Positions 1-64,000 of a DNA stretch of 64,000 bases are shown here, one piece after another. Numbering within the stretch: the stretch's first letter is position 1; the number at the start of each line of letters is the position of its first letter. Under the pieces are notes generated by a model. That model was not told the origin of the DNA and did not search any database. It saw only the letters and a list, made by a program, of their open reading frames with translations. A program made the position numbers and the translations under genes. The DNA comes from Candidatus Moraniibacteriota bacterium (lineage in GTDB: Bacteria; Patescibacteriota; Minisyncoccia; Moranbacterales; UBA1568): assembly GCA_018061645.1 (NCBI GenBank), contig JAGOTT010000001.1, forward strand, positions 1,090 through 65,089. Direction: 5' to 3'.

Positions 1-59
1 TGGATGACGGAAGCGATGTGCCCGGTGAGTCCGGGACTAAAAAATAAACACGGATCGTT

Positions 60-1157
60 ATGGCGGACGGATCGGAAATACTGCATGCCGAACAACGCGT
101 GAAGAATCTGCTCCTGCTCGTCGGGCAGCAGGGCGCGTCGGATCTTCATCTCGCGGTCGGTCGGTATCCGACACTCCGCATAAACGGGAAACTGCACCCC
201 ATCACGCAGGAGAAGGTGCTGACGCCGGCGGATACGAAAGCTCTGTCGGATATCCTGCTTTCGGACGACCGGAAGGAGGAACTGCTCGCGTCCGGGCAGA
301 CGGACTTCTCGTACAACTTCGAGAACCGGATGCGGTTCCGCACGAACGTCTTCTTCCAGAAAGGCTTCGTCTCGGTGACCATGCGGTTCGTCATGGATCA
401 CGTGCGGAACCTCGAGGAACTCAATCTTCCGACCGCACTCTATAATTTCGCGAACTATTCCCAGGGGCTCGTGCTCGTGACCGGTCCCGTCGGGCATGGG
501 AAATCGACGACACTTGCCGCGATCATCGAGCATATCAACCATAACCAGGAGAAGCACATCGTGACGATCGAGGATCCGATCGAATTCGTCTACAATCAGG
601 ACCGGTGCATCATCAACCAGCGCGAGGTCGGCCGCGACGCGAAGAGCTTTCCGCTCGCCTTGCGGGCGGTGTTCCGCGAGGACGCGAACGTGGTGCTCTG
701 CGGCGAGCTCCGCGACCTGGAGACGATCGCGACGGCAATGACCGCCGCCGAGACCGGGCACCTCATCTTCGCGACGGTGCACACGAACGACGCCGCGCAA
801 ACCATCGACCGCGTCATCGACGTGTTCCCCGCACACCAGCAGAATCAGATCCGTTCCCAGCTCGCGAGCGTCCTTCTCGGGGTCGTTTCCCAGCGCCTCA
901 TCCCGAAGATGGACGGTTCCGGCCGCGTGCCGGCGATAGAGATCATGCTCAAGAATCACGCCATCGAGAATCTCATCCGCGAGAACAAGACGCATCAGCT
1001 CGACTCGGTCATCGAGACGAGCCTCAAGGAAGGCATGACATCGCTCGATCGGTCGCTGTCTGATCTTGTCCGACGCGGGATGATTTCCGTGAACGATGCC
1101 ATGATGTACGCGAAGAACCGGCAGTACCTCGAGATGCTTATCGCCAAGGAACAATAA
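60..1157 (+). CDS. pilT: Type IV pilus retraction ATPase PilT (twitching motility)
   Basis: 365 aa. Walker A GPVGHGKSTTLAAII. PilT/GspE-type ATPase core without the long N-terminal GspE domain. Followed immediately by pilC. Confidence 0.85.
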   Translation: MADGSEILHAEQRVKNLLLLVGQQGASDLHLAVGRYPTLRINGKLHPITQEKVLTPADTKALSDILLSDDRKEELLASGQTDFSYNFENRMRFRTNVFFQKGFVSVTMRFVMDHVRNLEELNLPTALYNFANYSQGLVLVTGPVGHGKSTTLAAIIEHINHNQEKHIVTIEDPIEFVYNQDRCIINQREVGRDAKSFPLALRAVFREDANVVLCGELRDLETIATAMTAAETGHLIFATVHTNDAAQTIDRVIDVFPAHQQNQIRSQLASVLLGVVSQRLIPKMDGSGRVPAIEIMLKNHAIENLIRENKTHQLDSVIETSLKEGMTSLDRSLSDLVRRGMISVNDAMMYAKNRQYLEMLIAKEQ

Positions 1158-1161
1158 CGTT

Positions 1162-2373
1162 ATGAAATTCATATTCAAGGCGAAGAATACGGAGGGGATG
1201 CTCAAGGAGGGGATCGTCGAAGCCGACACCCGTGATGCCGCGAGCCTCATTCTCCAGAAAAACGGCCTCGTTCCGCTGTCCGTCCGGGAGGAAACGCAGG
1301 TATCCGCCGCGATGAAGGAGATTTCGCGCATGTGGGAAGGCGTTTCCACGAAGGAGCTCGTGGCGTTTTTTCGCCAACTTTCCGTGCTCATCGAGGCAAA
1401 GGTTCCGGTGACTTCCTCGCTCATCGCCATCGCCGAAGAGACCGAGAACTCCTACTTCCGCATCATCCTCAAGGAGATCAAGGACGACGTGGACGACGGT
1501 ATGGCGCTTTCGGAGGCGTTCGCGAAGCACCCGACCGTCTTTACGACGATGATGGTGAACCTCATCCGCGCCGGCGAGATTTCCGGCGGGCTCCAGCGGG
1601 CGATCAACTTCGTTGCGGACAGTATCGAGAAGGATTATCACCTTACCGGGCAAATACGGGGCGCGCTCTATTATCCGGCGTTCATTCTCAGCGCCGCCTT
1701 GATCGTCGGTTTTCTCGTCATCGTCTTCATCATTCCGAAGATAACGACCATTCTTAAGGACTTTGCAGGTCAACTTCCGTGGTACACCAAGGCGATCATC
1801 GGGACATCGGATTTTCTGGCCGTCTACTGGTGGGTCGTCATCCTTCTTTTCGTGGTGGTCGGCGCCGCGTTCTACTACTATATCCGCACGCCGGACGGGA
1901 AGCGCGAATGGGAAGCGCAGATTCTCGATATTCCCGTCGTCGGCAAGATCGCTCAGTACGTCTTTCTTACGCGTCTCACCGAAAATCTCGGCGTACTCCT
2001 GAACGGCGGCATTCCGGTCGTCCGATCGCTTACCATCGTTTCGACCATCATCGGGAACGAATCCTTCAAACGGATCACGCTCCAGGCCGCGGAGGAGGTG
2101 AAGACCGGCGGGAACATGAGCACCGTCTTCTTCCAGTCCAAGGAGATACCCCATCTCGTCTCCCAGATGGTGAAGATCGGCGAGGAGTCCGGAACGCTTT
2201 CGAACATACTGAAAAGCACCGCGGATTTCTATTCGGCGGAGGTCGACGGTATGACACGGAACCTGACGGCGCTCCTCGAGCCGGCACTTATCGTCATTCT
2301 CGGTATCGGTGTCGGTATCCTCGTTGTCGGTATCCTGCTTCCGATATACAACGTCGTCGGGAATTTCGCGTAA
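1162..2373 (+). CDS. pilC: Type IV pilus inner-membrane platform protein PilC (GspF family)
   Basis: 403 aa. Duplicated GspF-type domains and TM segments. Starts 5 nt after pilT. Confidence 0.85.
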   Translation: MKFIFKAKNTEGMLKEGIVEADTRDAASLILQKNGLVPLSVREETQVSAAMKEISRMWEGVSTKELVAFFRQLSVLIEAKVPVTSSLIAIAEETENSYFRIILKEIKDDVDDGMALSEAFAKHPTVFTTMMVNLIRAGEISGGLQRAINFVADSIEKDYHLTGQIRGALYYPAFILSAALIVGFLVIVFIIPKITTILKDFAGQLPWYTKAIIGTSDFLAVYWWVVILLFVVVGAAFYYYIRTPDGKREWEAQILDIPVVGKIAQYVFLTRLTENLGVLLNGGIPVVRSLTIVSTIIGNESFKRITLQAAEEVKTGGNMSTVFFQSKEIPHLVSQMVKIGEESGTLSNILKSTADFYSAEVDGMTRNLTALLEPALIVILGIGVGILVVGILLPIYNVVGNFA

Positions 2374-2378
2374 CCCTG

Positions 2379-2493
2379 GTCATTGCGAGAGAGCGAAGTG
2401 ACCGTGGCAATCCAGAAAGCGAGCACCATTCCGAGTCCCGACCGTAACACTTCGTGTAGCGATCCGGGCAAGGAGTCTGCGAGTCGAGGAATC
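2379..2493. repeat. Composite of dispersed repeat families R2 (GTCATTGCGAG..AGCGAA, 2379-2398) and R1 (CCATTCCGAGT..GAGTCTGCGAGTCGAGGAATC, 2426-2493, interrupted by a 36-nt insert)
   Basis: R1 recurs nearly identically at 10561-10592 and, reverse-complemented, at 37846-37880. R2 recurs at 29828-29853 and, reverse-complemented, at 29878-29903. Confidence 0.6.
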
Positions 2494-2525
2494 CCGTCGA
2501 AAAAGGACTCTTGACTCGATATGGA

Positions 2526-2554
2526 TTGTCCGAAATTCGGAAAAGGAGTATACT
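2526..2554 (+). promoter_or_regulatory. Candidate sigma70-like promoter for the pilin operon (TTGTCC-17-TATACT)
   Basis: -35-like and -10-like hexamers with 17-nt spacer about 50 nt upstream of pilin 1. Strong RBS AGGAGG at 2592. Confidence 0.3.
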
Positions 2555-2603
2555 GGAGACGTCGGAACAAGAAATAAAAACATAAAAGGAAAGGAGGTGC
2601 GAT

Positions 2604-3032
2604 ATGGCAAAAAACATGAAAAAAGGATTTACCCTCATCGAACTTCTCATCGTCATCGCGATTATCGGTATTCTCGCGTCGATCGTGCTTGTGAGTCTCT
2701 CGAGTGCGCGTGAGAAGGCGAATATCGCCGCGTACAAGGCACAGGTGAGCTCTCTGAAAGCGGCAGTTCAAGTTGAATGCGACACGCAGGTTCTGGACTT
2801 CGCGAACGTAAATGCATTGAAAGCTGGTGCGGATCGGATAGCCGATCTCACGGACAACGCAGATATATCAACAGGAACCGCGGCGTCTGATTGCGGAACA
2901 ACCGGAAATGGATCATACGATATTGCTGTCGAATCCGTTGATCTTGGTGGTTCTGCTGCGGCTACGGCTTGTGAAACTGCAAATGGGACTCATATCCTTC
3001 AAACAGGTGCGACGTTCCCTGGCGGATGTTAG
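2604..3032 (+). CDS. Type IV major pilin, paralogue 1 (prepilin N-terminal cleavage/methylation domain)
   Basis: [26 protein letters not shown] class-III leader with G-1, F+1, E+5. Four Cys. C-terminal GC. Confidence 0.85.
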
Positions 3033-3057
3033 TCGATATTTACCCAATAAAAAAATT

Positions 3058-3501
3058 ATGAAAAAAGGATTTACCCTCATCGAACTTCTTATTGTCATCG
3101 CGATCATCGGTATTCTCGCGTCGATCGTGCTTGTGAGTCTCTCGAGTGCGCGTGAGAAGGCGAATGTCGCCTCTTTTAAAGCACAAGCGAGTTCTCTTAA
3201 TGCTGCTATCATGATAGCATGTGACGGTGCAGTGCTTTCAGGCGCCATTGTTGAAGCGCTGCTTCCGGCTGGTGGAGGAAAAATTGATGGAGGCGCCGCT
3301 TCGGCTGCCCACTCCGCGATAGTGGACGCTGATGTAACATTGGGAACACTTGCGGCAAACTGTGGTACCACTGGAAATGGCGCCTACACGGTAACCGTTC
3401 AGTCGGTAGATCTTGGATCATCTCCCGCGGCCGTTGCTTGTGAAGCAGTTGATAGCGTGACCCTCCAGCAAACTGGTGTAACGTTTGCAGCCGGATGCTA
3501 G
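3058..3501 (+). CDS. Type IV major pilin, paralogue 2
   Basis: Internal ATG at 3058 gives [36 protein letters not shown]. First 35 aa are identical to paralogue 1; C-terminal half is divergent. Four Cys, ends AGC. Confidence 0.85.
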
Positions 3502-3523
3502 CTCAGTATTTTCGGCCTCAGGA

Positions 3524-3557
3524 AAGACAGAAGCCAGAAATGGCTTCTGTCTTTTTA
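3524..3557 (+). terminator. Rho-independent terminator after pilin 2
   Basis: AAAGACAGAAGCC-AGAAAT-GGCTTCTGTCTTTTT: 11-bp stem plus T-run. Confidence 0.6.
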
Positions 3558-3609
3558 TCGGATAGTGTATACTTTCCTCAGTGGATGAAAATAAAAACAG
3601 CATGATGAT

Positions 3610-3996
3610 ATGAAAAGCATAAAAAAAGGATTTACCCTCATCGAACTTCTTATTGTCATCGCGATTATCGGTATTCTCGCCTCAATCGTGCTTGTGAGTC
3701 TCTCGAGTGCGCGTGAACGTGCCTACGTCGCAAAATTCAAATCCGTAATCCGATCGATACAGGTGCAGGCCGTTTCCGCGTGCGATGATGGAATTATCGA
3801 TTATACTGATATCACCGGATCGTTCGGGGATATCCCGGACGATACTATCGATGTGGCGGGCATCCAGGATAATGGGCAGTCCTGTGGATTGTCGAACATC
3901 CAGTCCTTTAGTGCCGATATTCCTTCCTCTAATCTTGATGTTTCGTGTACCGCTGTCATTGAAGAGACTGGTGTGACAAGCTTTTCCGGTTGTTAA
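3610..3996 (+). CDS. Type IV major pilin, paralogue 3
   Basis: [36 protein letters not shown]. Four Cys, ends SGC. Has its own upstream TATACT box. Confidence 0.85.
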
Positions 3997-4003
3997 ACTC
4001 TAT

Positions 4004-4336
4004 ATGAATTTGTTTTTGAAGCACGGAATACTTCTTTTTTCCGCAGTTCTTCTTGCTGTTTCCACCGTCCTTGTTCCGATCGTATTGGTTCACGATAAAG
4101 AGAGCGCTCGAGTGGTCTGGTATGGTTTCCCGTTCCAATTTATCGCTCAGGATTTTAGCGGTATCGCTGAGAAATCATTTTTTCCGAGATATATCGATTT
4201 TTTTGAGAATTGGGAAAATATTCGTATTGCGGATTATTCAGTGTGGAATTTTATTTTCTCATTATTCATATTTGCTGTTTTACTTGAGTCCACTATTTTA
4301 TTCTTGGAGTGGTTGAAGCGAGTCGTAAAAGGGTGA
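4004..4336 (+). CDS. Hypothetical small membrane protein (AT-rich gene)
   Basis: 110 aa with two hydrophobic segments. GC clearly lower than the neighbouring genes. Lies between pilin 3 and the pilD fragment. Confidence 0.4.
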   Translation: MNLFLKHGILLFSAVLLAVSTVLVPIVLVHDKESARVVWYGFPFQFIAQDFSGIAEKSFFPRYIDFFENWENIRIADYSVWNFIFSLFIFAVLLESTILFLEWLKRVVKG

Positions 4337-4340
4337 CCAC

Positions 4341-4478
4341 ATGATATTCCTTCTCTTCATCTTCGGGCTCGTACTCGGGAGCTTCCTCAATGTCATACTG
4401 TTCCGATTCGGAACGGGAAAGTTAGTGACTCGAATTGAACATGGATTTCTTGACATAATATCCAAATTAGTATATATT
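4341..4478 (+). pseudogene. Truncated 5' fragment of prepilin peptidase gene (duplicate of pilD start)
   Basis: 4341-4421 encodes MIFLLFIFGLVLGSFLNVILFRFGTG. This is about 88% identical at nucleotide level to pilD 5690-5770, then diverges into AT-rich sequence and stops at 4476. Confidence 0.6.
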
Positions 4479-4508
4479 TAGGTCATATTAATAACCTTTA
4501 TAGTACTT

Positions 4509-5636
4509 ATGTTCGTCAGAAGAGATATCCAAGATGAAGTGCAGAAGTCCCTTTTCAAAGGGAAAATAATCGTTTTGTACGGAGCGCGGCAGGTCGGAAA
4601 GACGACTCTGGTTCAAGAAATCTTGCGGGAATCCGGTTCTGATTCCGTGTATCTGAATTGCGATGAGCCCGACATCAGGATGGCGCTGACGGATAAGACT
4701 TCGACGGAATTGAAATCATTTATCGGCTCAAAACGTCTCGTGGTCATCGACGAGGCGCAGCGCGTGGAGAATATCGGGCTGACATTGAAATTGATCGCGG
4801 ACACTTTCCCTGAGACGCAGATCATTGCGACGGGGTCTTCGTCGTTCGAATTGTCCGGAAAAATCGCGGAGCCGTTGACCGGACGGAAACGGGAATTTTT
4901 TCTCTATCCGTTTTCTGTCGGCGAGCTTCTCCGGACAGAAACACCGATCGAGGCGGATCGTCTTTTGGAAGATCGGCTGATATTCGGTATGTACCCCGGC
5001 GTGATGATGAGTGGAACCGAACGGGGGAACAGGGTGCGCGAACTCGCGACGAGTTATTCGTACAAGGATGTGCTTGCGTATCAGAATATCCGCAACCCGG
5101 AACTTCTGGAAAAACTTCTGCAGGCATTGGCGCTTCAGATCGGAAACGAGGTTTCCTATACCGAACTCGCGCAGACCGTGGGCGCGAACAAGGTTACCGT
5201 GGAGAACTATGTCCGTATTCTGGAGCAGGCGTATATCGTGTTCCGTGTCGGACCGTTCTCGCGGAATGTGAGAAACGAGCTCAAAAAGAAACGGAAAATC
5301 TATTTTTACGACCTTGGTATGCGAAATGCGCTTATCAACAATCTCAATCCGATCGCGCTCCGGCAGGATATAGGAGCTTTGTGGGAGAATTTTCTCGTGA
5401 GCGAGCGATTGAAGCGGAATAGCAATGCCGGTATCGCAGTGAATCGATATTTTTGGCGCACGACAAGCGGGAAGGAAATAGATTATCTCGAGGATGCCGG
5501 TGGTGCGCTTCGGGGCTATGAATTCAAATGGAGGAAAGAGAGATTTTCAATCCCGAAAGAATTTCTGATCGGATATCCGGGGAGCGATGTGTCGCTGGTA
5601 AATCGTGAGAATTATCGTGAATTCCTTACGCTGTGA
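4509..5636 (+). CDS. AAA-family ATPase with DUF4143-type C-terminal domain (COG1373-like ATP-binding protein)
   Basis: 375 aa. Walker A LYGARQVGKTTL, Walker B VVIDEAQ. Architecture typical of COG1373 ATPases. Sits inside the duplicated pilD-start boundaries. Confidence 0.75.
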   Translation: MFVRRDIQDEVQKSLFKGKIIVLYGARQVGKTTLVQEILRESGSDSVYLNCDEPDIRMALTDKTSTELKSFIGSKRLVVIDEAQRVENIGLTLKLIADTFPETQIIATGSSSFELSGKIAEPLTGRKREFFLYPFSVGELLRTETPIEADRLLEDRLIFGMYPGVMMSGTERGNRVRELATSYSYKDVLAYQNIRNPELLEKLLQALALQIGNEVSYTELAQTVGANKVTVENYVRILEQAYIVFRVGPFSRNVRNELKKKRKIYFYDLGMRNALINNLNPIALRQDIGALWENFLVSERLKRNSNAGIAVNRYFWRTTSGKEIDYLEDAGGALRGYEFKWRKERFSIPKEFLIGYPGSDVSLVNRENYREFLTL

Positions 5637-5689
5637 ATGTCGTATGCGCTGATGCGATCACTCCCTGTATTCCATGATACAATGTCCGC

Positions 5690-6481
5690 ATGGTATTCAT
5701 TCTCTTCATCTTCGGGCTCGTTCTCGGGAGTTTTCTCAATGTCGTGCTGTTCCGATTCGGAACGGGAGAAACGATGGTTTCGGGGCGGTCGCGGTGCAAC
5801 GCGTGTCGGGAGCCGATTGCGTGGTATGACAATATTCCGCTTCTCTCCTTTGTTTTTCTCCGTGGGAAGTGTCGGAAGTGCGGCGCGAAGATTTCTCTTC
5901 AATATCCGGCGGTCGAGCTTTCGACCGCGCTCCTGTTCGCGTTCGCAGGGGTGAGATTTTATGTGCCGGAAAGCGTGAATGCGGCGCTCGAGACGACTCT
6001 TGCATTGGGTCTTATCGCGACGCTCGTCGTCATCTTCGTCTACGACCTCCGGCACATGGAGATTCCCGTGTCCGCGCTCGGTTTCGGGATACTCTGGACA
6101 ATGTTCTCGCTTTTTTTCCTGTGGTGGCTCGCGTTGCCGCGGGAAGCGTTTCTCGATTCCCGGTTCTTCGACGGTCTGGTCGGCGGAGCGATCGCCTTTT
6201 CGCTCTTCTATGCGATCGTCTTTTTTTCGAAAGAGACATGGATGGGGGAGGGGGATGCATGGCTCGCGCTCCTTCTCGGCCTCGCCGTCGGATGGAAACT
6301 GCTCCTGCCTGCGCTCACGCTCGCGTTCGGGTCGGGGGCGATCGTCGGTATCGCGCTCATCGCGATGAAACGGAAGGAGATGCAAAGCCGGATTCCTTTC
6401 GGACCGTTCCTCGCAGCCTCCGTGCTTTTCATGTTGTTTTTTGGTACAATGGTGAAGCGATACTTTTTCTTCGGAATGTGA
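5690..6481 (+). CDS. pilD: Prepilin peptidase PilD (A24 family)
   Basis: 263 aa. N-terminal Zn-binding CNAC...CRKC. Multiple TM helices. Confidence 0.85.
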   Translation: MVFILFIFGLVLGSFLNVVLFRFGTGETMVSGRSRCNACREPIAWYDNIPLLSFVFLRGKCRKCGAKISLQYPAVELSTALLFAFAGVRFYVPESVNAALETTLALGLIATLVVIFVYDLRHMEIPVSALGFGILWTMFSLFFLWWLALPREAFLDSRFFDGLVGGAIAFSLFYAIVFFSKETWMGEGDAWLALLLGLAVGWKLLLPALTLAFGSGAIVGIALIAMKRKEMQSRIPFGPFLAASVLFMLFFGTMVKRYFFFGM

Positions 6482-7056
6482 ACGATCGAATCAGGAATCA
6501 GGAATCAGGAATCAGGAATCATGCTCGAAGGAGTAATGGATTCACGCTTGTCGAACTCGTGGTTTCCATGGCGATCCTTTCGACTATGGCGGCGGTGACC
6601 ATCATCTCGATGGGAGGATCGAAGACGAGGCAGGAGGTCGAAGGCGCGGCGCGCCAGCTTGCCGCAGCGATCCGCGAGACTCAGAATTATGCGCTTACCG
6701 GGAAGAATATCGGTGCGGCAGGGGACGTGCCGTGCCAGTTCCGCGTGAATGTGAATATCGGTACGTCGGTCTCCGATTTCACGGTGCAACAGATCAGGTT
6801 CGTATCCGGAACATGCGATACGAATTCTGGCGCACCGATGACGTATTCTCTTCCAAGCGGAGTCCAATTTTCCGCGGATGCCCATGTCAGGTTCGATGTC
6901 CCGCGCGGCGAACCGAAAAATTCCGCCGGAACGGAAATCGGTACTTCCGGAGTGACGCATGTGGATTTCTCGTTCGCGAAGAACGGTTCGACCGCGCATG
7001 TGTGCGTGTATCCGCTCGGACGGGTGGAAGAGAAAATCGGAGTGAATTGCATTTGA
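6478..7056 (+). CDS. Minor pilin / pseudopilin (GspH-like), GTG start overlapping the pilD stop (ATGTGA)
   Basis: Frame 1 has no in-frame ATG. GTG at 6478 gives MNDRIRNQESGIRNHARRSN|GFTLVELVVSMAIL, a basic leader followed by a canonical G/FTLVE site. The alternative ATG at 6521 is in another frame. Start remains uncertain. Confidence 0.5.
   Translation: MNDRIRNQESGIRNHARRSNGFTLVELVVSMAILSTMAAVTIISMGGSKTRQEVEGAARQLAAAIRETQNYALTGKNIGAAGDVPCQFRVNVNIGTSVSDFTVQQIRFVSGTCDTNSGAPMTYSLPSGVQFSADAHVRFDVPRGEPKNSAGTEIGTSGVTHVDFSFAKNGSTAHVCVYPLGRVEEKIGVNCI
6488..6520 (+). repeat. Heptanucleotide tandem repeat (GAATCAG) x4.7
   Basis: Direct reading: gaatcag gaatcag gaatcag gaatcag gaatc. Lies inside the predicted leader-peptide coding region of the next gene. 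Confidence 0.9.
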
Positions 7057-7073
7057 TTTTTCCGTAAAGCAAC

Positions 7074-7640
7074 ATGCCGCATCAAAAACAAAAAACATTG
7101 AAAGGTTTCTCGCTCGGGGAAGTGATACTTTCCGTCGCGGTGCTCACCATCGGCTTGCTCCCGATACTCGGCGCGATGACCGGCGCTCTCAATACGTCGC
7201 AGGATAGCCAGGAAACCGTCATCGCCGCGGGTCTTGCTCAGGAGGGCGTGGAGCTTGTCGTGAATGTGAAGGATAACGGTGTGCTCGCTTCAAACGATGC
7301 CTTCGTCTCTTTTTCGTCTGGAAACCGGACGTGTCGGATCGATTATAATGATGCCGCACTTACGACTCCCGCTATAGACGATATCGACTGTACCGCAGCA
7401 GGAGGCGACGGGACTTTTTATGATCTCATTTTATCTGGTGGTTTCTATGTTCATGACAGCAACGCAGGCACAGTCGGGAAATTCAAGCGAAAAGTGTTCA
7501 TAGACTACAATGTCGGTCAACAGACTGCTTCGATTGCGAGCGCCGTGTATTGGAGCGCGCATGTTCCGAATGATAAATCGACCTGTACTACCGCGAACAG
7601 CTGCGTATATTCGGAGGCGACGCTTCGGCCGTGGAAATAG
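7074..7640 (+). CDS. Minor pilin (prepilin-type N-terminal domain)
   Basis: MPHQKQKTLKGFSLGEVILSVAVLTIGLLP, with G-1/F+1/E+5 pattern and a hydrophobic helix. Confidence 0.6.
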   Translation: MPHQKQKTLKGFSLGEVILSVAVLTIGLLPILGAMTGALNTSQDSQETVIAAGLAQEGVELVVNVKDNGVLASNDAFVSFSSGNRTCRIDYNDAALTTPAIDDIDCTAAGGDGTFYDLILSGGFYVHDSNAGTVGKFKRKVFIDYNVGQQTASIASAVYWSAHVPNDKSTCTTANSCVYSEATLRPWK

Positions 7641-7672
7641 TTTCGGATGTGAACATGATGTAACGAACCGAT

Positions 7673-8221
7673 ATGAAAACAAAAAAAGGGTTTACATTGA
7701 TGGAGATGATCATCTCGATGGCGGTGCTCGTCATCATGTCGACCGCGCTCGCGGGAGCGTTTTCGTCGGGATTTTCGACATTCGGTTCCTCGCGCGAGCT
7801 CCAACGGAATCTCGAGAACGCCCAATATGCGCTGAACACGATCGAGAAGTTTCTCCGGACGAGCACGGTGCTGTCGGGGGACGGGACTGCCGGAAACCCG
7901 CTCGTCTTTTACGAGTATTCCTCGGGGCGGTGTTTCAGGTATCGGATCAATGCGGGTTCGCTGGAGGCAGGCTGGTATCCGTCTCCGAACCCATCGAATC
8001 CGCCGGTTTGTGCCTCGGGGTCTTTCCCGGCATATTCGAGTGTTACCACCGGTCATGTAGCAGGCGGTTTTTCCGTGGTGCAATCCTCGCCATCGACGAC
8101 TCCGAAAAGGATGGGTCGGGTGACGGTGAATCTTTCCGTGAAAGAGAGCGCGACTGCGACCATGGAGTCCCGTATCCAGGCGACGGCGTCGCTGCGGGAC
8201 TACAGCTACGTCGGATTCTGA
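7673..8221 (+). CDS. Minor pilin (prepilin-type N-terminal domain)
   Basis: MKTKKGFTLMEMIISMAVLVIMSTALAG. Confidence 0.65.
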   Translation: MKTKKGFTLMEMIISMAVLVIMSTALAGAFSSGFSTFGSSRELQRNLENAQYALNTIEKFLRTSTVLSGDGTAGNPLVFYEYSSGRCFRYRINAGSLEAGWYPSPNPSNPPVCASGSFPAYSSVTTGHVAGGFSVVQSSPSTTPKRMGRVTVNLSVKESATATMESRIQATASLRDYSYVGF

Positions 8222-10492
<2,271 letters not shown>

Positions 10493-10496
10493 ATTT

Positions 10497-10650
10497 CAAA
10501 GTTCAAATGTCAAATGACAAATCAAGCTCAAATGATAAAAATCCAAAAACGCCTCCGCTACCATTCCGAGTGAGTCTGCGAGTCGAGGAATCTTTTTTGG
10601 AATTTCGATTTAGGATTTGATTTGATATTTGAAATTTGAGTTTTGACATT
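10497..10650. repeat. Intergenic AT-rich inverted arrays of 7-mer units (TCAAATG-like, then CATTTGA-like) flanking an R1 repeat copy (10561-10592) and a T-run
   Basis: Left arm ttcaaag ttcaaat gtcaaat gacaaat. Right arm gatttga tttgata tttgaaa tttgagt, its approximate reverse complement. R1 and TTTTTT lie between. Confidence 0.55.
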
Positions 10651-10657
10651 ACTTCGT

Positions 10658-10942
10658 ATGCTTTCGACCGAAGAAGTGAAACATATAGCGCTGCTCGCCC
10701 GCATCGGACTTTCCGATGCGGAGGTGGGTCGCCACCGCACCGACCTTTCCCAGGTTTTGGATTTTTTCAAGGAGCTTGAATCCTTGGATACGGGCGATGC
10801 GACGGATGCCGGGATCCCCGAGAAAGAGAACGATTATCGTGAGGATCGCGCCGAGGATTTCGGGGCACACGGCAGAAAGGCGATCATGGAAAACATACCG
10901 GAAACGAAGGATGGATACGTGAAGGTGAAATCCGTTTTTTAG
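10658..10942 (+). CDS. gatC: Asp/Glu-tRNA amidotransferase subunit C
   Basis: About 94 aa: MLSTEEVKHIALLARIGLSDAEV... The ORF-track start at 10643 is a TTG; the ATG at 10658 is preferred. Confidence 0.75.
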   Translation: MLSTEEVKHIALLARIGLSDAEVGRHRTDLSQVLDFFKELESLDTGDATDAGIPEKENDYREDRAEDFGAHGRKAIMENIPETKDGYVKVKSVF

Positions 10943-11042
10943 AAAATGGAAAATAAAAATCTCAAAATGAAAAATTCAGGAATCCGCCTCCGGCGGATAT
11001 GACAATTTTTTTTATCTTTGATTTTCCCGTTTTGATTTTTCT

Positions 11043-12488
11043 ATGATAAGAGAGCTTCACGAACAACTCAAGAATAAGGAAATTTCCGCGGTTTCGCTTG
11101 CGGAGAAGCATCTTGCGATCATCAAGGAAAAGGATGACGAGTTCGGCGCGTTCCTTACGGTGCTTCCGGATGAGGCGCTTCGGGCGGCGCGGTTCGTCGA
11201 CGAGAAGATTGCGCGCGGCGAGCCAATCGGACCGCTTGAGGGGATTCCGGGGGCGGTGAAGGACAATATGTGTATGGAGGGGACGCGGACGACCGCCGCT
11301 TCGAAAATTCTCGATAGCTACATCGCGCCCTACGACGCGACTGCAGTCCGGAAGCTTAAGGAGTGCGGTGCGGTCATACTCGGAAAGACGAACATGGACG
11401 AATTCGCCATGGGGTCGTCGACCGAATCGAGCGCGTATCGGAAGACGAAAAATCCGGTCGATCCGGAGCGTGTTCCCGGTGGCTCGTCCGGTGGTTCGGC
11501 AGTCGCGGTCGCGGCGGATATGGCGGTCTTCGCGCTCGGGAGCGATACGGGTGGATCGATCCGCCAGCCGGCGTCGTTCTGCGGTGTGGTCGGGCTCAAA
11601 CCGACGTATGGACGCGTGTCACGGTACGGGTTGCTCGCGATGGCATCGTCGCTCGATCAGATCGGCCCCTTCGCCTCATCCGTCGAGGACGTGGCGATCG
11701 TCTTTTCGGAAATCTACGGATACGACGGAATGGACGTGACGACGGCGGAAAGCGAAGGAAAACGGTTCGAGGACGGCCTTACGGGCGATATACGGGGACT
11801 TCGCATCGGCGTACCGAAGGAATATTTTTCCGAGAATCTCGATGCGAAGGTGCGGACGGTCGCGGAGGCGGCACTCGAGCGGTTCAGGGAGCTCGGCGCG
11901 GAAATCGTCGACATATCCCTTCCGCACGCCAAATACGCGCTTCCGGCGTACTATATCATCATGCCTTCGGAAGTGAGCTCGAACCTCGCCCGGTTCGATG
12001 GGATAAAATACGGGCTCTCGATCAACGACCAGGCGGAGCGCGTCCCCGGGTCCGGAACGCTGCTTGAAACGTATCTCGACAGCCGAGGATACGGATTCGG
12101 CGATGAAGTGAAGCGGCGCATCATGCTCGGGACATACACGCTCTCCGCCGGGTACTATGATGCGTATTACAAGAAAGCGCAGGCAGTCCGGAAGCTCATC
12201 AAGAAGGATTTCTCCGACGCGTTCAAGGATGTCGATGTCATCTTTTCGCCGACGGCGCCGGAGCCGGCGTTCAAATTCGGAGCGAAGACGGACGATCCGC
12301 TCAAGATGTATCTCTCGGATATCTATACCGTGACGGCGAACCTTGCCGGTGTTCCGGCGATTTCGTTCCCGATCGGAACGATCGAGGAAGAAGGGAAGAA
12401 ACTTCCGCTCGGTGGCCACCTGATGGGAGAATGGTTCGACGAGGAGACGCTTCTCCGTGCGGCGGACGCCTATGAAAAATCAAAATGA
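11043..12488 (+). CDS. gatA: Asp/Glu-tRNA amidotransferase subunit A (amidase signature family)
   Basis: 481 aa. GGSSGGSAVAVAA amidase signature with Ser-cisSer-Lys triad context. Confidence 0.9.
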   Translation: MIRELHEQLKNKEISAVSLAEKHLAIIKEKDDEFGAFLTVLPDEALRAARFVDEKIARGEPIGPLEGIPGAVKDNMCMEGTRTTAASKILDSYIAPYDATAVRKLKECGAVILGKTNMDEFAMGSSTESSAYRKTKNPVDPERVPGGSSGGSAVAVAADMAVFALGSDTGGSIRQPASFCGVVGLKPTYGRVSRYGLLAMASSLDQIGPFASSVEDVAIVFSEIYGYDGMDVTTAESEGKRFEDGLTGDIRGLRIGVPKEYFSENLDAKVRTVAEAALERFRELGAEIVDISLPHAKYALPAYYIIMPSEVSSNLARFDGIKYGLSINDQAERVPGSGTLLETYLDSRGYGFGDEVKRRIMLGTYTLSAGYYDAYYKKAQAVRKLIKKDFSDAFKDVDVIFSPTAPEPAFKFGAKTDDPLKMYLSDIYTVTANLAGVPAISFPIGTIEEEGKKLPLGGHLMGEWFDEETLLRAADAYEKSK

Positions 12489-12574
12489 AAGGGTCAAAAT
12501 GAAAAATAGCGGGATTTTCCGATAGCGGACTCGAAAAATTTTCCATTCTGATATTTTCCTTTTACACTATCATC

Positions 12575-13102
12575 ATGTCCCCCGATCATTCATCCACGAT
12601 CGCCACCGTCGTCGCGATGTTTCAGGCCATCCAATCATCCGCGCTTTTCACCGCGCTTGTCTGGTTTCTCGGGCTGTATACGCTCGTCCTGTTCGCGGAT
12701 ATCATCATGCTGCTCATTCTTCGTGATATTCCGAGCGATCTCAAGAAAACGCTTTACGGGGCGAAGCGGCCTATCGTGTCGCAGTCGAGATTTCAGAAGC
12801 GATGGAGCGGCATAGAGGCGCGTCTTTTGACGGAGAATCCGTCACAGTACAAGGCGGCGGTACTCGAGGCGGATGCGCTCGCCGAGGAAATGCTGGCCGG
12901 GATCGGGGTCGGGGGATCCAATATGGGAGAGCGGCTTGCGGCCGTCCGCGAAGGGCAGATCGTCAGGCTCGGGGAGCTTCGGGAGGGGCATATGATGCGG
13001 AACCGGATCATCCAGGATCCGGCATTCGCGCTTTCCCGGGAAGAAGCCGATACAACGCTCGAAAAATATCGGAAATTCTTTGATGAACTGGAGCTTTTTT
13101 GA
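12575..13102 (+). CDS. Hypothetical membrane protein
   Basis: 175 aa. Two N-terminal TM helices, then a soluble domain. No recognisable motif. Confidence 0.45.
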   Translation: MSPDHSSTIATVVAMFQAIQSSALFTALVWFLGLYTLVLFADIIMLLILRDIPSDLKKTLYGAKRPIVSQSRFQKRWSGIEARLLTENPSQYKAAVLEADALAEEMLAGIGVGGSNMGERLAAVREGQIVRLGELREGHMMRNRIIQDPAFALSREEADTTLEKYRKFFDELELF

Positions 13103-13192
13103 GACGGTCACTCAGGCAGAAACGATGTCGGACAGCCGTCCTGAAGGACGGCATTGACAGCAGCTGGAAATCCTGGTACTCTCGTGATATGC

Positions 13193-13219
13193 AAAAGCCC
13201 TGGAAAGGCTTTTTTTAAC
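13193..13219 (+). terminator. Candidate rho-independent terminator
   Basis: AAAAGCC-CTGGAAA-GGCTTTTTTT upstream of secE. Confidence 0.4.
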
Positions 13220-13230
13220 AGAGAAAGATT

Positions 13231-13416
13231 ATGTCGAAAGCGGTCGAATTTCTGAAGGAAGCGAAAGCGGAGCTTGAAAAGGTGAGTTGGCCGACGAAGG
13301 AACAGATCGTCAGGAACACGCTCATCGTCATCGGTATCTCGATCGCGACCGCACTGTTTCTCGGGACGCTTGACTACGTGTTCAGCCGTCTCGCGGAACG
13401 GTTCCTGTTCCAGTAA
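13231..13416 (+). CDS. secE: Preprotein translocase subunit SecE
   Basis: 61 aa with a single TM helix. Conserved secE-nusG-rplK-rplA order. Confidence 0.8.
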   Translation: MSKAVEFLKEAKAELEKVSWPTKEQIVRNTLIVIGISIATALFLGTLDYVFSRLAERFLFQ

Positions 13417-13434
13417 ATACTCATCATTTTTCGT

Positions 13435-13980
13435 ATGGCAAAGCAGACACAGCATCATGGGCGCGCGTGGTACGTCCTTCACACATATTCCGGATATGAG
13501 GACAATGTCTCACGGAATCTCAAACAGCGTATCGAATCGATGGATATGCAGGATTATATCTTCGATGTGCTTGTTCCGAAGGAGAAAAAAATAAAGATCA
13601 AGGCGGGGAAGCGCGTCGTCATCGAGGAGCGCATCTATCCAGGGTATGTCCTGGTCGATATGATGGTCACGGATGCCTCGTGGTACGTGGTTCGCAACAC
13701 CCCGAACGTGACGGGCTTCATCGGACTCGGAACGACTCCGACACCGGTCGACCCGAAGGAGATCGAGGCACTCAAGAAACGGATGGGAGTCGCGGAGCCG
13801 AAGTTCAAGGTGGACGTGAAACAGGGCGATGCCGTCCAGGTCATCGACGGACCCTTCAAGAATTTCGAAGGAAAAGTGGCTGAGGTCGACGAGGAGAAAG
13901 GGAAGCTCAAGGTGCTCGTTTCGCTCTTCGGTCGCGAGACTTCGGTGGAGCTGGATTTTCTTCAGATAAAGAAGGCATAA
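13435..13980 (+). CDS. nusG: Transcription termination/antitermination factor NusG
   Basis: 181 aa. NGN domain (WYVLHTYSGYE) and C-terminal KOW. Confidence 0.9.
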   Translation: MAKQTQHHGRAWYVLHTYSGYEDNVSRNLKQRIESMDMQDYIFDVLVPKEKKIKIKAGKRVVIEERIYPGYVLVDMMVTDASWYVVRNTPNVTGFIGLGTTPTPVDPKEIEALKKRMGVAEPKFKVDVKQGDAVQVIDGPFKNFEGKVAEVDEEKGKLKVLVSLFGRETSVELDFLQIKKA

Positions 13981-14074
13981 TCTTTCAGAATAACCAATAA
14001 CCAAGTGCCAATAACCAAGAAGACATTTTCCTGATTTGGATGTTGGATTTTGGTGATTGGTGATTCATACGAGT

Positions 14075-14497
14075 ATGGCAAAAGCGATAAAGACGGTCAT
14101 CAAGCTGCAGATCCCCGGAGGGAAGGCGAACCCGGCCCCGCCGGTCGGCCCCGCGCTCGGTCAGCACGGACTCAATATCCAGGGATTCTGCATGCAGTTC
14201 AACGAGGCGACGAAGGATCGCATGGGCGACATCATCCCGGCGGAGATCACCGTCTATGAGGATCGGACGTTCACGTTCGTGCTCAAGACGTCTCCTGCGG
14301 CGGAACTCCTGAAAAAGGCGGCGAAAACCGAGAAGGGTGCGGCGAATCCGCTCAAGGAAAAGGTGGGGACGGTGACGATGGCGCAGGTACGCGAGATCGC
14401 CGAGGCGAAGATGGAGGATCTCAACGCGAACGACATCGATGCTGCTGCGAAAATCATCGCCGGAACCGCCCGGTCGATGGGAATCAGAGTCGAGTAA
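14075..14497 (+). CDS. rplK: 50S ribosomal protein L11
   Basis: [35 protein letters not shown]. The ORF-track start at 14057 is a TTG. Confidence 0.9.
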
Positions 14498-14595
14498 TTG
14501 CAGAATGCGGATTTTTGATTGAAGATTTTTGAATCATAAGTCATTATTTGTGGGAGCCCGAGCGAAGTCGAAGGCGTTATCACCACGACAATCCT

Positions 14596-15285
14596 ATGAA
14601 GCACGGAAAGAAATATCGCGCGATAGCGGAAAAGATCGACCTTACGAAGGAGTATGAGCTTGCGGAAGCGATCGATGTTCTCAAGGCGAACGCCGGAGCG
14701 AAGTTCGATGAGTCGGTCGAAGTCCATATCAAGCTCGGTATCAACGCGAAGAAGACGAACGAGCAGGTACGCGCGACGGTGGTTTTGCCGCACGGTACAG
14801 GGAAAGGCAAGCGTGTCGCGGTCGTGACCGAATCCGCGGTGAAGGAAGCGGAGAAGGCGGGTGCGGTATTGGTCGGCGGCGAAGACATCATCACGGGAAT
14901 CAAGGAAGGAAAAATCGTCCCCGGATCCGCGTTCGATATCCTGCTTGCGACGCCGGACATGATGCCCAAGCTCGCATCGGTCGCGAAGATCCTCGGTCCG
15001 AAGGGGCTTATGCCGAGTCCGAAGAATGAGACGGTTACGATCAAGATCGCCGATGGCGTGGAGATGCTCTCCAAGGGAAAGAAGGCGAGTTTCAAGAACG
15101 ATGACGGCGGGAATATCCACCAGGTCATCGGGAAACTCTCGTTCGAGGCCGCGGCGCTGCTTGAGAATCATGCCGCTCTTTTCGAGACGGTTTCCCGACT
15201 GAAGCCTGAAGGCTTCAAGGGCCGATTCGTAAGATCAGTCACGCTCGCGTCGACGATGGGCACCGGAATCCGGGTCAAGGCATAG
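14596..15285 (+). CDS. rplA: 50S ribosomal protein L1
   Basis: MKHGKKYRAIAEKIDLTKEYELAEAIDVLK... L1 fold. Confidence 0.9.
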   Translation: MKHGKKYRAIAEKIDLTKEYELAEAIDVLKANAGAKFDESVEVHIKLGINAKKTNEQVRATVVLPHGTGKGKRVAVVTESAVKEAEKAGAVLVGGEDIITGIKEGKIVPGSAFDILLATPDMMPKLASVAKILGPKGLMPSPKNETVTIKIADGVEMLSKGKKASFKNDDGGNIHQVIGKLSFEAAALLENHAALFETVSRLKPEGFKGRFVRSVTLASTMGTGIRVKA

Positions 15286-15384
15286 CCGGAACTTCGAAAA
15301 ACAGGCTCTTATCGGCCTGTTTTTCATTTGAACGGAAGCCGGGGGCGTGATACAATGTCCGGAGAAGCGATCAATCAATATCCA

Positions 15385-16011
15385 ATGCATATGTCGGAAA
15401 AACAAGGGAAAATAATCATCGGCATCGCGGGAGAAATCGCTTCGGGGAAAGATACGGTATCCCGGTACTATCAGAAGAAACATGGGGCGAGCATGTACCG
15501 GTTTTCCGACGTGCTTCGGGATATCCTGAGGCGCCTTCATCTCGAGGAAAACAGGAAAAATCTCGCGGCGTCGTCGCTTATGCTCCGTGAAACGTTCGGA
15601 GAAGACATATTCGCCCGATCGATCGCGGAGGAGATTGAGAACGATGGAAACGACCTTATCGTGATAGACGGCGTGCGTCGGAGCTCGGATGTGAAAAGCA
15701 TCCAGGGGCTGCTCGGTTTCACACTCCTCTATATCAATGTGGACCCGAAGCGTCGGCATGAACGGATGACGAGCCGGGATCAGAACGCGGATGACACGAC
15801 CAAGACATTCGAGGAATTCCTTCAGGACAGCGAACTCGAATCCGAAACGGAAATCCGGAAGCTTGCGGAAGAGGCGGATTTCACGATTGACAACAACGGA
15901 TCACTTGATGAGCTCTATGTTCATGCGGACGCGCTTCTCGCGAAGCTGCGTGAGAGCGGACGGAAATCCTCAAGGCATGAGTGGTCATGGAAATCTCTGT
16001 GGAAGAAATGA
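15385..16011 (+). CDS. P-loop nucleoside/nucleotide kinase-like protein (dephospho-CoA kinase / dNK superfamily)
   Basis: IIIGIAGEIASGKDTVS P-loop, small kinase size. Precise family not resolved. Confidence 0.45.
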   Translation: MHMSEKQGKIIIGIAGEIASGKDTVSRYYQKKHGASMYRFSDVLRDILRRLHLEENRKNLAASSLMLRETFGEDIFARSIAEEIENDGNDLIVIDGVRRSSDVKSIQGLLGFTLLYINVDPKRRHERMTSRDQNADDTTKTFEEFLQDSELESETEIRKLAEEADFTIDNNGSLDELYVHADALLAKLRESGRKSSRHEWSWKSLWKK

Positions 16012-16012
16012 T

Positions 16013-16435
16013 ATGCATCTTCGGGTGAAAAAAATCGTTCCGGAGGCGAAGCTGCCGACCCGTGCCAAGGAAGGCGATGCCGGGGTCGATCTCTATTCGG
16101 TCGAGTCGTGTTCGATCGCTCCTTCGGAGCGTCGCGCAGTGCGGACCGGCGTCGCGATGGAAATCCCTCTCGGATTTGTCGGTCTCGTGTGGGACAAATC
16201 CGGTCTTGCGGCGAAAGGCGGAATAAAAACCATGGGTGGCGTGATCGATGCCGGGTATCGTGGGGAAATTCAGGTGATCCTTTCGAACCTTGGTGACGAA
16301 ACGCATGTGATCGCTGCCGGTGATAAGATTGCGCAGCTCCTTATCCAGCACGTCGAACTGTTTCCGGTCGAGGAGGTCTCGGATCTGTCGGATTCGGAGC
16401 GCGGCACGGACGGGTTTGGCAGCACCGGCAGGTAA
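16013..16435 (+). CDS. dut: dUTP diphosphatase
   Basis: About 140 aa. Motifs AGVDLYS, GLVWDKSGLA, IDAGYRGEI, RGTDGFGSTG. Confidence 0.85.
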   Translation: MHLRVKKIVPEAKLPTRAKEGDAGVDLYSVESCSIAPSERRAVRTGVAMEIPLGFVGLVWDKSGLAAKGGIKTMGGVIDAGYRGEIQVILSNLGDETHVIAAGDKIAQLLIQHVELFPVEEVSDLSDSERGTDGFGSTGR

Positions 16436-16438
16436 ATT

Positions 16439-16500
16439 GCTTCATTGTTATATGGTTGCATTGTTGGAAGAAACAAGTTCTTGTTTTCAACAATGAAGCA
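16439..16500. terminator. Long AT-rich hairpin between dut and gatB (GCTTCATTGTT...AACAATGAAGC with nested GAAACAAG/CTTGTTTC)
   Basis: 11-bp outer stem plus 8-bp inner stem. No clean T-run, so the terminator role is inferred. Confidence 0.4.
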
Positions 16501-16532
16501 GTGCGGCAATGTAACAATGTTATCATGGAGCC

Positions 16533-18005
16533 ATGAAATATCTACCAGTGATAGGAATGGAGGTGCATGTGGAGCTCCGGACGGAGTCCAAGATGTTCTG
16601 CTCATGCAAGAACGGTCGTGGTCTCGAAAAGGAGCCGAATATCAATATCTGTCCGGTGTGCACCGGACAGCCGGGGACGCTTCCGACGCCGAACCGCAAG
16701 GCGATCGAATCCGTCCAGCGAGCGGGACTGAGCTTAGGCTGCTCGCTTCGTCTCAAGTCCAAGTTCGACCGGAAGAACTACTTCTATCCGGACCTTCCGA
16801 AGGGATATCAGATTTCCCAATACGATGAGCCGTTCTGCGAGAAGGGGAAACTCGAAATCCGTCCCGGAAAGACCGTGGACATAACCCGTATCCACATGGA
16901 GGAGGACACGGGGAAATCGACGCATCCGCTCGGCGCGGACTATACGCTCGTCGATCTCAATCGTGCCGGAGTACCGCTCATGGAGCTCGTGACCGAACCG
17001 GATATCGAATCCGCCGATGACGCGAGGCTCTTCTGTCAGAAACTTCAGCAGATTCTCCGTTACATCGATATTTCCGATGCGGATATGGAGAAGGGACAGA
17101 TGCGGTGCGAAGTGAACATCTCGGTCCATCCGGAAGGAACAGAAAAACTTTCCGGCACCAAGGTGGAGGTGAAGAACCTCAATTCGTTCAAGTCGGTCGC
17201 GGGAGCGATCGACTATGAGATCAAACGGCAGACAGCCGCTCTCGAAACCGGAGAAGCGCTCGTGCAGGAGACCCGCGGGTGGGACGAAGGGCGACAGGCG
17301 ACCGTTTCCCAGCGCAAGAAGGAATCCGCGCATGACTATCGCTACTTCCCGGAGCCTGATATTCCACCGTTCTCGTTCACGCCGGAGTATGTCGAGGAAC
17401 TCCGCGGGGCGCTTCCGGAACTGCCGGATGCCAAGATGAGGCGATTCCGGGAGTCATTCGGTCTTTCGGAATCCGATGCGGCGCTACTGACCGCGGAACG
17501 CGAGTTCGCGGCGTACTATGAGGCGGTCGTGTCCGAGCTCGGCGAGAAGGGCGACGCGCACGAGGCGGACATGCCGGAAGGGAAGGCGGAGAAACTCGCC
17601 GCGAACTATATGATCACCGAGCTGCGTAAGCACTTCTCCAAGACCGGGGAGAATATTTCCCATATCCGGATCACGCCGGAAAATTTCGCGGAATTCATCG
17701 CGATCGTCGCGTCAGGAAAGATCAATTCGAGCGCTGCGCAGACGGTGCTTGAGGAGATGTATAAAGGCGGCGACAACGATCCGTCGCATGTCGTGGAACG
17801 GCTCAATCTCGCACAGGTGAGCGACGAGGGTGAGCTCGAGACAATCGTCGACACTATCCTTTCCGCGAACACTCAGTCCGTCACCGATTTCAAATCCGGG
17901 AAGCAGAACGCACTCCAGTTTCTCATGGGTCAGGTCATGTCGGCTACGAAGGGAAAAGCGAATCCGAAAATCGTTTCGGAAATCCTTACAAGGAAGCTTT
18001 CGTAA
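16533..18005 (+). CDS. gatB: Asp/Glu-tRNA amidotransferase subunit B
   Basis: 490 aa: MKYLPVIGMEVHVELRTESKMFCSC... Confidence 0.9.
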   Translation: MKYLPVIGMEVHVELRTESKMFCSCKNGRGLEKEPNINICPVCTGQPGTLPTPNRKAIESVQRAGLSLGCSLRLKSKFDRKNYFYPDLPKGYQISQYDEPFCEKGKLEIRPGKTVDITRIHMEEDTGKSTHPLGADYTLVDLNRAGVPLMELVTEPDIESADDARLFCQKLQQILRYIDISDADMEKGQMRCEVNISVHPEGTEKLSGTKVEVKNLNSFKSVAGAIDYEIKRQTAALETGEALVQETRGWDEGRQATVSQRKKESAHDYRYFPEPDIPPFSFTPEYVEELRGALPELPDAKMRRFRESFGLSESDAALLTAEREFAAYYEAVVSELGEKGDAHEADMPEGKAEKLAANYMITELRKHFSKTGENISHIRITPENFAEFIAIVASGKINSSAAQTVLEEMYKGGDNDPSHVVERLNLAQVSDEGELETIVDTILSANTQSVTDFKSGKQNALQFLMGQVMSATKGKANPKIVSEILTRKLS

Positions 18006-18990
18006 TCCATTCGATGCCAAGGCCGTTCCGCTCGAGGCGGCGGAGGAAGGTGAGTTGGCGTTTTGCGTAGTGTTTGGATTCCTTGAGGAGCTTCATTTCC
18101 ATGTCCTCGCGTGATATTTTCTCCTGGAGCAGGCGGGTGCACCACCGGTATTCGAGACCAAATCCTTCGAGTCTTTTCCAGGAAACGCCTTCGTTGTGGA
18201 GGCGTTTTACTTCTTCTACCATACCTTGTTTAAGCCTTTCTTTGAGTCTTTTTTCGATGCGGGCGTGAAGGATTTCCTTCGGGGGATTGAGAGCGATGAT
18301 ATGAATTTTGTCATCGCGAGTTTTTTGATTCTTATCAAAAGACGTGGCGATCCAGGAATTTCTGGATTGTTTCGTCGAAGACTCCTCGCAATGACGGCCG
18401 AGAGAGGGAACCTTTCCCAGAGTTTCTATGATTTCCAAGGCGCGGATGAGGCGGACCTTGTTTTTCGCGTCGATATTGGCGGTGCGCTCGTGGTCCTTTT
18501 CTTGGAGCATTTTGAACAATGTTTCGACGGAGAGCTTGCTGAGTTTCGCACGGAGCGCTTTGTCCGGTTTCACTTCGGGGAATGACGTGCCGAGGAGGAG
18601 TGCCTCGACCCAGAAAGTCGTGCCGCCACAGAGAATCGGAACCTTGCCGCGCTTCTCGATATCGGTGATCGCCTTTTTCGCGTCGCGGAGAAAGTGTGTG
18701 ACATTGTACTCGCGCTTCGGGCTCGCCACATCGAGCAGGTGATGCCGGATGCCTTCGGAAAAAAATAAGTCTTTATCCCGCCGTTTGGTATTTGTAATTT
18801 GTAATTTGTAATTTCCGGAAAAATCCCTCGGGATTTTTCCGGTACCTATATCCATTCCTCTGTACACCTGTCGTGAGTCGACGGAGATGATTTCGCTGTC
18901 AACCTCCCGCGCGAGCCGTATCGCGTAGTCGGATTTTCCGGAAGAAGTAGGACCAAGTACCGCGATCAATTTTTTTGAAGAGGTTTGCAT
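17986..18990 (-). CDS. miaA: tRNA dimethylallyltransferase MiaA
   Basis: Internal Met start MQTSSKKLIAVLGPTSSGKS (P-loop). Contains an in-frame (TTTGTAA)x3 tract at 18791-18811 encoding GNYKLQITNTK. Confidence 0.85.
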   Translation of the reverse strand: MQTSSKKLIAVLGPTSSGKSDYAIRLAREVDSEIISVDSRQVYRGMDIGTGKIPRDFSGNYKLQITNTKRRDKDLFFSEGIRHHLLDVASPKREYNVTHFLRDAKKAITDIEKRGKVPILCGGTTFWVEALLLGTSFPEVKPDKALRAKLSKLSVETLFKMLQEKDHERTANIDAKNKVRLIRALEIIETLGKVPSLGRHCEESSTKQSRNSWIATSFDKNQKTRDDKIHIIALNPPKEILHARIEKRLKERLKQGMVEEVKRLHNEGVSWKRLEGFGLEYRWCTRLLQEKISREDMEMKLLKESKHYAKRQLTFLRRLERNGLGIEWITKASL

Positions 18991-18994
18991 GCTT

Positions 18995-19130
18995 GGAAAG
19001 CACAAAATTACAAAACACAAAAATCCAAACAAATCACAACTTTCAAAACACAAACTCGATTTTTCTGCGTTTGTATTTTGTGATTTGTGCGCTGTGTTTT
19101 GTTTGGATTTTTGTGCTCTGAGCTTTGTGT
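18995..19130. repeat. Intergenic inverted array (CACAAAAATCCAAACAAA.. / ..TTTGTTTGGATTTTTGTG), roughly 50-bp imperfect arms
   Basis: Arm 19000-19050 versus 19085-19128, approximately reverse-complementary. AT-rich A/C-only, then T/G-only composition. Confidence 0.5.
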
Positions 19131-19132
19131 TT

Positions 19133-22100
19133 TCATGACGCTATTCGTTCCACTCCCTCGATATCCTTCAGGCGTTCCAATAGCGCATCATCGGGGCTGA
19201 CGGAAAACGATGTCCGTATTTTCGTGTCGTCGACGGAGACGAAGATTCTTGTGTCACCCGTCGGGGCATTCTTCAATATTTCGGAGATTTTGTCTATGGC
19301 TCCCGGTCCCTTTTCCGTATCAAGGAAAATCGTCATGATTTTTTCCGTTTGGCTTTCGATGTACTGTTTTTTGTTGACTGCTGGCTGCTGACTGTTTTTT
19401 CGCATCGCTTGCGCGTTCCGGAACCGGTTCACGTCCTCTTCGGAAAGTGGCGTGACGGAATCGGTGATGACTTTCGCTTCGCCGTCGCGACGGGAGATCT
19501 TTCCGTCCACGATGACGATACCGCCCTCCTTCCAGAATGCCTCGGTCTTTTCCGCGATGCGGGGAAAGATGACGAGCTCCGTCCGCCCCGTCAGATCCTC
19601 GAGCCCGATGAAGAACATCGGCGCTCCGTTTTTCGAGATGATTTTTTTTACGGTCGCGATGACGCCGCCGAGTCGCACCGATATCTCGTCGTCCTGGTTC
19701 GCGATTTCGCGGATCGGCAGGGTCGTTTCGGCGAGATAGGAGGCGTATCCGGAGAGCGGATGATCGGAGACATAGAGTCCGAGAAGCTCCTTCTCCCAGT
19801 CGAGCCGCGCCTTTTTCGTCGCCGGAATCGCCGGTTCGAGACGCACCTTCGGTTTTTCGAGCGAGAGTTCGCCGAAGAGGCTCACCGCGTGCGTTTCGCG
19901 GACTTTCTCGACGTTCTTGGAGAAGTAGAGGATATTGTCGAGGTTCGCGAGAAAGAGGCCGCGCTCACCGAACAGGTCGAGCGCGCCGACTTTCGCGAGC
20001 GCCTCGAGTGATTTCTTGTTGAGATCCTTCGTGCGGACGCGTTCGAGGAAATCCTCGAGATCGCGGTATCGCCCACCGGCTTTCCGCTCGCGGACGATCT
20101 CTTCCGCGGCGGGACGACCGACGTTCTTGATCGCGTTCAATCCGAAGCGGATGCGTTCCTTCCCGGCATCATCCGGGATGACGGCGAAATCCTCGAAACT
20201 TTCGTCGACGGAGGGCGGGAGGGTTTCGATGCCCATCTCCTTCGCCTCGGTCAATTCGATGGCGATGCGGTCGGTATCGTGTTGGTCGCTCGTGAGGAGT
20301 GCCGCCATAAATTCCGCCGGGTAGTGCGCCTTGAGATAGGCGGTCTGGTAACCGATGAGAGCATAGCAGGCGGCGTGGGATCGGTTGAACCCGTATCCGG
20401 CGAACGGTTCGATGAAGTCGAAGACCTTTTCCGCGACCTTCTGCGCGACACCCTCGCCCACGGCGCGGTCGATGAACTTGATGCGCTGTTCGGCGATGAG
20501 TTCCTTGATCTTCTTGCCCATCGCCTTGCGGAGCACGTCCGCTTCGCCGAGGGAGAACCCGGCGAGGTCGCGTGCGATCTGCATGACCTGCTCCTGGTAG
20601 ACGGCGACGCCGTAGGTGTTGCGGAGGATCGGCTCGAGTTTCGGATGGAGATATTTTACCGTCTTGCGGCCGTGCTTGCCGTCGATGAAGTCCGGGATCC
20701 AGTCCATCGGACCCGGGCGGTAGAGGGCGACCATCGCGATGATGTCCTCGAAGACGGTCGGCTGGAGCTGTTTCAGGTACCGTTTCATGCCGTTCGATTC
20801 AAGCTGGAAGACGCCGGTCGTCTTGGCTTCCTGGAGGAGACGATAGGTGTTCGGATCGTCAAGCGGGATGCGGTCGAGAACGTCGGACGGGGAGGCGTCT
20901 CCCGGGAGACCGAGCCGTTCCGCCAGTCCCGGGAACTTGCCGAGTGCGCGGATGATCCGGATCGCGTTCTGCATGATGGTGAGGTTCTTGAGTCCCAGGA
21001 AGTCCATCTTGAGGAGACCGATCTTCTCGACGACGCTCATTTTGGTCGACGAGGCATACTGCGTCACCATGCCGTCCCCGTGGCCGGAGACGTGCTGGAG
21101 GGGCGAGTAGGCAACGACGGGGTCCTTGGTCACGACGACGCCGCAGGCGTGGACGGAGGCGTGGCGCGCGTTGCCTTCGAGCTTTTTCGCGGTGTCGATG
21201 ATACGCTTCGCGTCCTTGTTCTCCTCGTAGAGTTTCTTGAGCTCCTGAACCTCCTCGACGGCTTTTTCGAGCGAGGTGAACATCGGGATCATCTTCGAGA
21301 TCTGGTCGCAGAAGGAATAGGGGAACCCGAGCGCGCGACCGGTGTCGCGGATCGCCGCTTTCGCCGCCATAGTCCCGAAGGTGATGATCTGCGCGACATG
21401 GTCCGCGCCGTATTTCTGCCGCACATAATCGAGCACGTCGTCGCGGCGGTCGTCGGCGAAGTCCATGTCGACGTCCGGCATGGAGATGCGTTCGGGATTC
21501 AGGAACCGCTCGAAGAGGAGGTCGTAGGCGATCGGGTCGAGGTTCGTGATTCCGGTGAGGTAGGCGACGAGCGATCCGGCCGCCGAGCCGCGGCCGGGAC
21601 CGACGACGACGCCGTTGTTCTTCGCCCAGTTCACGAAGTCCGCGACGATGAGGAAGTACGACGCGAAGCCGGTCGTCCTGATGACGTCGAGCTCATAGTC
21701 GAGGCGCTTCCGATACCCTTCATTGACAGAGGTGTTCCCGAAGCGTCGCGTGAGTCCCTTCTCGCAGAGCGTCCGCAGGTATTCCTCGGCGGAGAGTCCG
21801 TCCGGCACGTCGAAATGCGGAAGCTGTGTTTCGCCGAGATGGATCTCGACATTGCATCTATCGGCGATTTTCTTCGTGTTCTCTATGGCTCCGGGGAAAT
21901 CCTTGAAGAGCCGCTCCATCTCTTCGGGAGAGCGGAAGGAAAGGTCGAGATGCGTGAGTCGCGGGCGTCCCTCCTGCTCGACTGTCCAGTTGTTCTGAAT
22001 GCATATGAGGATATCATGCGTGTCGCGATCCTCCGGATGGAGGTAAAAGACATCGGCTGCGGCGACGAGGGGGATGCCGGTCTCCAGGCTCATCTCCCGG

Positions 22101-22684
22101 AGATTGCCGTTGATGTTGGCCTGGTTCTCGTATTCGATGTTCGGTCCGACCTCGAGATAGAAGCGGTCTTTTCCGAATATCTCCTGGTATTCGAGAGCGG
22201 TAGCTTTCGCGGCTTCGTAATTATCGTAGATGAGGTTCGCGGGGATCTCGCCGGTCATGTTTCCGGAAAGCGCAATCAGTCCCTCGTGGTGGAGTCTGAG
22301 AAGATTGCGGTCGATGCGCGCTTTGTAGTAGAATCCGTCGAGCTGGGCCTTGGACACGAGCTGCAGCAGGTTTTTGTACCCCGTCTCGTTTTCTGCGAGG
22401 AGAACGATGGTGTGCCGCGGACGGTCGTCCATCGACGACGTCTTGCTCGTGTGATCCTTCACGATATGGAGCTCGACACCGATGATCGGTTTCAGCCCCG
22501 CATACTTCGCCTTGATATAGAGCTCGACCGAACCGTACATGTTCGATGTGTCCGTGAGCGCGAGTGATGTCATCCCGTGCTTCTTCGCTTCGGCGACGAG
22601 GTCGTCAATCTTCGGAAGCGCGTTCAGGAGAGAATAGTGGCTGTGGACGTGGAGATGGACGAAAGGCATAAATCCAAATGTCAA
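19133..22684 (-). CDS. dnaE: DNA polymerase III alpha subunit DnaE
   Basis: 1183 aa. N-terminal PHP domain (HLHVHSHYSLL), polymerase core, OB domain. Confidence 0.95.
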   Translation of the reverse strand: MTFGFMPFVHLHVHSHYSLLNALPKIDDLVAEAKKHGMTSLALTDTSNMYGSVELYIKAKYAGLKPIIGVELHIVKDHTSKTSSMDDRPRHTIVLLAENETGYKNLLQLVSKAQLDGFYYKARIDRNLLRLHHEGLIALSGNMTGEIPANLIYDNYEAAKATALEYQEIFGKDRFYLEVGPNIEYENQANINGNLREMSLETGIPLVAAADVFYLHPEDRDTHDILICIQNNWTVEQEGRPRLTHLDLSFRSPEEMERLFKDFPGAIENTKKIADRCNVEIHLGETQLPHFDVPDGLSAEEYLRTLCEKGLTRRFGNTSVNEGYRKRLDYELDVIRTTGFASYFLIVADFVNWAKNNGVVVGPGRGSAAGSLVAYLTGITNLDPIAYDLLFERFLNPERISMPDVDMDFADDRRDDVLDYVRQKYGADHVAQIITFGTMAAKAAIRDTGRALGFPYSFCDQISKMIPMFTSLEKAVEEVQELKKLYEENKDAKRIIDTAKKLEGNARHASVHACGVVVTKDPVVAYSPLQHVSGHGDGMVTQYASSTKMSVVEKIGLLKMDFLGLKNLTIMQNAIRIIRALGKFPGLAERLGLPGDASPSDVLDRIPLDDPNTYRLLQEAKTTGVFQLESNGMKRYLKQLQPTVFEDIIAMVALYRPGPMDWIPDFIDGKHGRKTVKYLHPKLEPILRNTYGVAVYQEQVMQIARDLAGFSLGEADVLRKAMGKKIKELIAEQRIKFIDRAVGEGVAQKVAEKVFDFIEPFAGYGFNRSHAACYALIGYQTAYLKAHYPAEFMAALLTSDQHDTDRIAIELTEAKEMGIETLPPSVDESFEDFAVIPDDAGKERIRFGLNAIKNVGRPAAEEIVRERKAGGRYRDLEDFLERVRTKDLNKKSLEALAKVGALDLFGERGLFLANLDNILYFSKNVEKVRETHAVSLFGELSLEKPKVRLEPAIPATKKARLDWEKELLGLYVSDHPLSGYASYLAETTLPIREIANQDDEISVRLGGVIATVKKIISKNGAPMFFIGLEDLTGRTELVIFPRIAEKTEAFWKEGGIVIVDGKISRRDGEAKVITDSVTPLSEEDVNRFRNAQAMRKNSQQPAVNKKQYIESQTEKIMTIFLDTEKGPGAIDKISEILKNAPTGDTRIFVSVDDTKIRTSFSVSPDDALLERLKDIEGVERIAS

Positions 22685-22924
22685 ATATCAAATGTCAAAT
22701 CAAACTCAAATGTCGAAAACTCAAAATAAAAACCGCGCCGGAATGACGATGCGGAATTTGAAATTTGGCATTTGAAATTTGGCATTGTCTTGAGACTTCC
22801 TCCATATCCCGGCTCGCGCCTCGGGTTCTGCGGGGAAGGAATCTGATATGCCCCCAGTATATCGCCAACACGAGAAAAATGAAAGCCCGCCTCCGGTGTT
22901 CCGGATGGCGGGATGTGTTTCGGT

Positions 22925-23146
22925 CTAGGCGAGTCTCGCCTGCTCGCGGGTAATGGTTCTAGCTGGTGTGTCCGGAATCCTATTGCTGCGGACGAGAAAT
23001 CCGCCGCAATCCGGGCATTTTGCCTTCCCGATTTCCATCGTGAGAGGACGATTCCTTGCCCGCGGGACATTGAATGTGTGTCTGCAATTCCGGCACTGGC
23101 AGAGCCAATAGAGAATGGTTGTGCCTGATCCTTTTTTGCCTCGCAT
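22925..23146 (-). CDS. Small zinc-ribbon protein (CxxC...CxxC)
   Basis: 73 aa with CQCRNC and CPDCGG. No family assignment possible; could be spurious in this high-GC context. Confidence 0.3.
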   Translation of the reverse strand: MRGKKGSGTTILYWLCQCRNCRHTFNVPRARNRPLTMEIGKAKCPDCGGFLVRSNRIPDTPARTITREQARLA

Positions 23147-23200
23147 AGGGAGACTCCTTGTTTCAAAAGAACGCTCTAGTCTATACTGGAATCAAAACCT

Positions 23201-23911
23201 ATGCAAGAGCTGACATTCGATCGGGAGCGTGCGTACGAGGAAGCAGGCTTCGACGTGGTTGTCGGGGTCGACGAGGCGGGTCGCGGTCCTTTGGCTGGTT
23301 CTGTCGTTGCGGCTGCGGCAGCGTTGCGACAAGGAGCAATGAACGGGGAACAGGGAACAACAGATGGGGAGGAGAAAGAATGGAAATTGATTCGGGACTC
23401 GAAGACCTTGTCCGAGAAGCAGCGGGACCGAGCATTCGAGTTCGTCCATGAAAAATTCTTTGTCGGAGTCGGCATCGTGCACGCCGAGACGATCGATCGG
23501 ATCAATATACTCGAAGCGACGTTTCTGGCGATGAAATCAGCTCTTTCGGAGCTGAAGATACAGGATACAGGATATAAGATGCAAAAGACCATCGTATTGG
23601 TGGATGGGAATATGACGATACCGAATCTCTCGCTTCCGCAGGAGGCTGTCGTCGGAGGCGATGGAATCGTCCGTTCGATCGCGGCGGCGTCGATCATTGC
23701 CAAAGTGACGCGGGATAGGATGATGCTCGAGTATGACAAAGAGTATCCTCTGTACGGATTCGCGCAGCACAAGGGATACGGGACGAAGGGGCATATGGAC
23801 GCGTTGCGGAAGCATGGGGCATGTCCGATCCATCGGATGAGCTTCAAGCCGGTCTTCTACTCGATCCCCGAGAATGTGAATCGGAACCTGCTTTCAAGAA
23901 AGAGGAAGTAA
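23201..23911 (+). CDS. rnhB: Ribonuclease HII
   Basis: VVVGVDEAGRGPLAGSVVAAAA... DGN. Contains in-frame heptamer tracts at 23346-23359 and 23555-23582. Confidence 0.9.
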   Translation: MQELTFDRERAYEEAGFDVVVGVDEAGRGPLAGSVVAAAAALRQGAMNGEQGTTDGEEKEWKLIRDSKTLSEKQRDRAFEFVHEKFFVGVGIVHAETIDRINILEATFLAMKSALSELKIQDTGYKMQKTIVLVDGNMTIPNLSLPQEAVVGGDGIVRSIAAASIIAKVTRDRMMLEYDKEYPLYGFAQHKGYGTKGHMDALRKHGACPIHRMSFKPVFYSIPENVNRNLLSRKRK

Positions 23912-23929
23912 TCCACTCCGATATGAAGT

Positions 23930-24763
23930 ATGAAAAATATCTGCTACCTCAACGGAAGGGTTGTTCCTATCGAAAAAGCGACCCTGTCTGTCCGCGATCT
24001 CGGGTTTCTTCGCGGGTATGGGGTGTTCGATGTGCTTCCGGTGGTTAACGGAAAGCCATTTCTCTTCGAGGATCATTGGAGGCGTCTCGAGAATTCCGCC
24101 GCGTCGCTCGGATTGAGTGTTCCGATCGATATGGAAAAGGCGTTGGCGATAATGACCGATCTTATCGCGCGGCATACGTATCCGTACATGATCGTCCGAA
24201 CCGTGTTATCCGGTGGCCCGAGCGAAGGAGGTTTTCTTCCGGAAGGAAAAGAGACATTCTGTATCATGATCGAAGAAACGAAACCGCCGCAGGAATCGGA
24301 TCACGAGTGTGGCGTAAGCGTGATCATCCGCAGGCACGAACGTGAGATTCCGGAGTCGAAGACGACGAACTACATCTTTCCCATCAGTCTCCGGAAGGAG
24401 AAGGAAGACGCCGATGCCGCGGAAATCCTGTACGTGAAAGGCGGGCACGTTCTTGAGGCATCGACGAGCAACCTCTTCATCGTGAAGGACGGTGTGGTCA
24501 TCACTCCGAAAGAAGGCGTTCTTGGCGGCATCACGAGAAAACTCGTCATCCGGCTCGCTCGCGAATCCGGTATTCCCGTCGAGGAACGGGATATCGTCGA
24601 GGCAGAGCTCGCGGAGTGTGACGAATCGTTTCTGACCGCATCGAACAAACAAGTGCGTCCGGTCGTCCGTATCGACGATATCACTGTCGGAGATGGTTCG
24701 GTCGGCCCGATAACAAGAAAGCTTTTCCATGCCGTTCGAAAATTCATGGCGGAATATGCATAG
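23930..24763 (+). CDS. Class IV aminotransferase (D-amino-acid / branched-chain aminotransferase / ADC-lyase family)
   Basis: 277 aa. Fold-type IV pattern (NGRVVPIEKATLSVRDLGFLRGYGVFD ... EASTSNLFIV). Confidence 0.7.
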   Translation: MKNICYLNGRVVPIEKATLSVRDLGFLRGYGVFDVLPVVNGKPFLFEDHWRRLENSAASLGLSVPIDMEKALAIMTDLIARHTYPYMIVRTVLSGGPSEGGFLPEGKETFCIMIEETKPPQESDHECGVSVIIRRHEREIPESKTTNYIFPISLRKEKEDADAAEILYVKGGHVLEASTSNLFIVKDGVVITPKEGVLGGITRKLVIRLARESGIPVEERDIVEAELAECDESFLTASNKQVRPVVRIDDITVGDGSVGPITRKLFHAVRKFMAEYA

Positions 24764-24850
24764 TATGGAGTCTTGTCAAAAGACAGGAACGATGGTATGC
24801 TGGTGCCTGAAAGGGTTGAATTCCCGGATTAACTGTTTTATCGCACCGCT

Positions 24851-25051
24851 ATGGCACTTCCGAAGCAGAGGCATACCCATGAACGACGGGATCGCGCGCG
24901 TCGCGAGCTCGAGATGAAGCCGACCCAGACCCAAAGCTGTCCGAAATGCGCGGCGCCGGTCCTTTCGCACCGTGCATGCCCGAAGTGCGGTAACTATCGC
25001 GGTCGGCAGGTCATCACGAAAGCTGAACCGAAACTGACAAAAAAACACTAG
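24851..25051 (+). CDS. rpmF: 50S ribosomal protein L32
   Basis: 66 aa. MALPKQRHTHERRDRARR plus Zn ribbon CPKC...CPKCGNYRGRQV. Confidence 0.75.
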   Translation: MALPKQRHTHERRDRARRELEMKPTQTQSCPKCAAPVLSHRACPKCGNYRGRQVITKAEPKLTKKH

Positions 25052-25131
25052 TGTTTTTTTGTCATCCTGAACTTGTTTCAGGATCCCGTTCAACAAGCAG
25101 CATGTAACATAAAAGCGTAAGTTCCTTCGTT

Positions 25132-25713
25132 ATGGCTAATCGTCACCTCCAGCGCTCCGTCGCGATGCAGTCCCTGTACGAACTGGATTTTTCCGGTTTC
25201 AAACCGGAAACCGAGATCGGTGTCGTGAAACGCAACCTCGACGAGTTCGCACCGGGACTCGAGGGGGAGCATTTCGCGGAGAAGATCATCGAAGGCGCGG
25301 TCAAGGAACGCGAGACGATCGATCAGCTTATCGTCAAATGCGCGCCGGAATGGCCGCTTGATCAGATAGCGTCCGTCGACCGGGCGATTCTGCGGCTCGG
25401 TATCTACGAGCTTCTCTTCGGCGATTATGACGAGGTGCCGCCGAAAGTGGCGATAAACGAGGCTATCGAGCTCGCGAAATCCTTCGGTTCCGATAGTTCG
25501 CCGAAGTTCGTGAACGGCGTTCTCGGTACGATCTATCGTGAGATGGGCGAACCGATGAAGGATGACTCCTCGGAAAAGCACAAGGCGCGTCTGGGAGATG
25601 TCGAGGAAAAATCAGACGGACCGAAAACGGCAGTCGATGAGGAGGCTTCGGAAGAAGTCGTGGAAGAAAAGCCGAAAAAGGTGAAGGCGAAAAAGAAGGC
25701 GGTGAAAGAATAG
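25132..25713 (+). CDS. nusB: Transcription antitermination factor NusB with K/E-rich C-terminal tail
   Basis: NusB fold ([15 protein letters not shown]...). About 50-aa low-complexity tail. Confidence 0.8.
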
Positions 25714-25723
25714 ATTCTACGGT

Positions 25724-26419
25724 ATGGATGTCTTCAATGCGGAGGATTTTTCGAAGAAGCTCGGTATCCCGGTTCGGAATAGCGAACTCTTCCAAGAATC
25801 CATCACCCATCGGTCGTATCTCAACGAGCACCGTGGGTACAAGCTGAATCATAACGAGCGTCTCGAATTTCTCGGAGACGCGGTTTTGGAGCTTATCGTG
25901 ACGGAATATCTCTATCACACCTTTCCGAATCCGGAAGGGGAGTTGACGAGTTTCCGTGCAGCGCTGGTGAACGGCGAAATGCTCGCGAATATCGCCGGGC
26001 GGATGGGTATCGGAGAGTTTCTCCTCATGAGCCGAGGCGAGGCCAAGGATACCGGACGTGCGCGGATGTGGCTCCTCGCGAACGCGATGGAGTCCGTTAT
26101 CGGCGCGCTGTATCTCGATTCTGGGTACGAGGAAACGAAGGCGTTCATCGAGAAGAACATCCTTTCGGAGCTTCCGAAAGTGCTTGCGGACGGTTCATAT
26201 GCGGATCCGAAGAGCCGGTTCCAGGAACTGGCGCAGGAAAAGGCGGGGGTCACCCCGAATTATCGTATTCTTAAGGAGTGGGGGCCGGATCATGACCGGC
26301 ATTTCACCGCCGGTATCTTCATTGGCGAGGAGCTCGTCGCCGAAGGCGAAGGCGCGTCCAAACAGGAGGCTCAGCGTAAGGCTGCCGAAGCCGCGCTCGC
26401 CGCGAAGGGATGGGAGTAG
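25724..26419 (+). CDS. rnc: Ribonuclease III
   Basis: ERLEFLGDAVLELIV signature and C-terminal dsRBD. Confidence 0.9.
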   Translation: MDVFNAEDFSKKLGIPVRNSELFQESITHRSYLNEHRGYKLNHNERLEFLGDAVLELIVTEYLYHTFPNPEGELTSFRAALVNGEMLANIAGRMGIGEFLLMSRGEAKDTGRARMWLLANAMESVIGALYLDSGYEETKAFIEKNILSELPKVLADGSYADPKSRFQELAQEKAGVTPNYRILKEWGPDHDRHFTAGIFIGEELVAEGEGASKQEAQRKAAEAALAAKGWE

Positions 26420-26594
26420 GAGAAAATGGAAAACGTCTGCCCGCAATGCTATGTATGGCTTTGTAGGCTGACAAATCTCAAAATGTAAAATCGGAAGCTC
26501 TCGCGGGCTTTTTCTTTTTGTCCGGAATCCGATATACTGGAAAGAACTTGTAGAGGATAGTCGTTTATTGTTTTCTGTTATCTGTTGACTGATC

Positions 26595-28919
26595 ATGTTT
26601 CTCCGTCGCGTCGAAATTTCCGGATTCAAGTCGTTCGCCAGCCGGACGGTTCTTGATTTTGCCCCCGCCCGCAGCCGAAGCGGTAGCGAGGCGGGCAGGC
26701 CCGAAACTTCAAGCGGAGTCCGGGGTATCACCGCGATCGTCGGACCGAACGGGTCGGGAAAATCCAATGTCGCTGACGCTATCCGCTGGACGATCGGCGA
26801 GCAGTCGAGCAAGAATCTTCGCGGAAAAAAATCCGAGGACGTAATCTTCGCAGGGACGGCGAAACGATCCAAGATCGGCACTGCGTCTGTGACGCTTTTT
26901 TTCGAGAACCATGACCACCGCATCCCGCTCGAATATGACGAGGTGTCCATCACACGCAAGCTTCACCGGAGCGGAGAGAGCGAGTTTCTCATAAACGGTG
27001 CGAAGGTGCGTCTCCTCGATATCGCCGATCTCCTCGCGAAGGCGGGCATCGGCAAGGACAGCTACTCCGTCGTCACCCAGGGCATGTCCGACGCCGCACT
27101 CAACGCGACACCGGCGGATCGACGATCGATGTTCGAGGATGCCGCCGGTGTGAAGCAGTATCAGATACAGAAGGAGCGCGCGCTCCGGAAGCTCGTTTCC
27201 ACGAAGGAAAATCTCGTCCGTGTCGATTCGCTTCTCGCCGAAATCGAGCCGCATTTGAAGATGCTCAGGCGGCAGGCGGAACGTGCGGCGCAGGGCAGGG
27301 ATGTCGCCGAGAGGCTCCTCTCCAAGCAGGTCGATCTCTACGGATTCCTCTGGCACTCGTTCCAGTCCGAAAAGGGGACGCTCTCGGATGAGCGCGAGCG
27401 CATCGCACGCGAAGCGGCGCAGCTCGAGCAGGAAACTGACAGATTACGGGAGGATCTCGGGAAGCTTTCCGAGACGCTCGAGGAGGGCGGGAAGTCAGAC
27501 GAACTCCTCCGGGAGGCGTCAGTGTTCCGCGAACGCCTGAACGTGATCGAGCGCGAACTCGCCATCATCCACGGTCGCGCCCTGGTCGAGGAAGAGAAAC
27601 GGAAGGATCGCGAGGAGATACGGACCATTCCGGTCGATCTCGGATATATCCGAAAGGCGCTTGATTTGGTGCGCGCGAACCAGGTGACGCTCGTGGAGCG
27701 GCTCGGGAATGTGGAGAAACTCGAGGATATCCAGGATCTCCGCGAATTCGCCCGTGCCATCAACCAGGAGCTCGTCGATCTCGATGTGAAGGTCGAGGCG
27801 GGGACGGTGACGGAAAAGATCGTCATCTCGCTTCCGGAGGACGAGAAGCGCGAAAGCGATGCGAAACTCGCCGCGTACAAGGCGGAAAAGGATCGTCTCG
27901 AGGCCGAGATGGCAATTATCCGGAAAAACATCGACGAGAAGGAATCGGCCATCCGCGCGGAGCGGGAGAGGGGGCGCGAGGCGCGTGAACGGTATTTTCA
28001 TCTCGAGAAGGAATCCCGTGAGAAGGAACGGACACTTTCGACGCAGAAGGATACGCTGAACGAAGTGAAAGTGCGGCTCGCCCGTGTCGAGGTCCGCGAG
28101 GAGGATCTCATCAACGAGGTGCGTGATGAGTTGTCGATGGATGTCCGCGACCTGTCTTGGGACGGGACTCCGCGCGACAAGGATTCGCTCGTCCGCGACA
28201 TCATCCGGCTCAAGGGCGAGGCGGAGCGTGTCGGCGCGATCGACCCGATGATCGCCGAGGAATACGAGGAGACGAACAAGCGTTTCGAGTTCCTTTCGAC
28301 CGAATCGGCGGATCTTCGGAAGGCGATGGCGTCCCTGGAGACGGTCATTGTCGAGATGGACGGACGGATCGAGGCGGAATTCGGCAAAGCGTTCGATGAG
28401 ATCGCCAAGAAATTCTCACATTATTTCTCGCTCATTTTCAACGGGGGACATGCCGAACTGATCAAGACGAAACCGAAGCCGCGGAAGGTCGAGGGCGAGG
28501 ATGCCGACGCGGAAAACGAGATGCCGGAAGAGCCGACCGAGGAGGTCGCGGGTATCGATATTTCCGCCTGTCCGCCCGGCAAGAAGATCACGAACCTTTC
28601 CATGCTTTCCGGCGGGGAGCGGTCGCTCACCTCGCTTGCGCTCCTCTTCGCGATCATCTCGCATAATCCGCCGCCGTTTTCCGTGCTCGACGAAGTGGAG
28701 GCCGCGCTCGACGAGGCGAATTCCAAGCGGTTCGGCAAGGTCTTGAAGGAACTCGCTTCACGGACGCAATTCATCGTCATCACGCACAACCGCCAGACCA
28801 TGCGCGAAGCCTCGCTCCTCTACGGCGTCACCATGGGTGAGGACGGCGTCTCACAGATCCTCTCCCTTCACCTCGAGGAGGCGGAGAATATCCGGGGGAA
28901 GGGGAAGAAAGAGAAATGA
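26595..28919 (+). CDS. smc: Chromosome partition protein SMC, miniaturised (774 aa)
   Basis: N-terminal Walker A GPNGSGKSN, long coiled coil, hinge-like GYIRKALDLV, signature LSGGERSLTSLALLFA, Walker B FSVLDEVEAALD. Canonical rnc-smc synteny. Confidence 0.75.
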   Translation: MFLRRVEISGFKSFASRTVLDFAPARSRSGSEAGRPETSSGVRGITAIVGPNGSGKSNVADAIRWTIGEQSSKNLRGKKSEDVIFAGTAKRSKIGTASVTLFFENHDHRIPLEYDEVSITRKLHRSGESEFLINGAKVRLLDIADLLAKAGIGKDSYSVVTQGMSDAALNATPADRRSMFEDAAGVKQYQIQKERALRKLVSTKENLVRVDSLLAEIEPHLKMLRRQAERAAQGRDVAERLLSKQVDLYGFLWHSFQSEKGTLSDERERIAREAAQLEQETDRLREDLGKLSETLEEGGKSDELLREASVFRERLNVIERELAIIHGRALVEEEKRKDREEIRTIPVDLGYIRKALDLVRANQVTLVERLGNVEKLEDIQDLREFARAINQELVDLDVKVEAGTVTEKIVISLPEDEKRESDAKLAAYKAEKDRLEAEMAIIRKNIDEKESAIRAERERGREARERYFHLEKESREKERTLSTQKDTLNEVKVRLARVEVREEDLINEVRDELSMDVRDLSWDGTPRDKDSLVRDIIRLKGEAERVGAIDPMIAEEYEETNKRFEFLSTESADLRKAMASLETVIVEMDGRIEAEFGKAFDEIAKKFSHYFSLIFNGGHAELIKTKPKPRKVEGEDADAENEMPEEPTEEVAGIDISACPPGKKITNLSMLSGGERSLTSLALLFAIISHNPPPFSVLDEVEAALDEANSKRFGKVLKELASRTQFIVITHNRQTMREASLLYGVTMGEDGVSQILSLHLEEAENIRGKGKKEK

Positions 28920-29036
28920 AGAACGGTGGATGGAGAATAGTGAATAACCTGCTTCGGTGGGTTTTCTGTTTTTAGATGGATTTTCTGGCTTTACGGGCTT
29001 GAGAAACTTGATGCACTTTATGGACTCAACACGGTG

Positions 29037-29065
29037 TTGACAGAGTTCCGTTTTCACGGTACTAT
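29037..29065 (+). promoter_or_regulatory. Candidate sigma70 promoter (TTGACA-17-TACTAT) driving a roughly 190-nt leader upstream of rpsP
   Basis: Consensus -35 and near-consensus -10 with 17-nt spacing. No ORF in 28920-29254. Confidence 0.35.
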
Positions 29066-29254
29066 GATCTTCGATAGCCCGGAGTCTGTTGAAAAGCCTC
29101 TGTTCTGCTGCAAAACTGAAATTTCGGCTGCAAAATCCGGTAATTTCGTCGGGTTATATTCCTTATATAGCCTCTCCTCGATTTCCGAATTTTTCGCTCG
29201 AAATTTCAGCCTTTCGCGACGAACAAGACCTTCCAACAGACCCCTAGACTTTTT

Positions 29255-29704
29255 TTGATACTCTTTGCAGAAGAAATTATGCTTACTATCCGTTTCAGCC
29301 GTGTCGGGAAGAAGAACCGTGCCGCGTTCCGTATCGCGCTCCAGGAGAAGGCCAAGGCGCCGGGTCGGAAGCATGTGGAGATGCTCGGAAGCTATGATCC
29401 GCATTCCAAGGTAGCGGTGCTCAAGAAGGAGCGTATCCTCCACTGGATTTCCATGGGCGCCGAGACATCCGAATCGGTCCACAACCTGCTCGTGAAGGAG
29501 GGTGTGGTCGAGGGGAAGAAGCGCGCGATCAAGATGGAAAAGCCGGCCGTGAAGGAAGCTCCGGTTGCCGAGACTCCTGCCGAAGTTCCTGTCGCGGAAG
29601 CTGCTGTCGTTCCGGAAGCGCCGGTCGTCGCCGAAGAGGTCGTGAAAGCTGAGACGGCTCCGGTGGTGGAAGAAGCGAAGAAAGAGGAGGAAGTGAAGGC
29701 GTAG
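29255..29704 (+). CDS. rpsP: 30S ribosomal protein S16 with A/E/V/P-rich C-terminal extension
   Basis: MLTIRFSRVGKKNRAAFRIAL... about 60-aa low-complexity tail. Confidence 0.9.
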   Translation: MILFAEEIMLTIRFSRVGKKNRAAFRIALQEKAKAPGRKHVEMLGSYDPHSKVAVLKKERILHWISMGAETSESVHNLLVKEGVVEGKKRAIKMEKPAVKEAPVAETPAEVPVAEAAVVPEAPVVAEEVVKAETAPVVEEAKKEEEVKA

Positions 29705-29795
29705 AAGGGCTACAATAGAATATTCCGCAGACATGAGGCGATCCGAAAGGAGAGAAGTCCTCACGAGGAAATGTCGCTCCGAAAGGAGTTTTCTT

Positions 29796-29827
29796 GTCTG
29801 CGGGTTTCCGCAGACTTTTTGTTTTTT
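29796..29827 (+). terminator. Rho-independent terminator after rpsP
   Basis: GTCTGCGG-GTTT-CCGCAGAC followed by TTTTTGTTTTTT. Confidence 0.65.
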
Positions 29828-29903
29828 GTCATTGCGAGCGTAGCGAAACAATCAGGAAATCGTTTCTGGCATGTATGGATTGTCGCGCTTCGCTCGCAAT
29901 GAC
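29828..29903. repeat. R2-family inverted repeat (26-bp arms GTCATTGCGAGCGTAGCGAAACAATC / GATTGTCGCGCTTCGCTCGCAATGAC, 24-nt spacer)
   Basis: Arms are imperfectly reverse-complementary. Shares GTCATTGCGAG..AGCGAA with 2379-2398. Lies upstream of rplJ. Confidence 0.6.
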
Positions 29904-29962
29904 GGACTTCAGGAAAACAGGTCGATCCTGAAGCTGAGATTTATAGGTATCGATTCAAAAGT

Positions 29963-30481
29963 ATGATGAAACGGGCAGAAAAAGACGTCCTGATCAAGGA
30001 AGTCGCGGAGAGCGCGAAGGAAGCGAAAGCGCTCGTATTCTCGGATTTCAAGGGGGTGTCGGTGAAGGATATCTCCGCGATCCGTGGCGAGCTTCGGAAG
30101 AGCGGATCCCGGTTCCAGGTGCTGAAGAAGACGCTTCTTAACATCGCGCTTCGCGACGCGGGAATCGCGGTCGACGCGCGAAAACTCGAGGGGCAGGTCG
30201 GTGTCGCGTTTTCCACCGACGAAGTGTCGGCGGCGAAGGTGATCGCAGACTACATCAAGGCGAACAAGGATCTGAAACTGTCGATCGTCGGTGGCGCACT
30301 CGAGGGGAAGGCACTCTCGGCGGACGAGGTAAAGGCGCTCGCGAAGCTCCCGTCGAAAGACGAACTCCGCGGCATCCTCGCCGGGACGCTCCAGGCGCCG
30401 ATTGCCGGGTTCGTCCGGGCACTGTCCGGAAACCTTTCCGGATTGGTGCGGGTTCTCTCCGCGGTGGCGGAGAAAAAATAG
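29963..30481 (+). CDS. rplJ: 50S ribosomal protein L10
   Basis: 172 aa, L10 fold pattern, followed by rplL. Confidence 0.85.
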   Translation: MMKRAEKDVLIKEVAESAKEAKALVFSDFKGVSVKDISAIRGELRKSGSRFQVLKKTLLNIALRDAGIAVDARKLEGQVGVAFSTDEVSAAKVIADYIKANKDLKLSIVGGALEGKALSADEVKALAKLPSKDELRGILAGTLQAPIAGFVRALSGNLSGLVRVLSAVAEKK

Positions 30482-30646
30482 GACTTTCACATTTGCGCAT
30501 TTCTTCGTTGCAAGCTCCGGTGCTCGACACCGTATGTCACATACGGTTTACTCCGCTCCTCACTTGCACCTCGAACTTGCACTCAAATGCGTAAGTCCTA
30601 AAAAGCAGCTCTATTGGTTTATCAATAAGCAGTTAATGTCAACGTT

Positions 30647-31057
30647 ATGACCGAAGAAGTGAAGAAGGAAGAAGTCGTGGTGCCGGCGAAGTTCGATAAG
30701 CTTGTCGCGGAAATCGAGAAGATGAGTGTGCTCGACCTCTCGGAACTCGTGAAGGTGCTCGAGGAGAAATTCGGCGTGTCGGCGGCGGCTCCGATGATGA
30801 TGGGCGCGATGCCGGCGGCGGCCGGTGCGGCCGAAGCGGAAGAGAAGACCGACTTCGATGTCGAACTCACCGCGGCGGGCGATCAGAAAATCAACGTCAT
30901 CAAGGCGGTGCGCGAGGTGACGGGACTCGGCCTCAAGGAGGCGAAGGATCTCGTCGACGCGGCTCCGAAGGTCATCAAGGAGAAGGCTCCGAAGGCGGAT
31001 GCCGAGGAGATGAAGAAGAAACTCGAGGCCGTCGGTGCGACCGTGACCCTCAAGTAA
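30647..31057 (+). CDS. rplL: 50S ribosomal protein L7/L12
   Basis: N-terminal dimerisation domain, Ala/Gly hinge, [27 protein letters not shown]. Confidence 0.9.
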
Positions 31058-31076
31058 GGTCCGATCTGCATGTCCC

Positions 31077-31110
31077 GACCCCGCCCTTCGCGAAGGGCGG
31101 GGTTTTCGGT
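31077..31110 (+). terminator. Rho-independent terminator after rplL
   Basis: CCCCGCCCTTCG-CGAAGGGCGGGG plus TTTT. Confidence 0.7.
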
Positions 31111-31194
31111 ATTCGTTGTGTATTGACAATTTACATTTTTTAGTGTATAATGAAACGAGCGTACATTTGCGCTTGTCTGTCCAAGGAGGACAAT

Positions 31195-31719
31195 ATGAAA
31201 TCGCTTCTGTTGGTTCTTTTCAGTGTTGTTTTCTCGATTCCGGCGTTCGCCGCTTCCGCGTCGTTCACCATGGAGGGTCAGGTGACCCGGATCGAGCCGC
31301 GCGTCCGCCACAGCACCACGTACGAGCGTGAGTGCTGGACTGAAGAGGTGCCGGTCCAGCAATCGTCGTCAAGGGATCGTTCCTATGGTGGCGCCGCAAT
31401 CGGCGGTGTGACCGGCGGTATTCTTGGACACCAGATCGGGAAAGGAAGTGGTAAGACCGTGGCGACTGCGACCGGTGCGGTTATCGGGGCGCTCGTCGGC
31501 GACAACATCGACAACGACGGTTATCGGAGTGCTCCCCAAGTCCAGTATCGCTCCCAAGAGCGTTGCCGTTCCGTTCCGCAGTCCCGGGAAATTCCGGACG
31601 GATACGACGTGACTGTCCGTTTCCAGGGGCGGGATATGACGTTCCAGATGCGGGATGACCCCGGATATGGGACTATCCGTCTCAATTTCAGCGGCACCGT
31701 AACGCCGGCACGGTGGTAA
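31195..31719 (+). CDS. Secreted glycine-zipper domain protein
   Basis: Signal peptide MKSLLLVLFSVVFSIPAFA. Gly-zipper GGAAIGGVTGGILGHQIGKGSGKTVATATGAVIGALVG. Strong RBS AAGGAGGA. Confidence 0.5.
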   Translation: MKSLLLVLFSVVFSIPAFAASASFTMEGQVTRIEPRVRHSTTYERECWTEEVPVQQSSSRDRSYGGAAIGGVTGGILGHQIGKGSGKTVATATGAVIGALVGDNIDNDGYRSAPQVQYRSQERCRSVPQSREIPDGYDVTVRFQGRDMTFQMRDDPGYGTIRLNFSGTVTPARW

Positions 31720-31905
31720 CCCGGCCTTTTGCGGACCTGTTTCGGCAGGTCTGCTTTTCTTTGACAGGAATAAATTTCTTTGATATGAATTGATGTATCG
31801 TTTTGTTCATTGTAATGCGAATCGTCAGTTCCGATCCGGAGAGTTCTTTCCGGGTTTTCGTTTTTCCCGACCATTTTCGGTCGGTATCATTCATTAAAAG
31901 GAGAT

Positions 31906-32946
31906 ATGAATATGTCCATCAAGGAATTCATTCTTGATCTGAATAAGCAGCGGAGTGATGCGTTCTGCTCGCCGGAGGCGCAGGATGCGCTCCGTCTCTA
32001 CCGGAAGCAGCACCCGACGACTTTTCTTGTCTTCAAATGCATGGATGGGCGGATCAATATTCCGCTCATCGCGAATCTTCCGGAGGGAGCGCTCCAGCCA
32101 TTCCGCAATATCGGCGGGAAATTCGACCTCGGCTCACCGCTTCTCAACGACCTCGTGCTCAAGGCGAGACGGCAAGCCGGTCGCGAAGGGAACCGGATGC
32201 TGTCTTTGTGTACGTATCACTTCTCGGAAGGGGATATCCATCGCGGCTGCGCGGGTCACAATCATGACACGGACGCCGCCATCGCCGGCGCAAAGGCGCT
32301 CAAAGATCAGTTCGAGAGGATGTTCGGCCGGGAAAACCGGGTCGTTTCTGCGATCGTCGTCGGTATCGAGACGGACGAGGACGCGCTTATCTTCCATAAT
32401 GGGGGTGACGAGCGTTTGCTGATCGCGGAACACGTCGACGCGACCGACGATGAGATTGAGCGACTCCTGTCATCCTTATATGGGCAGATGCACCCGGACA
32501 TGCTTCGGGATCTCTTGCCGATCGCACTCGGGAACCGTGACCATGTACGGAACATTCGTCTCCAGAAACGGCCGGTTGCGGAACTTGTGCATGGCGAGAA
32601 TGTCATCGCGGTCGGTCGCGGGTTCGGTTGGCTCCATGTCCCGAACAAGGCGCTCATCATCGGTCCGTACGACTATGATTGGGGCGAGGCGGTGAAGGTT
32701 GCCGGAAAGATCGTTTCCGCGAACATCGCGGAAGGGCGTGTTCCGAAGGAGGATGGAGCATTGCTTCTCGTCCTTACCCCGTTCTGGGAGCTGGACGAGC
32801 GCGATGCGGTCGCGGAAAAATCCCGCTATATCGCCCGGGTGTCGAAACGAGTTCTCAACGAGTCGTTTCCGGGTCTCAAACTCGATGTGCTCGTCGGTGT
32901 GACGGACATGCGGACGAGGTTGATGCACGAGATTTCTCCGGAATAG
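31906..32946 (+). CDS. Beta-carbonic-anhydrase-like protein with about 150-aa C-terminal extension
   Basis: CxDxR (KCMDGR), FRNIGG, and HxxC (IHRGCAGH) motifs in beta-CA order and spacing. Confidence 0.4.
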   Translation: MNMSIKEFILDLNKQRSDAFCSPEAQDALRLYRKQHPTTFLVFKCMDGRINIPLIANLPEGALQPFRNIGGKFDLGSPLLNDLVLKARRQAGREGNRMLSLCTYHFSEGDIHRGCAGHNHDTDAAIAGAKALKDQFERMFGRENRVVSAIVVGIETDEDALIFHNGGDERLLIAEHVDATDDEIERLLSSLYGQMHPDMLRDLLPIALGNRDHVRNIRLQKRPVAELVHGENVIAVGRGFGWLHVPNKALIIGPYDYDWGEAVKVAGKIVSANIAEGRVPKEDGALLLVLTPFWELDERDAVAEKSRYIARVSKRVLNESFPGLKLDVLVGVTDMRTRLMHEISPE

Positions 32947-33059
32947 GTCGACGCCATATCGCGGGGTCACGCATACGTGATCCCGCTTTTCTTTTTCGTC
33001 GGTTTTGCCGTATACTTGAATGAAATGAGTCATCATTTCATTTTTTGGCGTGAAATACT

Positions 33060-33695
33060 ATGGAATATTTCGGAATCGATCTGGTCGAGACGATCAAGGT
33101 GATCGGATACGCGGGACTCGCGGTCATCGTGTTCGCGGAGACGGGACTTTTTCTCGGATTCTTCCTGCCAGGTGACAGCCTCCTGTTCGTCGCGGGATTC
33201 CTCGCGTCACAGGGATTTTTTTCCCCGTTTCTTCTCGCGTCACTGCTCTTCGTCTGTGCGACGCTCGGGAACATGGCAGGGTACGAATTCGGCCGTCGCG
33301 TCGGTCCGAAACTGTTCTCCCGTGAGGATTCCCTCCTATTCCGGAAACAGCACGTCGAGCGTACGAAGCGGTTCTATGACCGTTATGGAGGGAAGACGAT
33401 ATTCCTTGCGCGGTTCGTCCCGGTCGTCCGCACATTCGCGCCGATCCTGGCGGGGGTCGCGGGTATGCGATATGCGTCCTTTATGACATACAATGTCGTC
33501 GGAGGATTCGTCTGGTCGTTCGGGCTCGTATATCTCGGATATTCCTTGGGGAGTTTCGTCCCGGACGTCGACAGGTATCTTCTGCCGATCGTGCTCGCTA
33601 TCATCGTGATTTCGTTTTTGCCGGGAGCGGTACACCTGTATCAGGAACGTAAGGAAATGCGGGCCGCCGAAGACCCGGATAAATCTATCGGGTAG
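33060..33695 (+). CDS. DedA-family membrane protein
   Basis: ETGLFLGFFLPGDSLLFVAGFLAS DedA signature. Confidence 0.8.
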   Translation: MEYFGIDLVETIKVIGYAGLAVIVFAETGLFLGFFLPGDSLLFVAGFLASQGFFSPFLLASLLFVCATLGNMAGYEFGRRVGPKLFSREDSLLFRKQHVERTKRFYDRYGGKTIFLARFVPVVRTFAPILAGVAGMRYASFMTYNVVGGFVWSFGLVYLGYSLGSFVPDVDRYLLPIVLAIIVISFLPGAVHLYQERKEMRAAEDPDKSIG

Positions 33696-34074
33696 ATAAA
33701 AAAAGCCGGCAGGAATGGTTCATTCCGCCGGAAAGTTCCTTCGTCCGTCTTGCTGGAGATTCACCTTGTCGCCTCGGTGCGCCCAAGGGAGGGTGGTCGC
33801 TTGCTTCGTCCCGGCCGTTCGTTCTGATTCTGGCCGTTCGGGGGCGTCTTTTCGCGTAAGACTCCATGGAGGGGATGATCCATGCGGTGCCCACGCGAGA
33901 GCGGTGCCATCACTTTCTCCATCCGCAAGTACTGGACATCCGATCCGCTCTGATCGGATTTTTTCGTCCACGGTCCGCAGGAACATTTCGTATGGTGACG
34001 GGAAACGTGTTTTTTGTCAACCTCATTGCTGTCGTGTCGGGTCGCGATTTTTGGATTCTGCTATAATGTGAAAT

Positions 34075-35274
34075 ATGATGTCAAAACGGGCGGTTATCGT
34101 TTCACTTCTTTTGTTGTTCGGTCTGGCGACCGCTTATTTCGTTTACGCGAAACTGACGGATGGATCCGAAAAGGAACGTGCCGATCCGGAAACGATGCTG
34201 GAGACGGTTTCTTACTCCGCCCCACAGGAGGACCCTGTACCTGTTTCCCAGGAAATTCCGAAAAAGGTACTGCCGCCCCCACCGCCCCCACCGGATATGG
34301 ATCGTATGAAGCGTGAAGGATGCGTGACTGACGGTCTCCTGAACGGTGATTTCCCCGGTGACGGAAAGACGTTCAAACTCATGAACGATTCGGGGTGTTA
34401 TTATCTCCATCGTTCGATCGGGACATGGCTCGATCCTCCTGATTGGGAGGATATCGATCGGAACATGGCCGCGCTTCGCCCGGGATTTCTCCATGGCATG
34501 TTCATCGCGGAAGCGATCGATACGAAGGCGAAATATTTTTCCGACGATGAGGGGCGTCGACTCGATTTCGGAGAGATGTGCCGTAGCGGATCGAAAAATT
34601 TCTGGGGCGAGCATACGTGCAAGCCGTCGTTCCAACGGGAGGAATATCGGACATACATCCGCTCCATAACCCGTGAGGCGATGGATCGGAACGTGCAGGT
34701 GTTCATGTTCGGCCAGGTTTATCTTCAGGATGCGAGCGATCTTTCGGAGAGCGCCATCCCGGATATCATCCGGGAGATGCGGCAATATGCCGCGATACGC
34801 GATATGAGGATACTTGTCGGCGCACAGACGAACGATATTGCGGATCCCTCATATCTCGGGCTGTTCGACTTCATCGAAGGAGGAGTCGGGATCGACGCGG
34901 AGGGGGATATCGAAAACGGCCCGTGTCATTCGCGGTGGTGGAAAAGGCCGGGGGACTGGTGTTGGGGGCTTCTTTGGAATGAGCGGTTTTCGAAGCATGC
35001 ACGGAACGTCTTCCTGCATTACGATTGGAGCGGGAAGATCGGCGACGATATGAGTGTGTTCACGCGTATGAGCAAGGAAAAGCGCGAGGAGACGACGAGA
35101 CGGCTGCATACGTATTTCATCGGGAAAGACATGGGATTCCTCCTCCCGTATCTTGCGCGGCTCCATGTGGACAACGGCGGATGTACCGGCCCCGGAAAGC
35201 GGTACTATACGCCGGACGATCGGTATCACTGTGATGATGAGGCGGCGTGGAACAGGATCCTTCAGGGGAAGTAA
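34075..35274 (+). CDS. Secreted hypothetical protein with poly-Pro linker
   Basis: N-terminal anchor/signal, PPPPPPP linker, about 330-aa globular domain. No recognised motif. Confidence 0.45.
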   Translation: MMSKRAVIVSLLLLFGLATAYFVYAKLTDGSEKERADPETMLETVSYSAPQEDPVPVSQEIPKKVLPPPPPPPDMDRMKREGCVTDGLLNGDFPGDGKTFKLMNDSGCYYLHRSIGTWLDPPDWEDIDRNMAALRPGFLHGMFIAEAIDTKAKYFSDDEGRRLDFGEMCRSGSKNFWGEHTCKPSFQREEYRTYIRSITREAMDRNVQVFMFGQVYLQDASDLSESAIPDIIREMRQYAAIRDMRILVGAQTNDIADPSYLGLFDFIEGGVGIDAEGDIENGPCHSRWWKRPGDWCWGLLWNERFSKHARNVFLHYDWSGKIGDDMSVFTRMSKEKREETTRRLHTYFIGKDMGFLLPYLARLHVDNGGCTGPGKRYYTPDDRYHCDDEAAWNRILQGK

Positions 35275-35293
35275 ATAGCGACAAGCTCATCAA

Positions 35294-35521
35294 GTGCAGA
35301 TGAAAATTTCCGTGAAAGTGAGACCGAACGCGAAAAAGGAATCCGTCGAGCAGATGCATGACGGGTCGTTTTTCGTTTCAGTGAAGGCTCCCGCTACGGA
35401 GGGGAAGGCGAACGCTCGTCTCGTGAAAGTATTGGCGAAGCACTTCGATACCGCGCCGTCATGCGTCTCGATCGTTTCCGGAATATCATCCCGCGTGAAG
35501 CGGGTGGAGATACTAGAGTAG
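35294..35521 (+). CDS. DUF167 (YggU-like) small protein
   Basis: 75 aa. KISVKVRPNAKKESVEQ....KAPATEGKANARLVKVLAKHF pattern. Confidence 0.55.
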   Translation: MQMKISVKVRPNAKKESVEQMHDGSFFVSVKAPATEGKANARLVKVLAKHFDTAPSCVSIVSGISSRVKRVEILE

Positions 35522-35716
35522 TCCGGAATACGCTCCCGAGAGGGTCGAGAGGAGCCACGGGATGGCGATCATGATGCCGAGAAGAGGGAGGACGAACATC
35601 ACGATCGATCCGATCATCGTCCAAAGGAAATATTTCCGTGTCTTTTCGACCGATGCATATATCGCGTCGAGTTTTTTGTCCTGCGCGTCAAGTCGCGCCG
35701 AAAATTCCTGGTCCAT
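35513..35716 (-). CDS. Small membrane protein (hypothetical)
   Basis: 67 aa with one C-terminal TM helix. Confidence 0.3.
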   Translation of the reverse strand: MDQEFSARLDAQDKKLDAIYASVEKTRKYFLWTMIGSIVMFVLPLLGIMIAIPWLLSTLSGAYSGLL

Positions 35717-35802
35717 AATATCTCAATTATTTTTTTCAGTATGACAGAATTGGAGAAAACAAAAAAGACCCCTTACGGGGTCTTTTTTGTTCCTGGCCTT
35801 GA

Positions 35803-36000
35803 TTAGGCGCGGGAGACGTTCGTGGCGGACGGTCCCTTCTCCCCTTCGACGATTTCGAAAGAAACGGTATCGCCAACCTTGAGCTCGTCATACGTCACAC
35901 CGACGAGTTCCTTCGCATGGAAGAAAAGATCCTTCTCCTGTCCCTCGACGGCGATGAATCCGAACCCGCGATCCGTGAGCGTTTTGATGCTACCGGTCAT
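35803..36000 (-). CDS. cspA: Cold-shock protein CspA family
   Basis: 65 aa. GSIKTLTDRGFGFI RNP1 and FFHAKEL RNP2. Confidence 0.9.
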   Translation of the reverse strand: MTGSIKTLTDRGFGFIAVEGQEKDLFFHAKELVGVTYDELKVGDTVSFEIVEGEKGPSATNVSRA

Positions 36001-36153
36001 AGTGTTCTGCTTAGTGCTGCTTAGTTGCTACTTCGAAGAAATCCGACTACATTTCCCAAGTACGCTCCATATTGTAGCGCAATTTTCCGGTTCTGTCAAT
36101 ACGCAGCCAGTGAAAGAGAAAAGAGGCTCGAAAGAGCCTCTTTTCTATTCCTG

Positions 36154-36582
36154 TTATTTGGTGTCAGTCCATTCGCCTGAGTCCTTGTCGTAATGCGATA
36201 GGGTTTTTCCTCCTACGCATATGCCATCATCGATCGAGCCGAGAAAATACGCGACATCGATCAGGGTTGTGGTTGTTTTTGTTTCCTGATAGATTCCTGC
36301 TCGTCGATATGAGACGATGGCCGCGTCACCTTTTTCGTCTACCGTGACGACTTCATGCAGATAAACGCCATTTTCATCTTCAAGCGTCCTAAGCGCCTCC
36401 GGATTCTCCTGGCCGCTCAATCTTTCGATTTGCAATCTGATTTCTTCCAGGGACGGGAAATGTGTTTCCTGTTCGGCTGTCGGTATCGAATCCGCTTCCT
36501 GCTTCTGGGTCTGGCTCGGAAACTCGTGCATAGGGATTGGCTTATGGTTTTTACTGGGGAGGATGGGATCGAACCATCGCAT
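36154..36582 (-). CDS. Hypothetical protein (AT-rich gene downstream of tRNA-Gln)
   Basis: Start placed at MRWFD... to avoid overlap with the tRNA. No motif. Confidence 0.35.
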   Translation of the reverse strand: MRWFDPILPSKNHKPIPMHEFPSQTQKQEADSIPTAEQETHFPSLEEIRLQIERLSGQENPEALRTLEDENGVYLHEVVTVDEKGDAAIVSYRRAGIYQETKTTTTLIDVAYFLGSIDDGICVGGKTLSHYDKDSGEWTDTK

Positions 36583-36595
36583 GATTTGATATATG

Positions 36596-36667
36596 TTGCC
36601 CGGGCAGGATTCGGACCTGCGCATAGCGGAGTCAAAGTCCGCTGCCTTACCGCTTGGCTACCGGGCA
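36596..36667 (-). tRNA. tRNA-Gln (anticodon UUG)
   Basis: Cloverleaf read by hand: acceptor UGCCCGG/CCGGGCA, D-arm GCCAAGCGGUAAGGC, anticodon stem GCGGA/UCCGC with loop CUUUGAC, T-arm GCAGG-UCCGAAU-CCUGC. Discriminator A; CCA not encoded. Confidence 0.8.
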
Positions 36668-36676
36668 ATAATCAGT

Positions 36677-37360
36677 TTACGTTTCTATTTTCAGACTTTC
36701 GAGAATTCCCAGAACCCACCCTGAGATTTTCCTGTTCAGGTCCGTGCTGTTTCTTACATCTATGCGGAGTAGCCCGTGATAATCTTCGCTGTAGTTTTTC
36801 ATTTTCGTTTTCGGGTTGTGCGTTTTGAGATATACCTGCTTTATATCAGTCCTGACCAGATTACTCCAAAATTTCCGTGCGGATTCGATGTCAGCGGATC
36901 GATGAATGTAGATACTGTAATGCAGATCTTCCTTTTCTTTTCCGCAGATTTCTTGGAGCCAACGGTCGAAGAGGAGAATCATTCTTGGGTCGGAATTATT
37001 AAAGGTCGTTCGCTGGGAAACGTTGTGTTTCTTCTGCTTGCTGCCTTCCGCCCAGTAGAGCGCGATTCCGATGAGCCACAGCTCTTTCTTCGAGATGCTC
37101 TTTATTTCCTTCTTCGCTGACTCGATGGTGAGCCGCTCTCGCGCGATCCTTGCATTGCGACAAGACTCTTGTGCTTTGACTTGAGCGGCTTTTCTTTTGA
37201 GTGTGAGCCGTTGCCGTTGCTTTTTAGCGAGACCTATATCTTTTAGCCAGACGGAAAGTGTCGATTTTGCGATCGGTACTTCACGGAGGATCTCGTTATA
37301 AGACAGCCCTCGCTTTCGAAGGCTGATGGCGGCTTTTTTCTCACTTTCTTTTTTTGTCAT
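36677..37360 (-). CDS. HTH-domain protein with LAGLIDADG-like motif (possible homing-endonuclease-like / mobile-element protein)
   Basis: 227 aa, AT-rich. N-terminal resolvase-type HTH (ISLRKRGLSYNEILREVPIAKSTLSVWLK). Central LWLIGIALYWAEGSK resembles a LAGLIDADG block. Directly abuts tRNA-Gln. Confidence 0.4.
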   Translation of the reverse strand: MTKKESEKKAAISLRKRGLSYNEILREVPIAKSTLSVWLKDIGLAKKQRQRLTLKRKAAQVKAQESCRNARIARERLTIESAKKEIKSISKKELWLIGIALYWAEGSKQKKHNVSQRTTFNNSDPRMILLFDRWLQEICGKEKEDLHYSIYIHRSADIESARKFWSNLVRTDIKQVYLKTHNPKTKMKNYSEDYHGLLRIDVRNSTDLNRKISGWVLGILESLKIET

Positions 37361-37442
37361 GGAACTACAGTTAGTATATATGTAAATTATAACTGTAGTT
37401 CGGTCAAATTGTCAAAATGCAGCTTCAATCGAAAATCTGCGA

Positions 37443-39149
37443 TTACACCACACTTCCGCCGAAGGCGGCGAGGGCTTGGGAGATGAGGGGATTCCCGGGC
37501 TTTTCGTCCGGCTCGGCGACGACGACTGCAACCTTGGTTCTCGCGGAGAGAATGGTATCAAAAGCCTGAACAAGGGTCAATTGTGCCTTCGGTTCGGCGA
37601 GGCGATCCTTGTGGAAGGGAAACCTCACGGCGATCGTTATCTTGTTCCCCTCGGATTTTGCGGGGCGGGCGTTCGTGAGCGCGAGAGTGAGCGACGCGTT
37701 GATTTTTGTCGCTTCGCGGATGATATCGCGCCAGCGGTCTTTCACATCCTCGAAGGAGAAAGTGGCGGGCGTGGTATCTTTGGAATCTTCCTGCGCCGTT
37801 TCGATTGTGGTTTCTTCTGCTTTGTTTGTCACTTCGTCTGACCTCGGGATTCCTCGACTTGCAGACTCACTCGGAATGACAGTCGTGGTATCTTCAGTTT
37901 TTTCCGAATCTTGTTTCTTGTTTCTTGTTTCTTGAACCCCTTGTTTCTTGTCGCTTGTGTCTTGTATCTTTTCTTCCGTTTTTGATTCAGATTTTTTTGG
38001 CTCTGTGGATTTCGGTCCGGCAGTTTTTTCGGGTTCTTGTATCTTGTATCTTGTATCTTGTATCTTATCCATCATCGCTTTCACCGTCGCGATTTCGATC
38101 GGGAGTTCGGGGATGGAGGAATTCTTCAACTGCTCCGCCGCGACCGAGAAGAGCTCGATGATGCGGACGGCTTCGGTCGGGGAGAAGGAAGCGGCGAGCG
38201 CGAGGGTCGATGTGCGCTGCTCGTCGGTGAAGGATTCGAGGTCAGATGTAGCCGCTTTCTTGTCGATTGCGGCGAGGAGGATGACGCGGAGGTAACGGAG
38301 AAGCGAAGGAACGAACGCAGAAAAATTCTCACCGCGGTCGGAGAGTTCGCGGAGGTAGGCGAGCGCCTCGGGGAGGTCGTTCCCGCCGAGGAGTCGGGTG
38401 AACTGTTCGAGTTTCTCATGGCTCGTCACGCCGAGGATCGCCGCCGCATCCTCTTCGGTGATCGGGCTTTCCTGGAGGGTGGCGACCGCCGTGAAGAGCG
38501 ACTCGGCGTCGCGCATGCCGCCTTCGGCCGAGAGCGCGATGAGTCGGAGCGCCTCGGGCTGGATCTTGAGTTTCTCGCTCTTCGCGATCAGCTCCAGTTT
38601 CTCGATGATCTTCGCGACCGGGAAACGCGAAAGGTCGAATCGCTGGCATCGTGAAACGATGGTTTCCGGAACCTTGTGGAGCGCGGTGGTCGCAAGGATG
38701 AAGATCGCATGCGCCGGTGGCTCCTCAAGCGTTTTCAGAAAGGCGTTCCAAGCGCCGGGAGAGAGCATGTGCGCCTCGTCGATGATATAGATGCGGTAGG
38801 GACCGGATGCGGGCGGAGTCGGGACGCCTTCGAGGATTTCTCGCATCTTATCGACCTGGGTGTGGGTCGCGGCGTCGAATTCGATGAGATCCATCGAACG
38901 ACCATTCTGGATGGTCTTACAATTCTCGCATTTTCCGCAAGGCTCGGCGCCCTTGCGATCCTGACAGTTCGCCGCTTTCGCGAGGAGTCGCGCGAGTGTG
39001 GTTTTGCCGGTGCCGCGTGGTCCGGTGAAGAGATAGGCGTGGCTCAGTTTTCCGGTCTTGAGAGCGTTCTCCAGTGTCCGGACGATGTGTTCCTGGCCGA
39101 TGACCTCGGCGAAGGTCGATGGACGGTATGTACGGTAGAAAGCGGGCAT
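37443..39149 (-). CDS. dnaX: DNA polymerase III subunit gamma/tau DnaX with repeat-built low-complexity linker
   Basis: N-terminal AAA+ (LFTGPRGTGKTTLARLLA, CxxC Zn module). The linker contains heptamer tracts (38036-38063 TTGTATCx4; 37910-37936 CTTGTTTx3) and an in-frame R1 copy (37846-37880). Confidence 0.9.
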   Translation of the reverse strand: MPAFYRTYRPSTFAEVIGQEHIVRTLENALKTGKLSHAYLFTGPRGTGKTTLARLLAKAANCQDRKGAEPCGKCENCKTIQNGRSMDLIEFDAATHTQVDKMREILEGVPTPPASGPYRIYIIDEAHMLSPGAWNAFLKTLEEPPAHAIFILATTALHKVPETIVSRCQRFDLSRFPVAKIIEKLELIAKSEKLKIQPEALRLIALSAEGGMRDAESLFTAVATLQESPITEEDAAAILGVTSHEKLEQFTRLLGGNDLPEALAYLRELSDRGENFSAFVPSLLRYLRVILLAAIDKKAATSDLESFTDEQRTSTLALAASFSPTEAVRIIELFSVAAEQLKNSSIPELPIEIATVKAMMDKIQDTRYKIQEPEKTAGPKSTEPKKSESKTEEKIQDTSDKKQGVQETRNKKQDSEKTEDTTTVIPSESASRGIPRSDEVTNKAEETTIETAQEDSKDTTPATFSFEDVKDRWRDIIREATKINASLTLALTNARPAKSEGNKITIAVRFPFHKDRLAEPKAQLTLVQAFDTILSARTKVAVVVAEPDEKPGNPLISQALAAFGGSVV

Positions 39150-39357
39150 ACTCTCAAATGTAAAATGGAAAAATCAAAACGGAAAATGAATATGATGACG
39201 AACATCTGATAATAAGGGGAACGGTAAAACAAGAAACCCCTCCGTTTCCTTCGCACGATCGCTTTTCAAATGTTTCGATGCGGTTCCATCATACCAAAGA
39301 AAACGCTTCCCGGGAATGGGAAGCGCGGACGAAAAAAAACGCAGATCCGGAACCGTC

Positions 39358-39819
39358 TCATCTTCGGAAGACGAAGAGCTTGTAGCCGATGAAATTCCAG
39401 ACGAGCGACGCCCCGGTCGCGAGAAGTTTTCCGGCATTCGCCCAGAGATGCGATGAGAGGCCGAATGCCGGCGGGAAAACGGAGGTGAATGCCGCGACGA
39501 TACCGGAATTGATGCCGGCACCGACCAATGAGACCGCGATGAATTGGGTGAATTTGGTTTCTTCCCGGTTCTTCGTGATGTCCTGGAAGGTCCAGTACTT
39601 GTTCATGAAGTAGCTGTTGATGACCGCTATCGAGAAGGAAACCAGGTTAATGACCGCAAGACCGTATCCTTGGGTGATGCCCGTGATGAAAATGAGTGCG
39701 TTGAACACCGCGAAATCGATTCCGGTATTGACACCGCCGACGAGGATGAATTTCGAGAATTGTCGTATCAGACGCTCAAGGCGTGTCTCGGTCGCCGGAA
39801 CGGTGCTTTCTGGATTCAT
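39358..39819 (-). CDS. GtrA-family polysaccharide-biosynthesis membrane protein
   Basis: FSKFILVGGVNTGIDFAVFN ... YFMNKYWTF. Confidence 0.7.
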   Translation of the reverse strand: MNPESTVPATETRLERLIRQFSKFILVGGVNTGIDFAVFNALIFITGITQGYGLAVINLVSFSIAVINSYFMNKYWTFQDITKNREETKFTQFIAVSLVGAGINSGIVAAFTSVFPPAFGLSSHLWANAGKLLATGASLVWNFIGYKLFVFRR

Positions 39820-39835
39820 GTGGTGTTCTTTCGGT

Positions 39836-40660
39836 TTAAGCCTTCGCTTCCTCCTTCTTTTCTTCCTGAGCGGTTTCTTTTTCGAGCGCTTCCATGTCGC
39901 GGATCCATTCGTCGAGAACGTTTCCGGTAACTGCCGCTTCGGCATCGCTTTCGGGAAGTGCGGAATCGGCGATCGGGGACTGCTTATCCTCGGCGTTCAT
40001 CAGTTCGGTCTTCCACTGCTCCATGCGGGCCGTGTTCGCCGTGATGGCGCTTTTCGCGGCTTCGTGAGCCGCTTCGGCTACGAGCGCACCTTTTTGGAGT
40101 ACGTTCTCTATCGCTGCGAATGTCGCTTCCATGTCACGTGGGAGAAGTATGGCTACCTCGTCTCCCGGGGCGAGTTTGAAGTAGGTGACGGACGCGAGAA
40201 GGACACGATACAGCTTTCCGTCCGCGACGATCTGGTAATTCCCGCGATCATCCTGCGAGACAATCCCGATGGCATGGCGACGCTCGACCGGGCCGATCTG
40301 CTTGTAGAGGAAAGTTCCGTCCGGAGTAATGGTGAGCTTGAGCATGTCGCCTTCGACGAGTTTCGATTTCGATGCATAGTTCGCGGGAACCGGATACTGT
40401 TTTCCGTCCGCGCCCGACATGAACTGCCCGTCGAAGGTTCCCTGAACCACGGATCCGTCTCCTTGCTCCGCGTCTTTTCTGGGTCGGCCCGACTTCTTCT
40501 TTCCTTCGATCTGAAGAAGCATCGCTCGGGCGCTCTGAATCGTCCGTTCCGCGTTCATGATCATGTCGCGGAGCGCCTGTATTTTTCCGGCCTGGTCGCC
40601 GGAGGAGGCGGGTGCCTCGTCGTGTTCCCCTGATGACATACTTTTGTTTTGGTCCGCCAC
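39836..40660 (-). CDS. Hypothetical protein
   Basis: 274 aa, acidic/Lys-rich termini. No motif recognised. Confidence 0.45.
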   Translation of the reverse strand: MADQNKSMSSGEHDEAPASSGDQAGKIQALRDMIMNAERTIQSARAMLLQIEGKKKSGRPRKDAEQGDGSVVQGTFDGQFMSGADGKQYPVPANYASKSKLVEGDMLKLTITPDGTFLYKQIGPVERRHAIGIVSQDDRGNYQIVADGKLYRVLLASVTYFKLAPGDEVAILLPRDMEATFAAIENVLQKGALVAEAAHEAAKSAITANTARMEQWKTELMNAEDKQSPIADSALPESDAEAAVTGNVLDEWIRDMEALEKETAQEEKKEEAKA

Positions 40661-40768
40661 GCGTCTTCATGTCGCGAGGCGCCCCCCTGTTTTTGTTTAC
40701 GATCTCTACGAAAAGTATACCGTATTTTTTCGGATTTGCAAGCGCCGGAGCATGGAACCTGGTAACTC

Positions 40769-40798
40769 TTGACAAAATTTGATAATGTGCGATAGTAT
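40769..40798 (+). promoter_or_regulatory. Candidate sigma70 promoter (TTGACA-17/18-TAGTAT) in the divergent intergenic region
   Basis: Consensus -35. Would give a very short leader for the 40813 gene. Confidence 0.35.
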
Positions 40799-40812
40799 AT
40801 TCTGATATCTCA

Positions 40813-41901
40813 ATGCATACCATCATGGAACAGAATAAAGGGAAAAAGGGGCAGGAGGCCGTTTCGCGGGGAGAGGAGGTCTTTTCTTTCGCTCGGTCAC
40901 TCCGGGATTTCTCGGAGGTTCTTTTGCCGCGGACGAGGGAGATCGTCTCGTCAAGATTCGGTTTGTCAGGAGGGAAGACGAAGACTCTTGAGGAGATCGG
41001 AAAGGAGTATGGCATCACGCGGGAGCGCGTGCGGCAGATTCTCGCGAGCGCGTTCTCGCTCGTGAAACAGCGTCGGGACAATCCGTCCTATATCGGGGCC
41101 GCATCCCGCATAGAGGAATCACTCGCCGATCATAGCGGGATATTGGCGGCTGACGATCTTTTCGCCGTTCTCTCGGGCGGTGATAAGAGCGAGTATGGGG
41201 CTATCCGATTTTTTCTCGAATGTCTGAAGTCCGTGAAGGAAGAGAAGGAGACGCGGAACCGTCCGCGGACATTCGTGGTCGCCGGATTTCCGTTTTCGGA
41301 ATGGGAGAAGGTGTTTTCGACCGCGGAGTCGGTGCTTCGGGATGCCGGAACCACGCTTGATGCCGATGAATTCTACGACCAGGCGGTGAAACGCCGTCTT
41401 TCGGTCGACCGAAAGACTTTTTTCGATTATCTCATGGCATCTTCCGCTATCCGGAAGAACGCGTTCGGTCGCTTCGGCTTTTCGGATTCGAGCGAAGTCC
41501 GACCGAGGGGAACCAGGGAAAAAGCCTATCTTGTGTTGAAGATGAATTCCGCACCGCTCCATTTCAAGGACATCGCGGCTAGGATCGACGAGATCGGTCT
41601 CCAGCGAAAAGGGCGGAAGACGCATCCGCAGACGGTGCATAACGAGCTCATAAAGGACAAGAAATTCGTACTGGTCGGACGGGGTCTGTACGCGCTTTCC
41701 GAATGGGGGTACAGACGGGGAACGGTCCGTGAAGTGCTTGACGGGATCCTGTCCACATCCGGTGCGCCGATGAAGCGCGATCGGATTCTCGAGGAAGTCC
41801 TCCGTGTCCGGCAAGTCAAACGATCGACCATTATCATCAATCTGAACGCATTTTTTGAAAAAGTCGGCAAAGAAGAGTATACTGTGAAAACGAGGCGGTA
41901 A
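40813..41901 (+). CDS. Sigma-70 region-4-like HTH protein with large C-terminal domain
   Basis: SRFGLSGGKTKTLEEIGKEYGITRERVRQILASAF is a region-4-type HTH near the N-terminus. No region 2 recognised. Confidence 0.45.
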   Translation: MHTIMEQNKGKKGQEAVSRGEEVFSFARSLRDFSEVLLPRTREIVSSRFGLSGGKTKTLEEIGKEYGITRERVRQILASAFSLVKQRRDNPSYIGAASRIEESLADHSGILAADDLFAVLSGGDKSEYGAIRFFLECLKSVKEEKETRNRPRTFVVAGFPFSEWEKVFSTAESVLRDAGTTLDADEFYDQAVKRRLSVDRKTFFDYLMASSAIRKNAFGRFGFSDSSEVRPRGTREKAYLVLKMNSAPLHFKDIAARIDEIGLQRKGRKTHPQTVHNELIKDKKFVLVGRGLYALSEWGYRRGTVREVLDGILSTSGAPMKRDRILEEVLRVRQVKRSTIIINLNAFFEKVGKEEYTVKTRR

Positions 41902-41989
41902 AAGGTTTCGTGGTGTTTCCCTCTATACGAAGCAAGAAAGGTCGGGCGGTTTATGGCGCAACGACGCATCCGTTCCCTCCGTACATCAC

Positions 41990-43288
41990 ATGGACATCAT
42001 TCTTCTTTCTCTCGGAGATTTTTTCCGCGAAATAAACCGGGCGTTCTCGCTTCTCGGCGACGTCTGGTATTTCCTGTTTCCGCCCATCCTCTATCCGCTC
42101 TTCAAGATATTCTGGATGGATCATATCCAGAACCGGTACGTCGGTACCCTCTCCTACGTGCTGCTTGAGATCATCCCGCCGAAGGAGATGGAAAAGAGCC
42201 CGAAGCCCATGGAATCGGTTTTTTCGGGTCTTGTCGGTGTCGCAAAAGGCTACAGCGTCGTCGAACAATTCGTCCAGGGGCAGTTTCCGGCATCGTTCTC
42301 GCTCGAAATCGCGAGCGAGGGCGGGGAGGTGCACTTCTATGTCAGGACCCAGAAAGGATTCCGCAACCTTGTGGAAGCCCATTTTTATGCCCAGTATCCG
42401 GATATGGAAATCATGGAGGTTCCGGATTATATCGGCAATGTCCCGGTGACGGTTCCGAACAACGAATGGGATCTGTGGGGAACCGACTTCAAGTTGACGA
42501 AACCGGATCTGTATCCGATCCGGACATATCCGTCATTCGAGGAGGATGTGACGGGAAAGATGATCGACCCTTTGGCGGGTCTCATCGAATCAATGGGGCG
42601 GCTTTCGCCCGGTCAGAACATCTGGTTCCAGATGATCATCTCTCCGGAGGAGGATTCATGGTACAAGAAAGGCCAGGCGACCGTGGACGAATTCATCGGA
42701 AAACCGAAAAAGGAATCGACGAGCATGTTCGGGATGATATGGCACGATCTTCTTGATGTCCTTTCGAACATCATTCCCGGACTGATTTCCGGAACGGCGT
42801 TCTCGACGCTCGAGAAAAAGGCGGATGCCAAACAGGATCAGCCGCTCGAGTTCCGGCTTTCGCCGGGACAAAAGGATGTGCTGAAAGCGCTCGAACGCAA
42901 TCTCGGGAAACAGATGTACAGGACGAAGATGCGCATGCTCTATGTCGGGAAGCGGGACGGGTTCGATAAGTCGTTCGTCTCCATGTTCATGGGATCGCTC
43001 AAGCAGTTCAACGACATGAGTCTGAACGGATTCGCTCCGGAAGCCGACTCGAAGACCTATGCGCAGTATCTGTTCGTGAACGAGCGGCTGCGGTACCGCC
43101 AGAGGCGGATCTTCCGGCGGTACATATCACGCGATCCCGATCCGACAGGGAAGATGTTCGAGCTTTCCATCGAGGAGCTCGCGACACTGTTCCATATGCC
43201 GGACTTCTCCGTGATGGCGCCGGCTCTGGTCCGTGTCGCGGCGAAGCGGTCGAGTGCGCCTGCCAATCTTCCTATTCTTGAGGATTAA
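41990..43288 (+). CDS. Membrane-anchored partner protein of the downstream ATPase (hypothetical)
   Basis: 432 aa with an N-terminal TM hairpin. The downstream gene starts 10 nt after its stop. Confidence 0.5.
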   Translation: MDIILLSLGDFFREINRAFSLLGDVWYFLFPPILYPLFKIFWMDHIQNRYVGTLSYVLLEIIPPKEMEKSPKPMESVFSGLVGVAKGYSVVEQFVQGQFPASFSLEIASEGGEVHFYVRTQKGFRNLVEAHFYAQYPDMEIMEVPDYIGNVPVTVPNNEWDLWGTDFKLTKPDLYPIRTYPSFEEDVTGKMIDPLAGLIESMGRLSPGQNIWFQMIISPEEDSWYKKGQATVDEFIGKPKKESTSMFGMIWHDLLDVLSNIIPGLISGTAFSTLEKKADAKQDQPLEFRLSPGQKDVLKALERNLGKQMYRTKMRMLYVGKRDGFDKSFVSMFMGSLKQFNDMSLNGFAPEADSKTYAQYLFVNERLRYRQRRIFRRYISRDPDPTGKMFELSIEELATLFHMPDFSVMAPALVRVAAKRSSAPANLPILED

Positions 43289-43297
43289 CGAACGTTT

Positions 43298-45382
43298 ATG
43301 TCCGATCAGAACGATATCAGTTTCTTCGCACGAACGAACTTCCGGAACCAGGAACGGATTTTCGGCATCAAGGAGGACGATCGGCGCCGACACATGTACG
43401 TGATCGGAAAGACCGGCATGGGGAAGACGAACCTGCTCGAGAACCTCGCCATCCAGGACATCAAGCATGGCAAGGGGATCGCGTTCATCGATCCTCACGG
43501 AGATACCGCCGAGAAGCTCATCCGGGCGATTCCTTCGGACCGGATCAACGACGTCATCTATTTCAATCCGGCTGACCAGGATTTCCCGATCGCGTTCAAC
43601 GTCATGGAGAACGTGAACTCGGAGTACAAGCATCTCATCGCGTCCGGTCTCGTCGGCGTGTTCAAGAAACTCTGGGCGGATTCGTGGGGACCTCGGCTCG
43701 AATACATCCTCCGGAACGCGATCCTCGCGCTCCTCGAGTATCCGGGATCGACCCTGCTCGGAGTCACGCGCATCCTCGTCGACAAGGATTATCGCGAGAA
43801 GGTCGTCGCGAAAATCACGGATCCGGTCGTGCGTGCGTTCTGGGTGGACGAGTTCTCGAAGTGGAACGACCGCGTGCTTCAGGAAGTCATCTCTCCGATC
43901 CAGAACAAGGTCGGACAGTTCCTCTCGACTTCGCTTATCCGAAACATCGTCGGTCAGACGACGTCGTCGTTCGATGTGCGCGAAGCCATGGACAGCGGCA
44001 AGATCCTTATCATGAACCTGTCCAAGGGTCGCGTCGGCGAGGATGCGAGCGCGCTCATCGGAGCGATGATGATTACCAAGATCCAGCTTGCCGCCATGGA
44101 ACGCGTCGACATGCCGGAGGAGGAGCGGAAGGATTTTTATCTCTATGTCGACGAGTTTCAGAACTTCGCGACGGAGTCGTTCGCGAACATCCTCTCCGAG
44201 GCGCGGAAATACCGGCTCAGCCTCATCCTCGCGAACCAGTACATCACCCAGCTCGACGAGAAAGTGGCGGATGCGGTCTTCGGTAACGCGGGAACGATCA
44301 TTGCCTTCCGTGTCGGCGCGGCAGACGCGGAGATCCTCGAGAAGGAATTCGATCCGGTCTTTCTCATGAACGACATCGTCAACCTGCCGAAATACAACAT
44401 CTACCTCAAGCTCATGATAGACGGCATCGCCGGTGACGCGTTCTCCGCGACCGTGCTTCCCCCGATTTCCCTTCAGGAGACGGCTGAGAATGAGGAGAAG
44501 GTGATCCGCATCTCGCGGGAGCGGTATGCGTCTTCGAAAAAGGAAGTCGAAGACAAGATAAGGCGGTGGAGCGGTATGCTTACCGAAGACGAGCGTGCGG
44601 AACTTCTCCGAAAGAAGGCATTGCCGATATCACATCCCATCGTGTCGCAGAGGAGTCCGACAGTTGTGCCGAAGCAGCCGGTATCCTTGTCTGCGAAACC
44701 GATAGTCGCATCATCAAAACCGAAAAGTGCGTTCGCCATAAGATATCCCCGTGAGACGGAGGAGGAGCCGAAGTCGGCTGTCGCGGAGGATCCTGCGGAT
44801 GTTCCGGAACCGATCGTTGCGGCTCCGGTTCCGGCCGAAGTGACAGTTTCCGTTCCGGAATCCGTACCTATGGAAACACCGGAACCTCTTCGGGACGAAT
44901 CCGCACTCCAGACGGAATTCGAGCGGGCACTTTCCGTCGCGGAGCAGGTCGGGGACGAGGTATCCGAAAAAACGATGTCCCTACCGGAAGTGGAGCCGGA
45001 AGAACGTCCGACATACCCGTCGCTCTGTGATACCTGCGGCATGGAGATCCGCGTTCCGTTCCAACCGGACGGATCCCGTCCGACCTTCTGCAAGGAGTGT
45101 TTCAAGAGCCATCAACGGACGATGGCTCGCGCGCGTGAGGACCGTTCGAAACCGAAGACGGTTGCTTCCGGCGTTCAGAGGAAGTCGGGTTTCGAGCGGA
45201 AGCAGGATGTCCCGTATTCGCGCACGACTGAGGCACGTGTCTACGCTTCGGCCGACGAGCCGATCTCGCTTTCGCGGGCATCGCTCGTCGCTCCGAAAAA
45301 ATTCAAACCGCTGCATAAGCGTCCGGATCCGGACCTCGGTGCGGTCCGGGACATACTGAAAAACAGGAAACCGAAAAAATGA
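43298..45382 (+). CDS. FtsK/HerA-superfamily P-loop ATPase resembling type IV coupling proteins (TraD/VirD4-like), with disordered linker and C-terminal Zn-ribbon
   Basis: Walker A VIGKTGMGKTNLL closely followed by a DPHGD motif (compare DPKGE in VirD4/TrwB). Walker B LYVDEFQNF. No N-terminal TM helix. C-terminal CDTCG...(17)...CKEC. Confidence 0.5.
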   Translation: MSDQNDISFFARTNFRNQERIFGIKEDDRRRHMYVIGKTGMGKTNLLENLAIQDIKHGKGIAFIDPHGDTAEKLIRAIPSDRINDVIYFNPADQDFPIAFNVMENVNSEYKHLIASGLVGVFKKLWADSWGPRLEYILRNAILALLEYPGSTLLGVTRILVDKDYREKVVAKITDPVVRAFWVDEFSKWNDRVLQEVISPIQNKVGQFLSTSLIRNIVGQTTSSFDVREAMDSGKILIMNLSKGRVGEDASALIGAMMITKIQLAAMERVDMPEEERKDFYLYVDEFQNFATESFANILSEARKYRLSLILANQYITQLDEKVADAVFGNAGTIIAFRVGAADAEILEKEFDPVFLMNDIVNLPKYNIYLKLMIDGIAGDAFSATVLPPISLQETAENEEKVIRISRERYASSKKEVEDKIRRWSGMLTEDERAELLRKKALPISHPIVSQRSPTVVPKQPVSLSAKPIVASSKPKSAFAIRYPRETEEEPKSAVAEDPADVPEPIVAAPVPAEVTVSVPESVPMETPEPLRDESALQTEFERALSVAEQVGDEVSEKTMSLPEVEPEERPTYPSLCDTCGMEIRVPFQPDGSRPTFCKECFKSHQRTMARAREDRSKPKTVASGVQRKSGFERKQDVPYSRTTEARVYASADEPISLSRASLVAPKKFKPLHKRPDPDLGAVRDILKNRKPKK

Positions 45383-45388
45383 CAGACT

Positions 45389-46234
45389 ATGAACCGACGA
45401 TGGGGAGTATTTTTGTTCGTGATCCTGTTTTCAGGTGCCCTATTTTCATATCGCGATGCGCTGTCCGTCATGGCGGACGATTTTTCATTGTACGTGAAAT
45501 ACCGTGCGGGTGCGGATTTTTATCGTGATCATTCGGGAAACGACTTCAGAACGGACGAACGATGGCTTTCCGCGCTCCTTTTCGAATATCGTCGGACGAT
45601 TCTCTCGGGGGAGGTCGAACGCGTTTCGCATGACCCCTTCCTTCGCGTTCTCGGGGAGCGGAAACGCTCCTTCTCCGTGTTCGACTCCATGGATCCGGTA
45701 CGATCGGAATCCGGGTACGGGTATCGCGTTAGTTCGGAGTATCGCCGTTTCCTTGTCGATCCGTGGGATGAAATCCTGCTCAAGCCGCTGTATTGCGATG
45801 TGTACGGATATTCCGATCGCGATTTTTCCGCGCTTGCCTCGATCCCGCTTGATGGCGGGTATGCCGACACCCACAAACTCCTCGGTCTGCTGTTTCTCCG
45901 CGAGCAGGGATGCTACGATCGGGCGATGCTCGATCGGATGATCCGTCAGGGATCGGAACGTATCGCCGGTTCCGCCGAATCGGATGCCGGATGGAGCGAT
46001 CTTTCCTCGGAAAGGATCGTGTTTCTTTACTGGGCCGGTGAAGGATCTCTCGTGAAGCGCGAGTGGGTGGAGCGGATAGCCGATGCGCAGGGAAGCGACG
46101 GAGGATGGTCGGATCCGGACTTCGGCTCCGGGTCGAACGCTCATTCCACGGGGCTTTCCCTTCTCGCTATCCGGTATTTTCTTGAAGGGAAGACCCCCGT
46201 GTCATTCTTTGCCCCGCTTGATAGGGTGGAATGA
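45389..46234 (+). CDS. Secreted protein with prenyltransferase/squalene-oxidase-like repeat
   Basis: Signal/anchor WGVFLFVILFSGALF. SDGGWSDPDFGSGSNAHSTGLSLLAI matches the DGGW...T..ALLAL repeat signature. Confidence 0.35.
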   Translation: MNRRWGVFLFVILFSGALFSYRDALSVMADDFSLYVKYRAGADFYRDHSGNDFRTDERWLSALLFEYRRTILSGEVERVSHDPFLRVLGERKRSFSVFDSMDPVRSESGYGYRVSSEYRRFLVDPWDEILLKPLYCDVYGYSDRDFSALASIPLDGGYADTHKLLGLLFLREQGCYDRAMLDRMIRQGSERIAGSAESDAGWSDLSSERIVFLYWAGEGSLVKREWVERIADAQGSDGGWSDPDFGSGSNAHSTGLSLLAIRYFLEGKTPVSFFAPLDRVE

Positions 46235-46425
46235 CGATTGTTCGGAAGAGGATTTTCTGATATCATGGACGCGTACTATGGAATTCCGAAAGCGCCACAA
46301 AAAACTGTATCTGTTCTGGGTGATATCTTCGTTCCTGGTCGTTTTTTCCATGGTCGCGTTCCTGTTCGCGCCGCTCTTCTATTAGTGAGGATATCGAGTG
46401 TGTCATCCGATATTTCCGAGAGGGT

Positions 46426-46809
46426 ATGAAGGGTATTCCGATATTCGCGCGTTTTCTGGTAGTGGTGTTCGTCGTCGGTGTCGCGCTTGTCCTTTCGTCC
46501 GCCTGGGAAGAGATGGAGCGGTCGAAACGGATCGAGAGCGAAGTGGCGAAACTTCGTGCCGAAGCGGATCGGATACGCAACGAGAACAGCTCCATTTCCG
46601 AGAAACTGACATATTTCGCGACATCGGATTTCGAGGAGCGCGAGGCCAAGGAGAAGCTTGGGATGAAGAAGGATGACGAGTCGGTTGTTTCCGTCGAAGT
46701 CGGTTCCCCGAAGGCCATGCCGACGGATGGGGCGGAGGAACTTCCGACCGATCGGGATCCGATCCCGAATCATCGGAAGTGGATCCGGTATTTTTTCCCC
46801 GAGAAATAA
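46426..46809 (+). CDS. ftsB: Septum formation initiator (FtsB/DivIC family)
   Basis: TM helix plus coiled coil (ESEVAKLRAEADRIRNENSSISEKL). Confidence 0.6.
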   Translation: MKGIPIFARFLVVVFVVGVALVLSSAWEEMERSKRIESEVAKLRAEADRIRNENSSISEKLTYFATSDFEEREAKEKLGMKKDDESVVSVEVGSPKAMPTDGAEELPTDRDPIPNHRKWIRYFFPEK

Positions 46810-46827
46810 ATAATAGGTGAAAACGGT

Positions 46828-47892
46828 ATGAATATGGAAACAGTCAGACGCTATTGGGACGAGTTTCGCATCGGATCGTGGTTGCTCGGCATGGGGAGCG
46901 CGCTCGCGATCGCTGTCATCGTCGGGCTTCTGTTCGCGTATGTGCTGCCGGCTTCCTGGGGTATCACGGTGAAGGTGCGCGGAGCCCTTCCTTTTCCTGT
47001 GGCATCCATCGGGATGAATGCCGTCGCTTCTTTCGATGATGTCGCGGAAAATCTCGCATCCGTCCGTCGTTTCTACGAAGCCCAGGATTTTTCCTCGGTC
47101 GGAATGCGTGTCGATTTCTCGACGCCGGACGGGGAAAAGCGGCTCAAGATCCGCGAGAAGGAGATTTTGAACAAGATGATCGAGGACGAGGCTCTCCGGT
47201 TGATTGCCGCCCGATCCGGGATACGCGTTTCGGAAGAAGATGCGACTCGGGCCGTTTCGGAACATCTCCGATCGATCGGTGGAGAAGAGAAAGGTGCTGC
47301 GGAAAAACTTTCGCGGCTCTACGGATGGAACCTTTCCGAATTCGAGGAAAAAGTGGTACTTCCGAGCCTGTATGAGGAAGCATTGCGGAAGCGGTTCGAG
47401 GCTGACGCGAATCAGTTCGCGGCCGCGAAAAACAAGGCGGAACAGGGAAAGAAACTTCTCATCGACGGACGGAGCTTTGCGGATGCGGCAAGCGAGGTTT
47501 CCGAAGGACGAACCGCGAAGCAGGGCGGATCCATGGGATGGTTTTCCTATGAAAATCTCATCCTGCCGCTCCAGGAGCCGGCGAAGTCGCAGAAGATCGG
47601 CGAGCCCGGAGAAATCATGGAGAGTTCGCTCGGATTTCACATTCTTCAGGTCGACGAGCGGAAGACCGAGAAAGGGAAGGAACTCGTCCGGTTGAGTCAA
47701 ATTTTCGTCGCGAAAAAGACGTTCGGGGATTGGCTTGCCGATGAGATGAAGAATCTCGGAATAAGGGTGTTCGCCCCGGAATACGAATGGAACAACGATA
47801 CGGCGCGTGTCGATTTCAGGAACGCGGATTTCCGGAAATTCGAAAAGGAGATACTCGAGAAGTCCGAGGGTGACGCCTCGGTGATATTCTGA
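46828..47892 (+). CDS. PpiC-type peptidyl-prolyl isomerase (SurA/PrsA-like)
   Basis: N-terminal anchor. Parvulin domain GGSMGWFSYENLILPLQE...GFHILQV. Confidence 0.7.
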   Translation: MNMETVRRYWDEFRIGSWLLGMGSALAIAVIVGLLFAYVLPASWGITVKVRGALPFPVASIGMNAVASFDDVAENLASVRRFYEAQDFSSVGMRVDFSTPDGEKRLKIREKEILNKMIEDEALRLIAARSGIRVSEEDATRAVSEHLRSIGGEEKGAAEKLSRLYGWNLSEFEEKVVLPSLYEEALRKRFEADANQFAAAKNKAEQGKKLLIDGRSFADAASEVSEGRTAKQGGSMGWFSYENLILPLQEPAKSQKIGEPGEIMESSLGFHILQVDERKTEKGKELVRLSQIFVAKKTFGDWLADEMKNLGIRVFAPEYEWNNDTARVDFRNADFRKFEKEILEKSEGDASVIF

Positions 47893-47983
47893 AACATGTC
47901 GGTCGTCCGCTACGTCATATGATGTGTAATAAGTAAGCCGGACGATTTCCGAGCCATAGGCGCGGAGGTCGTTTCCAGTCCTT

Positions 47984-49291
47984 ATGGAAAACCAGGAAAA
48001 TGAAGTCGTGAAACCCGATGTTTCATCCGAAGAGAAGCCCGTCGGCGGATGCTGTGGGAACGGCAGACATCCCGTCTGTGGAAGGGCGCGATGCATGTTC
48101 CGGCTGCTCGGTATAGTGGTGATCGCTGCCGCCGCCGGCGTATTCGGGGCGGCGTATTCGCCGATGATCCTTTCGGGCGTGAATCTTCCTTTTTTGTCCG
48201 TTTCCGCTCCGGAGAGTATTGCGACGCGCGTCGTCGAGGAACGTGTCGTGCAGGAGGATTCGCTTATCATCGATCTCGTGGAGAAATCGTCCCCGGCGGT
48301 CGTTTCCATCGTCGCGACCAAGGACGTCCCGAAGGCTCGAAACTTCGGGCCGTTCGGTGGATTCTTTTTCTTCCAGGATCCGTATCAGTCGCAGGACGAG
48401 GACGGATCGCAGGATATGACCGAGAAGCGGCGGGTGGGGAGCGGTACCGGATTTCTCGTCTCGGAGGACGGCATGATCGTGACGAACAAGCATGTCGTGT
48501 CGGACGAGACCGCGGAGTATACTGTGCTGCTCGACGGAGGGAAGGAATACCAGGCTACGGTGCTTGCGCGCGATCCGGGACACGACCTCGCGGTCATCAA
48601 GATCGATGGGACGGGATTTCAGACGATCGGACTCGGGGATTCGGATTCCATAAAGGTCGGGCAGACGGTGATCGCGATCGGCAATTCGCTCGGTGAGTTC
48701 TCGAACTCTGTCTCGCGCGGCATCATCTCGGGGCTCGGACGGAGCGTGACCGCTGGAAGCGGATTCGGCGATGCCGAGACGCTGACCGATATCATCCAGA
48801 CCGACGCAGCAATCAACCCGGGGAATTCCGGCGGACCATTGCTCGATGTTTCCGGGAAGGTGATCGGTATCAATGTCGCGGTGGCGCAGGGCGCGCAGAG
48901 TGTCGGGTTCGCGATTCCGGTGAACCAGATAAGGCGGACGGTCGAGGATGTGAAAGCGACCGGGAGAATCTCGACGCCCTATATCGGTGTTCGTTACGCG
49001 ATCCTCGACGAGGCGGCGCAGAAGGAGAACAGCCTTCCCTTCGCGTACGGCGCGATCGTGCTTCGCGGGACGAAACCGACCGAGTTCGCCGTCATTCCGG
49101 GGTCTCCGGCGGACAAGGCGGGCATCGTGGAAAACGATATCATTCTCGAGATCGGCGGACAGAAAGTCGATACCGAACATCCGCTCGGAAACATTATCGC
49201 GGGTTACCGCCCCGGTGACGAGGTGACGCTCAAGCTCTGGCACAAGGGCGAAAACAAGGAGGTGAAGGTTACGCTCGAGGAACGGAAGTGA
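47984..49291 (+). CDS. htrA: HtrA/DegP-family serine protease with PDZ domain
   Basis: Catalytic motifs TNKHVV, D, GNSGGPLLD. C-terminal PDZ. N-terminal TM. Confidence 0.85.
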   Translation: MENQENEVVKPDVSSEEKPVGGCCGNGRHPVCGRARCMFRLLGIVVIAAAAGVFGAAYSPMILSGVNLPFLSVSAPESIATRVVEERVVQEDSLIIDLVEKSSPAVVSIVATKDVPKARNFGPFGGFFFFQDPYQSQDEDGSQDMTEKRRVGSGTGFLVSEDGMIVTNKHVVSDETAEYTVLLDGGKEYQATVLARDPGHDLAVIKIDGTGFQTIGLGDSDSIKVGQTVIAIGNSLGEFSNSVSRGIISGLGRSVTAGSGFGDAETLTDIIQTDAAINPGNSGGPLLDVSGKVIGINVAVAQGAQSVGFAIPVNQIRRTVEDVKATGRISTPYIGVRYAILDEAAQKENSLPFAYGAIVLRGTKPTEFAVIPGSPADKAGIVENDIILEIGGQKVDTEHPLGNIIAGYRPGDEVTLKLWHKGENKEVKVTLEERK

Positions 49292-49311
49292 AAAATGAAG
49301 AGCAAATCATC

Positions 49312-49347
49312 GAAGGGGATCCGCTTGGATCCCCTTTTTGTTTTTTG
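49312..49347 (+). terminator. Rho-independent terminator after htrA
   Basis: GAAGGGGATCC-GCTT-GGATCCCCTT plus TTTTGTTTTTTG. Confidence 0.7.
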
Positions 49348-49427
49348 TACGGAAAACCATTTTCAAATCGTTTTTTTTTTTGCTAAAATGAAGGGAAAGA
49401 ACCGATGCAAAACGAAAATGGCACCAT

Positions 49428-52400
49428 ATGGGAACTGGGAGATTGTTCGGTATAGCATCGTTATCTGCGGGAATCATTTTCGCGGTGTTTTTTCTTGTGC
49501 GGGATATCGTTCATGACGAAACCTTTTCGCCTGGGTCGGTGAATATCTCGGCGGCTCCGAGGACGAATGAAGCATCCGCCGGATCCGTGCTTTCGGAGAC
49601 GGATTCGCAGGAAGGTCGATCGGAGACTGCCGGTGATGAGGACTTCCTGCGCCGGTTACTGGGTGTGAGCGGGAACGGTATCGATATCCATATTGACGAG
49701 TTTCCCCGTCACGGCATCGAGGCCGAACACATTGATTCGAACTCCGTCACGAGCCGGACGATTCGCGACCGTACTATCGAGGGTATCGATATCGACAAGG
49801 GAGCTGATCTTGATATCGGTTCTTTGAATGTCTCCGGCGATGTGGATATCGCTGGTATCCTCGAGTCAGGCGGGCTTATCGTGTCCGGCGACGTGGATAT
49901 CCTCGGCGATCTCTCTGCGGTGGGACTCGATATCTCCGGCGATACGACTCTCCAAGGCGATCTCACGGTCGCGGGTTCCATTTCCGGTTCTTTCTCCGGT
50001 TCTTTCGCGCCGACCGGGGATGTGGATATGCTCGGGAATATCATGACGAATATCGGCGATAGCGGAACGGACTTCACTTCGTCCGGAGGTCTCACGCTTG
50101 CCGGTGCTCTCACGCTCACCCCGCTTACTCCGGGGTCGATTCCGTTTATCGGTATCGCAGGCGTCATGAGCCAGGACAACGCGAATCTTTTTTGGGACGA
50201 CACGAGCAATCGGCTGGGTATCGGCACGACAAGCCCCGAGGCAACCCTTGATGTCCGTGGTCCTCTAGGTGTTTTCAGGGATATAACTGGCACAGGCATA
50301 GTCTCTGATTATTATTACGGAGTTGATTATCTAACATCTGTTTTTCAAATAGATGCGAACATTCAATATGGGATAGCCTATGTCGGAGCAGGTAATAATC
50401 ATTATTCAGTATGGCAAGAATATATAAAAACTCGGTCAACTGATGGAACCACCTATGCCATCGTTCACGATGGCGACGAACTCGGAAGATTCAATTTTCA
50501 TGGTGACGACGGGAGTAATTTAGCACAGGGTGCCATGATACAGGTTAGTGTAGATGGAACGCCTGGGGAAGATGATATGCCAGGGAGGATAAAATTTTGG
50601 ACAACACCAGCCGGAGCAAACTTTCCCTTAGAAAGGATGACCATTAAAAGCACTGGCAACGTCGGCATCGGGACAGCGAGTCCGACGACAAAACTTGATG
50701 TTGTAGGAAACATAAGGACAAATGGATATTTCAACGCAGGGGATGTGACAATGTTAAATGGAACTGCGCTCTACAGTGCAAATGCACCAAGTTTTGATAT
50801 TTACGAAAGTAATGCCAGTAGCAAACTATATATATCAGCAAGTGGTGGACTAATCTTGGGGCTAAAAAGTGATGGGACGAATACCGGCAACGTCGGCATC
50901 GGGACGGCGAGCCCATCTACGAAACTTGAAATATCGGGGGATGTTATTGGTAGCGGTGTCGCTTTGACAGTAAAAAATCTGGCAACCAGCGCATCATATG
51001 CACGACTTAATCTGGTTGCAAATGGCAAAACATCAGACATATTCTTTGATGGTTCTGGAGGTTTTATTTCCGGAGGAGGTTTGATTTTCCGCTCGAATGG
51101 AGATCCGCTACATTTTTTCACGGGTTCAAATAATCGAGTTACCATCAACAGTCATGGCAAAGTCGGTATCGGTGACACCACTCCCGACGGACTGCTCGAC
51201 ATCGAACCGACCGGAGCGGCGACTGCCTCCTCCTATGGGATCAATCTCTCGAATCTTACCACTAACGCGACGACCGACGGTGTCAACAAATATGGTGCCT
51301 ACCTCACCTCGACTGGTGCCTGGACCGGAGGTGGCGGTACCGCGACCAACAACTACGGACTCTATGTCGATACTGTTTCCGGCGCAGACAACAACTACGG
51401 AGCCTATATAGCCGGCAACGTCGGTATCGGGACGACAAGTCCGGGGGCGAAGCTGGACGTCAGTGGAAATTTTCAACTTAGTGGAGACCTAGTTATGACC
51501 GGTGTCGCCTCAAAGATCTGGGGGGATACGGATTTCAGTTATTTGCAGTTATATAATGCTTTTGGACAAGGCGAGACACAAATTGGCAATGGACATACGA
51601 ATGGTGGAATAAGATTCTTCACAGCTCCGACAATTGCCAAAACTTATGTTGAAGCAATGAGAATAACGCCAACCGGCAACGTTGGTATCGGAACGACAAA
51701 TCCGGGGACTGCTTTAGATGTTGGTTCGGGTAATATACAAACTACAGGAACAATTAAAGGCGTATCGTTAATCGCTAACGGGACAAGCAATTTCAAACTT
51801 GTTACTGCAAACGCCCCTGCTTCTTGGAGTGGAAATGGTCCAGCCGGAGTGCTACAGCTTCAAGATATTAACGGAAATTACAGCACTACGATCAATTCCA
51901 ACTCAAGAGGATTGCAAACACTCGGATTGTATGTGGATGGCCTTGGCGTTAATAATTATATTGCAGGCAACGTCGGTATCGGCACGACGAGCCCAGGTTC
52001 AAAACTTTCGTTTGTGGCGGATACGATCGCGGCTGGCGGAATAACTTTTGGAAGTGATACCAATCTGTACCGCTCCTCCGCTGATATCCTTAAGACGGAT
52101 GACACTCTTTCGGTCGGAACGCAGTTGCTTACGAATGTGGTGAAGAAACTCGACAGCTCAAAATTCATGCTTGTCGGGAGCGGGAGTGATTTGTATGTAG
52201 GCGGAAGCAGCGGCGTGGGTCAATATGCGAACGCTATTTTTGATATATCCGGCAATGTTGGTATCGGCACGACAAGTCCATCGTATAAGCTTGATGTTGC
52301 AGGGTCGATTCGCACCGCATCGGGACAAGGAATATTTACCGGACTGTCAGCGTTAGCTCAAAATGCCAATGGTCTTATTGTGTTTGGTGGTGATAATGGT

Positions 52401-54035
52401 GGCACCGTGTACGCGAGGGGCGATGTCGCTGGCGCAGACAATAACTTAAATTTGCAAGCCTTTGATGATATTAATTTTGATACGTTTCCGAGCGGTTCTC
52501 CTGTGACTGGTATGGTCATAAAAAAGACCGGCAACGTCGGTATCGGGACGACGAGTCCGACGGCGTTATTGGATTTAAACTCAACAAATGGCGGTGATAC
52601 TGATATATTAAGAATTTCAAATCCTTCGGCAAGCGCCGGATCTATTTATGGATTAGCTTGGCGAGATACCGCAAATAACAAGACGTATGCTCGTATCGCC
52701 TCATCATACGGTGCTTCATATGTCAATTCCTATTTGTCCTTAAGCGTGGCGGATAGTACGGAGACGCTACAGGAAAGAATGAGAATTGATAAATCTGGCA
52801 ATGTCGGTATCGGCACGACAAGTCCGAGTGAAAAACTGGATGTAAATGGTCACATTAAGGTTAATAACTATATCAAGCTGGGTAATAATACGGGTGGTTT
52901 CGTTGATCCAAACGGAAATCCTTTCTTATATACGACTTCAAGCGGTCTCGAAACACGAGTAAATGCCTATTATACAGGCGGGTTTGTTTCACTTTATTCC
53001 GGTTCCCCGAATGCGGAAAGGATGAGAGTGACAAGCGCAGGCAACGTCGGTATCGGCACGACGAATCAATTCGGCTCCGGTTCCGGCGTGCTCGCGCTCG
53101 GCAATGCCACGACCAACCCGACCACGACCCTTACGAACGCCGCGCTCCTCTATGCTACCGGAGGGGAGATGTATGTCTACGACGCGGCGGGAAACGCGAC
53201 GCAGATCTCCCCGCATGATGATATGGGGTTGTGGCACTACAACTCCACGAACACGAGAATGGGGAAGACGCTCGAGGTGAGCATGGAGCTCCTTACTAAG
53301 GATCTCGATCGGATTCTCGGCGGCGGATACGTGTACGAGAACGGTGATCGTCTGTTCTCCGGAGAGAACCGGATCGATTCGCTCTCGCTTCGGACCGACG
53401 AATATGCGACGACCCTTGGTGCGTTCCGGGCATCCGTCGATGAGAATCTCCTTTCCGTGAGTGCGAGTCTGTCGGACTCCGGAAAGGATATTGACGAGCT
53501 TACCGAAAAGATCGAAGGCCTCGACGCAAAGATGGCGAGCACAGAGGAAAGCCTCGAAGATCGGATCGTCGTACTCGAGAACGGCGTGACGTCCCGAGAC
53601 ACGCAAATTTCCGCACTCATGGATTTCTATTCCGCACTCGACCTGGGGAACGTGCTTTTGCTTGATATCGACGGGAACCTCACGATTCCGTCAGGAGACC
53701 TCCTGATCCGGAATATCGAAGCACAGGGGACGATCCGTGCCGAGGACGTGGAGGCGGAAGACGGTATCACTGCCGGAGGCATCGTCGCGGGCGCCGCTAT
53801 CGCCGCGGGGGAGGAATCTTCCGGATCCGGGACGCTCAAGGCGGGGGACGACAGGACCGTCATCGATACGGAGTATGCCAACGAAGACGCCAAGATATTC
53901 ATCACGATCAAGGGTTCCCCACACGGGAAATCCCTTTATGTCGATGATATCGAGGAGGGCGAGAGCTTCACGGTGAAAGTGGACGGAGATGTCTCCGACA
54001 AGGATATCGATTTCTTCTGGTTCGTGCTTCGGTAG
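49428..54035 (+). CDS. Giant cell-surface protein with about 10 tail-fibre-like GNVGIGTTSP(S/G)xKLDV repeats and C-terminal coiled-coil/beta domain
   Basis: 1535 aa. N-terminal anchor FGIASLSAGIIFAVFFLV. The repeat motif is characteristic of phage tail-fibre and bacterial fibrous adhesin repeats. Confidence 0.8.
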   Translation: MGTGRLFGIASLSAGIIFAVFFLVRDIVHDETFSPGSVNISAAPRTNEASAGSVLSETDSQEGRSETAGDEDFLRRLLGVSGNGIDIHIDEFPRHGIEAEHIDSNSVTSRTIRDRTIEGIDIDKGADLDIGSLNVSGDVDIAGILESGGLIVSGDVDILGDLSAVGLDISGDTTLQGDLTVAGSISGSFSGSFAPTGDVDMLGNIMTNIGDSGTDFTSSGGLTLAGALTLTPLTPGSIPFIGIAGVMSQDNANLFWDDTSNRLGIGTTSPEATLDVRGPLGVFRDITGTGIVSDYYYGVDYLTSVFQIDANIQYGIAYVGAGNNHYSVWQEYIKTRSTDGTTYAIVHDGDELGRFNFHGDDGSNLAQGAMIQVSVDGTPGEDDMPGRIKFWTTPAGANFPLERMTIKSTGNVGIGTASPTTKLDVVGNIRTNGYFNAGDVTMLNGTALYSANAPSFDIYESNASSKLYISASGGLILGLKSDGTNTGNVGIGTASPSTKLEISGDVIGSGVALTVKNLATSASYARLNLVANGKTSDIFFDGSGGFISGGGLIFRSNGDPLHFFTGSNNRVTINSHGKVGIGDTTPDGLLDIEPTGAATASSYGINLSNLTTNATTDGVNKYGAYLTSTGAWTGGGGTATNNYGLYVDTVSGADNNYGAYIAGNVGIGTTSPGAKLDVSGNFQLSGDLVMTGVASKIWGDTDFSYLQLYNAFGQGETQIGNGHTNGGIRFFTAPTIAKTYVEAMRITPTGNVGIGTTNPGTALDVGSGNIQTTGTIKGVSLIANGTSNFKLVTANAPASWSGNGPAGVLQLQDINGNYSTTINSNSRGLQTLGLYVDGLGVNNYIAGNVGIGTTSPGSKLSFVADTIAAGGITFGSDTNLYRSSADILKTDDTLSVGTQLLTNVVKKLDSSKFMLVGSGSDLYVGGSSGVGQYANAIFDISGNVGIGTTSPSYKLDVAGSIRTASGQGIFTGLSALAQNANGLIVFGGDNGGTVYARGDVAGADNNLNLQAFDDINFDTFPSGSPVTGMVIKKTGNVGIGTTSPTALLDLNSTNGGDTDILRISNPSASAGSIYGLAWRDTANNKTYARIASSYGASYVNSYLSLSVADSTETLQERMRIDKSGNVGIGTTSPSEKLDVNGHIKVNNYIKLGNNTGGFVDPNGNPFLYTTSSGLETRVNAYYTGGFVSLYSGSPNAERMRVTSAGNVGIGTTNQFGSGSGVLALGNATTNPTTTLTNAALLYATGGEMYVYDAAGNATQISPHDDMGLWHYNSTNTRMGKTLEVSMELLTKDLDRILGGGYVYENGDRLFSGENRIDSLSLRTDEYATTLGAFRASVDENLLSVSASLSDSGKDIDELTEKIEGLDAKMASTEESLEDRIVVLENGVTSRDTQISALMDFYSALDLGNVLLLDIDGNLTIPSGDLLIRNIEAQGTIRAEDVEAEDGITAGGIVAGAAIAAGEESSGSGTLKAGDDRTVIDTEYANEDAKIFITIKGSPHGKSLYVDDIEEGESFTVKVDGDVSDKDIDFFWFVLR

Positions 54036-54063
54036 CTCTCTTTCGCTTGATCCGTATCTTGTC

Positions 54064-54097
54064 GAGTTACGTAACCGGTTACGTAACTCTTTTTTTG
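54064..54097 (+). terminator. Perfect 26-bp palindrome plus T-run (GAGTTACGTAACCGGTTACGTAACTC TTTTTTTG)
   Basis: Immediately downstream of the giant gene. Confidence 0.65.
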
Positions 54098-54106
54098 TAA
54101 CAAATG

Positions 54107-54142
54107 AGAAAAAGAAAAAGCCGACCCAGGGTTCGGATCGGC
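54107..54142 (-). terminator. Minus-strand rho-independent terminator (GCCGATCCGAACCCTGGGTCGGC followed by TTTTTCTTTTTC on the minus strand)
   Basis: Supports a minus-strand gene ending near 54159. Confidence 0.5.
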
Positions 54143-54158
54143 GAAAGCGATGGTTCCA

Positions 54159-54530
54159 TTACCCGATGGTCTCGATCTTGGTGATCGGGTCGGCGAAAGT
54201 CCGGGAAAAATAAGGATTCCGCCCATCGGGATCGCAGATGAAATTCCATTGCGTGCTATCCAGCCGGAACCCTGCCAGAATCCAGGTGACTGGTCGGTGT
54301 CCATACCATCCGGAAGGACGCCGCGTGTCATCGCCGGTCGTGTATCCGTCCGGATAACACGCGATATCGGTCCAGCCTTCCTGCCAGGCGCGGTGGACGG
54401 GGTGTGGTGCCTCGCGGAGCATCTGCGAGATTTTCTGGATGAGAGCGAATTTTTCATGTCGTACGAAATCTCTTTCCGTTCGCATCGATTTTCTCCTTGT
54501 GAAGGGGCGAAGACGACGAAATGGTGCCAT
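54159..54530 (-). CDS. Hypothetical protein
   Basis: 123 aa. Minus strand chosen over the overlapping plus-strand ORF because of the terminator orientation. No motif. Confidence 0.35.
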   Translation of the reverse strand: MAPFRRLRPFTRRKSMRTERDFVRHEKFALIQKISQMLREAPHPVHRAWQEGWTDIACYPDGYTTGDDTRRPSGWYGHRPVTWILAGFRLDSTQWNFICDPDGRNPYFSRTFADPITKIETIG

Positions 54531-54683
54531 TCCAAGGGGAAACTGTCAATTTTTTTCTGGCACTCTCAACATGAGATTGCCAACTTTTTCATTTTATGAT
54601 AACTTGAAGACAAGCGAGTCAGTCAAGTTCTTAAAGTCCATCAGGTTCGTAAAGTTTGAGACAGACCTCTTGTCTTTGCGGGC

Positions 54684-54719
54684 TTTATGAACTTTATAAA
54701 CTTGAAAAACTTTATAAAC
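54684..54719 (+). promoter_or_regulatory. 12-bp direct repeat AACTTTATAAAC x2 (6-nt gap) upstream of clpB; candidate promoter/operator
   Basis: Copies at 54690-54701 and 54708-54719, with a partial third copy upstream. Lies 9-45 nt upstream of the clpB ATG. Confidence 0.3.
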
Positions 54720-54727
54720 TCATTTGT

Positions 54728-57343
54728 ATGAATATCAATATCTTCACGCAGAAAAGCCAGGAAGCCCTGCGGCGGGCGCAGGAGAACGCGATGTCGCGGG
54801 GGAACCCGGAAATCCGTCCGGAGCATCTTCTCTACGCGCTTCTCATCCAGGAGGATTCCATCGTGCCGTCCGTGCTCGCGGCGATCGATGCGGACATTGA
54901 ACACCTGAAAGGAGGGGTGCTCGGCGCGATCGACGTCTTGCCCAAAGGTTCCGCCGGAGCACCGGGACAGACGTTCGTCGCGCCGTCGACCGCGAAGATC
55001 CTCGAGGCCGCGGAAAAGGAGATGGCGAAGATGGGCGATCGGTTCGTCTCGACCGAACATCTCCTCCTCGCGTTCCTCTCCGAGGCGGGATCGATGAAGG
55101 ACGCTCTCGGGAAGGTGGGAGCGACGTATGATGCCGTTCTCAAGGCGCTCTCGAAGCTTCGCGGATCCGCGCGGGTCGAGAGCGATACGCCCGAGGCATC
55201 GTACCAGGCACTCGAAAAGTATACGCTCAATCTCACGAAGCTCGCCCGCGAAGAGAAGCTCGACCCGGTCATCGGTCGCGACGAGGAGATCCGTCGGGTG
55301 ATGCAGGTCCTTTCGCGGCGGACGAAAAACAACCCGGTACTCATCGGCGAGGCGGGGACGGGAAAGACCGCCATCGCGGAGGGGCTCGCTCAGAGGATCG
55401 TCTCAGGCGACGTGCCGGAGACGCTCAAAGGGAAGGAAATCATCTCGCTCGACCTCGGAGCGCTCCTCGCGGGGGCGAAGTTCCGCGGGGAGTTCGAGGA
55501 GCGGCTCAAGGCGATCCTGAAGGAAGTGGAGTCGTCCGCGGATCGTTTCATCCTCTTCATCGACGAGATCCATACGCTCGTCGGCGCCGGGGCGACCGAG
55601 GGCGCGCTCGATGCGTCGAACATGCTCAAGCCCGCCTTGGCCCGGGGGAAGCTCCGTACCATCGGCGCGACGACGACCCGGGAATATCAGAAATACATCG
55701 AGAAGGACGCAGCGTTCGAGCGGCGGTTCCAGCCGGTGTATGTCTCCGAGCCGTCCGAGGACGACGCGCTCGCGATTCTTCGCGGCATCAAGGAGAAATA
55801 CGAATTGCATCACGGCGTGCGCATCGAGGACGACGCGCTTTCCGCCGCAGTGAAGCTTTCGAAGCGGTACATCACCGAGCGGTTTTTGCCGGACAAGGCG
55901 ATCGACCTCGTCGATGAGGCGGCGTCCCTGCGGAAGATGGAGATCGACTCCATGCCGACGGAACTCGATGCGCTCGAGCGGAGCATACGGCGGATGGAGA
56001 TCGAGAAACGCGCGCTCGAGAAGGACGATGACGTGAAATCGAAGAAAAAAGCCGGGGAGATCGATCGCGAACTCGCCGAACTTCGTGAGAAATCGGGGAA
56101 GCTTTCCGTCCAATGGAAAGGGGAGCGGGACCTGATCCAGGGACTCCGGAAGCACAAGGAGGAGATCGACCGGCTCCGCGGTCAGGCGGACGCCGCCGAG
56201 CGCGAGGGAAAACTTGACCTGGTCGCCGAAATCCGATATGGACGTATCCCGGAGACCGAGAAACTGCTCTCGACCGAAGGAAAGAAGCTCGCGAAGCTCC
56301 AGAAACAGGGATCCATCCTGCACGAGGAGATCACGGAGGAGGATATCGCGGCAGTCGTCTCGAAGTGGACCGGCGTCCCCGTCTCGAAGATGCTCGAGCG
56401 TGAGTCCGGAAAGCTCATCGCGATGGAAGATGAGCTCGGCAAGCGGGTCGTCGGCCAGTCCGATGCGATCCGGGCAGTGTCGAACGCGATCCGTCGGAGC
56501 CGCGCGGGTCTCGGGGAGGAGGGCCGTCCGATCGGCTCGTTCATCTTCCTCGGATCGACCGGCGTCGGGAAGACCGAACTCGCGAAGGCGCTCGCTGCGT
56601 TCCTGTTCGACGACGAGCGTTCGCTCGTCCGGGTGGACATGAGCGAATTCATGGAATCGCATTCGACTGCGAAGCTCATCGGATCGCCGCCGGGGTATGT
56701 CGGATACGATGAAGGGGGACAGCTTACGGAAAAGATCCGTCGCCGCCCGTACGCGGTCATCCTGTTCGACGAGATCGAGAAGGCGCACAGGGATGTTTCG
56801 AACATACTTCTGCAGATCCTCGACGATGGCCGGCTCACCGACGCGAAGGGGCGGACGGTATCGTTCAAGAACACGGTCATCATCATGACATCGAACGTCG
56901 GTTCGGACGTTCTCGCCAGAGCGGACGATCTCGGGTTCCGGGCGACGAAACGGAAAGGAGAGGAACTTCGGGAAGACGAGATGCGGACCAAGGTGATGGC
57001 GAGTCTCAAGGAATCGTTCCGGCCCGAATTTTTGAACCGCATCGACGAGATCGTCATCTTCCATCCGCTCGGGCGGGATATGATCCGCAGGATCGTCGAT
57101 ATCCAACTCGCGCTCGTTTCGGAACGGCTCTCAGTGAAGGAGATTTCCGTGGAGTTTTCCGAAGCGCTCCGGGAAGAGCTCGCGAAACGGGGGTTCGACC
57201 CGTTCTATGGTGCGCGACCTTTGAAGCGTGTCATCCAAAACGAGATACTCGATCCGCTTGCGCTCGAAATCATCGAAGGGAAGGCGGTTCCCGGGAAACC
57301 GATCGTTGTCGACGTGAAGAAAGGAAAAATCGTGTTCGGATGA
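54728..57343 (+). CDS. clpB: Chaperone ClpB (two AAA+ modules)
   Basis: Internal Met start [14 protein letters not shown]. Walker [16 protein letters not shown] and [14 protein letters not shown], plus middle coiled coil. Confidence 0.95.
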
Positions 57344-57410
57344 TGGGATATTGACGTATCGCCGAAGAAGTCATAGAGTTCGGGCAGTCCCTTTACCTGA
57401 GGAGAGTGTC

Positions 57411-57755
57411 ATGATGAAGGAATCGATTCCGGTGGTATTCCCTACCGGTGACGTGTTGGGCATGTATCTCGGAAATGGACATTTTTCCGTGACGCGTTTC
57501 AAGCGGATATTCCGGAACAGAGCCAGAAAAGTCCTTTCCGACCGGTATCGGGAGCTTCACGGGACGAGTATCGAGATCGGACGCGTGGCCGTGCGGGATA
57601 TCGACAGGATGATACCCAGGGACTTTCTGCTCGACGTCTCCTGCGTGTCCGGTGGGAAGACTCTGTGGCGACAGACATTCCGGTATGTCTTCAGCGATCC
57701 CGGAAAGAGCCTGCGCGGTTTCCTGATTCCCGGTCGGAGGCGTTATGCGGAATGA
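57411..57755 (+). CDS. Hypothetical small protein
   Basis: GGAG RBS before ATG. Preferred over the antisense ORF 57393-58022. Confidence 0.3.
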   Translation: MMKESIPVVFPTGDVLGMYLGNGHFSVTRFKRIFRNRARKVLSDRYRELHGTSIEIGRVAVRDIDRMIPRDFLLDVSCVSGGKTLWRQTFRYVFSDPGKSLRGFLIPGRRRYAE

Positions 57756-57789
57756 TGATCGGTATTTTCGGGCGGCGTGAGAAAATCTC

Positions 57790-58623
57790 ATGACCGCCCT
57801 TTCGTATCGCTTGAAAGGAATTCTCCGAACTGGTAAGCTCGAAGCGGTATATATTTCCTCTGCGCCCATGCTGTTCCATTTCTCCATATTCTTCTGGTCG
57901 GTCGCGTTCTTCTTCGGAATGTGGTCGGTCGCGTCCGACGACAGTATCCCGTTCTGGAGCGGATATCTGTTCTCGATCGGTGCGTTGTCCGTCATTTCAC
58001 TTGTCTCCGCGAAGCGCATCACGAAACGTCTCCGAAACAGCTTCGTGCCGCTTCTCCTGTCGTTTTCCGCACCGTCACTCCTTTCACTTATCGACGCCCC
58101 CGGAGAAAAATTCGCGTTCTCGCTTCTCGCCGCCCTGATGTTCTATGTCGCGTTCCTCGCGCTCTATCGGCTTCGCTTCGCTCCGACGGACCGGACGGCG
58201 AGATCGTTTCTCTCGATAGCCGGACTCGCTTCACTCTTCTTCTTTTATGCCGCGGCGTACGGGTTTTACCTCAATTTTTCCGTACCACTCGCATCATTGG
58301 TCGCCGTCTTCGCGATCGGCTCGTTCGGTGCCGCCTATCAGACGCTTTTCCCGATTCTCCCGAAGCATCGGACCAGGGTCGCGCTGTATTCGTCGGTGAT
58401 CGCCTTCGGTATGGGGGAGATATCATGGATGCTTTCCTTCTGGCCGTTCGGATATCTGACCGCGGGTTCCGCCGCGCTCGGATTCTTCTTCATTCTCTGG
58501 GATATGGCGGGGTCGCTTTTTTCGGGGACGCTTTCACGGAAAAGGACGATCGTATATCTCATCAGCGTGCTTGCGCTCGTCGGCCTGCTTGTCGGGACAT
58601 CCCCGTGGGATATCCGCGCATGA
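57790..58623 (+). CDS. Polytopic membrane protein (hypothetical)
   Basis: 277 aa with about 8 hydrophobic segments. Confidence 0.5.
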   Translation: MTALSYRLKGILRTGKLEAVYISSAPMLFHFSIFFWSVAFFFGMWSVASDDSIPFWSGYLFSIGALSVISLVSAKRITKRLRNSFVPLLLSFSAPSLLSLIDAPGEKFAFSLLAALMFYVAFLALYRLRFAPTDRTARSFLSIAGLASLFFFYAAAYGFYLNFSVPLASLVAVFAIGSFGAAYQTLFPILPKHRTRVALYSSVIAFGMGEISWMLSFWPFGYLTAGSAALGFFFILWDMAGSLFSGTLSRKRTIVYLISVLALVGLLVGTSPWDIRA

Positions 58624-58654
58624 CGGCCGGAAAAACTTCGGATCCTTGTCTTAA

Positions 58655-59878
58655 ATGTCGAAATATGGTATCCCTCTCTTGGAGGATTTTTTCTTTTTTT
58701 CTATGGAATTCGTCAAAAAAACGCTTCGGATCGGGCTTATCGTGATATTCGTCTTTCTGATCGGCGGTGTCGGCGGATTGTTCGTGCGCGAGCGTATCGT
58801 GCCCTCACTTTTGGCATCATTCCCGTCGCTTTCCCGCGTGCCGATGTTTCAAAATATCGCCGGGAACGTGACGGTCATCGAAAAGACCGAACAGTTGGTC
58901 GTTCGCGAGGATGCTTCCGTCGATGCGATTGTTTCCCAACCGTCGACCGCGGTCGTGAATATCATCGCTTCGGAAGCCGGAAAAGAAACCGCGGCGCTGT
59001 TTCAGCCGGGGAAAAGTCGGACGGGCGTGCTTCTTACGAACGATGGATTGATCGTGACATATGGAAACCCGTTCGCTGATTTCCGTCCCGCGAAAGAAGT
59101 CCTTATTTATAGGGCGCTTCTTTTCGACGGGACAAGCCATGAAGCGAAGCTCATCGGCGAGGACCCGCTTACGGATCTTTCATTTTTCCGTATCGACGGA
59201 GGAAATTTTCCCGCCATCGCGCTCGCGGATTCCGATGACTCCCGCCCGGGAACCAAGCTTGTCGCGATCGGGAATTCCTTCGAGGAATATCAGAACCGAT
59301 TCTCCATCGGCGTGCTTTCCCATCGGAACAAAACCTTCAATCTTTCCGGAAAGACCGTAGCCTCGACCGAGAAGTGGGAAGGCGTCCTCGAGATGGATCT
59401 CGCGAATGCGGGGGAGTATGTCGGCGGTCCGGCGGTGAATTTCCGGAGCGAGATGGTCGGTCTGTTCGGAAATCAGACGATCGACGGGAAGGAGACCTCT
59501 TTTCTCCTGCCGTCGAACACCGTCCGTGATGCGCTCCGGCTTGCGACCGAAGGTGCGCTCGACAAGCGGCCGTCTCTCGGCGCATATTATCTGACACTCA
59601 CGAAGGCATCCGCGTTCGGTTCCGGCGCCGAGGCCCGTGACCGTGGCGCGCTCATCTATTCGCCGTCCGGCAGGACCGGACTCGCCGTGCTTTCCGGCTC
59701 GTCCGCCGAAGAGGCTGGCCTCCGGGTCGGGGACGTGATCACGATGGTCGGCGGCCGGGAAGTGAATCTCGACAACCCGCTTTCGGTCGCGCTCGGACGG
59801 TTCCGGAAAGGCGATATGGCTGAACTTACGGTCGTCCGTTCCGGTAAAGAAATCCTGGTATCTGTAACACTGGAGTAG
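58655..59878 (+). CDS. HtrA-like trypsin-fold + PDZ protein, probably catalytically inactive
   Basis: N-terminal TM, trypsin-fold-like region, C-terminal PDZ. His and Ser motifs degenerate (TYGN and EYVGGPAV in place of HV and GNSGGP). Confidence 0.45.
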   Translation: MSKYGIPLLEDFFFFSMEFVKKTLRIGLIVIFVFLIGGVGGLFVRERIVPSLLASFPSLSRVPMFQNIAGNVTVIEKTEQLVVREDASVDAIVSQPSTAVVNIIASEAGKETAALFQPGKSRTGVLLTNDGLIVTYGNPFADFRPAKEVLIYRALLFDGTSHEAKLIGEDPLTDLSFFRIDGGNFPAIALADSDDSRPGTKLVAIGNSFEEYQNRFSIGVLSHRNKTFNLSGKTVASTEKWEGVLEMDLANAGEYVGGPAVNFRSEMVGLFGNQTIDGKETSFLLPSNTVRDALRLATEGALDKRPSLGAYYLTLTKASAFGSGAEARDRGALIYSPSGRTGLAVLSGSSAEEAGLRVGDVITMVGGREVNLDNPLSVALGRFRKGDMAELTVVRSGKEILVSVTLE

Positions 59879-59946
59879 CGGTATTGACGGAAATATCATT
59901 ACATGATATAATACTTGGTCGAAGTTTTTTTAAAAAAGGAGGCTCC

Positions 59947-60210
59947 ATGAGCCATGTTACTATATTGTACCGGAAGTATGGCGATCACGCTTCCGGGTCC
60001 GTCGTATCAAAAAACGGCGGAAACGAGAAGGAGATCATCCGTATTTTGGATGAATTTCTTCGGCGCTGGTGCAAGAAGCGCTGTTTCGGGGAACATGGGA
60101 TGCCAATATTTTTCGATGTTCCTGTTGCCGTCAAGGGACGACGTCTGATATGTCGGCTGTCTGCGGCATTCAGACGGGCGGGCTTCGAAGTTTCTCTCAA
60201 GCACACGTGA
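59947..60210 (+). CDS. Hypothetical small protein
   Basis: Strong RBS AAGGAGG 6 nt upstream of the ATG. Confidence 0.35.
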   Translation: MSHVTILYRKYGDHASGSVVSKNGGNEKEIIRILDEFLRRWCKKRCFGEHGMPIFFDVPVAVKGRRLICRLSAAFRRAGFEVSLKHT

Positions 60211-60300
60211 CGGGAAGGAGTGCTCCTTCCCGTTTTTTCTTTGCCAGGAAGCAGGAAATCGGATACTATGAAAAGGATTTTAGCGATAACCGAAGAAAAT

Positions 60301-61536
60301 ATGCGCCAGTCACATCTGTTCACGAAGACGCGCCGTGAGGCACCCAAGGACGAGGAAAGCAGAAACGCCCAGCTTCTCATCCGCGCCGGATATGTCCACA
60401 AGGAGATGGCGGGTGTCTATGCGTATCTGCCTCTCGGTCTCCGTGCGTTCGAGAAGATCGTCGGCATCATCCGCGAGGAGATGAACGCGATCGGCGGACA
60501 GGAAATATCGATGACCGCGCTTCAGAATCCGGAAATCTGGAAGACGACCGACCGGTGGGATGATGGCAAGGTCGACAATTGGTTCAAGACGAAACTCAAG
60601 AACGGATCCGAGCTCAGTCTTGGTTTTACGCATGAGGAGCCGATGACGAACATGATTCGACCGTTCATCCAGTCGTACCGCGACCTTCCGAAATACGCCT
60701 ACCAGTTCCAGACGAAGTTCAGAAACGAGACGCGCGCGAAATCCGGCATCATGCGCGGACGCGAGTTCGTCATGAAGGATCTCTACTCGTTCTCGCGTTC
60801 GCAGGAAGAGCTCGATGCGTTTTACGAGGAAGCCGCCGCGGCGTATTCGCGCATCTTCGAACGGGTCGGTATCGGTGAGCGGACATACAAGACCTTCGCG
60901 TCCGGCGGAGTGTTCGCGAAGTACAGTCACGAGTATCAGACGGTCTGCGACGCGGGCGAGGATATCATCTATGTCGATGAGGAAAAGAATATCGCGGTCA
61001 ACAAGGAAGTGTATACCGACGAGGTGATCGCCGATCTCGGTCTCGAAAAGTCTGTGCTCGTGGAGCGGAAATCCATCGAGGTCGGAAACATCTTCAAGCT
61101 AGGGGTCCGGTTTTCCGAACCGCTCAATCTGATGTTCAAGGACGAAGCGGGTGTCATGAAACCGGTCGTGATGGGGTCGTACGGCATCGGTCCGGGGCGG
61201 CTCATGGGGACGATCGTCGAACTGCTTTCCGATGACAAGGGGATCGTCTGGCCGGAAGCGGTGGCGCCGTTCCGTGTCCATCTGCTCTCGCTCGGTGCGG
61301 ACGAAAAGACGGAGGAAATCTATCGGATGCTTTCGGATGCAGGCATCGATGTCCTGTATGATGACCGCGATATGCGCGCCGGCGAGAAGTTCGCGGAGAG
61401 CGATCTGCTCGGTATCCCGTACCGCGTCGTCGTCGGAAGGAAATCGCTCGAGACCGGCGAAGCGGAAGTGAAGAAGCGGACGGGCGACGATGTCGAGATG
61501 GTGAAGTTCGAAAAGCTCGTCGGGTATTTCAAATAA
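60301..61536 (+). CDS. proS: Prolyl-tRNA synthetase (short form lacking INS editing domain)
   Basis: MRQSHLFTKTRREAPKDEESRNAQLLIRAGY conserved ProRS N-terminus. Class II motifs and C-terminal anticodon-binding domain. Confidence 0.9.
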   Translation: MRQSHLFTKTRREAPKDEESRNAQLLIRAGYVHKEMAGVYAYLPLGLRAFEKIVGIIREEMNAIGGQEISMTALQNPEIWKTTDRWDDGKVDNWFKTKLKNGSELSLGFTHEEPMTNMIRPFIQSYRDLPKYAYQFQTKFRNETRAKSGIMRGREFVMKDLYSFSRSQEELDAFYEEAAAAYSRIFERVGIGERTYKTFASGGVFAKYSHEYQTVCDAGEDIIYVDEEKNIAVNKEVYTDEVIADLGLEKSVLVERKSIEVGNIFKLGVRFSEPLNLMFKDEAGVMKPVVMGSYGIGPGRLMGTIVELLSDDKGIVWPEAVAPFRVHLLSLGADEKTEEIYRMLSDAGIDVLYDDRDMRAGEKFAESDLLGIPYRVVVGRKSLETGEAEVKKRTGDDVEMVKFEKLVGYFK

Positions 61537-61547
61537 ATATTTCCATC

Positions 61548-62243
61548 ATGAAAAAAGGACGCATCATCATCTCGCTCGGGGGATCGCTCATCGTGCCGGA
61601 CGGCATCGATTGGAAGTTTCTCAAGGGTTTCAAGGAACTCATCGACGGCGAGGTCGCGAAAGGGCGGACATTCATTCTCGTGACGGGCGGCGGTCGTACC
61701 GCACGTTCCTATATCGACGCGGCGAGCCTCGTCGCGCCGGTTTCGGACGAGGATCGTGATTGGCTCGGCATCCATTCGACGCGTCTCAACGCGCATCTCG
61801 TGCGGACGATCTTCCGCGACCACGCATATCCACGGATCAACACGAACCCGCACGACCTCGACGATTTCTATCTCGCGAAAGAGCCGATCCTTGTGGCTGC
61901 CGGATGGCGTCCCGGACATTCGACCGACTATGACGCGGTGCTTCTGGGGAAATATCTCGACGCGACCAAGATTGCGAATCTTTCGAACATCAGCTACGTC
62001 TACGACAAGGATCCGAAGGAGCATCCGGACGCGAAGCGCTTCGATGCGATGACCTGGAAGGAATTCCGCGGACTCGTCGGGGAGGAGTGGAGCCCGGGGC
62101 TCAACACGCCCTTCGACCCGATCGCGGCGCGACTCGCCGAGCAGGAAGGCATGGAAGTGGCCATCCTCGCGGGAACCGACCTCCCGAACCTGGGAGCCTA
62201 TCTCGACGAAAAACCGTTCCAAGGAACGGTAATCAGGGACTGA
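61548..62243 (+). CDS. pyrH: Uridylate kinase (amino-acid-kinase fold)
   Basis: 231 aa: RIIISLGGSLIV...ILVTGGG. Confidence 0.6.
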   Translation: MKKGRIIISLGGSLIVPDGIDWKFLKGFKELIDGEVAKGRTFILVTGGGRTARSYIDAASLVAPVSDEDRDWLGIHSTRLNAHLVRTIFRDHAYPRINTNPHDLDDFYLAKEPILVAAGWRPGHSTDYDAVLLGKYLDATKIANLSNISYVYDKDPKEHPDAKRFDAMTWKEFRGLVGEEWSPGLNTPFDPIAARLAEQEGMEVAILAGTDLPNLGAYLDEKPFQGTVIRD

Positions 62244-62267
62244 CCTGTTTCCTCTATTATCATCCGA

Positions 62268-63974
62268 TCACCACGTCACCCGGAACACCTCGTCGATGTT
62301 CGTCGTGCCGAGGATCGCTTTCGCGAGGCCGTCGATGCCGAGCGTCTTGAACCCGTCGTCTTCGAGGATTTTCTTGAAAGCGGCGTCATCTTTCCCGGTC
62401 GTGGTCGCCTGGCGGACCCGGTCGTTCATTTCGAGCACTTCGAAGATGCCGACCCGACCGGAGTATCCCGTGAAATCGCAACGCGAACAGCCCTTCTCTT
62501 TGAAGAGCGGTATCTCGCCGAACGATGAGATCTGCTCCGGGATGATGCCGTAGTCTTTGAGAACGCGGATGGCGTAGGTCTCGTCGGTGAAACTCCGCAT
62601 GTTCTCGAGAGCCTTCCCTTCCGGATAATACTGTTCCCGACAGTGCGGGCAGAGCTTCCGGACGAGGCGTTGTGCGATGACGAGTCGGAGGGTGGATGCG
62701 ACGAGATACGGTTCGACACCCATGTCGAGAAGCCGCGGTATGGTTCCGATGGCGTTGTTCGTGTGGAGCGAGGAAAAGAGCGGCCGTCCAGTGAGGGATG
62801 CACGTACGGCGGTCGATGCGGTTTCCCCGTCGCGGATCTCGCCGACCATGACGATATCCGGATCCTGGCGAAGGATGGCGCGGAGTCCCGCGGGGAAGGT
62901 GAATTCGACTCCGGGGTTGATCTGCATCTGGGTGATGCGGGGCATGGTGTATTCGATCGGGTCCTCGATAGTGCTGATGTTGAGGACGCTCGCGCTCTTC
63001 GAGCCGATTTCCTGGAGGAACGTGTAGAGGGTCGTGGTCTTTCCTGAACCGGTCGGCCCCGTGATGAGGATCATCCCGAACGGTTTCGCGATATATTCCT
63101 GGATGAGGGCGTAGTCCTGTTCGAGCAGTCCGATATGTGCGAGATTGAGGATGACATTATCCTTGAGGAGCACGCGCAAGACGGCTTTTTCTCCCCACAT
63201 GGTCGGAGCGAGCGAGATACGGAGGTCAATCGGCTGCTCGTCCTTCTTGATGCGGATGCGGCCTTCCTGCGGTGTCCGGCGTTCGTCGAGTTCGAGCGAA
63301 GCCAGTACCTTGAGATAGGATATGAAGCGTTGATAGACGGAAATCGGAAGCACCGCGATTTCCCGGAGGAATCCGTCGATGCGGAACCGGACGACGAAGT
63401 CGGTCTCATACGGTTCGAGGTGGATGTCCGAGACCTCGAACGTCTGCGCGAGATCGAGGAGCGATTCGAAAAGACCGACCCCGGACTGTTCGTTGTATTT
63501 GAGATCCGCCTCGCTGTCATCGGTGTAGATCTGGAAGTTCGAGAGGGCGCGTCCGACGATGTCCTGCGTCGTTCCCTGATACAGGATGAGCCCCCGTCGG
63601 ATGGCGTTCTCGAGCGCGACGAACGATTTTACGGGCATGTTCGTCATCCGTTCTATCTCGGTCACCGTTCCGGCGTTTCTCGGATCGGCGAATCCGACGC
63701 AGAGCTGCCCCTCCTCGATCGCGAAGGGGAGCGAGAGGTGTTCAGCGACGAATTTCTCCGGGAGAAGCGCGAGGGTCGATTTGTCGATCGCGCTCATCTT
63801 GAGGTCGATCGCGGGAATCCCGAAATGCTCCGAGAGGAGATCGAGAAAGTATTGCCGTGAAACGAGATGTTCTTCAGCGATGACCTTTTCCAGCGGAACG
63901 CCGGCATCTGCGGCTTTTTTCTCGGCTGCGGCGAATTCTTCCGCCGTCATGATTCTTCCTTGTCCGGCGAACAT
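62268..63974 (-). CDS. pilB: Type IV pilus assembly ATPase PilB (GspE family)
   Basis: 568 aa. N-terminal GspII_E domain. Walker A ILITGPTGSGKTTTLY. Tetracysteine CPHC...CSRC. Confidence 0.9.
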   Translation of the reverse strand: MFAGQGRIMTAEEFAAAEKKAADAGVPLEKVIAEEHLVSRQYFLDLLSEHFGIPAIDLKMSAIDKSTLALLPEKFVAEHLSLPFAIEEGQLCVGFADPRNAGTVTEIERMTNMPVKSFVALENAIRRGLILYQGTTQDIVGRALSNFQIYTDDSEADLKYNEQSGVGLFESLLDLAQTFEVSDIHLEPYETDFVVRFRIDGFLREIAVLPISVYQRFISYLKVLASLELDERRTPQEGRIRIKKDEQPIDLRISLAPTMWGEKAVLRVLLKDNVILNLAHIGLLEQDYALIQEYIAKPFGMILITGPTGSGKTTTLYTFLQEIGSKSASVLNISTIEDPIEYTMPRITQMQINPGVEFTFPAGLRAILRQDPDIVMVGEIRDGETASTAVRASLTGRPLFSSLHTNNAIGTIPRLLDMGVEPYLVASTLRLVIAQRLVRKLCPHCREQYYPEGKALENMRSFTDETYAIRVLKDYGIIPEQISSFGEIPLFKEKGCSRCDFTGYSGRVGIFEVLEMNDRVRQATTTGKDDAAFKKILEDDGFKTLGIDGLAKAILGTTNIDEVFRVTW

Positions 63975-64000
63975 CTGCCGGAGATCCTCGATCGGTAGTG

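What the first reader, a model, noticed from the sequence alone, without database searches (positions are those of the whole stretch)
2379..37880. Two dispersed short repeat families (R1 about 32 bp, R2 about 26 bp), including an in-frame R1 copy inside dnaX
R1 (CCATTCCGAGTGAGTCTGCGAGTCGAGGAATC) occurs at 10561-10592 and, reverse-complemented with one mismatch, at 37846-37880 inside the DnaX linker, where it encodes ...SRGIPRSDEVT... A copy split by a 36-nt insert lies at 2426-2493. R2 (GTCATTGCGAG[A/C]G[A/T]AGCGAA) occurs at 2379-2398 and as a 26-bp-arm inverted pair at 29828-29903. R1 and R2 share the prefix GTCATT[C/G]CGAG (R1 in dnaX begins gtcattccgag), so they may be one family. Near-identity between loci suggests recent mobility or strong constraint; MITE/REP-like elements would fit. 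Copies sit right after stop codons or terminators (pilC, ligA, rpsP), which is the usual habitat of such elements.
Basis: seen in the sequence. Interest (0 to 1): 0.55.

Follow-up and report, generated by a model that had tools for sequence, protein, structure and literature searches.

The report
Nested hairpin repeats in Moranbacteria genome
The two repeats are one family of roughly 30-base hairpin-forming insertion elements, shared by Proteobacteria, cyanobacteria and this ultra-small Moranbacteria genome, where copies sit between genes and also in frame inside dnaX and miaA; the kind (REP/SDR-like selfish DNA) is familiar, but I found no description of this family or of whatever moves it.

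Summary
R1 and R2 are subfamilies of one unit: GTCATT[S]CGAG, a variable mini-hairpin, then GA(A/G)G[S']AATCC. S and S' always pair. The window holds 8 units at 5 loci. A covariance model trained without the window recovers 6 units at E of 3.5e-4 or better. Both stems covary.

Relatives show that the ligA-gatC and pilC-pilin copies are insertions. The dnaX copy is old: it is shared by relatives at 84-92% identity, decaying in some, and absent in more distant ones. The rpsP-rplJ doublet keeps its site, but its interior is replaced between relatives.

The same boxes occur in other Patescibacteria, in plasmids of Novosphingobium, Methylobacterium, Methylosinus, Legionella, Aulosira and Calothrix, and in about 150 IMG/VR contigs (unions of three scans). 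There is no Rfam family, no terminator signature and no bias relative to transcription. Six RAYT-like genes are flanked by other hairpins.

Best reading: a small non-autonomous element that folds as single-stranded DNA, resembling REP/REPIN and the cyanobacterial SDR/heptamer system, with an unknown mobilising enzyme. It is a new variant of a known kind, of moderate interest.

The parts
2379..2413 (+). R2-type (G-type) singlet unit GTCATTGCGAG-AGAGCGAAGTGACC-GTG-GCAATCC, starting 5 nt after the pilC (T2SSF) stop
   Evidence: 0 mismatches to the boxes; E 4.7e-5. Absent from the orthologous pilC-pilin spacer of L186.
2425..2494 (+). R1-type (C-type) unit ACCATTCCGAG...GAGGAATCC, interrupted by a nested 36-nt module
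   Evidence: I15: 2473-2496 is 96% complementary to the dnaX copy. Absent in L186.
2437..2472 (+).
   Evidence: a homolog in L125 matches 29 of 36 nt with a compensatory change (ACAC/GTGT to ACGC/GCGT). There it is inserted precisely inside a (TCGTAAT)n heptamer array. Predicted to fold as a hairpin.
10550..10592 (+). 43-nt inserted segment (CGCCTCCGCTAC plus the R1 unit 10561-10592) at the apex of an AT-rich palindrome made of inverted heptamer arrays, in the ligA-gatC spacer
   Evidence: Absent in L185 and L186, which keep the flanking arrays. Covariance model E 0.26.
18308..18355 (+). Arm B of a doublet inside miaA: GTCATCGCGAG, a 23-nt AT-rich hairpin, then GTG-GCGATCC. The stem is compensated (ATCGC/GCGAT).
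   Evidence: E 1e-4
18362..18397 (-). Arm A of the miaA doublet: GTCATTGCGAG-GAGTCTTCGAC-GAA-ACAATCC. Together the two arms are translated as ...GRHCEESSTKQSRNSWIATSFDKNQKTRDDK...
   Evidence: E 1.8e-6; IPPT domain; about 19 extra residues relative to MiaA 2qgn
29826..29905 (.). Inverted doublet (arms 29828-29853 and 29878-29903, central spacer between them), lying between an L10-leader-like terminator hairpin and the rplJ start
   Evidence: I14; z -6.5 and -5.8; E 3.5e-4 and 1.1e-5. Orthologous in L001 and L183, but with the interior replaced.
37845..37882 (-). R1-type unit GTCATTCCGAG-TGAGTCTGCAAGTC-GAG-GAATCC, in frame in the DnaX linker (VIPSESASRGIP)
   Evidence: E 3.6e-5. Orthologous copies in L001, L002, L182 and L183.
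10492..10522 (.). Heptamer array (AATGTCA)n forming the left arm of the palindrome that hosts R1
10620..10650 (.). Heptamer array (ATTTGAA)n forming the right arm of the same palindrome
37909..37970 (.). Heptamer array (TCTTGTT)n, 27 nt from the dnaX unit, translated as part of the DnaX linker

Best explanation
R1, R2 and the nested R3 are small non-autonomous insertion modules, a REP/REPIN- and SDR-like family of selfish DNA.

Shown. The basic unit is about 26-45 nt: 5'-GTC ATTSC GA G[variable stem-loop]C GAA GS'AAT CC-3'. It folds on one strand into a rod. The rod has a proximal 5-bp stem (ATTSC/GS'AAT), a conserved purine-rich internal loop (GA opposite GAA), and a distal hairpin of free sequence and length, often a GNA triloop flanked by tandem G.A pairs. 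Units occur singly or as inverted doublets around a variable spacer. Copies entered intergenic spacers, the apex of a heptamer-array palindrome, the interior of another unit, and two coding regions in frame (the DnaX linker and a MiaA surface segment). Five of the six reading frames of a canonical G-type unit lack stops, which makes in-frame insertion tolerable. After insertion, copies persist for long periods. They decay by point changes and internal deletion, and their interiors are swapped.

Inferred. The conserved unpaired bases and the strand-specific fold point to recognition of the GTCATT strand as single-stranded DNA by a trans-acting enzyme. That enzyme would sit elsewhere in the genome or in a donor, and would be HUH/Y1-like or of unknown type. 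Homogenisation among copies would occur by gene conversion. The enzyme and the transposition chemistry are not identified.
For: One family:
- The variable box position pairs in every unit in 1.2 Mb of loci fetched without reference to the boxes: G:C 15, C:G 6, A:T 1, T:G 2 (two orthologous copies of the dnaX unit), and no non-complementary combination.
- Compensated variants exist: ATCGC/GCGAT at window 18310 and ATCCC/GGGAT in L125.

Structure:
- In 116 units with the window excluded, 86% of cells pair against 76% in shuffles. There are 72 double-sided changes against 23 expected (0 of 500 shuffles). Slid controls pair at 20-49%.
- The 12-nt interior class shows the same pattern.
- Strand specificity: G.A/A.G cells number 111 against 5 for C.T/T.C.

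Window copies: the covariance model gives E 1.8e-6 to 3.5e-4 for six units.

Insertion:
- The ligA-gatC copy is absent in L185 and L186.
- The pilC-pilin pair is absent in L186.
- L183 has a C-type doublet in the rplJ-rplL spacer where the window does not.
- R3 is nested in R1 in the window and in a heptamer array in L125.

Persistence and decay: the dnaX copy is orthologous in four relatives, one of which has a 12-nt internal deletion.

Turnover: the rpsP-rplJ doublet keeps its site but changes its spacer (L001) or the interiors of both arms (L183).

Breadth:
- 33 covariance-model hits in 1.13 Mb, concentrated in a few Patescibacteria loci; many of these units were in the model's training set.
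- A Saccharibacteria MAG.
- Plasmids of six genera in three phyla or classes.
- 92, 63 and 6 IMG/VR contigs in three scans.
- In Aulosira, a copy nested in the centre of a larger inverted-repeat element.

Not an RNA element: about 5 sense and 5 antisense singlets, no terminator-like score, and no Rfam match.
Against: - No mobilising enzyme was found. Six RAYT-like genes are flanked by different hairpins. The replicons rich in R2 have no RayT homolog at E<=1e-3, although their chromosomes were not searched.
- Exact termini and target-site duplications could not be defined. The relatives with empty sites are too diverged (72-79% LigA identity).
- The genome-wide copy number in the source MAG is unknown. 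The MAG is not in the collections I could scan.
- Single units do not fold better than shuffles under nearest-neighbour energies (z +0.7 to -1.5). The case for structure therefore rests on covariation.
- Identical boxes across phyla are unusual for selfish REPs and could point to a host function instead.
- The orientation sample is small, and the gene calls behind it are crude.
Confidence: 0.7

Rival explanations
1. The units are true REP/REPIN elements mobilised by a RAYT (TnpA_REP, Y1 HUH transposase) encoded elsewhere in each genome.
For: Imperfect palindromic units, inverted doublets with a variable spacer, singlets as remnants, and tandem mosaic clusters (L056) all match the REPIN description in PMC3116915. 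Y1/RAYT-like genes exist in Patescibacteria-like loci L126 and L121.
Against: - The units lack the 5' GTAG. That GTAG-type REPs flank RAYT genes is from memory; I observed it here around the Gloeocapsa, Kovacikia and Chloroflexota RAYT genes.
- All six RAYT-like loci examined are flanked by other hairpins, never by GTCATTSCGAG boxes.
- The Novosphingobium, Methylobacterium, Methylosinus, Aulosira and Calothrix replicons that carry R2 have no RayT hit.
- From memory, REP sequences normally differ between genera, whereas these boxes are identical across phyla.
Confidence: 0.15
2. The units are host-selected cis-acting RNA elements (terminators, mRNA 3' stabilisers or a protein-binding RNA motif) and are kept where they are useful.
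For: - Three loci lie just downstream of genes.
- Both arms of the rpsP-rplJ doublet are identical between the window and L001, beside the L10 leader.
- Unpaired nucleotides are conserved and the stems covary, as in functional RNAs.
Against: - Singlets show no orientation bias relative to flanking genes.
- No unit has a terminator-like stem followed by a T-run.
- Copies lie in frame inside dnaX, miaA and an FG-GAP gene.
- Copies are present or absent between relatives at the same spacer.
- No Rfam family matches.
Confidence: 0.1
3. The units are duplex-DNA recognition sites for a chromosome-level protein (nucleoid, segregation or uptake-sequence type), and the palindromy reflects dimer binding.
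For: The boxes are conserved across phyla and doublets are palindromic. From memory, Patescibacteria encode DNA-uptake machinery; here, pili genes flank one copy.
Against: - Covariation in a free-sequence distal hairpin and the 111:5 excess of G.A over C.T mismatches make sense only for a single strand.
- The interior varies from 4 to more than 40 nt.
- Density (1 per 3-50 kb) and cross-phylum identity are unlike species-specific uptake sequences.
Confidence: 0.04
4. The similarity is chance, or one local duplication within this contig.
For: Only two full R1 copies and one split copy exist in the 64 kb.
Against: 0 of 100 shuffles gave a match. Independent assemblies carry orthologous and additional copies. 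The R1 21-mer recurs in a Saccharibacteria MAG as part of a doublet.
Confidence: 0.01

Closest known systems
REP / BIME / REPIN elements with RAYT transposases (Bertels & Rainey 2011, PMC3116915; E. coli PU/BIME)
   Same: Units of 20-60 nt that are imperfect palindromes. Singlets plus inverted doublets around a variable spacer that form long hairpins. Tandem mosaic clusters with other repeat families (L056). Mostly intergenic. Long persistence in a lineage.
   Different: No 5' GTAG. Not found flanking any of six RAYT-like genes. The boxes are identical across phyla rather than genus-specific. The unit has a modular free-sequence distal hairpin. Two of five window loci are inside coding sequence.
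Small dispersed repeats (SDR1-8) and heptameric tandem repeats (STRR) of Nostocaceae (Elhai et al. 2008, Genome Res 18:1484). The paper is not held, so its content is from memory; it is mentioned in PMC5861425 and PMC4390886.
   Same: Very small modules (tens of nt) with a shared hairpin supported by compensatory changes. Modules embedded in tandem heptamer arrays or inside larger minitransposons, nested in one another, and present or absent between relatives. Here: R1 between inverted heptamer arrays, R3 inside a (TCGTAAT)n array in L125, and an R2 doublet in the centre of a larger inverted-repeat element in Aulosira. The window carries about 20 period-7 arrays.
   Different: The host is a Patescibacterium, and the family also occurs in Proteobacteria. 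[quoted passage not shown] Sequence identity to any SDR consensus could not be checked. Units are somewhat longer (26-45 nt against 21-27 nt).
Rickettsia palindromic elements, RPE (Ogata et al. 2000, Science 290:347; from memory)
   Same: Palindromic selfish DNA inserted in frame into protein-coding genes, including essential ones, and translated as extra surface or linker peptide.
   Different: RPEs are 100-150 bp and confined to Rickettsia. No sequence relationship was tested. Most copies here are intergenic.
MITEs such as Correia/NEMIS, ERIC, BOX and RUP
   Same: Non-autonomous, dispersed and hairpin-forming, with presence/absence polymorphism.
   Different: No terminal inverted repeats matching a parent IS, no target-site duplication detected, and several-fold smaller.
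d(GCGAAGC)-type GNA-triloop mini-hairpins (Hirao and co-workers; from memory)
   Same: The commonest interiors (GCGAAGC, GCGTAGC, GCGCAGC) are exactly this exceptionally stable DNA hairpin motif.
   Different: This is a structural motif, not an element family. It only suggests that the fold is read as DNA.

Membership tests
REP/REPIN-RAYT | Short imperfect palindromic unit able to form a hairpin | tested here: met
   Covariation in both stems
REP/REPIN-RAYT | Predominantly inverted doublets with a spacer (REPIN), with singlets as remnants | tested here: met
   The window has two doublets (miaA, rpsP-rplJ) and four single units, two of them adjacent in direct orientation. The doublet pattern matches 92 IMG/VR contigs. 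L101, L105, L125 and L186 carry doublets.
REP/REPIN-RAYT | Conserved 5' GT(A/G)G tetranucleotide next to the palindrome (from memory: Nunvar 2010, Ton-Hoang 2012) | tested here: not met
   Units begin with GTCA. Genuine RAYT-flanking repeats fetched here begin with GTAG.
REP/REPIN-RAYT | A RAYT gene flanked by copies of the same repeat | tested here: inconclusive
   Six RAYT-like loci are flanked by other hairpins. No RayT hit in the R2-bearing plasmids. The chromosomes and the source MAG could not be searched.
REP/REPIN-RAYT | Extragenic location and hundreds of copies per genome | tested here: inconclusive
   3 of 5 window loci are intergenic and 2 are coding. Density is 8 units per 64 kb here and up to 8 per 22 kb in L125. 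No whole genome was available.
Cyanobacterial SDR (Elhai 2008) | Small module embedded within tandem heptamer repeats or within minitransposons | tested here: met
   R1 lies between inverted heptamer arrays. The dnaX unit is 27 nt from an array; 2 of 5 loci this close has P about 0.026. R3 lies inside (TCGTAAT)n in L125. The Aulosira doublet lies inside a larger inverted-repeat element.
Cyanobacterial SDR (Elhai 2008) | Common secondary structure supported by compensatory mutations | tested here: met
Cyanobacterial SDR (Elhai 2008) | Sequence match to one of the SDR1-8 consensus sequences | not testable with these tools
   The paper is not held. No open paper contains two or more of the box strings.
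Rickettsia palindromic elements | In-frame insertion of a palindromic repeat into ORFs, translated | tested here: met
   dnaX, miaA and the FG-GAP gene of L186
Rickettsia palindromic elements | Element of 100-150 bp homologous to the RPE families | tested here: not met
   Units are 26-70 nt and doublets about 60-100 nt. Homology to RPEs was not tested.
MITE | Terminal inverted repeats plus a target-site duplication, derived from an autonomous IS | tested here: inconclusive
   No duplication is visible at the ligA-gatC or pilC-pilin junctions, but the empty sites are too diverged to be sure. No recurrent transposase was found near 98 viral-contig copies.
Described structured RNA (Rfam 15) / intrinsic terminator | Match to a curated covariance model, or a G+C stem followed by a T-run | tested here: not met
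   (only tRNA and a sub-threshold L10 leader). (no unit scores as a terminator).

The most novel reading that the evidence does not exclude
The boxes GTCATTSCGAG ... GARGS'AATCC define a cross-phylum class of modular single-strand insertion elements (Alphaproteobacteria, Legionella, Nostocales, Patescibacteria). The class travels together with heptamer tandem arrays and nests into hairpin apices. It would be moved by a still unidentified, widely distributed enzyme that is not a canonical RAYT. On this reading, the SDR/STRR phenomenon thought to be peculiar to Nostocaceae is a general and ancient bacterial system, one that also remodels essential proteins in reduced CPR genomes.
Probability: 0.25. 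Interest if true: 0.8.

Novelty: new variant of a known kind. Interest (0 to 1): 0.55.

Why it matters
First, it gives a name and a testable anatomy to a repeat that is spread across at least three bacterial phyla. The repeat has no Rfam family, and none of the open papers searched by sequence string mentions it. From memory, it also produces spurious small ORFs in annotation (peptides such as ...SLRGAKRRSNP... and ...LLRFARNDE..., seen).

Second, it shows that a roughly 1-Mb-class CPR genome, expected to be streamlined, tolerates and retains selfish hairpin modules and heptamer arrays. Some sit inside dnaX, ligA and miaA, so part of the length variation of CPR proteins is repeat-derived.

Third, three features make the mobilising enzyme a well-posed search by phylogenetic profiling: the boxes are identical across phyla, the fold is strand-specific, and no RAYT association was found.

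Fourth, the interior replacement at a fixed site, between otherwise nearly identical relatives, is an unexplained form of local hypervariability.

Tried and rejected
- Source genome: it could not be retrieved. Exact-protein look-ups of DnaX, L10, S16 and LigA found nothing.
- Metagenome scan with LigA: it returned only relatives at 59% identity or less. These were useful as unbiased sequence but not for empty-site mapping.
- Rfam: no match at gathering or E-value thresholds.
- Literature strings: only primers were found. Elhai 2008 is not held.
- Neighbour-gene clustering around 98 viral-contig copies: it gave phage- or GTA-like structural genes and no transposase. My reading is that the IMG/VR hits are mostly host-like high-GC regions.
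- Minimum-free-energy tests: single units fold no better than shuffles, and the interior test was weak (p 0.03). Nearest-neighbour rules do not score 2-bp GNA-triloop hairpins or tandem G.A pairs, so I relied on covariation instead.
- RAYT hypothesis: tested through E. coli RayT tblastn and the flanks of six homologs, and not supported.
- Ribozyme, kink-turn and uptake-sequence readings: I considered a hammerhead or hairpin ribozyme, a kink-turn, and DNA uptake sequences, by inspection only. I rejected them because there is no CUGAUGA core, the register of the G.A pairs is incompatible with a K-turn, and the density and host range do not fit uptake sequences.
- R3 in viral contigs: the core pattern matched only an unrelated coding sequence.
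- C-type doublet in plasmids: only chance-level hits.
- The 115-nt palindrome in the rplJ-rplL spacer: no repeats of it elsewhere.

Full report
OBSERVATION

- R1 is at 10561-10592. Its reverse complement is at 37848-37879 with two mismatches, and no shuffle gave a match.
- The 37848-37879 copy lies in the 568-aa DnaX ORF 37443..39149(-) and is translated as VIPSESASRGIP in the linker.
- The split copy spans 2425-2494 with a 36-nt insert at 2437-2472.
- R2 is at 2379-2413 and forms a 26-nt-arm inverted pair at 29828-29903.
- The shared core CATTSCGAG occurs 7 times against 2.1 expected.
- One locus was missed: a degenerate inverted pair at 18308-18397 inside miaA.

ANATOMY

Reading the copies together with 109 doublets retrieved from IMG/VR shows a single unit: 5'-GTC ATTSC GA G[X]C GAA GS'AAT CC-3'.
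- R1 is the S=C version (ATTCC...GGAAT) and R2 is the S=G version (ATTGC...GCAAT).
- In 1.2 Mb of loci fetched without reference to these boxes, the S/S' combinations are G:C 15, C:G 6, A:T 1 and T:G 2. The T:G pair is two orthologous copies of the dnaX unit. There are no non-complementary combinations.
- The neighbouring pair also shows compensated variants: ATCGC/GCGAT at window 18310 and ATCCC/GGGAT at L125:2865.
- The interior X ranges from 4 to more than 40 nt and is almost always a hairpin. Examples are GCGAAGC, GGCCCTTGGGGCC, GGGACAAAGTCCC, AAATTATGTACTCATAATTT and TCCCGATTTATCGGGA.

Covariation supports both stems.
- On 47 distinct units of the 12-nt class, all four distal pairs have double-sided changes: 28 cells against 6.1 in shuffles, 0 of 500 shuffles as high.
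- On 116 units with the window excluded, 86% of cells pair against 76% in shuffles. There are 72 double changes against 23 (0 of 500). Slid controls pair at 20-49%.
- For the S column of that set, complementarity had been required when the sequences were selected. The unbiased evidence for that pair is.
- Non-canonical cells are G.A/A.G 111 times and C.T/T.C 5 times. The fold therefore belongs to the GTCATT strand only.
- A covariance model from those 116 units finds six window units at E 1.8e-6 to 3.5e-4 and the 10562 copy at E 0.26. Nothing else scores below E 1.
- The 10562 copy and the 2425 copy share a derived 5' end (ACC instead of GTC) and the interior GAGTCTGCGAGTC. They are each other's closest relatives.

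CONTEXT IN THE WINDOW

- The organism is a Candidatus Moranbacteria (CPR/Patescibacteria) MAG.
- The flanking genes are pilC (T2SSF) and a pilin, ligA and gatC, miaA (IPPT), rpsP and rplJ, and dnaX.
- The miaA doublet adds about 19 residues relative to solved MiaA.
- The rpsP-rplJ doublet starts 10 nt after a terminator-like hairpin. That hairpin ends a sub-threshold L10-leader match.
- No unit itself scores as a terminator.
- R1 at ligA-gatC sits at the apex of an AT-rich palindrome built from two inverted heptamer arrays.
- The dnaX unit is 27 nt from another array. Two of five loci lying this close to an array has P about 0.026.

COMPARATIVE HISTORY

- ligA-gatC: L185 (79% LigA identity) and L186 (72%) keep the heptamer palindrome but lack the 43-nt segment 10550-10592.
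- pilC-pilin: L186 lacks the roughly 120 nt that carry R2a and the R1 copy.
- rplJ-rplL: L183 has a C-type doublet where the window and L001 have an unrelated 115-nt palindrome.

These are gains and losses of elements at fixed spacers.

The dnaX copy, in contrast, is orthologous in L002, L183, L001 and L182 (DnaX 84-92% identical). It is missing from homologs at 74% or less.
- L002 lost 12 internal nucleotides, leaving GTCATTCCGAGTGA^AGGAATC.
- L001 and L182 have accumulated substitutions.
- The interior in the window's dnaX copy (GAGTCTGCAAGTC) is closer to its own paralogs (GAGTCTGCGAGTC) than to the orthologs (GAGTCTTCGAATC). This suggests gene conversion, or that the paralogs descend from it. 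This step is inference.

The rpsP-rplJ doublet is shared by the window, L001 and L183.
- Flanks and arms are nearly identical between the window and L001, yet 10 of 15 central spacer positions differ.
- In L183 both arms carry an interior about 20 nt longer.
- This is segment replacement, not point mutation. I cannot explain it.

THE 36-NT INSERT

The insert is itself a repeat, which I call R3.
- L125, another Patescibacteria contig, has CCCGCCTGTAACGCTTCGCGTAGCGATGCGGGCAGG.
- It matches 29 of 36 nt. By my arithmetic about 3e-5 such matches are expected in the sequence searched.
- It carries a compensatory ACAC/GTGT to ACGC/GCGT change.
- It is inserted exactly inside a (TCGTAAT)n array.

DISTRIBUTION

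- The R1-specific 21-mer occurs in only one of the GTDB representative genomes, a Saccharibacteria MAG. There it is one arm of a doublet between serS and murF.
- The model finds 33 units in 1.13 Mb of LigA-anchored loci, concentrated in a few Patescibacteria contigs (8 in L125, 6 in L186). Many of those units were in the training set, so only the counts are informative.
- The canonical R2 doublet occurs in plasmids of Novosphingobium (at least 40 places in one replicon), Methylobacterium, Methylosinus, Legionella, Aulosira and Calothrix.
- In Aulosira it lies in the centre of a larger inverted-repeat element.
- IMG/VR holds 92 contigs with the doublet pattern, 63 with the 12-nt-interior unit pattern (some are the same contigs), and 6 with the C-type unit. 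The doublet pattern has 22 fixed bases, so by my arithmetic fewer than one chance match is expected per 1e11 bases.

MECHANISM

What is shown:
- a strand-specific, covarying hairpin with conserved unpaired bases;
- insertion polymorphism;
- nesting into hairpin apices, heptamer arrays and other units;
- tolerance in coding sequence;
- long persistence with decay and interior swapping.

What is inferred: the GTCATT strand is recognised as single-stranded DNA by a trans-acting enzyme.

I tested the obvious candidate. E. coli RayT finds homologs in 32 plasmids, but none in the replicons that carry R2. The RAYT-like genes of Gloeocapsa, Kovacikia, a Chloroflexota plasmid, L096, L126 and L121 are each flanked by their own hairpins, and several of those begin with GTAG. 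None is flanked by these boxes.

An RNA role is unlikely as the primary explanation. Singlets are about 5 sense and 5 antisense relative to neighbouring genes (small sample, crude gene calls). No Rfam family matches.

COMPARISON WITH KNOWN SYSTEMS

- In architecture and behaviour this works like REP/REPIN elements (PMC3116915).
- Even more closely, it works like the small dispersed repeats that Elhai et al. (2008) described in Nostoc, embedded in heptamer arrays and minitransposons. That description is from memory. The paper is not held, and it is cited in PMC5861425 and PMC4390886.
- The in-frame copies parallel Rickettsia palindromic elements (from memory).
- Membership in REP-RAYT is not established, because GTAG is absent and RAYT flanking was not found.
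- Membership in a named SDR family cannot be tested here.

VERDICT

The finding is real, and in outline it was correctly interpreted. It is a new variant of a known kind. The points of interest are the cross-phylum identity of the boxes, the absence of a known mobiliser, the co-occurrence with heptamer arrays in a CPR genome, and the interior replacement at a fixed site.

Noticed in passing
window 6488-6521, 8638-8672, 9037-9069, 10030-10058, 10492-10522, 10620-10650, 13989-14018, 18790-18814, 22675-22700, 22755-22786, 23341-23359, 23557-23574, 37909-37970, 38035-38066, 39156-39188: About 20 tandem arrays of period 7, each with a different heptamer. Several are translated in frame: Lig[20 protein letters not shown] and IPNSKFQIP; MiaA NYKLQITNTK; Dna[11 protein letters not shown] and QETRNKKQ. 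At one dnaX-linker site, relatives use different heptamers: CAAGAAA, CAGGATA and CAGGAAT. Such arrays are also frequent in other Patescibacteria loci. The pattern resembles the cyanobacterial STRR repeats.
   Followed up: partly
window 36677-37360 (-), next to tRNA-Gln at 36595-36667 (-): A 227-aa ORF with an N-terminal HTH-like segment and the motif ...ALYWAEGSK... It has no Pfam match. It is present in L001 but absent from the same position in L183 and L182, so it is a gene-sized indel. It may be a homing-endonuclease-like gene; that is only an impression from the sequence.
   Followed up: partly
window 29707-29830 (+): Sub-threshold match to the ribosomal protein L10 leader (RF00557, 32 bits against a gathering score of 44, E 9e-4). 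It ends in a terminator-like hairpin at 29796-29815. The R2 doublet is wedged between this leader and rplJ.
   Followed up: partly
window 30480-30598: A unique 115-nt imperfect palindrome in the rplJ-rplL spacer (RNA MFE -41.5 kcal/mol). It is shared with L001 but replaced by a C-type doublet in L183. No other copy was found in any fetched sequence.
   Followed up: partly
window 50200-53067: Eight to nine copies of a coding repeat with a period of 230-530 nt, mostly about 260-290 nt. Its conserved core is GGCAACGTCGGTATCGGGACGACAAGTCC, which I translate as GNVGIGTTSP (families D1 and D3). It is probably a repeat-domain surface or fibre-like protein.
   Followed up: no
window 2604-3996: Three tandem pilin paralogues with 76-89% identical 156-nt 5' regions (MKKGFTLIE..., N_methyl motif) directly downstream of the pilC-proximal repeat cluster (D2, 85).
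   Followed up: no
L126 about 6134-6532 and L121 about 11751-12092: Y1/RAYT-like transposase genes in low-GC Patescibacteria-like contigs. Each is flanked on both sides by its own hairpin (TGTCAAAGACnGTCTTTGACA and AATGTCAAGGTTsAACCTTGACATT). This is a separate REP-like system from R1/R2.
   Followed up: partly
L056 3000-3450 and L093 4400-4810: In a high-GC contig, R2 doublets alternate in tandem (period about 156 nt) with a second palindromic repeat (CATCCTTCGAGGCTCGCTGCGCTCGC...CAGGATGAG). This is a BIME-like mosaic cluster.
   Followed up: no
L186 19062-19167: An R2 doublet lies inside a called 615-aa FG-GAP repeat protein gene (18623-20470). It is a third example of an intragenic copy in this group.
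   Followed up: no

Follow-up and report, generated by a model that had tools for sequence, protein, structure and literature searches.

The pilD locus and its insert

The window, that is, the whole stretch of 64,000 nt of DNA that was analysed, comes from a Moraniibacteria (CPR) bacterium and contains a type IV pilus operon in which the start of the prepilin peptidase gene pilD is present twice, on either side of a single ATPase gene. The features of the locus are the following:

4004–4336, forward strand: ORF110, small two-helix membrane protein, resident in the variable interval between pilin and pilD
4334–4418, forward strand: left pilD-start copy (direct repeat 1), pilD −7 to +78, the displaced resident 5′ end
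4341–4481, forward strand: 46-codon ORF, 26 PilD residues followed by 20 codons read from the cassette
4400–4414, no strand: 15-nt perfect palindrome GTTCCGATTCGGAAC, read from the sequence, 4 nt upstream of the insertion junction
4419–5665, forward strand: cassette proper, 1247 nt of non-pilD DNA comprising a short 5′ flank, a promoter/operator, the ATPase gene and a 29-nt 3′ flank
4450–4478, forward strand: putative sigma-70-type promoter TTGACA-17-TATATT, with inverted half-sites GACCTAAAT / ATTTAGGTC (consensus) around the −10 box
4509–5636, forward strand: AAA_14 + DUF4143 ATPase / PD-(D/E)XK nuclease-like protein, 375 aa (Pfam, PADLOC)
5666–5767, forward strand: right pilD-start copy (direct repeat 2), about −24 to +78, which provides the start of the working pilD
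5690–6481, forward strand: intact prepilin peptidase gene pilD, 263 aa, with A24_N_bact (E=7e-32) and Peptidase_A24

In a repeat search, the two pilD starts were recovered as a direct repeat pair (4334–4418 and 5683–5767) of 85 nt with 89% identity and a spacing of 1349 nt, and the two flanks matched each other by BLAST with E=7e-29; the repeat extends over 85–102 nt overall. Any further direct repeats that reach 40 nt in the 64-kb window fall in a repeat-protein gene or in regions coding for pilin N-termini. Translation of either pilD-start copy gives the PilD N-terminus (MIFLLFIFGLVLGSFLNVILFRFGTG and MVFILFIFGLVLGSFLNVVLFRFGTG), in agreement with the preliminary description, which had proposed a duplicated pilD start of about 88% identity flanking an insert and a right copy that runs on as the full gene. 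The palindrome GTTCCGATTCGGAAC is found again at 5749–5763, and native alleles have an imperfect form (GTTCCGGTTCGGGAC). The right copy contains an extended −10-like box (TGATACAAT, 5675–5683), and over its upstream part (24 nt) it is homologous to the native sequence preceding pilD in locus L002 and in the first pilD-start copy of locus L168 (copy A). A similar box lies 7–9 nt upstream of pilD in L002, L166 and L174, with a variant form in L171; among the relatives inspected, no clear −10-like box was found upstream of pilD in L011 and L176.

The ORF of the left copy ends with the TAG at 4479–4481 and not at 4476, as had been stated. Its Pfam match is restricted to positions 1–24 of A24_N_bact and falls under the curated cut-off, and since the 46 codons hold 26 PilD residues and no catalytic domain, a second functional peptidase was rejected. 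ORFs of 46 codons with the same layout occur in L168 (identical), L170 and L171, and the 46-codon ORF is probably a by-product of the insertion.

The 1247-nt insert contains no gene for a transposase or integrase, as noted before, its sole ORF encoding the ATPase and nuclease domains. No terminal inverted repeats or conserved cassette ends were found, and the homologous loci scanned contain no tRNA genes. An insertion sequence or DNA transposon was rejected on the basis of the missing transposase and terminal inverted repeats and the duplication of 85–102 nt, and a tRNA-type att site on the basis of the tRNA-free loci.

Base composition varies strongly along the locus, with GC contents of 38% for ORF110, 26% for 4419–4508, 50% for the ATPase gene, 56% for pilD and 55% for the whole window. 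The stretch 4004–4508 is therefore AT-rich, as had been observed, but it does not form one foreign block: ORF110 had been counted with the cassette, yet homologous genes lie in the same interval, between pilin and pilD, of relatives. One of these (P0122, 59% identity) lies between pilin and pilD in L166, which has no ATPase gene, and is AT-rich there too (32% GC); others are P0123 and ORF113 of L171 (45% identity). The order in L171 is ORF113, a terminator, the native pilD promoter box, the left pilD copy and the cassette. Membership of ORF110 in the cassette was rejected given such homologues in L166, L167 and L171, and the cassette DNA within 4004–4508 is confined to 4419–4508.

The ATPase gene and its promoter

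The ATPase gene is the only ORF between the two pilD starts, which upholds the earlier account of a single COG1373/DUF4143-like gene. Its product matches AAA_14 (PF13173, E=3e-31, 108.7 bits) and DUF4143 (PF13635, E=2e-43, 148.4 bits), both scores being well over the gathering scores, and the PADLOC model PDLC04789 of the candidate defence family PDC-S01 (E=1.5e-153, residues 1–373 of 375). The profile searches that had been suggested for the ATPase and the 110-aa protein placed the former, regarded before as possibly defence-related, in PDC-S01, and gave no match for ORF110 in Pfam, NCBIfam or PADLOC. DUF4143 is classed as PD-(D/E)XK (PMC3424549), and PDC-S01, an ATPase + PD-(D/E)XK protein, is a very common candidate without experimental validation (PMC12988326). 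The PDC candidates of PADLOC came to light because they lie embedded in defence operons (bioRxiv 10.1101/2024.01.29.577857). Literature searches on DUF4143 and COG1373 found almost no functional work.

The Walker A (GARQVGKTT, residues 25–33) and Walker B (VVIDEAQ, residues 78–84) motifs are intact. Among 37 ATPase homologues, G25, R27, G30–T33 and D81–Q84 are invariant, A26, Q28 and V29 are at least 90% conserved, and the nuclease motif consisting of D325 and E338-x-K340 is likewise invariant. In an AF2 model (pLDDT 79), the C-terminal domain has the order alpha-beta-beta-beta-alpha-beta, with D325, E338 and K340 on consecutive strands of this unit; the domain is thus modelled as PD-(D/E)XK nuclease-like, with a predicted catalytic D...ExK. 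The best fold matches of the model are the archaeal AAA+ structures 2fna and 2qen, followed by Orc1/Cdc6, and no structure related to the ATPase by sequence was found in the PDB.

The putative promoter has 11 of 12 matches to the sigma-70 type and is the top site within 3400–6700. A comparison of different genomes shows it, together with its half-sites, to be conserved 5′ of about 20 homologues of the ATPase gene. The AT-rich promoter/operator region (4419–4508) accompanies the gene in unrelated genomes, where nucleotide homology to the cassettes is limited to the interval between about −60 and the stop codon. The ATPase would be expressed from this promoter of its own, which is probably autoregulated. 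The protein most likely acts in DNA-targeting defence or abortive infection. As regards carriage by plasmids or phages, homologues occur in only 32 of 72,556 plasmid records, all below 60% identity, and in only 2 viral contigs.

Empty sites and the same cassette in other strains

In L002 and L011, the pilin gene leads straight into a pilD with a single start; these empty sites represent related species with 80–87% PilD identity, and the search yielded no strain of the same species that lacks the cassette. The uninterrupted pilin-pilD junction, which is seen in these two loci and in most of about 80 other pilD loci, supports the original interpretation of an insertion at the 5′ end of pilD that left a displaced start behind and restored the gene downstream. 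A second pilD start is also missing from L166, L174, L175 and L176. Among the 77 pilD loci tested, it is absent from the 75 that come from other lineages, and the idea that Patescibacteria in general have a hotspot at the pilD 5′ end was rejected for that reason.

Repeats can lead assemblers astray, and the window derives from a metagenome-assembled genome. However, the same structure is present in at least four other samples (JGI 3300056789 and the Logan contigs of SRR34217545, SRR11524814 and DRR783842), whose contigs span both junctions at identical positions, which leaves next to no probability for a chimeric contig or for an artefact of assembly or binning. A further Logan contig, from SRR11088391, shows 100% identity to the window over 3687–6516, and possibly stems from the same reads as the MAG of the window itself.

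The same cassette with the same junctions occurs in L168, L170, L171 and L082/L169, the link between L082 and L169 being indirect. The Logan contigs of these last two end within the locus because both copies share 30 nt of identity in that strain, so that the breaks, considered as possible signs of circular or empty-allele forms, need no such forms to explain them. Between the window and L168, the cassette is 99.5–100% identical, compared with 91% for the pilD start downstream of the ATPase gene (copy C of L168), 95% for the remaining pilD and 94–98% for neighbouring genes. Since the cassette is this much more similar than its flanks (91–95%), a recent spread by homologous recombination is suggested, as it is by mosaic SNPs in the short metagenome contigs.

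The two copies behave differently in these comparisons. The right copy is identical in L168, L170 and L171 despite differing left copies, and travels with the cassette. Left copies are strain-specific and differ by up to 16 of 78 nt, with the adjoining cassette less than 1% apart, and the native promoter box is kept in L171, in copy A of L168 and in copy A of L170. The left junction itself (GGGA followed by AAGTTAGTGACT, at +78) is identical in all strains. Moreover, L168 and L171 are identical over 290 nt of pilD past +78. The left copy is the displaced native pilD start and not a decaying duplicate.

It is very improbable that the start of pilD was simply duplicated in situ and its left copy then decayed neutrally, a reading in which the 11% divergence would date the insertion and the cassette would never have passed between strains. 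In its favour, the two copies are more alike at a few sites than either is to L002, and at 3 of 7 coding differences the left copy seems to carry the derived state. Against this stand the variation of left copies between strains beside a nearly invariant cassette and the nature of the differences, which are mostly synonymous or V/I exchanges: pN/pS between left and functional copies is 0.11–0.34, the same as between two functional genes (p=5e-4 for the left and right copies of L171). A genuinely decayed copy is available for comparison in copy A of L170, and looks quite unlike the other left copies. Repeat divergence as an insertion clock was rejected on the pN/pS values and the strain comparison, and the divergence corresponds to an allelic difference between a resident and an imported pilD start.

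Cassette arrays, junctions and a remnant

Additional cassettes are present in two strains. The locus of L168 is an array of copy A, MNT/HepT, copy B, ATPase and copy C, and in L170 a 128-aa gene (coiled-coil) occupies the slot equivalent to MNT/HepT; the second cassette directly adjoins the ATPase cassette in both. In pilD coordinates, the three cassettes have left junctions near +78, +78 and +84, a short way past the palindrome, and the right repeats start at different pilD positions (−24, −1 and at least −27). Because a single junction is common to all strains, there is evidence at pilD for just one insertion of the ATPase gene. As the three left junctions fall within about 9 nt beside the palindrome, a site-directed process fits better than random breakage.

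Integron arrays are likewise made of single-gene cassettes split by a repeated element and carry accessory or defence cargo. Unlike integrons, however, the pilD arrays have no IntI or attI, the cassette has its own promoter, and the repeats are the coding 5′ end of pilD instead of attC hairpins. An integron cassette was rejected in view of this inter-cassette repeat and of the lack of an integrase near the L168 locus.

The clustering of junctions could also reflect a site-specific integrative cassette without its own integrase, comparable to cis-mobilisable elements or to e14 and phage 21 at icd, carrying an attP-like pilD-start copy and served by a tyrosine recombinase encoded elsewhere, with crossover at a palindromic core (+60 to +78; candidate core GTTCCGRTTCGGRAC) and tandem accretion leading to arrays. 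The co-travelling right copy, the left copies that remain resident alleles to about 16 nt before the junction, and the three junctions at about +78 to +84 beside a palindrome whose symmetry is complete in some copies but not in native alleles are all in keeping with it, as are the repeat shared by array members and the analogous arrays with a 46-nt repeat in gut Bacteroides-like contigs. Nevertheless, no recombinase is found in the cassette or among the genes called about 5 kb either side in L168; genomes in general are expected to contain Xer-type recombinases. Junctions and repeat extents are unequal in the three cassettes (−24 versus −1 on the right, +78 versus +84 on the left). In addition, homologous cassettes elsewhere have unrelated local repeats of 47–158 nt without conserved ends, and the identity of L168 and L171 past +78 fits recombinational co-transfer and not crossover at a core. 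Altogether, site-specific integration is considered unlikely.

In the more distant lineage of L174 and L175, the cassette is reduced to a 49-codon remnant, so the insertion is not private to one genome. L002 is closer to the window (87% PilD identity) and has no trace of the cassette, whereas L174 (82%) has the remnant; either precise loss or transfer between lineages is therefore needed.

Flanking repeats in the wider ATPase family

After de-replication, there were 31 loci with a homologue of the ATPase gene, and 11 of them had flanking direct repeats (E<1e-6), compared with 11 of 523 control ORFs (2%). These repeats copy the local target, for example the 3′ end of an epimerase gene, the 3′ end of a Laminin_G_3 gene or an HU terminator, and those of other homologous cassettes measure 47–158 nt, each from its own unrelated local target. 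In the arrays of the gut Bacteroides-like contigs, ATPases make up three of four cassettes (two AAA_14/DUF4143, one ATPase_2).

Such an enrichment would be expected if the nuclease gene mobilised itself, the ATPase/PD-(D/E)XK protein cutting DNA, causing the long target duplication and mobilising neighbours in trans. The intact predicted nuclease motif, the share of ATPases in the gut arrays and the second cassettes placed directly beside the ATPase cassette in L168 and L170 agree with this view, and double-strand breakage has been suggested as a common property behind such insertions (Furuta et al. 2010, PMC2853133). However, the cassette ends have no conserved termini or recognition sequence, and non-nuclease cargo (the coiled-coil gene, MNT/HepT) has the same architecture. 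Moreover, the enrichment may mean that the gene is often recently inserted and that only insertions restoring the neighbouring gene survive in compact genomes, and the nuclease activity of the family is a prediction for proteins with no relative by sequence in the PDB. Self-mobilisation is given a low probability. The broader proposition that PDC-S01-type ATPase-nuclease genes are autonomous single-gene mobile elements, with the duplicated target as a landing pad for further cassettes, is similarly doubtful; if true, it would explain both the embedding in operons and the target-separated arrays in CPR and in gut Bacteroides-like contigs.

Proposed formation and spread of the cassette

The explanation considered probable is an insertion with long target duplication, after which the pilD-start copies would have served as portable homology arms for the 1.25-kb cassette. 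A promoter-plus-gene unit, with a PDC-S01-type AAA+ ATPase carrying a PD-(D/E)XK nuclease-like domain as cargo, that is, a candidate anti-phage defence gene, would have entered pilD at codon 26/27, trailed by a second copy of pilD from about −24 to +78. Because this second copy holds the extended −10-like box and a start codon, a complete pilD would be rebuilt downstream, and the original start would remain as a 46-codon stub. For the first duplication, the best guess is break repair near the palindrome (+60 to +74) with capture of foreign DNA.

The unit of cassette and right copy would then move between strains by ordinary homologous recombination, for which DNA uptake is a plausible prelude, with the resident pilD start as left arm and pilD past +78 as right arm. 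Further cassettes (MNT/HepT, the coiled-coil gene) have been joined at the same spot in other strains, and the unit can also decay, as in L174 and L175.

Relation to known systems

Nobusato et al. reportedly described, in 2000, how restriction-modification (RM) genes are inserted with long target duplication. The same architecture has been described in detail for RM-gene insertions, including single-gene cases such as mcrA, mostly in naturally competent bacteria; flanking repeats are significantly commoner for RM genes than for average genes, and double-strand breakage was suggested as the mechanism (Furuta, Abe & Kobayashi 2010, PMC2853133). In that study, repeats had to exceed 30 bp and align to a single copy in an insert-free genome, around an insert of less than 20 kb without a mobility gene; at pilD, the repeats measure 85–102 nt, are derived from the target and vary in length between events, and the empty sites come from related species. 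The pilD cassette is a new example of this known class of insertion of defence genes, sharing with RM cases a defence-type unit without mobility gene, repeats above 30 bp and a single copy at the empty site. It differs in its cargo, a PDC-S01 ATPase-nuclease, and in its host, a CPR (Patescibacteria) bacterium. The target is also different: a gene within an operon is entered at its promoter-proximal 5′ end, so that the duplicate must carry a promoter and a start codon. Moreover, the pilD spot has been reused, giving cassette arrays, and the repeats would now differ because of allele exchange and not because of age.

With PDC-S01/COG1373/AAA_14-DUF4143 proteins of PADLOC, the ATPase shares a full-length HMM match, both Pfam domains and intact Walker and D...ExK motifs. 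Like candidates found through "guilt by embedding", it sits in an unrelated operon, but this is a type IV pilus operon and not a BREX, DISARM, RM or Hma system. In the published PDC descriptions consulted, no account was found of how such genes become embedded. Here, a PDC-S01-type gene is flanked by long duplications and has a conserved promoter/operator.

Elements such as e14 and phage 21 in icd, and islands in the 3′ ends of tRNA genes, bring a substitute end of the target gene; they have an integrase gene and a single fixed att core. The pilD cassette resembles them in importing a substitute gene end that keeps the gene functional, in the displaced pseudo-fragment and in repeats of tens to more than 100 bp. 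Unlike them, it has no integrase, its junctions are variable, it carries a single 1.1-kb gene, and it replaces a 5′ end with its promoter. Defence hotspots between core genes are exchanged by flanking homologous recombination in the pan-genomes of E. coli, Pseudomonas and Vibrio. At pilD, content likewise varies by strain (the ATPase alone, with MNT/HepT, or with the coiled-coil gene) and would be exchanged via flanking homology; however, the hotspot is tiny (1–2.5 kb), lies within the first 80 bases of a gene, and has the duplicated gene start as its arms.

The locus offers a sequence-level picture of how a common, uncharacterised candidate defence gene can be embedded in an essential operon that stays unbroken, the insert bringing or creating a second promoter-plus-start of its target gene. 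The repeat enrichment of 11 of 31 loci versus 2%, if upheld, would be a testable lead on the mobility of this ATPase family. Until now the record of insertion with long target duplication has concerned RM genes; the pilD locus extends it to other defence-type cargo and to the CPR radiation, where a duplicated target can become a small recombination hotspot at which defence cassettes may be swapped, stacked and lost.

Organization of the pilD locus

The pilus locus carries an ATPase gene between two copies of the pilD start, in the following order:

60-1157, PilT
1162-2373, PilC
2604-3032, pilin gene
about 3040-3501, pilin gene
3610-3996, pilin gene
4004-4336, ORF110
4341-4481, 46-codon ORF with a PilD-like start
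4509-5636, 375-aa ORF (ATPase)
5690-6481, complete pilD

The core idea of the preliminary description, an insertion footprint at the 5' end of pilD, is real and well supported. A repeat search recovered the proposed duplication of the pilD start around the ATPase gene as an 85-nt direct repeat (4334-4418 and 5683-5767; 89% identical, 1349 nt apart), and BLAST of the two flanks against each other gave E=7e-29. No other repeat of this type occurs within the 64-kb window. GC content is 38% in ORF110, 26% in 4419-4508, 50% in the ATPase gene and 56% in pilD, against 55% overall. A Logan contig of SRR11088391 is 100% identical to the window across 3687-6516, and a further match was found in an NCBI MAG of Candidatus Moranbacteria (proteins MBP9751233-36). 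Together, the repeat, the GC profile, the contig and the MAG match confirm the observation, with the small correction that the left ORF stops at 4479-4481 and not at 4476.

Pilin sets differ among near-identical strains, with three genes in the window (2604-3996) and two in L168 (2603-3432), another assembly of this lineage. Because homology between the two breaks at window position 2699, inside the conserved N-terminal pilin coding region, the pilin region appears to be a variable segment driven by recombination. Downstream, 4-5 tandem copies of the heptamer GAATCAG (6488-6520) separate the pilD stop from the next pseudopilin gene. Near 6523-6540 this gene has a prepilin frame (..RRSNG, then FTLVELVVSMAILS) without a canonical in-frame start codon in the window, L168 and L169, and its expression may be phase-variable or frameshift-dependent; the pseudopilin gene of the relative L002 has no heptamer repeat and a normal start (MAEKTKKRLSGFTLIEL). 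A ~270-nt periodic repeat (core GGCAACGTCGGTATCGGNACGAC) occurs in eight to nine copies at 50200-53070, probably inside one large ORF, and resembles repeats of a 2537-aa Peptidase_S74-containing protein adjoining the ATPase homologue of locus L085.

Relatives without the insert

Comparison with related genomes agreed with an insertion. In the closest relatives, L002 (PilD 87%) and L011 (80%), the pilin-pilD junction is uninterrupted, the pilin gene being followed after about 100-135 nt by pilD with a single start. Neither the ATPase gene nor ORF110 is present in any of the 80 genome loci encoding PilD relatives, and among 77 pilD loci tested a second pilD start is confined to the window's own lineage.

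The AT-rich ORF110 had also been counted as a component of the cassette, and this part did not hold. A database search returned two homologues. The one in L166 (59% identical, 32% GC) shares the pilin-pilD interval with four further genes, none of them an ATPase gene. Strain L171 has another homologue (45% identical), behind which come, in order, a terminator, the promoter box of native pilD and the left pilD copy. Because of these two arrangements, which rule it out as part of the cassette, ORF110 is best read as a resident, intrinsically AT-rich gene of a variable pilin-pilD interval.

The inserted ATPase gene and its promoter

The 375-aa protein contains AAA_14 and DUF4143 domains, and PADLOC PDLC04789 (candidate defence family PDC-S01) matches it along its full length (E=1.5e-153). 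PDC-S01, an ATPase fused to a PD-(D/E)XK domain, is a candidate lacking experimental validation and ranks fourth most common among prokaryotic defence candidates (PMC12988326); DUF4143 has been placed in the PD-(D/E)XK superfamily (PMC3424549). Conservation across 37 homologues is complete or at least 90% for Walker A (GARQVGKTT) and Walker B (VVIDEAQ), and complete for D325 and E338-x-K340. An AlphaFold model (pLDDT 79) places D325, E338 and K340 on consecutive strands of an alpha-beta-beta-beta-alpha-beta unit, a C-terminal arrangement that is, as modelled, PD-(D/E)XK. The nearest solved folds are archaeal AAA+ proteins (2fna, 2qen), then Orc1/Cdc6, RuvB and MuB; a sequence search of the PDB detected no relative. 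Motif conservation, the AlphaFold model and the solved-fold matches indicate that the protein is intact. Patescibacteria hold many homologues of 65-80% identity, and such homologues occur in Bacteroidota too; few homologues are located on plasmids or viral contigs. PADLOC PDC candidates have been found as genes embedded within other defence operons, with no account given of how embedding arises (bioRxiv 10.1101/2024.01.29.577857). We infer a role in defence for the ATPase cassette.

Between genomes, nucleotide homology of the ATPase units extends only from ~60 nt upstream of the ATG through the stop codon. A near-consensus promoter (TTGACA-17-TATATT, 4450-4478; 11/12 matches) has its -10 box flanked by inverted half-sites GACCTAAAT/ATTTAGGTC, an arrangement kept upstream of ~20 homologues. 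A third half-site, ACCTAAAT, is located downstream of these in the module (window 4450-4508), which accompanies the ATPase gene in conserved form in every host, as seen upstream of the homologous genes at loci L083 and L085-L107. Together, GACCTAAAT/ATTTAGGTC and ACCTAAAT probably form an operator, which perhaps serves autoregulation. Given the limited extent of homology and the conserved promoter and half-sites, the ATPase unit is, from its sequence, a self-contained promoter-operator-gene module.

Strains of the lineage and their pilD copies

Cluster look-ups and exact-protein look-ups retrieved four further assemblies:

L168: JGI 3300056789, 215-kb contig
L170: SRR11524814
L171: DRR783842
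L082 and L169: SRR34217545

The cassette is common to all four, with <1% differences across window 4419-5667, and the left junction at pilD +78 (between GGGA and AAGTTAGTGACT) and the 3' flank are the same in all strains. Each strain has a different left pilD copy. In L171 it is the strain's own allele, preceded by a terminator and a native-type box (TGTGATGACATGAATGC-ATG), and is 86% identical to the right copy (11/78 nt different). L168 has two cassettes and three pilD starts, in the order native box, copy A, MNT/HepT toxin-antitoxin pair (cassette segment L168 3615-4729), copy B, ATPase cassette, copy C, pilD. The order in L170 is native box, decayed copy A (ATG lost, indels), 128-aa coiled-coil gene (cassette segment L170 175-975), copy B, ATPase cassette, copy C. 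The second cassettes of both strains occupy the same pilD position, and each has a pilD-start copy of its own at its boundary, so that three pilD starts follow one another.

L168, L170 and L171 have mutually identical right copies, including ~24 nt upstream. This upstream stretch shares homology with the sequence preceding native pilD and holds an extended -10-like box, TGATACAAT. Similar boxes lie 7-9 nt before pilD in L002, L166 and L174, with a variant form in L171; a clear -10-like box was not seen upstream of pilD in L011 and L176. This suggests a leaderless pilD mRNA, in which case the duplicated segment would be a self-sufficient 5' module. The promoter of the cassette and the box in the duplicated pilD segment would drive expression.

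Native alleles and proposed spread between strains

Truncated left and functional right copies differ mostly by synonymous or V/I changes, with pN/pS of 0.11-0.34 (0.13 for the functional pilD genes of L002 and the window); p=5e-4 for L171 left versus right, and p=3e-6 for L171 left versus window left (16 differences). Because of this pattern, the left copies are taken as displaced native alleles that evolved within working genes. The right copy is linked to the cassette.

Identity between the window and L168

Copy B and cassette (4341-5665): 99.5-100%, 6 mismatches/1325 nt
PilT and PilC region: 97.7%
Downstream genes: 94-98%
Remainder of pilD: 95%
Copy C: 91%

Variable sites along pilD form a haplotype mosaic among strains. 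From this mosaic and the contrast in identity, we infer that the cassette and right copy moved recently between strains via homologous recombination. The resident pilD start would have served as the left recombination arm, and pilD past +78 as the right arm. On this view, the window's 11% copy divergence would be allelic and no measure of age.

An older trace of the cassette appears in a diverged lineage. L174 and L175 (PilD 82% aa, 79% nt) retain 49 codons from the 3' end of the ATPase gene (residues 326-374, 71% identical, E338K) behind the pilin terminator. This remnant and a homologous 3' flank (together L174 1964-2169, L175 997-1200) directly precede pilD and place the same insertion, since decayed, in this lineage as well. 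The gene caller lengthens PilD of these loci to 278 aa, into the remnant region. No trace of the remnant was found in L002, L011, L166 or L176, a distribution that would require precise loss or inter-lineage transfer; precise loss would result from recombination between the two repeats.

Long flanking repeats across the ATPase family

The 900 nt on each side of homologous ATPase genes at metagenome loci were compared (criterion E<1e-6). A flanking direct repeat occurs at 25/67 loci, or at 11/31 locus clusters after de-replication by flank similarity, and at only 11/523 control ORFs from the same loci, where several inspected repeats stem from pilin paralogues or adjacent cassettes. The flanking repeats are copies of local target sequence, as in these loci:

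L090: 112 nt, 3' end of a convergent epimerase gene
L102: 47 nt, 3' end of a Laminin_G_3 gene
L086: 71 nt, terminator behind an HU gene

tRNA genes are not involved at the homologous loci scanned. Four-cassette arrays follow a GH20 hexosaminidase gene on gut Bacteroides-like contigs (L129 4244-9013, L132 1960-8409; also L125, L126 and L136). Their cassettes, a PDC-S01-like AAA_14/DUF4143 ATPase, a 200-aa ORF, a 482-aa ATPase_2 protein and a 430-aa AAA_14/DUF4143 protein, are separated by one 46-nt repeat, TTTAATGTCCGTTTTCAAAACTGATACTGCCCCCATGAGATAGGGG.

Mechanism and precedents

"Insertion with long target duplication" was described by the Kobayashi group for restriction-modification (RM) genes (PMC2853133). 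Such inserts lack mobility genes and are bounded by direct repeats of variable length (>30 bp) that are single copy at the empty site; they were seen for every RM type, even solitary mcrA, chiefly among bacteria with natural competence. Flanking repeats were significantly commoner for RM genes than for average genes, and double-strand breakage was suggested as the mechanism (PMC2853133). The pilD case shows the same hallmarks, with empty sites that come here from related species. It differs in its cargo (a PDC-S01 ATPase-nuclease), its host (a CPR bacterium), its target (a promoter-proximal 5' end) and the re-use of the site to build arrays. The element e14 and phage 21 bring a replacement gene end at icd. 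Like them, the cassette supplies a substitute gene end; unlike them, it has no integrase and probably no fixed core. Membership tests ruled out an integron, an IS element and a second peptidase gene.

The left junctions of three cassettes fall within ~9 nt (+78, about +78, +84), directly past a palindrome at +60..+74 (GTTCCGGTTCGGGAC in native alleles; perfect in the window copies, 4400-4414 and 5749-5763). This clustering could mark a break-prone or a recombinase-recognised site. The second option would suit a site-specific process with a recombinase acting in trans on a putative core, GTTCCGRTTCGGRAC; cassette ends are not conserved past the promoter and stop codon, and such a process is considered unlikely. 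Self-mobilisation by the encoded nuclease would draw on the modelled PD-(D/E)XK arrangement; toxin-antitoxin and coiled-coil cassettes share the pilD position, and this explanation is judged very improbable. Insertion by break and repair with long target duplication, then recombinational spread, is the likely course, the spread by homologous recombination probably following DNA uptake. The pilD case belongs to an already described type of event, and its cargo is a known candidate defence gene; the present analysis adds a reconstruction at the level of strains and the enrichment of long flanking repeats across the gene family.

Follow-up and report, generated by a model that had tools for sequence, protein, structure and literature searches.

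The window analysed here is a stretch of 64,000 nucleotides from a Candidatus Moraniibacteriota contig (JAGOTT010000001.1). The locus of interest harbors the following features.

40769..40798, + strand: predicted sigma-70-like promoter (TTGACA, spacing of 16 or 18 nt, GATAGT or TAGTAT; 10 of 12 consensus matches)
40813..41901, + strand: SigHARE gene, 362 aa, Sigma70_r4 and HARE-HTH domains; first gene of the conserved module
41855..41883, + strand: second promoter-like site, predicted (TTGAAA-17-TATACT)
41990..43288, + strand: gene for the DUF8128 protein, 432 aa, N-terminal anchor and a domain of ~380 aa
43298-45382, + strand: ATPase gene, 694 aa, T4CP-like motor, linker, zinc ribbon and basic tail
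43298..44587, + strand: ATPase motor domain, aa 1-430 (Pfam, PDB and phrog matches)
43406-43429, 43490-43504 and 44138-44167, + strand: Walker A, DPHGD and Walker B motifs, within the motor domain
44588..45004, + strand: low-complexity E/P/V/A/S-rich linker, aa 431-569 (from composition)
45005..45115, + strand: CxxC-x17-CxxC treble-clef zinc ribbon, aa 570-606 (PF23477, TIGR04272)
45116..45382, + strand: basic C-terminal tail, aa 607-694, plus stop codon (invariant columns, charge)
45389..46234, + strand: p281 gene, 281 aa, membrane-anchored, all-alpha and lineage-specific; outside the conserved module

An ORF check returned exactly the coordinates originally predicted for the DUF8128, ATPase and p281 ORFs, which are separated by 9 nt and 6 nt, respectively. 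The near-consensus promoter reported beside the sigma-like gene was found as TTGACA-N16/18-TAGTAT at 40769-40798, about 15 nt 5' of the SigHARE gene, and is a consensus match only. The SigHARE gene, which had been described as divergent, lies on the + strand, co-directional with the DUF8128 gene and directly upstream of it. The second promoter-like site falls within the 3' end of the SigHARE gene, 5' of the DUF8128 gene, and no terminator-like site was found between 41901 and 41990. Flanking genes in the window encode DnaX, DivIC, a PPIase and HtrA, and the GC content of the region is unremarkable.

SigHARE comprises a sigma-70 region-4 HTH (aa 36-82; Pfam Sigma70_r4, 2.3e-12) and a HARE-HTH (aa 236-298; 1.6e-9). 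Its PDB matches are limited to region 4 of SigA/RpoD, and its dN/dS is 0.10.

The ATPase motor harbors the three motifs originally described, Walker A (GKTGMGKT, aa 37-44), DPHGD (aa 65-69) and Walker B (YLYVDEFQNF, aa 281-290), but DPHGD lies about 21 residues past Walker A and not within 15. DPHGD aligns with DPNGD of TrwB. A Pfam profile search gave TrwB_AAD_bind (44 bits), TraG-D_C (30) and DUF87 (28), all above the gathering score, and the best PDB sequence matches are T4CPs (TrwB, 1.3e-7; DotL, 8e-5). These matches support the predicted membership of the ATPase in the T4CP (TrwB/TraD/VirD4) branch of the FtsK-HerA superfamily, at a best score against curated T4CP equivalog models of 53 bits (cut-off 366), far below all cut-offs. 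The VirB4-type model TIGR00929 scored 25 bits against a cut-off of 643, and no AAA_10 or CagE match was found in the Pfam/NCBIfam profile search. NCBIfam matches to CedD (9.6e-7) and CedB (6e-5) are weak, at 28 bits against a cut-off of 600. Motor identity across Patescibacteria classes is 64-70%, and a dN/dS of 0.02-0.03, below that of neighboring housekeeping genes, indicates very strong purifying selection. A hydropathy scan found no hydrophobic segment in the ATPase, which agrees with the predicted lack of an N-terminal transmembrane domain of its own.

Beyond the motor, the linker spans about 140 residues, and not about 200 as first estimated. Its length differs among orthologues, its dN/dS is 0.31-0.39, and its identity with the homologue of a close relative (L082) is 42%. 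The predicted CxxC-(17)-CxxC ribbon (C577, C580, C598, C601) is borne out by PF23477 (44.9 bits, 9e-12) and TIGR04272 (45.3 bits, 5e-12), both past cut-off. This unusual C-terminal ribbon is followed by a basic tail of about 90 residues. The ribbon was found in 59 of 77 orthologues, with tandem duplication in L029 and L032, and zinc binding has been demonstrated for the same domain type in small proteins of M. mazei (PMC12704099). The tail ends in a conserved PKKFK...RP..DL..VR motif, defined by invariant columns of the orthologue alignment, and orthologous tails have a median net charge of +6.

PF26449/DUF8128 is annotated on every homologue of the upstream protein among the matches listed. 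Kyte-Doolittle analysis of the window protein and 56 orthologues revealed a single N-terminal anchor (about aa 25-45) instead of the transmembrane hairpin proposed earlier, and the rest of the protein has no hydrophobic segments. The anchor scores only 1.40 in the window protein and at least 1.6 in 47 of the 56 orthologues. We compared an AF2 model of the protein (pLDDT 75, pTM 0.71) with known structures using Foldseek. All of the 13 best PDB matches are TrwK/VirB4 entries (E 8e-5 to 4e-4), and BFVD gave gp156 (1e-18) and the VirB4-like gp155 (1.6e-8) of Bacillus phage G. TM-scores against VirB4 are 0.31-0.38, over a portion of VirB4 that the tool does not specify. No sequence-level signal against the PDB or gp155 was found, and the likeness to the VirB4 N-terminal domain (NTD) is at fold level only. 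The protein consists of a single anchor followed by an alpha/beta domain of about 380 residues, whose model matches the VirB4 (TrwK) fold. The dN/dS of this gene is 0.05-0.06.

The DUF8128 gene encodes the missing N-terminal half of the ATPase, as shown by the wide occurrence of single-chain fusions and an alignment that is collinear across the junction. The motor begins past residue 250 in 62 of the 149 best relatives (50%-cluster representatives), and in 57 of these 62 single-chain forms a full-length DUF8128 HMM match lies N-terminal of the motor. The joined window proteins align with P0272, P0293, P0286 and P0297 over about 800-840 residues at 43-49% identity, with a junction indel of 4 residues or fewer; the median gap between the two genes at orthologous loci is about 10 nt. 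Phage profile phrog_5156 covers both proteins in order (DUF8128 at positions 77-358, 1.8e-10; ATPase at 407-816, 3e-65). The phage G protein gp156 (825 aa), encoded beside a VirB4-like gene, matches the ATPase at 29.6% identity (8e-45) and DUF8128 with an hhalign probability of 95%. These comparisons strongly support the view that the two genes encode the halves of one motor, found as a single chain in many relatives. The split coupling protein of the original prediction is thus retained in so far as the upstream gene supplies the N-terminal half, but that half has no classical two-helix T4CP membrane domain. Its single anchor and VirB4-NTD-like domain do not support a classical split T4CP.

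We examined 80 Patescibacteria loci for conservation of this arrangement. The DUF8128 gene adjoins the ATPase gene in 59 to 60 of them, and a SigHARE-type gene lies directly 5' of the DUF8128 gene in 55; such a gene also precedes the fused genes of L084, L087 and L088. In one clade of 17 loci, the DUF8128 and HTH genes are not adjacent to the ATPase gene. Module order and orientation are constant across Moran-, Falkow-, Kerfeld-, Buchanan-, Uhr- and Doudnabacteria, and the tree topology follows the lineages. SigHARE, DUF8128 and the ATPase thus form a chromosomal module that the Patescibacteria inherit vertically and maintain under strong constraint. Vertical inheritance and strong constraint speak against the conjugation or competence remnant suggested earlier: the lineage-following tree, normal GC content and motor dN/dS are those of a core module.

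The trio originally drawn as an operon (DUF8128, ATPase, p281) is not co-conserved, since p281-type genes occur in none of the 80 loci. With only 18 homologue clusters, p281 is a lineage-specific insert, present only in the closest relatives (L081 and L082), and is a recent passenger outside the conserved module, although it is probably co-transcribed with the ATPase gene. The squalene-cyclase/prenyltransferase-type DGGW repeat attributed to it amounts to a single QxxDGGW motif, and the Pfam and NCBIfam profile searches gave no match. The best folds for its AF2 model (pLDDT 86) are the (alpha/alpha)6 barrels of GH105/GH88 (E 0.02). Its dN/dS is 0.09.

The module was compared with known systems. 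It shares with T4CPs (TrwB of R388, TraD, VirD4, DotL) the P-loop motor with Walker A, DPxGD and Walker B, passage of the TrwB_AAD_bind and TraG-D_C thresholds, and a variable C-terminal extension. Unlike T4CPs, which have two transmembrane helices, its motor chain has no transmembrane domain and carries a zinc ribbon tail, its N-terminal half has one anchor and the VirB4-NTD-like domain, and its genes are chromosomal core genes unlinked to relaxase or mating-pair-formation genes. The order of anchor, N-terminal domain and ATPase is that of VirB4 (TrwK of R388) and VirB3-VirB4 fusions, and the DUF8128 model resembles these proteins, whereas the motor sequence is T4CP-like and the genes lie outside any T4SS cluster. 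Archaeal CedB/CedD, which import chromosomal DNA, offer a precedent: they are likewise built from a transmembrane segment, a domain like the VirB4 NTD and an ATPase of the HerA/VirB4 type (PMC11868833). They too are chromosomal and non-conjugative and serve nucleic-acid transport, as the window module would; the latter is bacterial, has a motor nearer to T4CPs and has no CedA-like channel gene adjacent in the window. The phrog_5156 proteins, phage G gp156 and Bacillus phage relatives, hold both domains in one chain, without a zinc ribbon and beside a VirB4-like gene, and gp156 lacks the N-terminal anchor, having instead a strongly hydrophobic stretch inside the chain (aa 181-207).

The gene neighborhood bears on function. 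As predicted, a search of the main ORFs of the window revealed no gene for VirB4, a relaxase or any other T4SS component, nor did one turn up, as far as tested, within 8 kb on either side of the 80 loci, and a second superfamily ATPase is absent from this range in 79 of 80. DivIC lies downstream in 28 of the 80 loci, arranged in three different ways; genes for FtsZ (9 loci), Dac (16) and GT2 (26) are nearby, and FtsQ/POTRA genes are close to fused genes. One distant fused homologue lies in an integrative element beside a Replic_Relax gene.

Patescibacteria orphan T4CP homologues were known before, and those described by Quinonero-Coronel et al. 2025 (PMC12102498) are almost certainly the same gene set. 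The T4CP passages of that study report such homologues in 2,918 of 3,035 Patescibacteria genomes (96%) versus VirB4 in 2,417 (80%), often encoded apart from virB4, with only 148 of 5,713 near it. Relaxases are described there as nearly missing from the phylum, and in S. epibionticum the T4SS genes are reported to be essential and the gene labeled as a t4cp homologue non-essential. The same passages make no mention of the DUF8128 partner, its VirB4-like fold, the split or fused architecture, the conserved HTH gene, the zinc ribbon or the division-gene synteny. The partner proteins, the split/fused architecture and the synteny are new.

The foremost alternative, possible though doubtful, is that the motor is the coupling ATPase or second motor of a chromosomal MPF-FATA-type T4SS encoded elsewhere, with DUF8128 docking it onto the VirB3/VirB6/VirB8 inner-membrane complex. 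Equally tentative is its extension that the motor moves DNA, RNA or protein in or out through the channel during epibiotic host contact. Every profile places the motor as T4CP-like, and the DUF8128 fold is that of the VirB4 domain touching the inner-membrane complex, which might just as well serve for docking onto a T4SS channel. The Replic_Relax neighbor of the distant fused homologue fits classical coupling, the phage G form has a VirB4-like neighbor, and T4CP genes are often far from virB4, which 80% of the genomes hold. The family is nevertheless commoner than VirB4 and rarely near it, the loci tested have no T4SS gene, the gene conserved beside the pair encodes an HTH protein and not a relaxase, relaxases are scarce in the phylum, and the reported essentiality differs (PMC12102498). 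Most Patescibacteria have a T4SS channel encoded elsewhere in the genome, which counts against a role independent of it. So does the fact that all characterized motors of the T4CP family, to our knowledge, work with a T4SS channel.

It is improbable that the module is an FtsK/SpoIIIE-like septum pump that clears chromosomes, replacing or supplementing FtsK in small cells. Synteny with DivIC, FtsZ, FtsQ, Mur and Dac genes recurs in independent arrangements, purifying selection is very strong, and the layout, an FtsK-HerA motor tethered to the membrane, a long flexible linker and a terminal module of DNA-binding type, resembles that of FtsK read backwards. However, the Pfam profile search gave no FtsK_SpoIIIE signal in the ATPase, at least one Patescibacteria genome, that of TM7x, carries an ftsK annotation (PMC10768705), and the division synteny may be a relic of ancestry. 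A horizontally acquired mobile-element remnant or anti-phage defence ATPase (MADS mad8-like/HerA-like) without core function is disfavored as very improbable, since PADLOC mad8 (1e-16) and weak HerA/DndH matches, the MzaA-type region-4 match of SigHARE and relatives in Bacillus phages and one integrative element are set against constant gene order and orientation, a tree that follows lineages, motor dN/dS values under those of neighboring housekeeping genes, normal GC content, the absence of an integrase or repeat boundary at the locus, and near-universal presence in the phylum (PMC12102498).

Our preferred explanation, to which we give an even chance, is a two-half membrane translocase module with a housekeeping role in nucleic-acid handling that does not strictly depend on a T4SS. 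Its architecture comprises an N-terminal anchor, a VirB4-NTD-like domain and a T4CP (TrwB/TraD)-like motor, here extended by linker, zinc ribbon and basic tail; beyond this architecture we infer function throughout, and by analogy the machine would be a nucleic-acid translocase. The motor may form a ring at the cytoplasmic side of the membrane, as in TrwB, VirB4, FtsK and CedB/CedD, tied there by the DUF8128 anchor, and would spend ATP moving nucleic acid, DNA being the likeliest substrate. This substrate would be gripped by the zinc ribbon and basic tail, and SigHARE might serve as a DNA-recognition adaptor, as regulator of the operon, or both. A role outside the T4SS is favored because the family is commoner than VirB4 and because its repeated synteny is with DivIC, FtsZ, FtsQ and cell-wall genes and not with T4SS genes. 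Against this reading, the division synteny may be ancestral gene order that says nothing about function, the DUF8128 and HTH genes lie apart from the ATPase gene in the clade of 17 loci, the mobile-element setting of the distant fused homologue suits classical coupling, and the S. epibionticum t4cp homologue, which may or may not be a member of this family, is reported as non-essential (PMC12102498). In the Patescibacteria, the role would consist of importing nucleic acid, or of handling DNA in coordination with envelope growth and division.

All three open reading frames predicted at 41990-46234 are present with exactly these coordinates. They are preceded by the gene of a 362-aa protein with helix-turn-helix domains (HTH gene), which had been described as divergently transcribed and instead lies on the same strand, upstream of and co-directional with the operon. 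The near-consensus promoter expected beside this gene was found, as was a second promoter-like site, and no terminator-like site was found between the module genes.

Genes and promoter-like sites of the locus, in window positions
40769-40798: promoter candidate, near-consensus (TTGACA, 16/18 nt, TAGTAT), by consensus match
40813-41901, + strand: HTH gene, ORF, 88 nt upstream of the DUF8128 gene and co-directional with it
41855-41883: second promoter-like site, by consensus match
41990-43288, + strand: DUF8128 protein, 432 aa, ORF
43298-45382, + strand: T4CP-like ATPase, 694 aa, ORF, 9 nt after the DUF8128 gene
45389-46234, + strand: p281, a 281-aa protein, ORF, 6 nt after the ATPase gene

The window is part of the core chromosome of a Candidatus Moranbacteria (Patescibacteria/CPR) genome, and a MAG protein from this group at NCBI has 100% identity to the 694-aa ATPase. 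It encodes LigA, GatA/B, DnaE, RNase HII, RNase III, an SMC-like protein and DnaX, as well as DivIC, a PPIase, two HtrA proteins, ClpB and aminoacyl-tRNA synthetases. The GC content of the module region (0.55-0.57) is the same as that of its surroundings. A search of the 64-kb window for VirB4, VirB6, VirB8 and relaxase found none, upholding the claim that T4SS components are absent from it.

Several other genes of the window were recorded. Each end carries type IV pilus genes (60-2373 and 5869-7056 on the + strand, 62268-63974 on the - strand), which encode a PilT-like T2SSE protein, PilC (T2SSF), a pilin-like protein whose N-terminus bears a methylation motif, and a PilB that includes an MshEN domain; a DUF4143/AAA_14 ATPase gene (4509-5636) is inserted amid them in a low-GC stretch (0.48). 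A 346-aa protein (31906-32946, +) matches CsoSCA_cat, the catalytic domain of carboxysome-shell carbonic anhydrase, weakly but over threshold (6e-8), which is unexpected for a Patescibacterium. A 1,535-aa protein (49428-54035, +) has an N-terminal anchor, no Pfam match and ten repeats of about 80-100 aa, each starting GNVGIGTTSPxxKLDVxG; a role as a large surface or fibre protein is probable. A divergent neighbour of the HTH gene encodes a 274-aa protein (39836-40660, -) without Pfam match, kept only within Moranbacteria (8 of 80 loci compared) along with GtrA and DnaX.

The ATPase had been assigned to the T4CP and FtsK-HerA types, and profile searches agree. In Pfam, TrwB_AAD_bind scored 44 bits over aa 26-340 (cut-off 20.5) and TraG-D_C 30.3 bits (cut-off 22); DUF87 was over threshold too, and T4SS-DNA_transf, at 20.0 bits, fell marginally under its cut-off of 20.1. 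The nearest solved relatives by sequence in the PDB are the coupling proteins TrwB (1.3e-7) and DotL (8e-5); in the alignment, TrwB has DPNGD at the DPHGD motif. The protein scores far under the cut-off of each of the curated T4CP, VirB4, Ced and HerA models, for instance 53 vs 366 for TIGR03743, 38 vs 250 for NF045973, 36.5 vs 648 for TIGR03754 and 18.7 vs 521 for TIGR02759 among the T4CP families. As judged from sequence, it represents a distinct family inside the superfamily. As predicted, it has no N-terminal transmembrane domain of its own, the search for a hydrophobic segment giving a maximum KD of 1.26.

The motor domain (aa 1-430) is followed by a linker, a zinc ribbon and a basic tail of about 90 aa that carries a conserved terminal motif. 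The linker, claimed to be a P/E/V-rich stretch of about 200 aa, does exist but is shorter, with 140 E/P/V/A/S-rich residues. The C-terminal CxxC-x17-CxxC ribbon is borne out by its four cysteines (C577, C580, C598 and C601, 2-17-2 spacing) and by two profiles over cut-off, TIGR04272 (45.3 bits vs 36) and PF23477 (zf_Tbcl_2, treble-clef; 44.9 vs 27). It is kept in 59 of 77 orthologues and duplicated in two. The literature on this motif reports zinc binding; no function was found there.

The upstream protein had been proposed to be the missing N-terminal half of the ATPase, and single-chain homologues argue strongly for this. The 24,194 cluster representatives returned by an exhaustive HMMER search include 6,979 at E<=1e-30. 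Among the best 149 of these 24,194, the motor begins past residue 250 in 62 chains, of which 57 carry a full-length DUF8128 match directly N-terminal to it. When the two window proteins are concatenated, they align collinearly with single chains at 43-49% identity over about 800-840 residues, with a junction indel of at most 4 residues (for example ...APANLPILED|MSDQNDISFFARTNFRN... vs ...APTNLPI-EGSEEDLTLFAKTNFRE...). On PHROG family 5156 (824 positions), the DUF8128 protein covers 77-358 and the ATPase 407-816. The family includes gp156 of Bacillus phage G (825 aa), which shares 29.6% identity with the motor (8e-45) and matches DUF8128 both by profile-profile comparison (probability 95%) and by structure (1e-18). 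In the three fused loci inspected, a Sigma70_r4 gene lies directly upstream in all three, with HARE-HTH in two. From these alignments, the DUF8128 protein and the ATPase are one protein split in two.

Fused genes also occur in other settings. In jumbo phage G (L083:2220-6362), the VirB4-like ATPase gp155 is encoded directly upstream of gp156, which is annotated as 'MsbA-like'; SPO1-like and other Bacillus phages have similar fused genes annotated as hypothetical or 'lipid A export permease'. Both functional labels look like mis-annotations. A diderm bacterium has a distant fused homologue of 1,227 aa (39% identity; L086:6290-11444) inside an integrative element, with the gene of a 234-aa protein on one side, Replic_Relax (PF13814) directly downstream, and an integrase and HTH_17 nearby. 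Judged from this setting, the wider family includes coupling-type proteins of mobile elements, and this homologue may represent the mobile-element ancestor type.

Pfam domain PF26449 (DUF8128) is precomputed on all of the 120 homologues listed for the 432-aa protein, 93%-identical ones included, and on the 97%-identical orthologue from a close relative (L081). The window protein itself had no match in the Pfam copy that we searched, from which we assume PF26449 to be missing. The transmembrane hairpin originally attributed to this protein was rejected: orthologues have a single N-terminal hydrophobic segment, which reaches KD>=1.6 in 47 of 56, and no further one. In the window protein the anchor segment is aromatic- and proline-rich, with a KD of only 1.40. 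The anchor sits on a separate polypeptide, where a 380-aa globular domain follows it. The AlphaFold model (pLDDT 75, pTM 0.71) comprises a long N-terminal helix and then an alpha/beta domain. Its 13 best PDB matches by Foldseek are all TrwK, the VirB4 of plasmid R388 (E 8e-5 to 4e-4), with probability 1.0 but low TM-scores of 0.31-0.38 and no aligned region reported. Among viral models it matches phage G gp155 (1.6e-8), which is VirB4/TraG-P-loop-like by Pfam. The DUF8128 profile found nothing among PDB sequences, even at E<=10, and hhalign against gp155 found nothing either, so the VirB4 fold match has no support at the sequence level. Because the domain stands in front of the motor, the modelled match probably falls on the VirB4 N-terminal domain.

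We scanned one genome per species, which yielded 80 loci, all from Patescibacteria, spanning Moran-, Falkow-, Buchanan-, Kerfeld-, Uhr- and Doudnabacteria and unclassified Parcubacteria. These loci were then compared by tblastn and HMM searches. The DUF8128 gene is immediately upstream of the ATPase gene in 59-60 of the 80, and the HTH gene immediately upstream of the DUF8128 gene in 55, always in the same order and strand. The operon unit originally drawn (DUF8128 gene, ATPase gene and p281 gene) is refuted by the condition set with it, missing co-conservation, because the p281 gene occurs in none of the 80 loci. Another trio is established, formed by the HTH gene, the DUF8128 gene and the ATPase gene. 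Even between classes the motor domain is 64-70% identical, and its DUF8128 and HTH partners fall to 30-37%. Computed against two close relatives, dN/dS was 0.02-0.03 for the motor (aa 1-430), 0.05-0.06 for DUF8128, 0.10 for the HTH gene, 0.09 for p281, 0.31-0.39 for the linker and 0.07-0.12 for DivIC and PPIase. The motor is under tighter conservation than the neighbouring housekeeping genes. In 28 of the 80 loci DivIC is found downstream and co-directional, in three different arrangements, and FtsQ/POTRA, Ddl, MurB and MurC are found near fused genes.

A subclade of 17 loci, here called type-B, is monophyletic and nested among the remaining loci in the tree; it includes L026, L028, L030-L032, L040-L042, L051, L057, L058, L062, L064, L069 and L075. 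Its block runs FtsZ, NrdR, NrdD, NrdG, a 90-115-aa coiled-coil protein with one TM segment, the ATPase and a DnaQ/RNase T-like exonuclease, followed by a GT2 membrane glycosyltransferase, DivIC and a D-Ala-D-Ala carboxypeptidase (e.g. L030:2619-14654). Neither the DUF8128 gene nor the HTH gene adjoins the ATPase gene in these loci, and searching the 17 with an iterated DUF8128 HMM revealed no hidden copy. The one-TM protein may be an alternative tether.

Two domains of the HTH protein are strongly conserved phylum-wide: region 4 of primary sigma factors (aa 36-82), for which B. subtilis SigA is the top PDB match (1.2e-11), and a HARE-HTH domain (aa 236-298). Its other sequence is unassigned. 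Sigma-70 factors have regions 2 and 4 and usually 3. No sigma region besides region 4 was found in this protein, and all sigma equivalog models scored far under cut-off, which rules it out as a sigma factor. Its binding partners may be DNA and/or RNA polymerase, and it would act as a substrate adaptor or an operon regulator.

p281 combines a signal anchor at the N-terminus (KD 1.66) with an all-alpha domain (model pLDDT 86). Its supposed prenyltransferase-type DGGW repeat reduces to a single QxxDGGW motif, and no Pfam or NCBIfam profile matched at E<=0.1; what stands is a resemblance of fold class at best. By structure it is closest to (alpha/alpha)6 barrels from glycoside hydrolase families 105/88 (E 0.02, TMq 0.45), ahead of terpene-synthase and complement TED toroids (E about 0.5). 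With only 18 homologue clusters among 5.8 billion, and the gene limited to the closest relatives (L081, L082), p281 was rejected as a module member; in other Moranbacteria, the ATPase gene is followed directly by DivIC, PPIase and HtrA. Its dN/dS indicates that the gene is real, and it joined the locus recently as a lineage-specific gene. Between the p281 gene and DivIC is an ORF for a hydrophobic peptide of 35 aa, MEFRKRHKKLYLFWVISSFLVVFSMVAFLFAPLFY (46278-46385, +), and a 35-aa gene is called at the matching position in both L081 and L082.

T4CPs carry an N-terminal transmembrane domain, typically of two helices, on the motor polypeptide. The window ATPase shares their FtsK-HerA-type nucleotide-binding domain, into which an all-alpha domain is inserted, according to the T4CP profiles, but lacks a same-chain transmembrane domain and, within the 64-kb window, any linkage to relaxase or mating-pair-formation genes. 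It differs from VirB4 in its TIGR00929 score (25 vs 643 bits), in having no AAA_10 or CagE_TrbE_VirB match, and in the absence of a T4SS gene cluster from the window. VirB3-VirB4 fusions have the layout proposed for the window pair (anchor, putative VirB4-like N-terminal domain, ATPase), whereas the window motor is T4CP-like in sequence. The same layout is found in CedB and CedD, archaeal DNA-import ATPases (PMC11868833). Only the architecture is alike, since the ATPase scores 27.8 vs 600 for CedD and 21.8 vs 700 for CedB, and no CedA-like gene adjoins the module. No FtsK_SpoIIIE or Ftsk_gamma match was found in the ATPase at E<=0.1, which sets it apart from FtsK/SpoIIIE.

The original prediction was mostly right about motifs but wrong about the direction of one gene and about which genes form the unit. 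In the best-supported reading, the window pair makes up a translocase of the VirB4/VirD4 branch, built from two polypeptides and anchored in the membrane, which Patescibacteria have domesticated for a core function together with a dedicated HTH protein. The favoured view of its role, held at about even odds, is a nucleic-acid pump not strictly dependent on a T4SS. The main rival, coupling to the T4SS encoded elsewhere, appears rather unlikely. In their T4CP-related passages, Quinonero-Coronel et al. (2025) report that 2,918 of the 3,035 genomes of Patescibacteria carry VirD4-like T4CP homologues (5,713 genes) and 2,417 carry VirB4, with only 148 of the 5,713 genes near virB4; S. epibionticum does not need its homologue for epibiotic growth, and the authors allow for exaptation (PMC12102498). 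In our loci, a second superfamily ATPase is absent within +/-8 kb of the motor in 79 of 80. More doubtful still is a self-sufficient, phylum-wide, T4SS-free nucleic-acid pump made of DUF8128, motor and HTH protein, which would take up DNA or RNA from the host, or clear DNA as the cells divide, in cells unable to make nucleotides, and whose VirB4-type N-terminal domain on a VirD4-type motor would be a surviving intermediate between the two conjugation ATPase families. A defence system, considered for its mad8, HerA and MzaA matches, was rejected because of vertical inheritance and strong constraint. The reading as a mobile-element remnant was rejected on account of the normal GC, the core genes on either side and the conserved synteny.

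Orphan T4CP-like genes in Patescibacteria are thus already known; the T4CP-related passages of that study mention no DUF8128 partner, split or fused architecture, VirB4-like fold, HTH partner, zinc ribbon or division/envelope synteny (PMC12102498). No other paper was found to describe these features, nor was any mention of DUF8128 found in the literature. A text search of the Cell 2023 Tn-seq paper found no VirD4, T4CP or FtsK. The present analysis ties Pfam DUF8128 to its neighbouring motor protein as that motor's N-terminal half, and adds a data point on the relationship between the VirB4 and VirD4 ATPases. The unit now has defined parts: a T4CP-like motor with its anchor, a putative VirB4-like domain, a zinc ribbon and an HTH partner of its own. 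These supply concrete constructs and predictions for work on the few strains that can be cultivated.

A large part of bacterial diversity belongs to the Patescibacteria, which cannot synthesise nucleotides and rely on material from host cells. The finding bears on the question of how macromolecules pass across their envelope. According to the T4CP-related passages of the genome survey, a conjugation-type motor ATPase is encoded in about 96% of Patescibacteria genomes (PMC12102498), and since the motor is encoded away from a secretion system, it is an obvious candidate for part of this traffic.
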